From: a virus
Taxonomy: Duplodnaviria; Caudoviricetes
Reading direction: 5' to 3' (one strand)
Virus record (IMG/VR): IMGVR_UViG_3300043184_000187
Span: 1 to 34,969 of that record
DNA length: 34,969 nt
Shown here: positions 1 through 34,969 of the stretch, in pieces
Numbering within the stretch: the first letter of the stretch is position 1
How the letters are laid out: the number at the start of each line of letters is the position of its first letter
The notes under the pieces: generated by a model
The model's database searches: none
What the model saw: the letters and a program-made list of their open reading frames with translations, nothing else
Told to the model about the DNA's origin: nothing
Program-made: the position numbers and the translations under genes

Positions 1-56
1 GGACGGCATTATAAAGCGGTGAGCGGTCGCTTGAGGCGGGGTTCCGATCCGCCCCT

Positions 57-88
57 TTCGCCACAATCCGAACCGTTTGCGTAGATGG
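57..88 (+). promoter_or_regulatory. Conserved bipartite motif copy 1 (putative phage-sigma promoter)
   Basis: TTCGCCAC-N14-GCGTAGATGG; identical boxes at 5597-5628 and 20389-20420; upstream of integration module. Confidence 0.75.
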
Positions 89-166
89 TGGTTAACGGCC
101 CGCCGCCCGGCGGGCGGGCACAACTGACCATCGCCGGCCCAAGCGGGCTCGCGCACGGACGCACAC

Positions 167-391
167 ATGACCATCGACCTCGACGAGAGGCCCGAGCGCG
201 ATGACCTCGCGCTGCTGACCCCGACCAAGCGGCTGCACATCATCGCCCAGGTTCTGGCGCACGGCGTCCGCCGACGACGCGAGGACGCCCGCCGCATGGG
301 GCCGATCGGCGACATTTCGCAGCATCCAGAAAGAGAGGACTCAGGACTTGAACCGTTCGGACCGGCTCGCCCTGATCGTCCGCTTGGTTGA
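167..391 (+). CDS. Small hypothetical protein
   Basis: 74-aa ORF, GC3-rich, first gene after motif copy 1 and directly before DUF2924 gene. Confidence 0.55.
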   Translation: MTIDLDERPERDDLALLTPTKRLHIIAQVLAHGVRRRREDARRMGPIGDISQHPEREDSGLEPFGPARPDRPLG

Positions 392-415
392 CGCCTTGCG
401 AACCGGAGAGTCCCA

Positions 416-934
416 ATGAATGCCCCGCCCGATGACATCCCAGCGACGGTGAAGGCCCTGGGCCGACTGACCGTCCCCGAACTGAAGCAGCGATACGCCG
501 AGGTCTTCGGCGAACCGACGCGGACGAACCACAAGCAGCACCTGATCAAGCGGATCGTCTGGCGGATGCAGGCGCTCCGCGAGGGCGGGTTGTCTGAGCG
601 GGCGCGGCGGCGGGCGCTCGAACTGGCCGATGACGCGGAGATCCGCCTGAGCGCCCCCCGGGCAATGGCACGCGGGCCGGGGACGACGATGGCGGCGGCG
701 TTCGACCCGGGCCGCCCGGCGTCGTTCCCGAAGCCCGGGGCCGTGCTCCGCCGCGAGTACAAGGGGCGGGCCATCGTGGTGCGGGTGCTGCCGCGAGGGT
801 TTGAGTACGAGGGCGAGGTGTACCGCTCGCTCACAGCGATCGCCCGAAAGATCACCGGGGCGCACTGGAACGGCGTGAACTTCTTCGGCCTGCTGTCGGC
901 CCGCGGCAAGAAGGGATCGGAGGCGGACGAATGA
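416..934 (+). CDS. DUF2924-family protein (recombinase-associated)
   Basis: GGAG upstream; motifs LIKRIVWRMQ...GGLS, PGAVLRREYKG, YRSLTAIARKITGAHWNG..FFGL; overlaps recombinase start (ATGA). Confidence 0.85.
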   Translation: MNAPPDDIPATVKALGRLTVPELKQRYAEVFGEPTRTNHKQHLIKRIVWRMQALREGGLSERARRRALELADDAEIRLSAPRAMARGPGTTMAAAFDPGRPASFPKPGAVLRREYKGRAIVVRVLPRGFEYEGEVYRSLTAIARKITGAHWNGVNFFGLLSARGKKGSEADE

Positions 935-2496
935 GCAAACGACCAGACCCCAAGCCGCCGACGCGGGTGCGGTGCGCTATCTACACCCGCAAGAGCACGC
1001 AGGATGGCCTTGAGCAGGAGTTCAACTCGCTCGACGCCCAGCGGGAGAGCGCCGAGGCGTACATCGCCAGCCAGAAGACGGAGGGATGGGTCTGCCTTCC
1101 CGATCGCTACGACGACGGCGGGTTCACCGGCGGGAACATGGACCGCCCGGCCGTGGCCCGTTTGATGGCCGACATCGAAGCGGGCAGGGTGGACTGCGTG
1201 GTGGTCTACAAGGTGGACCGCCTGAGTCGGTCGCTGATTGACTTCGCCCGCATGATGGAGTTGTTCGAGCGGAAGAAGATTTCGTTCGTCTCCGTCACCC
1301 AGCAGTTCAACACCACGCAGTCGATGGGACGACTCACGCTGAACATCCTGCTCTCGTTCGCGCAGTTCGAGCGGGAGATCATCAGCGAGCGGACCCGTGA
1401 CAAGATCGCGGCGGCGCGGCGGAAGGGCAAGTGGTCGGGCGGGCGCTCCGTGCTCGGGTACGACGTGGACCCGGTGACGAAGAAGCTCGTGGTCAATCGC
1501 GCCGAGGCGGACCTGGTCCGCGAGGTCTTCCGGATGTATCTGGCTAAGCGGTCGCTGCTCGATGTCTGCCGCGAGCTGAACCGTTGCGGCCTGCGCACCA
1601 AGGCCGTCTCCACACCGAAGGGAGGGGCGTACGGCGGGCGCGAATGGGACAAGCCCGCCGTACTGAAGGTGCTGTCCAACATCCTGTACCGGGGCCGCGT
1701 GCGGTACAAAGCCGAGACGTTCCCGGGTGAGCACGAGGCAATTGTGGACGAGGCGCTATGGACGAGGGTCCACGAGCTGCTGCGTTCCAACGGCCGTGCT
1801 GGCGGGATGCTCGTGCGGAACAAGTACGGCGCGCTGCTGAAGGGTCTGATCCACTGCGGTCCGTGCGGGCTGACGATGGGGCACACCACCGCGAACAAGA
1901 ACGGCACGCGGGTGTACCGCTACTACGTCTGCTACAAGGCGCAGAAGCAAGGGTGGGACTCGTGCCCGTGCCGGTCGCTGCCCGCGGAGCAGATCGAGGG
2001 CTTCGTGGTCGAGCAGATCCGGAGCATCGGCAAGGACCCGGCGCTGCTCTCGCTCACGCTGGCAAAGTGCCGCGAGCAGATGGCGACCCAGCGGGCGGCG
2101 GCGGAGGGCGAGTTGGTCGGCGTCGAGCGCGACCTGGCCCGGTTCCACGCCGAACTTGGCCGTGTGGCGGGCGACGCCGCCACCAACGCCCACGCGACGG
2201 GGCGCTTGGCCGACCTTCACGAGAAGGTCCGGGGAGCCGAGGAGCGGGCCGCGGTGCTGCGACGCCAGATGGCGGACGCCGACGCGGGGCAGATCACCAA
2301 GGCCGAGGTGGACGCGGCGCTCGGCGAGTTCGACGACGTCTGGTCGCGCCTGTCGCCCAAGGAGCAAGCCCGGCTGATGCGGATGCTGGTCCAGCGCGTG
2401 GACTACGACGCCACAAAGGGATCGGTATCCATCACGTTCCACCCGTTGGGCCTGCGGTCGATCGGTCAGCGCGAGCGTGAGGAGGTGTCGGCATGA
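931..2496 (+). CDS. Large serine recombinase (integrase) with recombinase and zinc-ribbon domains
   Basis: CAIYTRKS catalytic motif, VYKVDRLSRS, SFAQFEREIISER, CGPCG...YYVC zinc ribbon, C-terminal coiled coil. Confidence 0.95.
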   Translation: MSKRPDPKPPTRVRCAIYTRKSTQDGLEQEFNSLDAQRESAEAYIASQKTEGWVCLPDRYDDGGFTGGNMDRPAVARLMADIEAGRVDCVVVYKVDRLSRSLIDFARMMELFERKKISFVSVTQQFNTTQSMGRLTLNILLSFAQFEREIISERTRDKIAAARRKGKWSGGRSVLGYDVDPVTKKLVVNRAEADLVREVFRMYLAKRSLLDVCRELNRCGLRTKAVSTPKGGAYGGREWDKPAVLKVLSNILYRGRVRYKAETFPGEHEAIVDEALWTRVHELLRSNGRAGGMLVRNKYGALLKGLIHCGPCGLTMGHTTANKNGTRVYRYYVCYKAQKQGWDSCPCRSLPAEQIEGFVVEQIRSIGKDPALLSLTLAKCREQMATQRAAAEGELVGVERDLARFHAELGRVAGDAATNAHATGRLADLHEKVRGAEERAAVLRRQMADADAGQITKAEVDAALGEFDDVWSRLSPKEQARLMRMLVQRVDYDATKGSVSITFHPLGLRSIGQREREEVSA

Positions 2497-2906
2497 ACGA
2501 CGGCGTCACGATTGACTTCAAGGTCCATGTCACCACCGGCCAGTTCGGGTCGCGCGTGCTCCACGCCGGAGAACGGGCGACACCGCCAAACGTGGCTGCG
2601 GGGCGCGTGCCTCGCATCTCGCGGCTGATGGCGCTGGCGATCCGGTTCGACGAACTCGTGCGCAGCGGCGAGATTGCCGACTTCGCGGACATCGCCGAAC
2701 TCGGCCAGGTCACCCGCGCCCGCGTGAGCCAGATCGTCAACCTGCTGAATCTCGCGCCGGACATCCAAGAAGCGATTCTGTTCCTGCCCCGGGTGGCAGG
2801 CGACCGGGAGGGATTGACGGAGCGGTGCTTTCGGAATGTCCTCTCCGAACCCGATTGGCAGCGACAGCGAGAAAAGTGGAATGGCGGTCAAAGTGTCGCT
2901 AAGTGA
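2493..2906 (+). CDS. Recombinase-associated HTH protein (ParB/KorB-like HTH; possible directionality factor)
   Basis: ATGA overlap with recombinase; IAELGQVTRARVSQIVNLLNLAPDIQE HTH-like segment. Confidence 0.7.
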   Translation: MNDGVTIDFKVHVTTGQFGSRVLHAGERATPPNVAAGRVPRISRLMALAIRFDELVRSGEIADFADIAELGQVTRARVSQIVNLLNLAPDIQEAILFLPRVAGDREGLTERCFRNVLSEPDWQRQREKWNGGQSVAK

Positions 2907-2990
2907 TGCTTTTACAATGCTTTAGATACGATCAGGAGGACGACTACAAGCCCCGTCCGAAGCCCTATCGCTGATTTTGACTTCCGCGCT

Positions 2991-3019
2991 TTGACATCGG
3001 AATACGGCGCTTGTATTCT
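2991..3019 (+). promoter_or_regulatory. Host sigma70-type promoter
   Basis: TTGACA (2991-2996), 17 bp spacer, TATTCT (3014-3019) in a locally AT-rich intergenic region. Confidence 0.65.
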
Positions 3020-3116
3020 TTGCCGTCTTGCGTCTATCGTTTACGCCTCTGCCCGTTCGCGGCACCTGCGGGTGACATGCAACGAGCCATCAAACCAGCA
3101 AGCCAAAGGAGCATCG

Positions 3117-4007
3117 ATGAGCACCACCGAGCACAACGCAACGCAGTCCGATGTCACCCCGGAGGAGACCGTTTCGCCGGATACGGGGAAGGACCGCGCG
3201 GGCAAGGCCACTGATCGCAAGCACGGCAAGAGCTTCGTGTACCTGGCGCTCAAGGACTGCGACGAGGCGCTTCGGAAGATCGATCCCCACCACAAGCAGA
3301 TGTCGATCGAGGGCTTCGCTCGAGCTCTCGGGCACGATGCTCCGAAGGGCCGTTTCCGGCACAAGCTCGACGCGCTGCTGAGCTTCACGCTCATCGAGAA
3401 AGATCCCGAGAACGTCCGCCTCACGCCGCTGGCGATTGACATGCTCTACGGTGGAAGCGAGGGCACGAAGGCGAAGATGCGGGCGACGGCATTCCTCGCC
3501 TACCCCGAGTTCAAGAAGGTGTTCGTCGAGTGTCCCAAGGGGCAGGACAATCAGCGCAGTCACGTGATCGACTTCGTTCGCGCCAAGCTCGGCATCGTGA
3601 ACGAGGAAGAGCGGTTCATGAAGCTCTTCCTCGAATCGGCGCACTTCGCTGGCCTGCTTGACGGTCCCCTGAATCCCGATGCAAAGGTGTTCAAGCTGAG
3701 GGCCGCACCATCATCGCCGGGAGCGCCGGTGGAGTCGAACGGCGCGTCCAGTGCTCCTGAGGACGACTTCGCAACGCTCCCCATCGAGGAAGTGGAGTCG
3801 GCTCTCGATGCGGTCGGACTCAGCGACTACCGAGATCGGAGCGACGTGAAGCAGCGTGCTACGGGCAAGTTCAAGCTCACAGTTGGTGACGGGAAGATCA
3901 CCGTGGAGATCGACCGCCCGATCCGCATCGTGATCCGACCACATGATCTTCTTGGCGAACTTCCGGAGATTCTCGCCGCCATGAAGTCGAAGGGCCTGAA
4001 GCCGTGA
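3117..4007 (+). CDS. Hypothetical cargo protein with probable winged-helix region
   Basis: AAGGAG RBS before ATG 3117 (the ORF-track TTG start at 2991 is the -35 box); FARALGH...LDALLSFTLIEK...VRLTPLA pattern suggests wHTH. Confidence 0.7.
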   Translation: MSTTEHNATQSDVTPEETVSPDTGKDRAGKATDRKHGKSFVYLALKDCDEALRKIDPHHKQMSIEGFARALGHDAPKGRFRHKLDALLSFTLIEKDPENVRLTPLAIDMLYGGSEGTKAKMRATAFLAYPEFKKVFVECPKGQDNQRSHVIDFVRAKLGIVNEEERFMKLFLESAHFAGLLDGPLNPDAKVFKLRAAPSSPGAPVESNGASSAPEDDFATLPIEEVESALDAVGLSDYRDRSDVKQRATGKFKLTVGDGKITVEIDRPIRIVIRPHDLLGELPEILAAMKSKGLKP

Positions 4008-4424
4008 GCCGCAATCCGAGGCCAGCAAAGATCCATCTAGAAAGCCGCCTGCGCCAGCGGTAACTGGTGCAGGCAGGCTCAGTCGTGCTTCCGCGGCCAA
4101 GCAGATCGGCCAAGCGGAAGGCCGGGACGGTTCCCGACTCAGGCTTGCACCTGAGGATAGTGCGGCGAACCGACGGCGACAAGAAGTTCTGCTCGATTGC
4201 AGGAGTTTGCCGTGAACACGCACAACCACATCACCTAGCCAGCAACTCGCACTGACACCGAGGCTCTGAAGGGCGATGACCATGCCGCAGGCTGCGGCTG
4301 CGTGATCCGTCCGCGGTGACTCTGCGCTTACTGCTAGCCGTCAACTCCGTTCACTCGTTTGGACCGTCTGTGGTCTCCCGCCTCAGCGAGCGCGATCAGT
4401 GCGCGCCGTTATGGATGACTCGCC

Positions 4425-4931
4425 ATGTCGCTCGATGACCTCTCGTTTCGTTTCAGTCGGAAGCTGGCCCGTATCAAAGCGGGACAGGTGACCAAGAAGT
4501 ACCGATCGCTCGAAGTAGAGGACGTCGAGCAGAGGTTGATCATGGAAGTTCTCATACGCTGGCCGCGCTATGACCCCCTCAGGGGCACGCCGGAAGCGTT
4601 CGTTGAAGAGGTTATTCGTGGACAGGTGTGCAAGATCATGCGGTCAGAGCGCCGCAGGCGTGCGAGGCTTCGTCGCTTGCGAGGAGTACTCATCGCCTCG
4701 GTGCGGGAGGACGATCCTCGCGATCCGATCCGCTGCCTATCGCTGCGAATGGACGTGCCCTGCGTCGTTGGCACACTGCCTGCCCATCTGATTGAAGCGT
4801 GTCACCATCTTGCGAACGAGACACGCTCGGTGGCAGCTGGAGCGGCGGGGATGTCGAGGAACGGCCTCGCCGGCGCGATCAAGCGTTCCCGCCCGCACTT
4901 TCGCAAGCACTCGTTGGATTTGTATTTGTGA
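4425..4931 (+). CDS. ECF/sigma70-like factor, divergent copy
   Basis: Region-2-like EDVEQRLIMEV...RYDPLRGTPEAFVEEVI; region-4-like C-terminus ending LDLYL; paralogous to next gene. Confidence 0.65.
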   Translation: MSLDDLSFRFSRKLARIKAGQVTKKYRSLEVEDVEQRLIMEVLIRWPRYDPLRGTPEAFVEEVIRGQVCKIMRSERRRRARLRRLRGVLIASVREDDPRDPIRCLSLRMDVPCVVGTLPAHLIEACHHLANETRSVAAGAAGMSRNGLAGAIKRSRPHFRKHSLDLYL

Positions 4932-5069
4932 GTGGGCAGCGCGTGAGCGTGCGGGTTAGGAGAAGCGCGAGAGCAAGAACATCACGACGAGTACCTCGGT
5001 GAGGTCTCCGGGCAACGCGGCGAGAGTGCGCCGTGCATGGATGTGCCACGCTCGTTACGAGGCCTGTGC

Positions 5070-5591
5070 ATGAAGATCGACCCCAAGCATTTCGCCTTTG
5101 CCAACATCGTCATCCGCACCGAAGTCAAGAAGCTCCGCGAGCGCGGAATCATCCGCCGCGCGGATGCGGAGGACATTGCCAGCGAGCTCATGGCTCAGTT
5201 GTTGGAAGTGTGGGACCGCTTCGATCCCGATCGCGGCAGCCGCGAGGCATTCATCAACCAGGTGGTCAGCACGCGGCTTTTGTCGCTCCTCCGGGAGCGG
5301 CGCGCCCAGAAGCGCCGCGGCACACCGCGCCCACTCGACGCCGACGACGACACCGCCATCGACCACTCATGGTCGGGCGACGCGTGGCTTCGCAAAATCG
5401 ACCTCCGCGTGGACCTGGAGATCGCGTTCAGCAAGTTGAACGCGCGGCAGCGCTCGCTCTGCGAGCAGATGCTGCGTGAGGCGCTGACCCCGGCCGCCAA
5501 AGAGCTGGGTGTGCCGCGCAGCACGCTCCGCTACGTCGCCCTCAAGGTCCGTCAGATCTTCCGCGACGCGGGGCTCGAGGAGTATCTGTGA
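5070..5591 (+). CDS. ECF/sigma70-like RNA polymerase sigma factor
   Basis: DAEDIASEL...WDRFDPDRGSREAFINQVV (region 2); LNARQRSLC...AAKELGVPRSTL (region 4 HTH); start 5037 also possible. Confidence 0.8.
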   Translation: MKIDPKHFAFANIVIRTEVKKLRERGIIRRADAEDIASELMAQLLEVWDRFDPDRGSREAFINQVVSTRLLSLLRERRAQKRRGTPRPLDADDDTAIDHSWSGDAWLRKIDLRVDLEIAFSKLNARQRSLCEQMLREALTPAAKELGVPRSTLRYVALKVRQIFRDAGLEEYL

Positions 5592-5596
5592 GCGTC

Positions 5597-5628
5597 TTCG
5601 CCACTCCGCGGGCGTTTCGCGTAGATGG
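5597..5628 (+). promoter_or_regulatory. Conserved bipartite motif copy 2
   Basis: TTCGCCAC-N14-GCGTAGATGG just after sigma gene stop and just before the AAGGAG RBS of the replication operon. Confidence 0.75.
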
Positions 5629-5643
5629 CACAAGGAGAACACC

Positions 5644-5988
5644 ATGAGCATCGGCAACCCCCGCACGGGACGGTCTGTGTACCGGCTCGTGTTTGAATCC
5701 GACGTCGATATGGACACCGTGGAGGAGACGCTGCTCCTGGCGATCCTCGCTGTCGGATGCCTGTACGGCGAGGCGGCCGTCCGGCTCGATGCCGGATACG
5801 CAATCGAAGCGGATGCGCGGGTCGTCGTCCTGGACGCCGCCACCGAGATCGGATGCGCCGTGGCCCGCGTCTTCATCGGCTTCTGCACGCGTGAGTTTGG
5901 CGACGACACCTTCGCCGTCGTCCGGGCCGACGGACCGGTGCCGAAGCGTCCAACCGCAACCACTCGCCCGTGCGAGCCGGTCGCATGA
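5644..5988 (+). CDS. Hypothetical phage protein
   Basis: AAGGAG RBS, ATG 5644, GC3-rich ORF heading the replication operon. Confidence 0.7.
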   Translation: MSIGNPRTGRSVYRLVFESDVDMDTVEETLLLAILAVGCLYGEAAVRLDAGYAIEADARVVVLDAATEIGCAVARVFIGFCTREFGDDTFAVVRADGPVPKRPTATTRPCEPVA

Positions 5989-6080
5989 GCCAGTTCCGTG
6001 GCACGCCCCTCGTACGGCTCGGCCAGGGCGACTTCGTCCGCGACATCTTCCCCCACGACCTTGATCCCAACGGAGAACCC

Positions 6081-6908
6081 ATGACCGCGACCACGCTGAT
6101 GCACCAGATCACCAAGGGCCGCAGGCCCAAGCCCAGGCGCGTGATGCTGTACGGCACGCACGGCATCGGCAAGAGCACATTCGGCGCGATGACCGAGAAC
6201 CCGATCTTCATCCCGACCGAGGATGGCCTCGGCGACATCGAGTGCGAGTCGTTCCCGCTGGCGCGGTCGCTCGGCGATGTGATGGCGGCGCTGGAGTCGC
6301 TGTACTCCGGCGAGCACGGGTACAGGACCGTCGTCATCGACTCGCTCGACTGGCTCGAGCGGCTGATCTGGCGCGAAGTCTGCGACGACGAGCAGGCGGA
6401 GAGCATTGAAAAGATCGGGTACGCGAAGGGGTACGCCTTCGCCATCGAGAAGTGGCGGACGGTGCTCGGGGCGCTCGACGCCCTCCGCAGCGATCGTGGC
6501 ATGACGGTGATCGTCATTGCACACGCCAAGATCGAGAAGTTCGAGAACCCCGAGACGGTGCCGTACGACCGCTACTCGCCGCGCCTGCACAAGCTGGCGT
6601 CGGCGCTCGTGCAGGAGTGGGCCGATGAGGTGCTCTTCGCCACGTACAAGGTGCTCACCGTCAAGGTGGACGAGGCCTTCAACAAGGCCAAGCACAACGG
6701 CGTCGGCACCGGCGAGCGGATCATCCGCACCGTCGAACGCCCGGCGCACGTCGCCAAGAACCGTCTGAACCTCCCCGATGAACTGCCGCTCGACTACCGC
6801 GTCTTCGCGGAGCACGTCGCCGCCTCGCGCGGCGAGTCCGCATCGATCACCCCCACCCCCCAGAACACCGACGCCGTGCCCAGCGAGGGCGCGGCCACCA
6901 CCAACTGA
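6081..6908 (+). CDS. AAA_24-family ATPase (Sak4-like recombination protein)
   Basis: GGAG RBS; Walker A GTHGIGKST, Walker B VVIDSLD, AKNR motif; followed by DUF669 as usual for this family. Confidence 0.85.
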   Translation: MTATTLMHQITKGRRPKPRRVMLYGTHGIGKSTFGAMTENPIFIPTEDGLGDIECESFPLARSLGDVMAALESLYSGEHGYRTVVIDSLDWLERLIWREVCDDEQAESIEKIGYAKGYAFAIEKWRTVLGALDALRSDRGMTVIVIAHAKIEKFENPETVPYDRYSPRLHKLASALVQEWADEVLFATYKVLTVKVDEAFNKAKHNGVGTGERIIRTVERPAHVAKNRLNLPDELPLDYRVFAEHVAASRGESASITPTPQNTDAVPSEGAATTN

Positions 6909-6922
6909 AAGGACTCTGACTC

Positions 6923-7399
6923 ATGGCGAACCTGAACAACTTCGACGCGAACAACGTGGACCCCTCCGTCGCCCTTGACCCGATCCCCGCGGGCAAGTAC
7001 ATCGCCGTCATCACCGAGACGGAGATGAAGCCAACGAAGGCCGGTGGCGGGAAGTACCTCCAGGCCACGTTCCAGATCATCGACGGCGAGTACAAGGGCC
7101 GCCTCGTGTGGGCGCGGCTCAACCTGGAGAACAAATCTGAAATGACGGTCAAGATCGCGCGGGGCGAGCTCTCCGCGATCTGCCGCGCCGTCGGGGTCAT
7201 GGCCCCGAAGGACTCGATCGAGCTCCACAACATCCCGCTGGAGATCAACGTCGGGCTGAAGAAGCGCGACGACAACGGCGAGTTCACCAACGTGATCAAG
7301 GGCTACTCCAAGAAGGGCGGCAGCGGCGCTGCTGGCGCTCGCGTGCCCGTGGGCGTCGGCTCGGGGAGCGCGGGGGGGACGCCGCCCTGGAAGCGATAA
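6923..7399 (+). CDS. DUF669-family protein (putative phage ssDNA-binding protein)
   Basis: PIPAGKY, GEYKGRLVW.RLNL, NVIKGY, flexible tail ending PPWKR. Confidence 0.8.
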   Translation: MANLNNFDANNVDPSVALDPIPAGKYIAVITETEMKPTKAGGGKYLQATFQIIDGEYKGRLVWARLNLENKSEMTVKIARGELSAICRAVGVMAPKDSIELHNIPLEINVGLKKRDDNGEFTNVIKGYSKKGGSGAAGARVPVGVGSGSAGGTPPWKR

Positions 7400-7773
7400 G
7401 CCCATCCGGTCGCGTCCTCGAGCTCCCGTACCCGCCGAGTGTCAACCACATCTGGCGTCGCATGGGGCACAGGACTGTCATCAGCCGCGAGGGCCGGCGC
7501 TACCGCAGGGACGTGTGCGCCGCCCTCGCGGCGATGCGGGTGGAGCGCATGGATGGACGCCTGGCGGTGCGCGTCACCGTCTGCCCGCCCGATCACCGCC
7601 GGCGCGACCTGGACAACGTGCAGAAGGCGCTGCTTGACGCGCTCGCCAAGGGCGGGGCCTACCGCGACGACTCGCAGATCGATCGGCTGCAAGTGGAGCG
7701 AGGTCCGGTGACCCCGGGCGGCAAGGTGCTGGTGGAACTGACCCAGATCACAACGCAAGGAACCAACCCGTGA
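7396..7773 (+). CDS. rusA: RusA-family Holliday junction resolvase (start uncertain: ATA at 7396 or ATG at 7462)
   Basis: LELPYPPSVNHIWR motif in frame upstream of 7462; RRRDLDNVQKALLDAL and DDSQI catalytic motifs. Confidence 0.85.
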   Translation: MSPSGRVLELPYPPSVNHIWRRMGHRTVISREGRRYRRDVCAALAAMRVERMDGRLAVRVTVCPPDHRRRDLDNVQKALLDALAKGGAYRDDSQIDRLQVERGPVTPGGKVLVELTQITTQGTNP

Positions 7774-8051
7774 ACCAGAACTCCGGACGATGGCACCGAG
7801 TCGCCATTGAGTGGTCGGACGGCGCGAGCATCTCGACCGGCTCGATCCAGATGGCATACGAGGCAAACAGCGAGCTCAATAGCACCGTGGCCATGACCCT
7901 CGGGTGCGTGCTGCGGCAAGTCGGAATGTCCGACGTAATCGTCGCCGCCGAGATCCTGAGCCACTCGGAACCGAACGACGCCAATGGAGAGGTGCTCGCC
8001 GAAGCCGCAGGCCGGTTTCTGCGCCGTCGAGAGGACTCTCTCAAGCAATGA
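7770..8051 (+). CDS. Hypothetical protein
   Basis: 93-aa ORF coupled on both sides (GTGA and ATGA overlaps). Confidence 0.6.
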   Translation: MNQNSGRWHRVAIEWSDGASISTGSIQMAYEANSELNSTVAMTLGCVLRQVGMSDVIVAAEILSHSEPNDANGEVLAEAAGRFLRRREDSLKQ

Positions 8052-9739
8052 ACCTGCGTCCCTACCAATCCGAAGCCGTCGCCGCGGTGTACGAGCACCT
8101 GCGGACCCGCGACGACAATCCCTGCGTGGTCATCCCGACCGGCGGGGGCAAGACGCCCGTGATCGCCACGATCTGCCGTGACGCGGTCGGGCCGTGGAAC
8201 GGGCGGGTCGTCATCCTCGCCCACGTCAAGGAACTCCTCGAGCAGGCCGCGGACAAGCTCCGGCACATCGCGCCGGACGTGCCGGTGGGCATCTACTCGG
8301 CGGGGCTGAAGCGCAAGGACCTCGGGTACGCCGTCACTATCGCGGGCATCCAGTCCATCTACCAGCGGGCGTGCGACCTGGGGCCGGTGGACCTGCTCAT
8401 CGTGGATGAGGCGCACCTGATCCCGCCCGACGGCGAGGGGATGTACCGCCAGTTCATCGCCGACGCCAAGGTCGTGAACCCGCTGGCGCGCGTCATTGGG
8501 CTGACGGCGACGCCGTTCCGCATGAAGTCCGGCCCGATCTGCGAGCCCGGCAACATCCTCAACCACGTCTGTTTCGAGGTCGGTGTCCGCGAACTGATCG
8601 TGCAGGGCTTCCTCTCGCCGTTGAGGACCAAGGCGGGGCTCCAGAAGGTCAGCACCGACGACCTGCACGTTCGCGCCGGCGAGTTCGTCGCCAGCGAGGT
8701 CGAAGACCTCATGGACAAGGACGGGCTGGTCGAGGGCGCCTGCGCCGAGATCGTCGAGCACACCAAAGACCGAAATGCCACACTGATCTTCTCGTCGGGC
8801 ATCCGGCACGGGCAACACATCGTGGAGGTGCTCAAGTCCAAGCACGGTGTCGAGTGCGGGTTCGTGTCCGGCGATACGCCGGCGGGCGTGCGTAGCGGCA
8901 TCCTCGACCGGTTCCGCTCGGGCGATCTCAAGTACCTCTGCAACGTCAACGTGCTGACGACCGGCTTCGACGCGCCGCACATCGACTGCGTGGCGCTGGT
9001 GCGGCCGACCATGTCGCCCGGGCTGTACTACCAGATGGTGGGCCGGGGCTTCCGCCTGCATCCTGGCAAGGCCGACTGCCTCGTGCTGGACTTTGGCGGC
9101 AACGTCCTCCGGCACGGGCCGGTGGATGCCATCCGCGTCACCACGGACGATCGTGGCGAGGGCGAGGCCCCGGCAAAGGAATGCCCGCAGTGCCACGCGC
9201 TCATCGCGGCGGGCTACCAGACCTGCCCGCAGTGCGGGCATCAGTTCCCCGAGCCCAACAAGCAGAAGCACGAAGCGCAGGCCAGCACCGAGGGCATCCT
9301 CAGCGGCCAGACCACGCGCGAGGAGCACAACGTCAGCGAGACGACGTACCACGTCCATATGAAGCGGAACGACCCGGCCGCACCGCTCACGATGCGCGTC
9401 GAGTACCGGGTCGGCTTCAACCACTACTTCCGCGAGTGGGTCTGCTTCGACCACACCGGGTACGCCCGCACCAAGGCCGAGGCGTGGTGGCGGGCGCGCT
9501 CGGTCGAGCCCGTCCCCGGCGGCACCGAGGAGGCGGTCGAACTCGCGCGGGCCGGGGCGCTCGCCCCGGCGCTGCACATCACGGTTGAGAAGAAGGCTGG
9601 CGAGCAGTTCGAGAGGGTGGTCGCGCACCGGCTGGGGAACAAGCCACCGCGGCTCGAGGGCGATGAAGGCCTCCCCGAGCGACTGCCCGAGCCGGTCGGC
9701 ACCACGTACGGCATCCCCGACGACGAAATCCCCTTCTGA
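8048..9739 (+). CDS. SF2 DEAH-box helicase (RadD/YejH-like) with zinc ribbon
   Basis: LRPYQ, PTGGGKT, DEAH, GLTATP, LTTGFDAP, QMVGRGFR, CPQC...CPQC; ends DDEIPF. Confidence 0.93.
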   Translation: MNLRPYQSEAVAAVYEHLRTRDDNPCVVIPTGGGKTPVIATICRDAVGPWNGRVVILAHVKELLEQAADKLRHIAPDVPVGIYSAGLKRKDLGYAVTIAGIQSIYQRACDLGPVDLLIVDEAHLIPPDGEGMYRQFIADAKVVNPLARVIGLTATPFRMKSGPICEPGNILNHVCFEVGVRELIVQGFLSPLRTKAGLQKVSTDDLHVRAGEFVASEVEDLMDKDGLVEGACAEIVEHTKDRNATLIFSSGIRHGQHIVEVLKSKHGVECGFVSGDTPAGVRSGILDRFRSGDLKYLCNVNVLTTGFDAPHIDCVALVRPTMSPGLYYQMVGRGFRLHPGKADCLVLDFGGNVLRHGPVDAIRVTTDDRGEGEAPAKECPQCHALIAAGYQTCPQCGHQFPEPNKQKHEAQASTEGILSGQTTREEHNVSETTYHVHMKRNDPAAPLTMRVEYRVGFNHYFREWVCFDHTGYARTKAEAWWRARSVEPVPGGTEEAVELARAGALAPALHITVEKKAGEQFERVVAHRLGNKPPRLEGDEGLPERLPEPVGTTYGIPDDEIPF

Positions 9740-9752
9740 ACAGGAGCACACG

Positions 9753-10145
9753 ATGATCACGATCACCATCGAAGAGACGGACAAGGACGGCCGCGTGCTC
9801 GGACGACATGTGGCCTCGGCTCCCATCGACAAGACCGACGCCAAGGGCGTCGGGTCGCTGCCGGCCCGCAGCGTCGGCGGCCTGATGTATCACGGCCAGA
9901 CGCGGGCCGAGGTGCCGCTGCTGCTCGCGGCGGCCGGGACGCACCGGTCCAGCCGCTGCACCCAAGCGATCGCGCACGCCCTCGGGCTGGCCGGGAGCGA
10001 GCACAGCTTCGAGTACGCGGTGAAGCCCGTTGTGGACATCGACCGCCTGCTCGATTACCGCGCGAGCAAGAAGGACCGCGAGCACGCTGCGCAGATGCTC
10101 AAGATCATGGGCGCCGGCGTCAAGCCGCGCGAGGGCGACGAGTAA
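9753..10145 (+). CDS. Hypothetical protein
   Basis: CAGGAG RBS before ATG 9753; GC3-rich. Confidence 0.65.
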   Translation: MITITIEETDKDGRVLGRHVASAPIDKTDAKGVGSLPARSVGGLMYHGQTRAEVPLLLAAAGTHRSSRCTQAIAHALGLAGSEHSFEYAVKPVVDIDRLLDYRASKKDREHAAQMLKIMGAGVKPREGDE

Positions 10146-10148
10146 ACG

Positions 10149-12326
10149 ATGAGCGACGGCCTAACCAACCTGCTCGACGCGGCGCGGTGGTACCGCGCTC
10201 GCGGCTACGCGCCGATCCCTGTGCCCGCGGGCTCGAAGGTGCCCGTGCTCAAGGGCTGGACGGACCTGCGCCTCGCGGAGGCCGACCTCCCGCAGTACTT
10301 CAACGGCACGGGAAACGTCGGCGTGCTGCTGGGCGAGCCGAGCGGCTGGCTCGTGGACGTGGACCTCGACTGCGAGGAAGCGGTGGCGCTCGCGCCGACG
10401 TTCCTGCCGCCGACGGGCGCGAAATCCGGTCGGCCCGGCAAGCCATCGTCGCACTGGTGGTACATCTGCCAGGGCGCGAAGACCCGCAAGCACCAGGACC
10501 CGGCATCCAAGAAGATGATCGTCGAGCTCCGAAGCACCGGGTCGCAGACGGTCGTCGGCCCGAGTGTTCATCCCAGCGGCGAGCCGTACGACCCGCTTGA
10601 GGGCGAACCGGCTGTCATGGATGTTGAGGCGCTCGGTGCAGCGGTCGCTGCGCTGGCGGAAGCGGTTGTCGAACGTCGGCACGGGCGCAAAGAAGCGATC
10701 GATTCTCAGCCGCGCCCGCTAGGAAGCGATCGTTTCATAGCAGCGGACGCCGTCCTGCGCCGGGCCGAGGCGTACCTTGACCGCATCCCGCCCGCGATCT
10801 CCGGGTCGGGCGGGCACGGCCAGACGTATGCGGCCGCGACCGCGATGGTGCACGGGTTCGGGCTCGACGCGGAGACGGCGTTCGCGCTGCTGTCGGACAG
10901 GTACAACCCGCGCTGCCAGCCGCCGTGGTCGGAGAAGGAGCTGCGGCACAAGGTCAGCGACGCGGCGAGCAAGCCGCACGACCGACCACATGGGTGGTTG
11001 CGCGACGCCCAGAAGCCGGAGGACCAGGGCGGCGTGGACCTCTCCGGGTTCGATCCCGAGCGCCGGCGCTTCACCGGCGAGTGTCCCCGCTTCGAGCGCC
11101 CGGCCGATCCGGGGCCGTTCCCCGATCACCTGCTCCGCGTGCCGGGCTTCATCGAGCAGGTGGTCGCGCACAACTTGGCGACGGCCACGCGGCCGCAGCC
11201 CGTGCTGGCGCTCGCGGCCGCGATCTGCCTCCAGGCCGTGCTCGCGGCCCGCAAGGTCCGCGACGAACGCGGCAACCGTACCAACGTCTACAGCGTCGGC
11301 GTGGCGCCCTCCGGCGCGGGCAAGGACAACGCCCGCAAGGTCAACAAGAACATCCTCTTCGCCGCGGACCTGGTCGAGCACGAGGGGAACGAGGACCTCG
11401 CGTCGGACGCCGGGCTGATCACCGCAGTCGAAAGCGAGCCGGCGATCCTGTTCCAGATCGACGAGTTCGGGCGCTTCCTTCGCACCATCGGCGACCCCAA
11501 GAAGGCCCCGCACCTGTTCAACGTGCTGACGGCGCTGATGAAGCTCTACAGCAGCGCCGACACGGTCTTCCGGGGCAAGGCCTACGCGGACAAGAAGCGG
11601 AACAAGGTGGTTGATCAACCGTGCGTGAGCGTCTATGGCACGACCGTCCCCGAGCACTTCTTCGAGTCGCTCACCGCCGACAGCCTGAGCGACGGGTTCA
11701 TCGCCCGCCTGCTCGTGTTCGAGTCGGCCGAGACGCCGGCGCGGCAGCGCGCCAAGGCAACGGGCGTTCCCGAACCCCTGAAGCAGGCCGCCGAGTGGTG
11801 GGGAGCGTTCAAGCCCGGCGGCAACCTTGCCCCCGAGCACCCCCAGCCGATCGTGGTCGAGACCACGCCGCAGGCGGGCGAGGTGTTCGATGCGCTCGCC
11901 TCAACGGTGGATGTCGAACTGGGCAAGCCCGATGAGACGGGGCGGTCGCTGTGGGCTCGCGCGGAGGAGAAGGCGTGCCGCCTGGCGCTGATTTACGCCT
12001 GCTCCGCGAACGCCGAGAAGCCCGTGATCGATGCCGACGCCGCCAGCTGGGCGTGCGACCTGTCGACCTATCTCACGCGGCGGATGCTCTACATCGCCCA
12101 CGAATGGGTCGCCGATGGCGTCTTCGACGCTCGGCAGAAGCGCGTCGTGCGGGTGGTGCGCAAGGCGGGTGGAAAGATCTCCCGAAGTGAACTCTGCCGC
12201 AAGACGCAGTGGCTGACCCAGCGGGAGCGGCAGGAAGTCATCGACAACCTCCTGGAAACACAGCAGTTGCGGCAGGAAGAGGAATCCTCCTCGACGCGGC
12301 CGAAGGTGGTCTACGCCCTTGCCTGA
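10149..12326 (+). CDS. Bifunctional primase-polymerase fused to DUF3987-type NTPase/helicase domain
   Basis: N-terminal Prim-Pol (NVGVLLG, VDVDLD, HWWY, QTVVGPSVH); C-terminal APSGAGKD Walker A and FQIDEFG Walker B. Confidence 0.88.
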   Translation: MSDGLTNLLDAARWYRARGYAPIPVPAGSKVPVLKGWTDLRLAEADLPQYFNGTGNVGVLLGEPSGWLVDVDLDCEEAVALAPTFLPPTGAKSGRPGKPSSHWWYICQGAKTRKHQDPASKKMIVELRSTGSQTVVGPSVHPSGEPYDPLEGEPAVMDVEALGAAVAALAEAVVERRHGRKEAIDSQPRPLGSDRFIAADAVLRRAEAYLDRIPPAISGSGGHGQTYAAATAMVHGFGLDAETAFALLSDRYNPRCQPPWSEKELRHKVSDAASKPHDRPHGWLRDAQKPEDQGGVDLSGFDPERRRFTGECPRFERPADPGPFPDHLLRVPGFIEQVVAHNLATATRPQPVLALAAAICLQAVLAARKVRDERGNRTNVYSVGVAPSGAGKDNARKVNKNILFAADLVEHEGNEDLASDAGLITAVESEPAILFQIDEFGRFLRTIGDPKKAPHLFNVLTALMKLYSSADTVFRGKAYADKKRNKVVDQPCVSVYGTTVPEHFFESLTADSLSDGFIARLLVFESAETPARQRAKATGVPEPLKQAAEWWGAFKPGGNLAPEHPQPIVVETTPQAGEVFDALASTVDVELGKPDETGRSLWARAEEKACRLALIYACSANAEKPVIDADAASWACDLSTYLTRRMLYIAHEWVADGVFDARQKRVVRVVRKAGGKISRSELCRKTQWLTQRERQEVIDNLLETQQLRQEEESSSTRPKVVYALA

Positions 12327-12329
12327 ACC

Positions 12330-12431
12330 AGATCTTTCAATCTTTCACCTACTCACCGCGCGCGTACGCGATACGCGCACGCGTGGGCACGCGCCCGGGC
12401 GGAAGGGAGGTATTGAAAGATTGAAAGATCT
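12330..12431. repeat. Perfect 18-bp inverted repeat, putative replication origin
   Basis: AGATCTTTCAATCTTTCA (12330-12347) and TGAAAGATTGAAAGATCT (12414-12431); each arm holds two ATCTTTCA units; directly after primase stop. Confidence 0.75.
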
Positions 12432-12571
12432 CTCTTTTCCATCATGTACTTCTCTCCTCCCGCCCCACCGCGCCCATGCAGGTCGCGTGCCAGGGCGAGC
12501 CTACCACGATCCCAACAGCCGGAAGCCTAACGGCGAGGGGGAGGGGGTCGGTAGACGCTTCGTCGCGCGCG

Positions 12572-12591
12572 ATCGACAACACATTGTCGAT
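12572..12591. repeat. Subterminal hairpin of the insertion element
   Basis: ATCGACAA-caca-TTGTCGAT, between the ORF stop (12595) and the TAG junction. Confidence 0.7.
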
Positions 12592-12594
12592 GCG

Positions 12595-14244
12595 TCAGGC
12601 CGCCAACCGGAGGAGTTTGAACAGATGCTGCATCTGACGCTGCACGGCCTGGTACTGCAGGTCGATCTCCGCGGTCGCGCCGACCTTGGGGCCGGACTTG
12701 CACCGCCCCTTGTACGTCAGGAGTGGCTTGAGTACCTTCTCGCGCAGCACGGTGTACCCCGCCATGAGGCGCAGGCCCTCGGGCGTGACCTCGTAGCGGT
12801 GCGAGCGATCGCCGGCCTTGCGCACCAGGCCCTTGGCCCGGAACTTCTTGAGGTCGTAGGAAGCGTGGCGCGGCGCGTAGTCGCCGGCCTCCTTCCATGT
12901 CTCGCGCAGCTTTGTGGCGAGGTCGGACGCGGTGAAGCCGCGCGGCATGAGCGCGAGCGAGACAACGCCGGCGATCACGGCGCGCACGCGGGCCTTGTTG
13001 AGGTCGATCCCGCCGACGCGCGTCTTGCCGACCACGCCCGGCGTGGGAAGCTCCTCGATGGACTTGTCGCTGATCCACGCCACGTCCACGCAACGCAGTG
13101 CTTCGAGGAAGCGGCCCAGGAGCTCCGAGAGCTTCCCGACCACCTCGGGGAACTTCTCCAGCAGTCGGCCGCACTTGAGGTCGGCCACGTTGTGGGCGAT
13201 CGCCTCGGTCCGCAACACGCACTCGCCTTTGGTGTAGATCTTCAGGGTCAGGCGCCCAAAGTGGACCTTGAAGATCGTCAGGTCGTACACAGGCATCTCG
13301 AGCACGGTCTCTTCGCGGGGCGGTTCACCGCTCGGTCGTGCGCGTCGACGGTGCTTGACCCCGAAGATGGTCATCACTCGCCGGATGTCCAGGAACGACC
13401 GTGTCCGATCAATCACCCCGTTGAACACCTGCTCCATGTGGTGTCCGTTGTGGAACAGCAGGTTGCGGCTGTACTCGACCTGGAAGACCGAGTAGCGGTA
13501 ACGGAAGCCGGTTCGCTTCTGATCCTCGAAGGGCAGCCCGAAGCAGACGCACCGGTAGATCCACCGCTCGCAGACCTGCTCGAGTCGCCCTACAGCGGCC
13601 GGCGACCGCAAGGCGTCCGCGACCCGGGCCAGGGCTTCTGCGTCGGCGACCTCCGTGAAGCAGTTGCCCTCCTTGGCGAACGCGATGCCCTTCTTCCGTG
13701 CCTGGCACGCGGTGAACTCGTGGCCGTTGAGCATGACCTGCGCCGAGAACGGCGCATGCCCGCTCATCTTGATGGTGACGTGACCCCACTCGGGGTCGAT
13801 GATGTGGAACGAGTAGTGGTACACGAAGGGCATGGGCTGCTTGCGCTTCAGGTGCAGCCCGCCGTTGGGGAACCGCAGCACCTGCCACACGGGCGTGGGA
13901 ACGCGATTGACCATCACGGCGAAGATGCCGGTGAAGCTCGGATCGGCGGGCGTGTGCTGCTCGGCGATCTGGTGCTTGCGGTCGCCGACCTTGCAGTAGA
14001 TCACCGGGATGTTGTGCTTCTTGGCCCAGCCACGGACGCGACGGGCGAAGCGACCGGCGACGCGCATCAAATGGGTGTCGTCAAGGTTGGCATCACCGCC
14101 CTGCCACTCACGCCAGAAGGTGCGGAAGCCGCCGGGCGAGCCGCCCAGCGCGAAGAAGGCGTTGATGACGATCCGGTCCACGACGTCGTAAGTGTTGTCC
14201 AGCAGCGGCGCGTAGTACGCCGTGAACGGATCGGGGGTGTTCAT
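12595..14244 (-). CDS. Putative transposase/relaxase with Rep_trans-like motifs and C-terminal MarR-like winged helix (549 aa)
   Basis: GGAG RBS before ATG 14244; motifs VVDRIVIN, QVEYSRN, LKIYTKG, LRTE; C-terminal YDLKKFRAKGLVRK...RYEVTPEG wHTH. Confidence 0.65.
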   Translation of the reverse strand: MNTPDPFTAYYAPLLDNTYDVVDRIVINAFFALGGSPGGFRTFWREWQGGDANLDDTHLMRVAGRFARRVRGWAKKHNIPVIYCKVGDRKHQIAEQHTPADPSFTGIFAVMVNRVPTPVWQVLRFPNGGLHLKRKQPMPFVYHYSFHIIDPEWGHVTIKMSGHAPFSAQVMLNGHEFTACQARKKGIAFAKEGNCFTEVADAEALARVADALRSPAAVGRLEQVCERWIYRCVCFGLPFEDQKRTGFRYRYSVFQVEYSRNLLFHNGHHMEQVFNGVIDRTRSFLDIRRVMTIFGVKHRRRARPSGEPPREETVLEMPVYDLTIFKVHFGRLTLKIYTKGECVLRTEAIAHNVADLKCGRLLEKFPEVVGKLSELLGRFLEALRCVDVAWISDKSIEELPTPGVVGKTRVGGIDLNKARVRAVIAGVVSLALMPRGFTASDLATKLRETWKEAGDYAPRHASYDLKKFRAKGLVRKAGDRSHRYEVTPEGLRLMAGYTVLREKVLKPLLTYKGRCKSGPKVGATAEIDLQYQAVQRQMQHLFKLLRLAA

Positions 14245-14340
14245 GGGCGACTCCATATAGAGGATGGAGCGCGATCGTATCGGACCTCCGAACTGCGGCG
14301 CAGCCGCCACATCTGCCGGGCGCAGTCCAGGCCGATGGCT

Positions 14341-14390
14341 AGGTACTTCCCCGCCCGCGTGGCGTTGCTACGCCCGCGGGAACAACCGCG
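14341..14390 (+). other. Putative cos-like packaging site
   Basis: AGGTACT-TCCCC...TACG-CCCGCGGGAACAAC-CGCG parallels lambda cosQ (GGGTCCT)...TTACG-cohesive end-CGCG; phage has GpA-type terminase and lambda portal. Confidence 0.4.
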
Positions 14391-14675
14391 CTTGGCGACA
14401 GAGTTTGTTTCGCGCGTCCGGGGGGCGGGAGACCCCGGTGGCGGGGTCGGTACGCCGCCCCGCCAGGAACGCGACGTGGGCCAACGTGGGCGAACCCGTG
14501 GCCAACGGGCGCGGCCGGTAACGGGCAGGAATCGGGGCGCTTCGCCGCCCCCGGACGGGCCCGTCAGCCCGAGCGATCCATCGAGCCAGCGATCCACGGA
14601 CCCGCCGCGCCGCGGCGGGCCAACCACGCCTCACGCGCGGCGCGCTGTCATGCCGCGTCAACGACGGAGATCGCC

Positions 14676-16052
14676 GTGAACATCGAGATGCTTCCCATCG
14701 ACGCGGTCAAGGAATACGACCGCAATCCTCGCACCATCAACGACACCGCGATCGACGCGGTTGCCAGGTCGATCCAGGCCTTCGGCTTCAAGATCCCGAT
14801 TCTCATCGACGGCGACGGCATCATCATCGCCGGCCATACCCGACTCCGTGCGGCGCGGAAGCTCGGGCTGAAGGAAGTGCCGACGATCCGTGCGTCGGAC
14901 CTGACGCCCGACCAGGTCAAGGCACTCCGCATCGCCGACAACAAGGTCGCGTCGCTCACGGCGTGGGACATGGAGCTCCTGCCCATCGAGCTCGCCGATC
15001 TCAAGGGTGCGGATTTCGATCTCGCGCTGCTCGGCTTCAGCGCCGAGGACCTCGCGGCGATCATGGCTCCCGCAGGCAACGATGGCCTCACGGACCCCGA
15101 CGACGTGCCCGCGCCGCCGGACGCCGCGACCACCCTGCCCGGCGACATCTGGGTGCTCGGCAACCACCGGCTGATGTGCGGCGACTCGTCGAAGCCCGCA
15201 GACCTGGACCGCCTGCTCGATGGCCAGCCGATCCACCTCGTGAACACCGACCCGCCATACAACGTCAAGGTCGAGCCGCGCTCGAACAACGCGATCGTCG
15301 CCGGCCTGAGCTCATTCGCCCTCCCGGGCAAGGCCGACCAGCATGACCAACAGAGCGCCGACCTCAACCGCTACCCGGAGAAGAGCCGCGCCACGCACAA
15401 GAAGCTCCGCGCGAAGGACCGGCCGCTGGCGAACGACTTCGTGTCGGACGACGAGTTCGACCGGCTGCTCGCGGCGTGGTTCGGGAACATTACCCGCGTG
15501 CTGATCCCCGGCGGCACGTTCTACATCTGGGGCGGCTACGCCAACTGCGGAAACTACCCGCCCGTGCTCAAGCGCTGCGAACTCTACTTCGCGCAGGCGA
15601 TCATCTGGATCAAGGAGCACCCCGTCCTGACGCGCAAGGACTTCATGGGCAACCACGAGTGGTGCTTCTACGGGTGGAAGGAAGGCGCAGCGCACCGCTT
15701 CTTCGGTCCCGCCAACGTTCCGGACACGTGGTCGATCAAGAAGGTGAACCCGCAAAGCATGGTCCACCTCACCGAGAAGCCCGTCGAACTGGCGCGGCGG
15801 GCGATCGAGTTCTCGTCACGGCCCGGGGAGAACGTGCTCGACCTCTTTGGCGGGAGCGGCTCGACGCTGATCGGCGCAGAGATGACCGGACGCCGCGCGT
15901 TCCTCATGGAGCTCGATGCGCTCTACTGCGATGTCATCGTGCAGCGGTGGGAGAAGTTCACGGGCCGCAAGGCGGAACGTCTTCCCGCCAAGGGCACGGC
16001 CGAAGAGAAAGCCGCGACCCGGAAGAAGGTCGCGGCGGGGAGCGGCGCGTGA
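14676..16052 (+). CDS. ParB-N domain fused to N6/N4 DNA methyltransferase
   Basis: N-terminal YDRNPR...IIAGHTRLRAA...RIADNK (ParB); NTDPPYN catalytic motif; H.TEKPVEL; DLFGGSGST SAM motif (beta-class order). Confidence 0.92.
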   Translation: MNIEMLPIDAVKEYDRNPRTINDTAIDAVARSIQAFGFKIPILIDGDGIIIAGHTRLRAARKLGLKEVPTIRASDLTPDQVKALRIADNKVASLTAWDMELLPIELADLKGADFDLALLGFSAEDLAAIMAPAGNDGLTDPDDVPAPPDAATTLPGDIWVLGNHRLMCGDSSKPADLDRLLDGQPIHLVNTDPPYNVKVEPRSNNAIVAGLSSFALPGKADQHDQQSADLNRYPEKSRATHKKLRAKDRPLANDFVSDDEFDRLLAAWFGNITRVLIPGGTFYIWGGYANCGNYPPVLKRCELYFAQAIIWIKEHPVLTRKDFMGNHEWCFYGWKEGAAHRFFGPANVPDTWSIKKVNPQSMVHLTEKPVELARRAIEFSSRPGENVLDLFGGSGSTLIGAEMTGRRAFLMELDALYCDVIVQRWEKFTGRKAERLPAKGTAEEKAATRKKVAAGSGA

Positions 16053-16060
16053 TGGCCGCT

Positions 16061-16315
16061 TCAGTCGTCTTCGAGCGTGGGAAGCACCCCGTCGGTCGCC
16101 TCGTCCCATTCGAGGGTGTAGCGCTCGGCGATGTCCTCGAGCTCGTGCTCGGTGAGGTAGTCCGCCGTCTTGCGCTCTTGGCATGCTGCGACAGCCCGCG
16201 CGAGGTCCGTCCACTCCTCGATGGTGAGCACCTGGTCTTGGCGTGCGCCAAGCAGGTAGAGGGCGGCTTGAAGCACGGCCTCGAGTTGCGCTTCGCGGTG
16301 GGGCGTGGCGGCCAT
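16061..16315 (-). CDS. Hypothetical acidic protein
   Basis: 84-aa ORF, last gene of reverse cassette. Confidence 0.6.
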   Translation of the reverse strand: MAATPHREAQLEAVLQAALYLLGARQDQVLTIEEWTDLARAVAACQERKTADYLTEHELEDIAERYTLEWDEATDGVLPTLEDD

Positions 16316-16318
16316 GGG

Positions 16319-16777
16319 TCAGGCCCCCTTCCCCGCCACGAACACGCCGCGCTCGTGCTTCTTGAAGCGGGCGGCAGTCCCCTTGGCGGCGATCTCGCGG
16401 ATGATGGCGGCGTAGAGCGTGGCTTCCGGCGTCTTGCCGCCGGGGCTTTTCCAGAGACCCTTCGCCTCCATCCGGGCGATCATCTCCTTGGCCCGCATGG
16501 GCACCTCGGACGCGGCGAGCACCTGCGCTGCGGCATCGAGGGCGCTGACGCGCTTGGGCTTGGCTGCCTTCGCGGGCTTCGGGGGCTTGGCCTGCTTCGC
16601 GGTCTTCTCGCCCTTGCCCGTCACCGGGGTGGCGGGCTTCCCGTCCAAGCGGTCCTTGATCTCGGCGATCGCGGCCTTGCGAAGGCGATCCGTCTTGGCG
16701 GCTCCCTCGGCGCGGGCGGCGCTCTTGGACGTCTTGGGGGTGCGGGGCTTCGCGGCCTTCTTGGCCTTCGTACTCAT
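16319..16777 (-). CDS. Lys/Ala-rich protein with HARE-HTH-like winged helix
   Basis: GGAG RBS before ATG 16777; [10 protein letters not shown]...PMRAKEMI...[16 protein letters not shown]...RF...RGVF; histone-like N-terminus. Confidence 0.8.
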
Positions 16778-16867
16778 GATCATCTCCAGAACGGTGGTGC
16801 GGAACACCGCCGCACGTTGCGGCGGGGAATCGCGTCCGGCGCGGTCTCCCGCGTCGTCGCGCGGGGT

Positions 16868-17122
16868 TCATTCGTCCTTGAGGAACTCCTCAACGTGCTC
16901 GGGGTCCATGTTCGCCATGAAGCCGACGAGGTTGACGAGGTCCTCGCGAACCTTGCCGAGGTTGCCGACCAACCCCCAGTTGGTCGGGGCGGCTACGTGC
17001 TCTTTGTCGTTGATGTCGAGGTGCATCTGCAGCACGTCGAGCAGGCGGGAAATGTCGTTCCGACGCGCCGCGTACATCTCGGCGGCGGTGGGTTCAGGCT
17101 TCGTGGTCTTGCGCTTCGTCAT
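16868..17122 (-). CDS. Hypothetical protein
   Basis: CAGGAG RBS; 84 aa, helical, NWGLVGNL motif. Confidence 0.7.
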   Translation of the reverse strand: MTKRKTTKPEPTAAEMYAARRNDISRLLDVLQMHLDINDKEHVAAPTNWGLVGNLGKVREDLVNLVGFMANMDPEHVEEFLKDE

Positions 17123-17157
17123 GGTCGTGCTCCTGTGGGTGGTACTCTGGTAAACAG

Positions 17158-17182
17158 TGAAGCCCGCGATTCGCGGGCTTCA
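17158..17182. repeat. Perfect 12-bp-arm palindrome (hairpin) overlapping a stop codon
   Basis: TGAAGCCCGCGA-T-TCGCGGGCTTCA. Confidence 0.7.
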
Positions 17183-17482
17183 GGTCGTGGGGCGGTTGTC
17201 GTTCTTGCGGTCCCAACTGGTCGTGTCCTTCGGCTCGCCGACCGCCGCGAGGTAGTCGATCAGGTCTCCGGCGTTCCATGTGTCGCCCTCGACCGCGTCG
17301 TGCTCGTTCGGCCCGTCGCGGCCGTCCCGGTCGATCTCGAAGAGGCGGAAGCCGCCGGTGTTCGTCGTGTCGATCGCCCATGTGCGTCCGTCGGGGGTGT
17401 GGACCTCGACGCTGGCGACGGTGAAGCCCCGGCGGCCCAGGGCGTTGGCGATCCCGATGGCGTTCTTCGTGCTGGTCTTCAT
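17180..17482 (-). CDS. Hypothetical protein
   Basis: GGAG RBS before ATG 17482; first gene of reverse cassette. Confidence 0.65.
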   Translation of the reverse strand: MKTSTKNAIGIANALGRRGFTVASVEVHTPDGRTWAIDTTNTGGFRLFEIDRDGRDGPNEHDAVEGDTWNAGDLIDYLAAVGEPKDTTSWDRKNDNRPTT

Positions 17483-17595
17483 CGCGTGGTTCTCCGTCGC
17501 GGGGTTCCGCCCCGCGTTGTGACACATGAAGCCATGACATCCGCGCACCGGCAAGGCGAATGCGCGAGGATTCGCCGTCAATCTCGCCCTTGTGG

Positions 17596-17628
17596 GCAAC
17601 TACGCGGAACATGTGGGCAAGTGGCGAA
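17596..17628 (-). promoter_or_regulatory. Conserved bipartite motif copy 4 (minus strand variant)
   Basis: Minus strand reads TTCGCCAC-N15-GCGTAGTTGC, pointing into the reverse cassette. Confidence 0.65.
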
Positions 17629-17652
17629 ACCGGCACGGATGGGAGGTCCGCG

Positions 17653-17898
17653 ATGACTCCCGAACACGCGCCTAGTTCCGGGTCGGTCGGGGCGGCGGGT
17701 ATGGCGCGGCTGAACCCCGCCGCGCTCCCCGTGGTGGACGCAGCCCGCGTGCTCACGCGGCTTGGTGGCAAGCCCGTCTCCGAAGCGATGCTCCGCGCCG
17801 ACATCGATGCGGGCGCACCGGCGAACGCCGACGGCACGCTCAACCTCGTCCATTACGCCGCATGGCTGGTGAAGGAGACGAGTGCAGGTGGCGATTGA
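17653..17898 (+). CDS. Putative terminase small subunit-like HTH protein
   Basis: GGAGG RBS; directly upstream of and overlapping terL; Nu1-like size and pattern ending LNLVHYAAWL. Confidence 0.6.
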   Translation: MTPEHAPSSGSVGAAGMARLNPAALPVVDAARVLTRLGGKPVSEAMLRADIDAGAPANADGTLNLVHYAAWLVKETSAGGD

Positions 17899-20173
17899 TC
17901 CGCGCAAACTCAAGCCCGGCGAACTCGCGCGGCTGCTCAACAGCACGCCGATGGGCGAGGTGGTCAGCGAGCGGCAGCTCCACCGTCATCGCACGCGAGC
18001 CGGGTTCCGCGTCGCGGCGGATGGGGATGCGGGCAAGGTCGATCTGTTCCGGTACGTCGCTTGGCTGGTGACCACGAGGCACGAGGCGCTCGCGGAGGCA
18101 GCTCGTCAGCCGGAGGGCCTGACCGGGTACGAGGCGATGAAGGAGCGGGCGCGGCTCCGCAACGCTGTGCTCTCGCTCTCAGGGCGGGACATCGGCGACC
18201 TGCCACCTGTCGTTGATCCGGCGAGGAAGGAGAGGGCGGCGCGGGACTTCCGGTACTTCTGCGACACCTACTTCGCGCAGACGTTTCACCTGCCGTGGTC
18301 GCCGGATCACCTGCGGGTAGTCGCCAAGATCGAGCAGGCGGTGCTCGATGGCGGGCTGTTTGCGATGGCCATGCCGCGCGGCAGCGGCAAGACCAGCCTG
18401 TGTGAGGTTGCGTGCCTCTGGGCGATGCTGTACGGGCACCGCGACTTCGTGGCGCTGATCGGCTCCGACGAGGAGCACGCGGCGGGGATGCTGGAGTCGA
18501 TCAAGGCGGAACTGGAAAACAGCGAGCTGCTCGCGGGCGAGTTCCCCGAGGTCTGCCACCCGATCCGCTCGCTGGAAGGCATCCACCAGCGGGCATCGGG
18601 GCAGCTCTACCAGGGGAAGCAGACGCACATCGGGTGGACAGCCCGAGAGATCGTGCTGCCGACGATCCCGGGCTCGCCGGGAGCGGGCGCCATCATCCGC
18701 GTGGCGGGCATCACCGGCCGCATCCGCGGCATGAAGCACAAGCGGGCGGATGGCACCTCGGCGCGGCCCTCGCTCGTGCTGATCGACGATCCGCAGACAG
18801 ACGAGAGCGCCCGGTCGCCATCACAGTGCGCCAACCGTGAGCGCATTCTGGCCGGCGCGATCCTGGGGCTGGCCGGGCCTGGGAAGAAGATCGCCGGGTT
18901 GATGACGCTGACGGTGGTCCGCCCTGACGATCTTGCCGACCGCATCCTTGACCGCGACAAGCACCCGCAGTGGCAGGGCGAGCGGACGAAGATGATGTAC
19001 GCCTTCCCCGTGCGGGAAGCGCTTTGGCATCGATATGCGGAGTTGCGTGCCGAGGGGCTGCGCCAAGAACGCGGTCTGGCGGACGCCACGGCGTTCTACG
19101 CCCAGCACCGAACGGCGATGGACGAGGGAGCGAGGATCGCCTGGCCGGACCGGTTCAACCACGACGAACTCTCGGCCGTGCAGCACGCGATGAACCTGAA
19201 GCTTCAGGACGAGGCGGCGTTCTTCGCGGAGTACCAGAACGAGCCGCTGCCCGAGGTGCAAGCGGCGGACGACCTGCTCACCGCCGACCAGATCGCGGCG
19301 AAGGTGAACGGGCAGGCCCGCGCCGAGGTGCCCATCGGCTGCACGCGCCTGACGATGTTCGTGGATGTGCAGGGGAAGGCCCTGTTCTACATCGTGGCGG
19401 CGTGGGAAGACGACTTCACCGGGTACATCATCGAGTACGGCACGGAGCCAGACCAGAAAGCGGCGTACTTCACGCTTCGAGACGTGCGCCGCACGCTCGG
19501 CATCGCCGCTCCCCGTGCTGGTGTGGAGGGCGCGATCTATGCGGGGCTGGAACGGCTCGTAGCGTCGCACCTGACCCGCGAGTGGCGGCGTGATGACGGC
19601 GCGATGGTGCGCATCGACCGCTGCCTGATCGACGCCAACTGGGGTTTGTCCACGGACGTGGTCTATCAGTTCTGCCGCCAGAGTCCGCACGCGGGCGTGC
19701 TCATGCCGAGCCACGGACGGTACGTCGGGGCGTCGAGCATCCCGTTCAGCGACTACAAGCGGAAGCGCGGCGACCGCGTGGGTCTGAATTGGCGCATCCC
19801 GGTCGTCACCGGCAAGCGGGCCGTGCGACATGTGGTGTTCGACACGAACTATTGGAAGTCGTTCGCGCACTCGCGGCTCGCCGTACCCATGGGTGACCCC
19901 GGCTGTCTATCCCTCTTCGGACAGAAGGCTGAGCAGCACCGGCTGCTCGCCGAGCACCTGACCAGCGAGTATCGCGTTATGACCGAGGGTCGCGGTCGCA
20001 CCGTTGACGAGTGGAAGCTTCGCGTCGAAGGGCTGGACAACCACTGGCTCGATTGCCTCGTCGGGACGGCGGTAGCCGCATCGATGGAGGGAGCGGTGCT
20101 GTTCGGAACGGACACCCGAACCGCAGGCCGGCCACGGTTGAAACTCTCAGCGATCCAAGGAGGGCGACGCTGA
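17882..20173 (+). CDS. terL: Terminase large subunit, GpA-type nuclease domain
   Basis: MPRGSGKT Walker A, LVLIDDPQTD Walker B, FVDVQ and CLIDANWG nuclease acidic residues, DNHWLDC; start 17882 or 17888. Confidence 0.9.
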   Translation: MQVAIDPRKLKPGELARLLNSTPMGEVVSERQLHRHRTRAGFRVAADGDAGKVDLFRYVAWLVTTRHEALAEAARQPEGLTGYEAMKERARLRNAVLSLSGRDIGDLPPVVDPARKERAARDFRYFCDTYFAQTFHLPWSPDHLRVVAKIEQAVLDGGLFAMAMPRGSGKTSLCEVACLWAMLYGHRDFVALIGSDEEHAAGMLESIKAELENSELLAGEFPEVCHPIRSLEGIHQRASGQLYQGKQTHIGWTAREIVLPTIPGSPGAGAIIRVAGITGRIRGMKHKRADGTSARPSLVLIDDPQTDESARSPSQCANRERILAGAILGLAGPGKKIAGLMTLTVVRPDDLADRILDRDKHPQWQGERTKMMYAFPVREALWHRYAELRAEGLRQERGLADATAFYAQHRTAMDEGARIAWPDRFNHDELSAVQHAMNLKLQDEAAFFAEYQNEPLPEVQAADDLLTADQIAAKVNGQARAEVPIGCTRLTMFVDVQGKALFYIVAAWEDDFTGYIIEYGTEPDQKAAYFTLRDVRRTLGIAAPRAGVEGAIYAGLERLVASHLTREWRRDDGAMVRIDRCLIDANWGLSTDVVYQFCRQSPHAGVLMPSHGRYVGASSIPFSDYKRKRGDRVGLNWRIPVVTGKRAVRHVVFDTNYWKSFAHSRLAVPMGDPGCLSLFGQKAEQHRLLAEHLTSEYRVMTEGRGRTVDEWKLRVEGLDNHWLDCLVGTAVAASMEGAVLFGTDTRTAGRPRLKLSAIQGGRR

Positions 20174-20364
20174 TGCCGCGAGTAAAGCGAGAATCGCAGT
20201 CGCCGGACGGCGAGAAGGTCGGCCTCGTCTGCCGGGGCTGCGGATGCCAGCACTTCCGCGTGGTATATGTGAAGCATCGACCCGGCGGCGTGGTGGTGCG
20301 TCGGCGGGAGTGCCGTCACTGCGGCAAATTGACCTTGACCCGCGAAACCCAAGTCGGCGGTTGA
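20173..20364 (+). CDS. Small zinc-ribbon protein (NrdR-N/Ogr-like)
   Basis: TGATG overlap; CRGCG...VRRRECRHCG...TRE. Confidence 0.75.
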   Translation: MPRVKRESQSPDGEKVGLVCRGCGCQHFRVVYVKHRPGGVVVRRRECRHCGKLTLTRETQVGG

Positions 20365-20388
20365 TCTATCGACCGATCTTCCGGTCCG

Positions 20389-20420
20389 TTCGCCACTCTG
20401 TCAGCGGTTCGCGTAGATGG
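20389..20420 (+). promoter_or_regulatory. Conserved bipartite motif copy 3
   Basis: TTCGCCAC-N14-GCGTAGATGG upstream of head/tail operon. Confidence 0.75.
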
Positions 20421-20457
20421 CCCGTAGACGCGGAGTATGCCGCGACTCGGAGCGATC

Positions 20458-20670
20458 ATGCCGGACCCCACCCCCGATCTTGAGCAAGCGATCCGCGACA
20501 ACGCGGCCGGTCCCGCCAAGGCTGCGGGCGACTCCGGCAGCGTTGAGCAGCATCCGATCCCGCACCAGATCGAGGCCGATCGGTACCTGGCGTCCAAGCA
20601 GGCGGCGAAATCGCCCGCGAAGGCGCTGCGCCTGACGCGGCTGATTCCCCCCGGCGCGGAGGGCGGATGA
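20458..20670 (+). CDS. Putative gpW-like head completion protein
   Basis: GGAG RBS; small ORF between terminase and portal, the gpW position in lambda-like phages. Confidence 0.55.
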   Translation: MPDPTPDLEQAIRDNAAGPAKAAGDSGSVEQHPIPHQIEADRYLASKQAAKSPAKALRLTRLIPPGAEGG

Positions 20671-22133
20671 TGCTCGGGCTCTTCCGATCCAAGCCAACGC
20701 CCCCCAAGCCTCACACCCATGTGAAGGGCGGGTTCATTCGCCGGTTCCTCCGGGCGGGGTTCGACTCCGCCGTCACCAACGACGGGAACCGGAAGCACTG
20801 GGCCAATGCCGACGGCCTGAGCGCCGACGCAGCGGCTTCTACCGAGGTGCGCCGCGTCCTCCGCAACCGCGCGCGGTACGAGGCAGCAAATAACTCCTAC
20901 GCCAAGGGCATCGTTCTGACGCTCGCCAACGATGTGGTGGGCACCGGCCCGCGCTTGCAACTGCTCACCGAGGACGATGGAGGCAACGAACGGATCGAGC
21001 AGGCGTTCATGGCGTGGGCCAAGGCGGTCGGCCTGCCCGAGAAGCTCCGAACCATGCGGGCGTCCCGCGCCACAGACGGCGAGGTGTTCGCGGTACTCGT
21101 GAGCAATCCGCTCCTGCCCACCCCCGTCAAGCTGGACATCCGTCTCGTCGAAGCAGATCAGGTCACGACGCCGGACCTGTCGATCCTCGACGACAGCGCC
21201 GTGGATGGCATCGTGTTCGACGATGCGGGCAACCCGTCGGAGTACCACATCCTCAAGGGCCACCCGGGGGACACCCGCACCGGCTTCCTGGGGATCGAGT
21301 ACGACCGCGTTCCCGCCGAAGCGGTCATCCACTATTTCCGTGCCGAGCGCCCGGGCCAAAGCCGGGGCGTGCCGGACATCACGCCGGCGCTCCCGCTCTT
21401 TGCGCAGTTGCGCCGCTTCACGCTCGCGGTGCTCGGCGCGGCTGAGACCGCCGCGGACTTCGCGGGCATCCTCTACACCGATGCGCCCGCGAACGGCGAG
21501 GCGGAGAGCGTCGAGCCGTTGGACGCCATCGAGCTCGAAGCTCGCTCACTGCTGACCATGCCGGGTGGTTGGAAGATGGCGCAGGTGCAGGCCGAGCAGC
21601 CCGCGACCACGTATGCCGAGTTCAAGCGCGAGATCCTCAATGAGATCGCCCGCTGCCTGAACATGCCGTTCAACGTCGCGGCGTGCAACTCCTCGGGGTA
21701 CAACTACGCCTCGGGCCGCCTAGACCACCAGACGTACTTCAAGAGCATCCGCGTCGAGCAGGACCACATGGCGTGCGTCGTGCTCGATCGCCTGCTCGCG
21801 GCCTGGCTCCGTGAGGCGGTGATCGTCTCCGGCCTGCTGCCCCTCCGCATCCGAACACTCGTCGCCACCGGCGAGGGGCTCGCGCACCAGTGGTTTTGGG
21901 ATGGGAACGAACACGTCGATCCCGCCAAGGAGGCGATGGCGCAGCAGACGCGGTTGTCGTCGCACACCACGACGCTGGCCAGCGAGTACGCCAAGCAGGG
22001 CCGCGACTGGGAGAGCGAGCTCCGCCAGCGCGCCAAGGAAGTCGCGCTGATGAAGGAGCTCGGACTGGTCGCCGAGCAAGTGCAGCCGCTCCAGCCGACG
22101 CCCGCGGGCGAGGAGGACGACCATGCCGAATGA
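20667..22133 (+). CDS. Phage portal protein, lambda family
   Basis: LRNRARYEAANNSYAKG, DGEVF, RPGQSRGVP, NYASGR, VDPAKE motifs. Confidence 0.92.
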   Translation: MMLGLFRSKPTPPKPHTHVKGGFIRRFLRAGFDSAVTNDGNRKHWANADGLSADAAASTEVRRVLRNRARYEAANNSYAKGIVLTLANDVVGTGPRLQLLTEDDGGNERIEQAFMAWAKAVGLPEKLRTMRASRATDGEVFAVLVSNPLLPTPVKLDIRLVEADQVTTPDLSILDDSAVDGIVFDDAGNPSEYHILKGHPGDTRTGFLGIEYDRVPAEAVIHYFRAERPGQSRGVPDITPALPLFAQLRRFTLAVLGAAETAADFAGILYTDAPANGEAESVEPLDAIELEARSLLTMPGGWKMAQVQAEQPATTYAEFKREILNEIARCLNMPFNVAACNSSGYNYASGRLDHQTYFKSIRVEQDHMACVVLDRLLAAWLREAVIVSGLLPLRIRTLVATGEGLAHQWFWDGNEHVDPAKEAMAQQTRLSSHTTTLASEYAKQGRDWESELRQRAKEVALMKELGLVAEQVQPLQPTPAGEEDDHAE

Positions 22134-24216
22134 GCGACTCCTGAATCTCTGCGCGCCCGTCGAAGGGTGGGTCGAAGCCGCCGCTACCGGCGATGCCAGC
22201 GCCCCGGCGCTCCGCCGGTTCTCCATGACGGCGTATACCGGCGGTCCCATGATGCTCGCGGGGTGGCCGCATCCGGTGGTGGTCGATCTGGCGGGCCTTC
22301 AGGTCGCGGGCGGGACGAAGAGTCGGCCCATCCTCAAAGACCACAATCGCTCCCTCATCGTCGGGCACACCGATGCGGTGCGTATCGAGGCCTCGCAGTT
22401 GCTGGTCTCCGGCGTCATCTCCGGCGCGGGACCCGTCGCGCGAGAGATCGTCGAAAGCAGCCGCAACGGGTTCCCGTGGCAGGCGTCGCTCGGCGCGATG
22501 GCGCAGCCGGGCGGGATGGAGTTCATTCCCAAAGGCAAGAAGGCGGCCGCCAACGGCCGCGAGTTCGAGGGACCGGTCCACATCGCCCGCCGCAGCGTGC
22601 TGGGCGAGGTGAGCTTCGTGGCCCTCGGTGCAGACGACAACACGACCGCGAGCGTCGCGGCGGCAGCGATCAAGGAGGACGACATGACGTTCGATCAGTG
22701 GCTCACCGCCAAGGGTTTCGATGCCGCCACGCTCAGCGACACCCAGAAGGCCAGCCTTCAGACGATGTTCGACGCGGAGCAGAAGGCGGACGCCGTCAGT
22801 GCAACCGCCGTGGAGACGGATTCTGGTGCCAACGACGTCATCGCGCGAATCCGCGCGGAGACCGCCACGGAGACCAAGCGCATCGCCGACGTGCGCCGCG
22901 TCTGCGCAGTCGGGGGTGGCAAGCACGCGGAGATCGAGGCGAAGGCAATCGCCGAGGGGTGGGACGTGACCAAGACCGAGCTCGCGGTGCTCCGCGCCGA
23001 GCGCCCGGCCCTGGCTTCGGGCGGGGTCCGCCGTGACGCGGACCCGGCCCAGGCGGGCCGTGCCATCGAAGCGGCGCTGTGCCTCTCGGCGGGCATCCCC
23101 GAAGACGCCGTCGCCAAGTGGTACGACCAGCGCACGATGAACGCCGCTGTGTCGGGCAATCTCAGCGGCGCGGGCATCCACAGCGTTCTGGCCTACGCGA
23201 TCGAGGCGGCGGGCGGATCGGCCCGCATGCACCGGGTGGACAATGAGTTCATCCAGACCGCGTTCGAAGCGAACAAAGTGCTGCGCCGGCAGGAGCGCGA
23301 GATCCGCGCATCGAGCGGGTTCACGACCATCTCGCTGTCGGGCATCCTCTCAAACGTCGCCAACAAGACCATGCTCGCCGCTTACACGGCCGTCGAGAGC
23401 GTCGTCGCCATGTTCTGCGCCGAGGCGGACGTAAGCGACTTCAAGGAGGTCACCCGTTACCGGCTCACCGGCACCGGCGTCTTCGAGAAGGTCGGCCCCG
23501 ACGGCGAGCTCAAGCACGCCGGGCTGTCCGAGCAGGCGTACACGAACAAGGTCGAGACGTTCGGCAAGATGTTCGCGCTGAACCGGCAGATGATGATCAA
23601 CGACGACCTGGGAGCGTTCCTCCAGATTCCGCGCATCATCGGCCGCATGTCCGCGCTCAAGCGCGAGGAGGCGGTGTTCGAGCTGCTGCTGTCGAACCCC
23701 GCCGCGTTCTTCAGCGTCGGCAACAAGAACTTCATCTCCGGCGCGGCCACGAACCTGAGCATCGACTCGCTCACGCAGGCCGAGCAGGCGTTCCTCGACC
23801 AGACGGACACCGACGGCAAGCCCATCCTGCTGATCCCGTCGGTGCTCCTCGTCCCGTCGGCGCTGAAGGTCACGGCCCAGGTGCTCATGACCGAAACGCG
23901 GATCAACGAGACGACCACGACGGACAAGGGCAAGCCCGCCGTTAACCCGCATGCGGGCAAGTGGAAGCCGGTCGCCAGCCCCTATCTCAACGCGCAGGGC
24001 CTGTCGGGCGGCAGCGCCAAGGCGTGGTACCTGTTCGCCAACCCGGCGGACGTGGCCGCGATCGAGATCGCATACCTGCGCGGCAAGCGCACCCCGACGA
24101 TCGAGAGCGGCGATACCGATTTCAACCAGCTCGGGATGCAGTGGCGCGGCTACTTCGACTTCGGAGTCGCCATGCAGGACTCCCGCGCGGCGGTCAAGAG
24201 CAAGGGTGAAGTCTGA
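22123..24216 (+). CDS. Prohead protease - major capsid protein fusion
   Basis: N-terminal protease motifs ILKDH, WQASLG, EVSFVALGAD; helical linker; capsid motifs VSDFK, ETFGKMFALNRQMMINDDLGAF, DFGV. Confidence 0.88.
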   Translation: MPNERLLNLCAPVEGWVEAAATGDASAPALRRFSMTAYTGGPMMLAGWPHPVVVDLAGLQVAGGTKSRPILKDHNRSLIVGHTDAVRIEASQLLVSGVISGAGPVAREIVESSRNGFPWQASLGAMAQPGGMEFIPKGKKAAANGREFEGPVHIARRSVLGEVSFVALGADDNTTASVAAAAIKEDDMTFDQWLTAKGFDAATLSDTQKASLQTMFDAEQKADAVSATAVETDSGANDVIARIRAETATETKRIADVRRVCAVGGGKHAEIEAKAIAEGWDVTKTELAVLRAERPALASGGVRRDADPAQAGRAIEAALCLSAGIPEDAVAKWYDQRTMNAAVSGNLSGAGIHSVLAYAIEAAGGSARMHRVDNEFIQTAFEANKVLRRQEREIRASSGFTTISLSGILSNVANKTMLAAYTAVESVVAMFCAEADVSDFKEVTRYRLTGTGVFEKVGPDGELKHAGLSEQAYTNKVETFGKMFALNRQMMINDDLGAFLQIPRIIGRMSALKREEAVFELLLSNPAAFFSVGNKNFISGAATNLSIDSLTQAEQAFLDQTDTDGKPILLIPSVLLVPSALKVTAQVLMTETRINETTTTDKGKPAVNPHAGKWKPVASPYLNAQGLSGGSAKAWYLFANPADVAAIEIAYLRGKRTPTIESGDTDFNQLGMQWRGYFDFGVAMQDSRAAVKSKGEV

Positions 24217-24629
24217 TGGCTGACGAAGTGCCGATCGGCAGCGGGACCGGCGGCGAGGTCGAACCCGGCGGTCCCGCAGGAGGTTCATTCATGCCAGCAA
24301 AGTTCATTCAGGATGGTGCAGCGCTCGATTACACCCCGGTCGCGGATACGCCCGCGGGCACGATCGTCGTGCAGAGCGAGTTGGTCGGGGTCACCCGAGT
24401 GGACCTCAAGGCGGGCCAACTCGGGTCGCTGGCGGTCACCGGCATCTTCGAGTTCCCCAAGGCCCTCGGCGTCGGCAGCGCGATTCCGATCGGGACGCTG
24501 ACGTACTGGGACGCCGGAGGTCAGGTCGCCACCAAGAACGCGGCTGCCGGGGCCAACAAGCTCATCGGCAAGTGCATCAAGACCACCGTGGACGCGGACA
24601 CGGTCGTTCGCGTGCGGATGTCGCAGTGA
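24216..24629 (+). CDS. DUF2190-family capsid cement/decoration protein
   Basis: FIQDGAALDYTP, G.LAVTGIFEFPK, YWDA, IGK; follows capsid gene; alternative start 24291. Confidence 0.8.
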   Translation: MADEVPIGSGTGGEVEPGGPAGGSFMPAKFIQDGAALDYTPVADTPAGTIVVQSELVGVTRVDLKAGQLGSLAVTGIFEFPKALGVGSAIPIGTLTYWDAGGQVATKNAAAGANKLIGKCIKTTVDADTVVRVRMSQ

Positions 24630-24641
24630 TCGGAGTCTTCG

Positions 24642-25025
24642 GTGGGCGACCTGCTCGATCAAGGCTCCGCGTTCCTGGATGACCAGCGGCATCGGCACAT
24701 GAGCCGGACCGTGGTCTACCGGCGGGGCGCGGCGGAGAAGGAGGTCCAGGCCACCATCGGCCGCACCGAGTTCGAGCAGGCCGACGACGCGGGGTTGATC
24801 CACCGGACGGAGTCACGGGACTTCCTGATCCGGACGGTGGACCTCGATCTTGGCTCTGGCCCGGTTCTCCCGCGGGCGGGCGACCAAGTGCGTGAGACGG
24901 CCGGGACGCAGGTGTTCGTGTACGAGGTCAACGCGCCGGGTGGGCAGCCGCCGTTCAGGTACAGCGATCCATACCGCAGGGTTCTTCGGATTCACACCAA
25001 GCACATCGCAACGGAGTCGGCATGA
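24642..25025 (+). CDS. Putative head-tail joining protein
   Basis: Position, size and beta-rich pattern (RDFLI...LPRAGDQV...YEV...RIHTK). Confidence 0.65.
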   Translation: MGDLLDQGSAFLDDQRHRHMSRTVVYRRGAAEKEVQATIGRTEFEQADDAGLIHRTESRDFLIRTVDLDLGSGPVLPRAGDQVRETAGTQVFVYEVNAPGGQPPFRYSDPYRRVLRIHTKHIATESA

Positions 25026-25291
25026 CGAGCGGGAACGGACAGAACGGAACGAAGGCCCGGTGGGCGGGCGTGCTCGTCACGATCATCCTCGCCGCTGGCG
25101 CGATGACGATCCAGTGGGGCGTGGTCACCACCAAGCTCCAGCAGGTCGAGAAGCGGCTCGACGAGTTCATCGGCGAGGCCCGCTCTATCCGCGCCGACTA
25201 CCAGTCGATGGAGCGCCGGGTGTCCTACCTCGAAGGCAAGGTTGCGGGCCTGAGCGCTGCGGCGGAAGCGGCGAGGGGAGGCCGTCCATGA
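25022..25291 (+). CDS. Small membrane protein with coiled coil (possible lysis-related)
   Basis: Hydrophobic WAGVLVTIILAAGAMTIQW then heptad segment; ATGA overlaps on both sides. Confidence 0.6.
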   Translation: MTSGNGQNGTKARWAGVLVTIILAAGAMTIQWGVVTTKLQQVEKRLDEFIGEARSIRADYQSMERRVSYLEGKVAGLSAAAEAARGGRP

Positions 25292-25719
25292 GCACCATCG
25301 CCGCCATCGCCGACGCCGTCGCCGCGCACATCAACGCGGGCACGTTCTCGCAGCCGGTCAATCCCGTACGGGTGTACCAGCCCGCGTTCACGCTGGAGGA
25401 CCTGGCGGACCTGCGGGTATCGGTCGTGCCGCGCACGGTCGGCATCACGGCCGCGAGCCGCGACAGCAGCACGTTCGAGTGCGTGGTGGATGTTGGCGTG
25501 CAGAAGAAGCTGCCCGCGGAAGCGGAGCAGGCCGAGATCGACGGGCTCCTCGATCTCGTGGAGGAGATCACCGATCACCTGCGGTTGAAGCGTCTGCCGA
25601 ATGCCCCGGAAGCGGCATGGGCGGGCATTTCACACGAGCCGGTGGTGTCGAGCGAGTCGCTCGAGCAGCACCGGGTGTTTACGAGCGTGCTCAGCGTCAC
25701 GTACAGGGTTCGGAGGTAG
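25288..25719 (+). CDS. Putative tail terminator/completion protein
   Basis: GGAGG RBS; position before tail tube; ends FTSVLSVTYRV. Confidence 0.65.
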   Translation: MSTIAAIADAVAAHINAGTFSQPVNPVRVYQPAFTLEDLADLRVSVVPRTVGITAASRDSSTFECVVDVGVQKKLPAEAEQAEIDGLLDLVEEITDHLRLKRLPNAPEAAWAGISHEPVVSSESLEQHRVFTSVLSVTYRVRR

Positions 25720-25721
25720 CC

Positions 25722-25979
25722 GTGCGGAATGTCATCGTCATCACGATCGACCTGGACAGCGCGGAAAAGCCGCTGTCAACGACGAAGCTTGTGGCGACGT
25801 TCACGCTCACGGCGTCGCACAAGAACACGCAGGACGCAACGCTGTCGGATGGCAAGGGCGGCGAGGTGCTGATGGCTCCGGGAACGCAGTACCCGTTCGA
25901 GCGGACCAACCTGGCGGACCTCCAGGTACGGAGCAAGGCGGGCGAGACCATGTACGTTGTCGGCCACACGGCCGGATAG
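25722..25979 (+). CDS. Hypothetical small beta-rich virion protein
   Basis: GGAGG RBS before GTG 25722. Confidence 0.6.
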   Translation: MRNVIVITIDLDSAEKPLSTTKLVATFTLTASHKNTQDATLSDGKGGEVLMAPGTQYPFERTNLADLQVRSKAGETMYVVGHTAG

Positions 25980-25994
25980 AGCAGGAGAACGACG

Positions 25995-26423
25995 ATGGCG
26001 ATCAAACTAGGCATGGAAGCGAAGCTGCTCTACAAGGTCGGCGGTCAGGCCGGCGGTGGAGCGTGGGTGGTCCTGGGCAACGCCCGGGATGTGACGCTGA
26101 ACCTCGAGGCAGGCGAAGCGGACGTGACGACCCGGGCCAACAGCGGCTGGCGGGCCACCGTCGCCACGCTCAAGGAGGCGAGCGTTGAGTTCGAGATGGT
26201 GTGGGACACGGCGGATGCCGGGTTCACTGCGATCAAGAACGCGTTCTTCGGCAATGACCCCATCGGCTTTCAGATCCTGGACGAGACCAGCGGACAGGGA
26301 CTCCAGGCGGACTTCTCTATCACCAACTTCTCGCGGAACGAGGCGCTGGAGGAGGCGATCACCGTGTCGGTCACCGCCAAGGTGACGTACTCGGCGACGG
26401 CGCCTTCATGGATCGGCGGCTGA
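25995..26423 (+). CDS. Major tail tube protein
   Basis: AGGAG RBS; DVTLNLEAGEADVTTRANSGWR...LKEASVEFEM, FSRNEALEEAITVSVT pattern. Confidence 0.8.
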   Translation: MAIKLGMEAKLLYKVGGQAGGGAWVVLGNARDVTLNLEAGEADVTTRANSGWRATVATLKEASVEFEMVWDTADAGFTAIKNAFFGNDPIGFQILDETSGQGLQADFSITNFSRNEALEEAITVSVTAKVTYSATAPSWIGG

Positions 26424-26426
26424 GTC

Positions 26427-26467
26427 CTGTCCGATCGCTGTCGGAGTGGCGTCGGATTCCTGTCGGG
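26427..26467 (+). repeat. Four phased direct repeats, 11-bp period
   Basis: CTGTCCGA / CTGTCGGA / GCGTCGGA / CTGTCGGG with GTC at 26429, 26440, 26451, 26462. Confidence 0.55.
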
Positions 26468-26488
26468 TCCTGATTCACGGAGGCACGG

Positions 26489-26992
26489 ATGCAGTCATTC
26501 AAGGACAACCAAGGGCGGCAGTGGTCGGTCGAGATCAACGTCACCGCCATCAAGCGCGTGCGCGGCCTCACCGGCGAGGACCTCATGCAGGTCATCGAAG
26601 GCACGCTGATCGAGAAGCTGATCCGCGATCCCGTCCTGCTCTGCGATGTGGTCTACGCCATCTGCAAGCCCGAAGCGGACGCCCGGAACGTCTCGGATGA
26701 GGATTTCGGCAAGTCGATGGCCGGTGACGCGATCGAAGCCGCGACCACGGCGGTGCTGGAGGAGCTCGTGGGTTTCTGCCCGAGCCCGAGGGACCGGGCC
26801 AACCTCGGGCGGGTGCTCCAGGCCACGCGGAAGGTGATGGACCGGGCTCGGGACCTGGTGGAGAAGAAACTCGACAGCGGGGAACTGGATCGGCTGGCGG
26901 ACCGCCTGCTGGCCGAGGGATCACCGGAAGCGACTGCTGGAAGCTCGTCCATCAGTGCGCCGGAATCCTCGGCATCGACCCCGGCCCCCTGA
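26489..26992 (+). CDS. Tail assembly chaperone (gpG-like)
   Basis: GGAGG RBS; position between tail tube and tape measure; overlapping -1 frame ORF follows. Confidence 0.7.
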   Translation: MQSFKDNQGRQWSVEINVTAIKRVRGLTGEDLMQVIEGTLIEKLIRDPVLLCDVVYAICKPEADARNVSDEDFGKSMAGDAIEAATTAVLEELVGFCPSPRDRANLGRVLQATRKVMDRARDLVEKKLDSGELDRLADRLLAEGSPEATAGSSSISAPESSASTPAP

Positions 26993-27225
26993 CACTCCGT
27001 GATCTGGTGGCGATGCTCGACGGCAAGCAGCGCCACGACTGGTCGATCGCCTCCGCCGTCATGGCGCTCGTCGCCAACATCCACCGCGACGCCAAGCGAT
27101 CCCGCCGACTCAACCCCAGCCACTTCGACCCCTTCGCCAAGCGCCAGCGACCCATCAAAGTCGGCGTGTCGGTCCTCAAGGACGTGTTCATCGACGGCAA
27201 GATGCCGCAGGAGGCTCACGGATGA
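26935..27225 (+). CDS. Tail assembly chaperone extension (gpT-like), probably made by -1 frameshift
   Basis: -1 frame open from 26728; reads CWKLVHQCAGILGIDPGPLTLRDLVAM...W...NIHRD with no good own start/RBS. Confidence 0.6.
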   Translation, partial: CWKLVHQCAGILGIDPGPLTLRDLVAMLDGKQRHDWSIASAVMALVANIHRDAKRSRRLNPSHFDPFAKRQRPIKVGVSVLKDVFIDGKMPQEAHG

Positions 27226-27710
27226 AGTTCCTCAGCTCGCTTTCCACCCGCCATTACATCTACATCGTCGGTCTGCTGCTCATGGCGCTCGTGCTCACGT
27301 CGTGCGCGGGCTTTGACCTGGGCGACCTCGTGAAGGTCAAGACGCCCAACACCATCCAGCAGACCACCGGCCTGCCGTCCACGCTCAGCCTGAACGAGGC
27401 CGAGGTCGAGTACCAGAACTGGTTCAACCAGACGCAGACGACCGGCGCGCAGTGGAAGGGCAACATCGAGAAGGCCGGCGAGCTCCGCGGCCTGTTCAGC
27501 CAGCTCACGCTGTCGGCCCTCGACACTGTCGGGCCAACGGTCGCGGGCTTGCCTGTGCTCGGCCCGGCGCTGCCGGCGCTCACCGGGATCGTCGGCTTGT
27601 TCATCGGCTCGGGCCGGCTCCGCAAGGAGAAGGAGGCGTCGTTCAACAAGGGCCTGGAAAAGGGCAGCGGCCTCGCTGGAAGCACGCCCGCGGGCGGGAG
27701 CGGCGCGTGA
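27222..27710 (+). CDS. Lipoprotein with C-terminal hydrophobic segment (u-spanin-like architecture)
   Basis: Signal peptide and lipobox LTS-C; C-terminal LPVLGPALPALTGIVGLFIG followed by RLRKEK. Confidence 0.65.
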   Translation: MKFLSSLSTRHYIYIVGLLLMALVLTSCAGFDLGDLVKVKTPNTIQQTTGLPSTLSLNEAEVEYQNWFNQTQTTGAQWKGNIEKAGELRGLFSQLTLSALDTVGPTVAGLPVLGPALPALTGIVGLFIGSGRLRKEKEASFNKGLEKGSGLAGSTPAGGSGA

Positions 27711-28147
27711 TCACCATGCGGATCAAGGACATGTTCTTCGACCGCGCGGCGGTGGTCCGCGCGGTCGACGGTGCCAAGCGGAAGGTGCTCAGCAAGGCCG
27801 GCGCATTCATCCGCACCGCGGCCCGCACGAGCATCCGCAAGCGCAAGAGCTCCGCGCCCGCGGGCAAGCCTCCCCACTCGCACGAGGGGAGCCTGCGTCG
27901 ACTGATCCTCTTCGGGTACGACAAGGCGGCCGACTCCGTAGTCGTCGGCCCCGTGGGGTTCAAGAAGAGCGTCGCTCCCAACGTGCTGGAGTACGGCGGC
28001 GACACCGTCGTGCTGCGGCGCAGGGGCGGGAAGCTCACATCCCAGAGAGTCAAGATCGCCGCGCGGCCATACATGGCCCCCGCGCTGGAGCAGGAGCGGC
28101 CGAAGCTGCCGCTGCTGTGGCGGAACTCCATTCGGAAGGGAGCCTGA
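27707..28147 (+). CDS. HK97 gp10-like / neck-tail component
   Basis: Basic protein, PGKPP-like SAPAGKPPH..GSLRR, LEYGG, ARPYMAPALE motifs. Confidence 0.7.
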   Translation: MITMRIKDMFFDRAAVVRAVDGAKRKVLSKAGAFIRTAARTSIRKRKSSAPAGKPPHSHEGSLRRLILFGYDKAADSVVVGPVGFKKSVAPNVLEYGGDTVVLRRRGGKLTSQRVKIAARPYMAPALEQERPKLPLLWRNSIRKGA

Positions 28148-28150
28148 TCG

Positions 28151-30145
28151 GTGGCCGACACGCGGGGCATTCGGGCTGGACGGGCCTTCGTCGAACTCGG
28201 CGTGAGCGACAAGCTCACGGCCGGGCTTCGCCGCGCCCAGAAGCAGCTCGAAGCCTTCGGCGCTGGCCTGCGGTCGGTCGGCACCCGGCTCGCGGGAATT
28301 GGCGCGGGGGCGGTCGCGGCGCTGCTCGGCACGGCCAAGGCCTTCTCTGACACGGGCGACATGCTCGACAAGATGAGCCAGCGGACCGGCGTGAGCGTGG
28401 AGGCCCTGTCCGAGTTGGGCTTTGCGGCCGACCTCTCCGGCACCGACCTGGAAACCCTGGAGGCCGGGCTCCGCAACATGCAGCGGACGCTCACAGGAGC
28501 GGCGCAGGGGTCGGCGTCCGCGGGCGACGCCCTCGGGCGGCTTGGCCTGACGGCCGCACAGCTGGCGGGCCTCGCTCCGGACGAGCAGTTCAAGGTCCTC
28601 GCGGAGCGCATCTCGCAGGTGCGCGACCCCGCCCTCCGCGCGGCGCTGGCGATGGAGGTCTTCGGCAAGGCCGGAACGAAGCTCCTGCCGCTCATGGCGG
28701 ACGGCGCGGCGGGCATCGAGGCGATGCAGGAAGAGGCTCGGCGCCTCGGCCTCACCGTCAGCACCGAGACCGCCCGCGACGCCGCCGCGCTCAACGACGC
28801 GCTCGGCACCCTCTGGAAGGTGCTCAAGCAGGGCGTGTTCACCATCGGCGGGGCGCTCGCGCCGACGCTTAAGGACCTCGCGGAGCGGATCACCCGCATC
28901 GTCGTGAGCGTCACCACCTGGATCAAGGCGAACCGCGAGACGGTCGTGTGGGCTCTCAAGATCGCGGCCGCCCTCGCCGTGACGGGCATCGCCATCGTGG
29001 CGCTGGGCTACATCATCTCCGGCATCGGCGCGACCATCGGCATCGTCGCGGGTGTGATCGGCGGCATCGGAACGGCCTTTAGCCTGATCGGGGCCGCCAT
29101 CGCGGCGATCCTGTCGCCGGTCGGGTTGGCGATCGCCGCGATCGTGGCACTCGGCGGCGTGCTCCTCGTCACCACCGGTGCCGGCGGCGAGGCCCTCACC
29201 TGGCTCGGCGAGCAGTTCACGCGCCTGCGGGACTGGGTGACCAAGGTTGTCGGCGGTATCTCCGATGCCCTCGCGGCGGGCGACATCGCACTGGCCGCCG
29301 AGATCCTGTGGCTGTCGCTGAAGGTCGTCTGGCAGCAGGGCGTCGCGGCGCTGAACAAGGTCTGGCTGGAGGCCAAGGAGTTCTTCGTCTCCACCGCCTA
29401 CGGCATGTGGTACGGGGCGCTCGCCGCCGCGGAGATCGTCTTCCACGCCCTTGAGATCGCGTGGATCGAGACCACGTCGTTCCTGTCCAAGACCTGGACC
29501 AACTTCACCACCGGCTTCCAGCAGGTCTGGGAGTCCGCATCGTCCTGGGTCGCCAAGCGGATGCTGGAGATCCAGGGGCTGTTCGACTCCGGGCTCGACG
29601 TGGACGCCGCGAAGAGGGCCGTCGATGATCAACTCGAAACCCGCCTGGCGGAACTGGAGAGCGCGGCCCAGCGGCAGGTGGCCGAGCGCGAGGGACAGCG
29701 CGCCGCCGAGCGCGAGCAGGCCGCCGCCCTGCACGAGGCAACCCTCGCTGGGATCGGTCGTGACTTTGAGGAGGCCCAGGCCGCGCTCAAGACGAACACG
29801 GAGGCGGGGCTCTCGGAGTCGCAAGCGGCGCTGGAGGCCGCCAAGCAGAAGCTCGCCGACGCCATCGAGCAGGCCCGCCAGAAGCGAGAGGCGGCGGATG
29901 CCGAAGGCGGCCCCGGCCGGACGCCGCGCGACCTGATGGCCGAGTTCGAGGACCGTCTCGCAGGGCTCGGCGAGGTCATCGGCAAGGGGATCAGCGTGCG
30001 GGGCACGTTCAACGCCCGCGCTGCGCAGGGACTGGAGTCCGACGGCGGAGCCGCCGAGCGCACCGCCCGGGCCACGGAGCAGACCGCCAAGCACACGAAG
30101 CGTCTGGCCGACGCCGCGCAGAGCGGCGGCCTGACTTTCGCGTAA
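28151..30145 (+). CDS. Tail tape measure protein (664 aa)
   Basis: IRAGRAFVEL N-terminus, Ala/Gly-rich helices, AMEVFGKAG.KLLPLM, hydrophobic middle, periodic Trp. Confidence 0.88.
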   Translation: MADTRGIRAGRAFVELGVSDKLTAGLRRAQKQLEAFGAGLRSVGTRLAGIGAGAVAALLGTAKAFSDTGDMLDKMSQRTGVSVEALSELGFAADLSGTDLETLEAGLRNMQRTLTGAAQGSASAGDALGRLGLTAAQLAGLAPDEQFKVLAERISQVRDPALRAALAMEVFGKAGTKLLPLMADGAAGIEAMQEEARRLGLTVSTETARDAAALNDALGTLWKVLKQGVFTIGGALAPTLKDLAERITRIVVSVTTWIKANRETVVWALKIAAALAVTGIAIVALGYIISGIGATIGIVAGVIGGIGTAFSLIGAAIAAILSPVGLAIAAIVALGGVLLVTTGAGGEALTWLGEQFTRLRDWVTKVVGGISDALAAGDIALAAEILWLSLKVVWQQGVAALNKVWLEAKEFFVSTAYGMWYGALAAAEIVFHALEIAWIETTSFLSKTWTNFTTGFQQVWESASSWVAKRMLEIQGLFDSGLDVDAAKRAVDDQLETRLAELESAAQRQVAEREGQRAAEREQAAALHEATLAGIGRDFEEAQAALKTNTEAGLSESQAALEAAKQKLADAIEQARQKREAADAEGGPGRTPRDLMAEFEDRLAGLGEVIGKGISVRGTFNARAAQGLESDGGAAERTARATEQTAKHTKRLADAAQSGGLTFA

Positions 30146-30151
30146 GGAGAA

Positions 30152-30967
30152 ATGTTCGTGGCGATCACGGTGACGGAGAAGTTCGAGAGCCGCAAGTCCA
30201 CCAAGGGCGACAACCCTTCGGCGGAACTGGTCTACACCGTGCGCGGGACCAACGACGACCTCGCGGCCCGCAACGCCGCCGAGACGACCAGCCCCGCGAC
30301 CTATGACGGCCAGCCCCGGCAATCCACCTCCGTCGAGCCTGTCGGCGATGAACTGTGGGAGGCCGTCATCCGGTACGGGAAGGCCCAAGGAGGCTCGCTC
30401 CCCGAGCCGGGCGAGAGCATCTTCTCTTTCGACACCGGCGGCGGCACGCAGCACATCACCCAGAGCAAGGACACTGTCTCCTCGCACGCGCCCTCGGGCT
30501 CGTCGCCACCGGACTTCGGCGGCGCGATCGGCGTCACCGCAGACGGTGTCGAAGGCGTGGACATCACCGTCCCGGTGTTCCAGTTCTCCGAGACGCACTA
30601 CTTCACCAACGACCAGGTGACGCCCTCGTACAAGGGCACGCTCTTCACGCTCACCGGCAAGGTGAACTCGGGCGCGTTCAAGGGGTTTCAGGCGGGCGAG
30701 GTGCTGTTCCTCGGTGCATCGGGCGCGCGGCGCGGTACCGACCCCGACGACGACTGGGAAATCACGTTCCGGTTCGCGGCCAGTCCCAACGCCACGGGCA
30801 TCTCCGTTGGTGACATCAGCGGCATCAGCAAAAAGGGCTGGGAATACCTCTGGGTGCGGTACGCCGACCAGGAGGACACCGGGTCGCACGCGATCGTGAA
30901 GCGCCCGGTCGCGGCGTATGTCGAGCGCGTGTACGACGAGGGCAGCTTCGCCGGATTGGGAATCTGA
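30152..30967 (+). CDS. Putative distal tail/hub protein
   Basis: AAGGAG RBS; directly after tape measure; beta-rich, KKGWEYLWVRY. Confidence 0.6.
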   Translation: MFVAITVTEKFESRKSTKGDNPSAELVYTVRGTNDDLAARNAAETTSPATYDGQPRQSTSVEPVGDELWEAVIRYGKAQGGSLPEPGESIFSFDTGGGTQHITQSKDTVSSHAPSGSSPPDFGGAIGVTADGVEGVDITVPVFQFSETHYFTNDQVTPSYKGTLFTLTGKVNSGAFKGFQAGEVLFLGASGARRGTDPDDDWEITFRFAASPNATGISVGDISGISKKGWEYLWVRYADQEDTGSHAIVKRPVAAYVERVYDEGSFAGLGI

Positions 30968-30992
30968 CCCCCACCCCCCCACGAGGAGACGC

Positions 30993-32021
30993 ATGGGCGA
31001 CGTGTTCCGCAAAGTCCGGTCCGGCCAACCCCTCCGCATCCCCGCGGCGGCGTACAACGCCTTCGTCGATGCGGCGGTCGATCTGCGCCGACGCGAGCGT
31101 AACGCGAACGCCGGGCCAGCGCTGGAGCCAGCGCAGCGCGGCATCGTGCTGGTCCGCAACGACTCCGACGACGACATCGAGCCGTACCACGCGCTGGCCA
31201 TCACCGGCGTTCTGGTCCAGCCCGACAACGAGGACCAGGAGCGGACGTTCCATAGCCGCACGCCGCTGACGGGGGAGATCGCCACCGAGGAATCGCCGTC
31301 GCTCTCGTTCGTTCTGGCGCTCCAGCCGATCAAGTCGGGCGAACTCGGACGGTGCGTGCTCACGGGTGTGACGCCCGCGCGGGTCTTCATCACCAACGAG
31401 ACTGATACGACGTGCGAGCTGGCTCCCGAGGAGACCATGCTGGCTAGCACGCCCATTGGCGGCATCCCGATCCTGTGGAAGGAAGAGGGCACCGGCGAGA
31501 AGTGGGCCGTCATCGAGATGGGCCAGCCGTCACCCGGCCGCGTCACCGCCATCCTCGGCGCAGCGCAGCCCATCCCCACCGAGAACAACCGCTGGCGCTA
31601 CCCGTGGGTGGAGGCCCGGATCGACGGCGATCCCGGCAGCGATACCTATCTGCGGTATGTGCCCGTGCCGGAGGGACTGTCGTCGCAACTGGCCGGTGGC
31701 GGTGAGGACCCGACGCGGCTGGCGATCAACCGCTTCGAGGCCCACCACATGAACGACTTCGACCCCGGCTCGGGGTTCGGCGGCCTGCTGGGACTCGGTC
31801 CGGTCTGCGAACTGCCGGGTGTGCTCCCCAAGTGCCCGCCCGCGCGGTCGCTCAAGCCCAGGCTCGTTCCCATCCCCAAGGGGGTTTGCGTGCAGCTTAC
31901 CTGCGAGCGGAACAGCAAGGGCAGGCCGGTGTGGGTGTTTGAGGCGATGAGCCTGATCGAGATCGCCGACCCGGCCGACGAAGATCGCAAGTTCAACATC
32001 TACATCGAGGGAGGCGCATGA
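30993..32021 (+). CDS. Putative tail tip/structural protein
   Basis: GAGGAG RBS before ATG 30993; position in tail module; no recognised domain. Confidence 0.55.
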   Translation: MGDVFRKVRSGQPLRIPAAAYNAFVDAAVDLRRRERNANAGPALEPAQRGIVLVRNDSDDDIEPYHALAITGVLVQPDNEDQERTFHSRTPLTGEIATEESPSLSFVLALQPIKSGELGRCVLTGVTPARVFITNETDTTCELAPEETMLASTPIGGIPILWKEEGTGEKWAVIEMGQPSPGRVTAILGAAQPIPTENNRWRYPWVEARIDGDPGSDTYLRYVPVPEGLSSQLAGGGEDPTRLAINRFEAHHMNDFDPGSGFGGLLGLGPVCELPGVLPKCPPARSLKPRLVPIPKGVCVQLTCERNSKGRPVWVFEAMSLIEIADPADEDRKFNIYIEGGA

Positions 32022-32620
32022 CTACGACTCCCGCCCCAATCAAGCCGACCATCGACGCCCGCCGCGAGCACGAGCGAAAGAAGTACGTCGCGCTGGCCGC
32101 GCGGCCCGCTGCGCTCGGAACTGGGTACGGCGCAACCAACCACGGCGCGGCGGCTTTCCCACTGGTGCAGCGGCTGAAGCCCCGCTTCGTGGTGGACTTC
32201 GGGTGCGGGCGGAACGACTTCATCGGCGCGTTGCGACGGGTCGGGATCGACGGGCTCGGCATCGACTTCGCCTTCCCCGAAGCGGACATCCCGCGCGCGA
32301 TGCACAAGACCGGCCTGCTCGATGGCGTGGCTGACGTGGTCACGAGCTTCGATGCTCTGGAGCACCTGCTCCCCGAGGACGTGGACGCGGTGCTCGCGGA
32401 GATGCGGCGTGTCGGCCGCCCCAAGGCGCACTTCGTGTTCTCGATCTGCACGCGCCCGAGCCGGACCACCGTCGCCGGCGAGGGTCTGCATCCGACCGTG
32501 CGACCGCTGGCGTGGTGGCTGGAGCGCATTGGCCGCGTCGGCACGGTGACGGCACCGAGGGCCGAGGGTCGGTACGTCGTCGGTCGGTTCGCCGCCAAGG
32601 AGGGCTGCGGCTGTGCGTGA
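32018..32620 (+). CDS. Class I SAM-dependent methyltransferase (small-molecule/sugar type)
   Basis: VVDFGCGRN motif I, GIDF, DVVTSFDALEHL; no DPPY/PCQ DNA-MTase motif. Confidence 0.85.
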   Translation: MTTTPAPIKPTIDARREHERKKYVALAARPAALGTGYGATNHGAAAFPLVQRLKPRFVVDFGCGRNDFIGALRRVGIDGLGIDFAFPEADIPRAMHKTGLLDGVADVVTSFDALEHLLPEDVDAVLAEMRRVGRPKAHFVFSICTRPSRTTVAGEGLHPTVRPLAWWLERIGRVGTVTAPRAEGRYVVGRFAAKEGCGCA

Positions 32621-33509
32621 GAACCAGTCGGACATCGCGGCGCTTCAGGCGGGGCTCAAGGCGCGGAAGCCCGCGCGGGACGGCCTGCGCCTCTACACCG
32701 CCGACTTCGACTCCGTGTCACTCGAGGGGTTCTATCGCGGGCGCTCGGCGTTTCTGATCCTGTCGGGGCCGTCGCTCACACAGGTGGACCTCCCACAGCT
32801 CAACAAGCGCGGCATCGTCACGATGGGGGTGAACAACTCCTGGTCCGTTCACCGGCCCACGCTCTGGACGTGCGTGGACGACCCGGGTCGCTTCATCGAC
32901 ACCGGCTGGAAAGACCCCGGCATCCTGAAGTTCGTGCCGACATGCTGCTGGGACAAGCGGCTCCGCATCCAGAACCCCGACGGCACCATGCGCAACAGCG
33001 CCTTCCGAGTCCGGCAGATGCCGAGCGTCCTGTTCTTCCGCCGCGCCGACCACTTCGACCATGAGCGGTTCCTGACGGGCGATTCGGTTCCGTGGGGGAA
33101 CGACGCCAAGCACGCGGACTCGCTCGGGATCACGGGCAAGCGGAGCGTCATGCTCGTGGCGCTGCGACTGCTCCACCACCTGGGCTTTGGCACGGTGTAC
33201 CTGCTCGGCTGCGATTTCAAGATGGCGACCGACCGCAAGTACGCGTTCGACGAGCACCGCGCCCCGAACGCCATCCGGCACAACAACGTCCTGTACGACT
33301 CGCTGGCCCGCCGCTTCGAGGCGCTGCGTCCGCACTTCGACAAGCACCGGTTTCGCGTGATCAACTGCTCGCCGGGAAGCGAGCTCCAGGCGTTCGACCG
33401 CATGGACTTCGACGCGGCGGTGAAGGCCGCGTCCGCCGAGTGCGGGAAGCCCGTGAGCACGCAGGGCTGGTACGAACCGAACCCGAAGCCCCAGGAGGCC
33501 GCCCGATGA
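32613..33509 (+). CDS. DUF115/MAF_flag10-like putative glycosyltransferase
   Basis: AFLILSGPSL, TMGVNN, SVMLVALRLLHHLGFGTVYLLGCDF, VINCSPGS motifs typical of Maf/MptE/CST-like Rossmann folds. Confidence 0.7.
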   Translation: MRENQSDIAALQAGLKARKPARDGLRLYTADFDSVSLEGFYRGRSAFLILSGPSLTQVDLPQLNKRGIVTMGVNNSWSVHRPTLWTCVDDPGRFIDTGWKDPGILKFVPTCCWDKRLRIQNPDGTMRNSAFRVRQMPSVLFFRRADHFDHERFLTGDSVPWGNDAKHADSLGITGKRSVMLVALRLLHHLGFGTVYLLGCDFKMATDRKYAFDEHRAPNAIRHNNVLYDSLARRFEALRPHFDKHRFRVINCSPGSELQAFDRMDFDAAVKAASAECGKPVSTQGWYEPNPKPQEAAR

Positions 33510-34969
33510 GCGACGGCCCGACCCGATACTACTTATACATCCCCGTGTGGGCGACGGGTCGTCCGCCGACGGGCGGCGGGTCGAGCAACTACTCCACGCC
33601 CTCGGGTTCGACGCCCGAGAGCACCTACTCGACGCCGACCAGCACGCCGAGCATGCCTTCGAGCTACTCGACGACTGGCGATGTCATCTACACGACCGGC
33701 CCGAGCGGGACGCCCACGCTCACGTTCTACACCACCGGCGCCTTCACGAGCAACACGTCGGGCACGACGCACACGCCGTCCAGCAGCGGGTCGAGCGATT
33801 CCATGTCCTCGGGGTCGTCGGGTTCGAGCAGCGGTACGCCGACATCCTCGTCGGGAAGTTCGTCATCGGGATCGATGTCGTCCAGCGGATCGTCCTCCTC
33901 CGGATCATCTTCGAGCGGGTCGTCCAGCAGCGGGTCCGGCTCTTCGGGCGGATCGGGTTCGTCCAGCGGATCGGGGTCGTCTGCCTCGGGGAGCAGCGGT
34001 CAGAGCAGCGGCATGTCCAGCGGTGCTTCCTCGGGTGCCAGCAGCGGCATGAGTTCCGGAGCCTCGTCCGGCGCCTCCTCCGGAGGATCATCCGGCGGCG
34101 GCTCGTCTGGTGGAGGCTCGTCCGGCGGCGGTGGTTCGAGCGGTGGCGGCTCCGGTCCAGGTGGGTCCGGTCCCGGCGGCTCGGGACCGGGCGGGAGCGG
34201 GCCGGGTTCTGGCCCGGGCAGCAACTGCCTCCTCTTCGGCACCCTTGTGCGGCTCGAGGACGGCCGCCTCACGCCCATCGAGAATCTCAAGCCCGGCGAT
34301 CGCGTGGCATCCATTCAGGTGCCCGGCCTCGAGGTCGATGTGCCCTACCGCGCCCAGTACAACTGGCTCTCGCACCACGGGCTGCATGGCGCGACGCCCG
34401 TCGTCGCGCGCGTGGCCAGCATCCGACTCGGCGAGCACCACGGCTTCATGGTCATCAACCGCCGCCTAAAGGCGACGCCCGAGCACCCGTTCATGATCCG
34501 CCGCGGCGACGAGTGGGGCTTCGCGTCCGCCGAGTTCATCCAGCCCGGCGACTTCCTGATCGACGAGCACATGAACGAGGAAGCGGTCGAGTCGGTCGTC
34601 CGAATCGACGCGCCCACCCGCACCGTCGCCATCCACATCCCCGGAACGAACACGCTCCTTGCCGAGGGTGTCTGGGTCCACAACGACATGCCCGCGACCG
34701 CCCAGAGTTCCGGCTCCGGCAGCGCTTCGTCCGGATCAGGTTCCGGCTCCGGGAGTGGGTCCGCCTCCGGCTCGGGATCGGGGTCCATGTCCGGGTCGAG
34801 CAGCGGTTCGTCCAGCAGCGGCTCTTCGTCCGGGAGCAAATCCAGCGGGTCGTCGTCGTTCTCGACCTCTGGCTCGATGTCCGGATCGTCCTCGTCTTCC
34901 GGCAGCGGATCGGGCAGCATGAGCGGATCGAGTTCCAGCGGTGGCGGAACGGGGACGTTCTCGATCTGA
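33506..34969 (+). CDS. Ser/Gly/Thr-rich protein with central Hint (bacterial intein-like) domain, 487 aa
   Basis: AGGAGG RBS, ATGA overlap; Hint from CLLFGTLV (34226) through ATPEHPF to GVWVHN (34684); low-complexity flanks. Confidence 0.85.
   Translation: MSDGPTRYYLYIPVWATGRPPTGGGSSNYSTPSGSTPESTYSTPTSTPSMPSSYSTTGDVIYTTGPSGTPTLTFYTTGAFTSNTSGTTHTPSSSGSSDSMSSGSSGSSSGTPTSSSGSSSSGSMSSSGSSSSGSSSSGSSSSGSGSSGGSGSSSGSGSSASGSSGQSSGMSSGASSGASSGMSSGASSGASSGGSSGGGSSGGGSSGGGGSSGGGSGPGGSGPGGSGPGGSGPGSGPGSNCLLFGTLVRLEDGRLTPIENLKPGDRVASIQVPGLEVDVPYRAQYNWLSHHGLHGATPVVARVASIRLGEHHGFMVINRRLKATPEHPFMIRRGDEWGFASAEFIQPGDFLIDEHMNEEAVESVVRIDAPTRTVAIHIPGTNTLLAEGVWVHNDMPATAQSSGSGSASSGSGSGSGSGSASGSGSGSMSGSSSGSSSSGSSSGSKSSGSSSFSTSGSMSGSSSSSGSGSGSMSGSSSSGGGTGTFSI

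Follow-up and report, generated by a model that had tools for sequence, protein, structure and literature searches.

PBSX of Bacillus subtilis is a defective prophage with one sigma factor, and element-encoded sigmas with their own regulons (Xpf, SigN) are already known. Xpf, from PBSX, is a group IV sigma listed as positive control factor (PMC10141391), and SigN (ZpdN), from the B. subtilis plasmid pBS32, has its regulon on its own element under the repressor LexA (PMC6751061). According to the parts of PMC7826278 covered here, ECF (group IV) sigmas pair sigma4 with the -35 and sigma2 with the -10 element, with motif specificity set by protein subgroup. GafY was also considered as an analogue; it is described as an activator interacting with RpoD (PMC11150451) and was hence dropped.

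The window analyzed here, the whole stretch of 34,969 nucleotides, represents a temperate phage with Phycisphaerales prophages among its relatives. Its protein sigma2 appears to share the two-domain sigma2+sigma4 layout of the ECF sigmas of PMC7826278 but is phage-borne, and phage ECFs are not captured according to the portion of that work used here. ECF autoregulation is described there from a promoter upstream of the gene, whereas here the site lies past the gene; unlike in the ECF groups of that text, no anti-sigma was identified and the regulon is restricted to the element. The terms CGTAG, DUF2924, and Phycisphaer are absent from the covered part of its supplement. Compared with Xpf and PBSX, we find many exchangeable specificity classes, which would serve three dispersed operons, excision and replication among them. 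SigN drives its own expression from a promoter 5' of its gene, and specificity variants or satellites do not figure in the part of its description drawn on here (PMC6751061). In the open-access literature, we found no precedent for many swappable sigma specificity classes together with satellites that stack helper promoters.

A two-box motif at the borders of phage modules

Scanning the window for TTCGCCAC-N12..17-GCGTAG returned exactly four matches (57+, 5597+, 20389+, and 17628-), and 100 dinucleotide shuffles of the window gave none (mean 0.00, maximum 0 per shuffle), in agreement with the three exact copies and one minus-strand variant of the preliminary description. The three plus-strand copies read GCGTAGATGG with a spacer of 14, and the minus-strand copy reads GCGTAGTTGC with a spacer of 15. 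Tolerating two mismatches added just three further matches, every one intragenic. All four copies were said to be intergenic and to point into modules, and this held when their positions were checked against the genes of the window. Relatives share CGCCAC-N14-GCGTAGATG as the core and vary in the leading TT. A loose form of the pattern gave single matches in unrelated viral contigs and was set aside. The features are:

40..74, no strand: imperfect inverted repeat overlapping copy I
57..88, plus: motif copy I; -35-like CGCCAC at 59-64, -10-like GCGTAGATG at 79-87, predicted start ~92-93; downstream genes orf74, DUF2924, serine recombinase
167..2906, plus: recombinase module (orf74, DUF2924, large serine recombinase, orf137)
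4030..4230, no strand: non-coding stretch rich in hairpins, 5' of sigma1 (z -4.6 on the plus and -4.0 on the minus strand)
4425..4931, plus: sigma1, accessory ECF-like sigma
4934..4962, plus: second two-box motif, GGGCAG-N14-GGTTAG(G/A)AG, past the sigma1 stop
5070..5591, plus: sigma2, ECF-like factor (sigma2 and probable sigma4 domains), likely reader of the motif
5597..5628, plus: motif copy S, 5 nt past the sigma2 stop; predicted start ~5632-5633
5644..12326, plus: replication module (AAA_24, DUF669, RusA, helicase, Prim-Pol/DUF3987)
16061..17482, minus: reverse cassette comprising four small genes, among them one encoding a HARE-HTH domain
17591..17628, minus: motif copy R, spacer 15, superimposed on a TTGCCCACA direct repeat (17612-17620 and 17591-17599)
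20173..20364, plus: zinc-ribbon gene; the motif occurs without it, and it occurs without the motif
20389..20420, plus: motif copy H; predicted start ~20424-20425
20437..24216, plus: start of the head module (small conserved gene, lambda-type portal, capsid)

Judged by sequence comparison, copies I, S, and H very likely serve as promoters for the ECF-like sigma encoded at 5070-5591. For copy S, the predicted start falls immediately 5' of GGAG, the ribosome-binding site belonging to the gene at 5644, and copy H lies 3' of the terminase and 5' of the small head gene (gpW-like by position), portal, and capsid. The protein at 3117-4007 has no match in Pfam, NCBIfam, PHROG, or PADLOC and falls only in unnamed Atlas clusters.

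Copy R belongs to the proposed four-copy regulon less securely, the evidence for it as a sigma promoter being weaker than for the other three. The TTGCCCACA direct repeat beneath it is common to all sigma types (48/48 loci), covariation at the reverse site is not seen across the family (17.8 vs 17.3), and other sigma types lack an equivalent of the copy. Two of 35 phages with other sigmas and two of four without a sigma also bear its class-A form. To treat it as a mere follower of terminase lineage would nevertheless be too strong, given its enrichment in class A (4/7 vs 2/35, Fisher p 0.004).

Sigma2 and its covariation with the motif

Sigma2 is a protein of 173 aa with neither a sigma3 nor a sigma1 domain and with a low-confidence linker at about residues 83-98. 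Its Sigma2 domain matches PF04542 with 31.9 bits against a cut-off of 24; the Pfam scan gave no sigma4 model match, only a weak HTH_8. Because TIGR02937 scores 39.8 bits, under its cut-off of 42.9, we file the protein, from its sequence, as ECF-like rather than as a member of a classified ECF group. The profile of its family matches solved ECF sigmas across both domains (best E 2e-14), and the structure model has a C-terminal three-helix unit, with ECFs as its top fold matches. Residues 1-90 were predicted to bind the beta-prime clamp of a relative host with a score of 0.70 (best control 0.01), a mark that 116 of 157 solved pairs and 2 of 215 mismatched ones attained, although this is a textbook pair that may pass through likeness. 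Between runs, 81% or more of the contacts agree, the pLDDT of the partner is 81 or higher, and the predicted interface is formed by residues 34-46. An autoregulatory promoter upstream of the gene is common, not universal, in ECFs; we found no class-A motif upstream of sigma2, the copy lying past its stop. GenBank phages encode no sigma2 relative at E 1e-3.

Since two divergent sigma alignments had no sufficiently conserved block, the loci of relatives were gathered via the adjacent AAA_24 gene. Rows for L354, L355, and L360, taken in the wrong orientation in one comparison, were disregarded. The AAA-proximal sigmas of 133 typed loci fall into 23 clusters at 50% identity, and typed loci carry, at the sigma stop, a two-box motif specific to the sigma type, which in type 2 overlaps the stop codon. 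When compared by unbiased best 32-nt match, the post-sigma site and the head site of the same phage agree at a mean of 24.1 (at least 20 in 36/42), against 17.7 for head sites of phages whose sigma is less than 40% identical. The recombinase site behaves alike, with a mean of 23.2 (53/57) vs 17.9 for sigmas below 40% identity. Many of these loci are near-duplicates; when each 60% cluster is reduced to a single representative (14 and 15 clusters), the permutation p for site matching is 2e-4. Matrices trained on post-sigma sites found 58 extra sense-strand sites of their own class and one of another in 119 loci (1.88 Mb). The class of the head site is scattered over the terminase tree, with 20 changes, and therefore tracks the sigma and not the neighboring gene. 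In sigma-less relatives the motif is missing from the head site in all four cases. Six of the 42 head sites mismatch the resident sigma (L316, L322, L324, L325, L330, and L336) and may be recombinants or assembly chimeras.

The two domains of the sigma each follow one box. With 33 representatives, boxes positioned by hand, and Mantel-type p-values inflated by kinship, region 2 similarity correlates with the downstream box alone (partial rho 0.35, p 5e-4; upstream box -0.03), and region 4 similarity with the upstream box alone (0.34, p 5e-4; downstream box 0.07). For region 4.2 there is also a weak correlation with the downstream box (0.18, p 0.004), and in class 2b CGCCAC occurs with a different recognition helix. 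In seven of seven class-C head sites, start codons without Shine-Dalgarno lie 16 nt past the box start, and in L125 the distance is 15 nt, which sets a bound on the transcription start site. Covariation of sigma and motif, overall and by domain, together with the missing motif in sigma-less relatives and the lack of a host excess, supports the proposal that a phage sigma uses the motif as its promoter for recombinase, replication, and head modules. In related prophages, where the preliminary description advised a motif search, the motif proper to each sigma type recurs before the recombinase and head modules.

Rival readings of the motif

We consider that the motif is best explained as a -35/-10 promoter for the ECF-like sigma2 that the phage itself encodes, with a cascade and satellite capture included, and from sequence-based evidence give this reading a probability of about 85%. 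Sigma2 would bind host RNA polymerase, its region 4 reading CGCCAC and its region 2 CGTAGAT, transcription would start about 14 nt past the first G of the downstream box, and the recombinase, replication, and head/tail operons would be switched on together. That the motif is instead an operator or activator site of another phage protein (zinc ribbon, orf74, or HARE-HTH), co-inherited with the sigma cassette, appears quite improbable. The zinc-ribbon gene adjoins copy H and its identity partly tracks head class, and orf74 was detected in class A only; yet four loci (L295, L298, L308, and L329) keep the motif without a zinc ribbon, and all four sigma-less phages without the motif have one, which disfavors the binder named in advance as a possible refutation. 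The motif is, moreover, two-part and directional, and the crossed covariation of regions 2 and 4 implicates the sigma. We rate as equally improbable that the sigma-like protein reads the motif in another way, as an activator or anti-terminator working with a host sigma, or that copy I is mainly a recombination site. The below-threshold family scores would fit the former, but both domains appear to be kept, each tracking one box, the -35/-10 geometry and the start codons 15-16 nt past the box start agree with a promoter, and a beta-prime clamp interface is predicted at residues 34-46. Copy I does overlap an inverted repeat at an edge of conservation, which among relatives begins 2-4 nt 5' of its CGCCAC, and the repeat may tentatively be taken as the left attachment site; an opposite arm to match it turned up only in G004, 41.7 kb off, and not in G001 or G003, and an attachment role would account for copy I alone.

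More doubtful still is a host ECF promoter through which the phage taps a host stress regulon. Planctomycetes are ECF-rich, according to the covered part of PMC7826278, but 25 of 35 matches in five host genomes lie at prophage sites, and the 10 off-prophage matches, two of them in satellite rows, compare with 30 for a reversed-pattern control. The host-genome scan suggested at the outset thus gave no chromosomal excess, and co-resident prophages of one host bear different motifs fitting their own sigmas. Exclusion of same-type prophages within one host found no support, 4 of 22 pairs sharing a type vs 3.2 expected. Least probable of all is sigma1 as the reader. Although intact and subject to purifying selection (pN 0.16-0.17, pS 0.53-0.57), it is missing from 7 of 10 close relatives that retain the motif, and it is followed by a motif of its own whose downstream box resembles those of the nearest sigma types, 9 and 3. 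Of the "phage sigma factor(s)" first invoked, sigma2 is therefore the likely reader and sigma1 an unlikely one.

Sigma1, repressors, and sigma-less elements

The motif at 4934-4962 is likely a sigma1 promoter driving sigma2, and, sigma1 having a motif of its own, a cascade is suggested: in the lineage of the window, sigma1 would transcribe sigma2 in a two-step scheme. The wider region 4008-4424 upstream has 95-96% identity in three relatives, and a conserved sigma leader was seen only in L122-L124; Rfam gave zero matches on 2880-5700 and on the sigma leaders of nine loci. Seven repressor-like queries from relatives (CI, XRE, ImmA, and small HTH proteins) had no match in the window, in line with the earlier remark that no CI-like repressor is visible. 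In many relatives, XRE+ImmA, or CI with an S24 peptidase, is encoded upstream of the sigma, and the sigma would therefore replace Q-type activation and not repression. The suggested replacement of a CI/Cro/Q cascade would accordingly hold for Q, its CI/Cro part fitting this window alone.

PICI-like elements without a sigma (AlpA, primase, and integrase) carry same-strand rows of the motif before alpA, holding up to seven classes with that of the window nearest. L351 has PF05930, Toprim/DUF3987, PF00589, and tRNA-Gly, and L352 tRNA-Asp. Nine satellite-like loci had no match to the sigma profile and none of the structural genes of the window, though divergent virion genes could escape. From their sequences, these elements likely use copied promoters, which would turn on alpA when a helper sigma appears. 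Like the Gram-negative PICIs with helper-induced alpA (PMC6092414), they have AlpA, a primase/helicase, and a tRNA-located tyrosine integrase, here with no sigma. The covered parts of that work name no helper signal for alpA, whereas here a row of helper-sigma promoters is a candidate. MGIs and SGI1, under SetCD/AcaCD of helper ICEs and plasmids, are likewise dependent elements exploiting a helper's master activator, but as outlined in PMC5704250 they involve one activator family and conjugative helpers, against up to seven promoter classes in fixed order here.

Taken jointly, we hold it somewhat better than an even chance that Phycisphaerales prophages of one family govern their lytic program by at least nine exchangeable sigma/promoter specificity classes, that sigma-less PICI-like satellites carry an ordered alpA switchboard of up to seven captured promoters through which any helper class induces them, and that in the lineage of the window a two-sigma cascade under a structured RNA leader takes the place of the protein repressor of relatives. 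The satellite rows offer a concrete, testable answer for the helper induction of alpA, and an arms race is suggested as one reason for sigma diversification. The sigma-promoter pairs make a natural panel for recognition rules and may possibly serve as expression tools for Planctomycetota.

Sigma types and their motifs

The two-box motif (CGCCAC-N14-CGTAG type) has four matches in the window, a complete virus record of 35 kb, against none expected from 100 shuffles. All four are intergenic, bearing out the preliminary description of a four-copy bipartite motif lying between genes. The window encodes two sigma-70 region 2 proteins and a DUF2924/serine-recombinase module, along with a replication module and terminase, lambda-type portal, capsid and tail genes. 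Among genome assemblies, most of its closest relatives carry the label Phycisphaerales, Phycisphaerae or Planctomycetota. The tail module ends with a Gly/Ser-rich protein (33506-34969) that has a central Hint-like domain by weak Pfam matches and is kept at 56-96% in 5/5 relatives checked. A 571-aa ORF between Prim-Pol and methylase (12595-14310, minus strand) resembles an inserted element; it has no Pfam or NCBIfam match and was not detected among ten close relatives.

We examined 171 loci (170 relatives and the window), 133 of which carry a near full-length sigma before AAA_24, the first replication gene; shorter matches were left out. Clustering at 50% identity divides these sigmas into 23 types, 11 of which have at least two members, and the types differ even where AAA_24 is 90-95% identical. 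Each type has its own two-box motif at the sigma stop, repeated upstream of the recombinase and head modules. In an unbiased best 32-nt match to the post-sigma site, the own-phage value was 24.1 at the head site (36/42 at 20 or more) and 23.2 at the recombinase site (53/57), versus 17.7 and 17.9, respectively, for sigmas less than 40% identical (permutation p = 2e-4 for each site, one representative per cluster). When matrices trained on post-sigma sites only were scanned over 119 loci, the extra sites on the sense strand were of the own class in 58 cases and of another class in 1; minus-strand sites were 5 own-class and 9 other-class, mostly weak. The resident sigma is mismatched at 6 of 42 head sites. 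In one relative (L193), a class-E and a class-H motif follow one another upstream of DUF2924, separated by about 200 nt, which may be a trace of one promoter replacing another.

This pairing does not simply follow neighbouring genes: head-site classes are intermixed along the terminase tree, and the terminases nearest that of the window belong to one sigma-less, motif-less phage and to class-B phages carrying the B motif. The head motif is absent from 4/4 sigma-less relatives, and in the two inspected (L144, L148) the sigma block gives way to a small HTH-like gene, alongside another integrase. Before the head gene, sigma-less phages (L293, L296, L299, L313), and also L324 and L325, instead have a conserved element of another kind that is partly palindromic. 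Were the motif instead read by a host ECF sigma, copies would be expected on host chromosomes; of 35 matches in five host genomes, 25 fall at prophage sites, and the remaining 10 compare with 30 for a control pattern, which is no chromosomal excess. The zinc-ribbon protein, formerly raised as a possible operator-binding alternative, dissociates from the motif both ways, being missing from four motif-bearing phages yet present in four motif-less ones, which makes this reading unlikely.

The putative promoter and its reader

Across 33 representatives, similarity in sigma region 2 predicts the downstream box and similarity in region 4 the upstream box, with crossed terms near zero; the boxes were placed by hand and the p-values are inflated by kinship. 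The same pairing is described for ECFs (PMC7826278). Together with the sigma/motif covariation and the absence of the motif in sigma-less relatives, it supports the earlier claim of a phage sigma promoter, and we put the probability of this reading at 0.85. At 7/7 class-C head sites and in L125, the start codon has no ribosome-binding site and falls 15-16 nt past the base that opens the downstream box, and GGAG begins at about that offset in most class-A post-sigma sites. From these offsets we infer that transcription would start about 14 nt after the downstream-box start, putting CGTAGAT at about -13 to -7.

The likely reader is sigma2 (5070-5591). The motif directly follows its stop in ten close relatives. 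Eight of them have a further copy before the recombinase module, and sigma1, the preceding ECF-like protein, is missing from seven. The family profile of sigma2 aligns with both domains of solved ECF sigmas, and ECFs are the best fold matches of its predicted model; sigma2 itself scores slightly too low for the curated cut-off of TIGR02937, and no Pfam sigma4 model matches it. For its N-terminal 90 residues, binding to the beta-prime clamp of a relative host (G003) is predicted with a score of 0.70 (best control 0.01), although this is a textbook pair that may pass by likeness; at least 81% of contacts are common to the runs, the partner has a pLDDT of at least 81, and the binding mark is reached by 116/157 solved versus 2/215 mismatched pairs. 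Sigma2 is filed as ECF-like, without assignment to a classified ECF group.

Upstream control and the reverse copy

Sigma1 is under purifying selection. The motif that follows it is its own and is kept in three relatives; the downstream box of this motif is similar to those of the sigma types closest to sigma1, which suggests that sigma1 transcribes sigma2. The non-coding region upstream of sigma1 (4008-4424, about 400 nt) is 95-96% identical in three relatives (L122-L124) where sigma1 is only 73% identical. Its 5' half folds as a string of hairpins (z -4.6), an Rfam search gave no match, and it is a candidate regulatory RNA. Some 200 nt ahead of sigma, types 2, 5 and 11 (L167, L182, L284 and kin) have in common a conserved leader that is non-coding and shows apparent stems, and class-A sigmas a shorter, hairpin-like conserved leader; no Rfam match was found for sigma leaders in 9 loci. 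Further upstream in the window, a sigma-70-like promoter (TTGACA-17-TATTCT, 10/12; 2991-3019) precedes a lower-GC cargo gene of unrecognised family (3117-4007).

In relatives, the region upstream of sigma encodes XRE (24 ORFs) with an ImmA-type peptidase (36 ORFs), CI with an S24 peptidase (L196) and, in most, a conserved gene without assigned function (103 ORFs in the largest cluster) and its partner. This last pair, about 390 and 324 aa, has no Pfam or PADLOC match and comprises candidate upstream regulators, directly upstream of sigma at:

L172:7631-8602, conserved pair
L189:5661-6824, conserved pair
L253:770-1951, conserved pair

None of these genes was found in the window, in agreement with the preliminary description, which saw no CI-like repressor; its further proposal, that sigma acts instead of CI, does not extend to the relatives that carry such genes. 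Because the upstream genes vary, sigma would be a lytic activator placed beneath a variable switch.

The reverse copy had been counted with the other three. It shows no family-wide covariation with sigma type, and it overlies a TTGCCCACA-like repeat present in 48/48 loci just before the terminase region. In the window this is a TTGCCCACA direct repeat with 21-nt spacing (17591-17620, minus strand); all types have it ahead of the terminase region, and it is possibly a packaging or protein-binding site. The class-A form of the site is nevertheless enriched with class-A sigma (4/7 versus 2/35 others), and it also occurs in 2/4 sigma-less phages; the odds that the reverse copy is a real promoter, confined to class A, are about even. 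The reverse cassette may have a host promoter at about 17520-17560 (minus strand), where a variable hexamer stands 17 nt after a conserved TTGCC.

Sigma-less PICI-like elements

Nine of the 10 off-prophage host matches were inspected, and two sit in rows of differing motif classes. Locus L351 has no sigma; its defence-like cargo is followed by the motif row, then by AlpA, Toprim/DUF3987, a tyrosine integrase and tRNA-Gly. Its cargo (L351:485-9262) is a defence-like cluster of PP2C phosphatase, kinase, TerB, BrxC/D ATPase and DEAD helicase, whose last three genes recur in L352 at 89% DNA identity. With the L351 AlpA as query, we recovered 18 genome loci (17/301 genomes) and 20 metagenome loci, several of them near-duplicates. 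Where AlpA is at least about 60% identical along most of its length, 8/8 genome loci have 3-7 motif classes; with AlpA at 65% or more, 16/17 metagenome loci have a class-A site and 14/17 three or more classes. Every match in these rows lies on the sense strand. The order is in most cases 2-B-2b-F-C-H-A, class A being closest to alpA (-154 to -200). Loci whose AlpA is more distant mostly lack the motifs, and the host background is 1 match in 80.8 kb. Seven correctly oriented rows have conserved boxes and divergent spacers, which fits promoters that helper sigmas would read in trans. The alpA of Gram-negative PICIs is helper-induced (PMC6092414) and MGIs rely on the helper's SetCD or AcaCD (PMC5704250).

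The phage sigma would work like Xpf of PBSX (PMC10141391) and SigN of pBS32 (PMC6751061). What is new here is a set of exchangeable sigma specificity classes, together with putative multi-promoter satellites.
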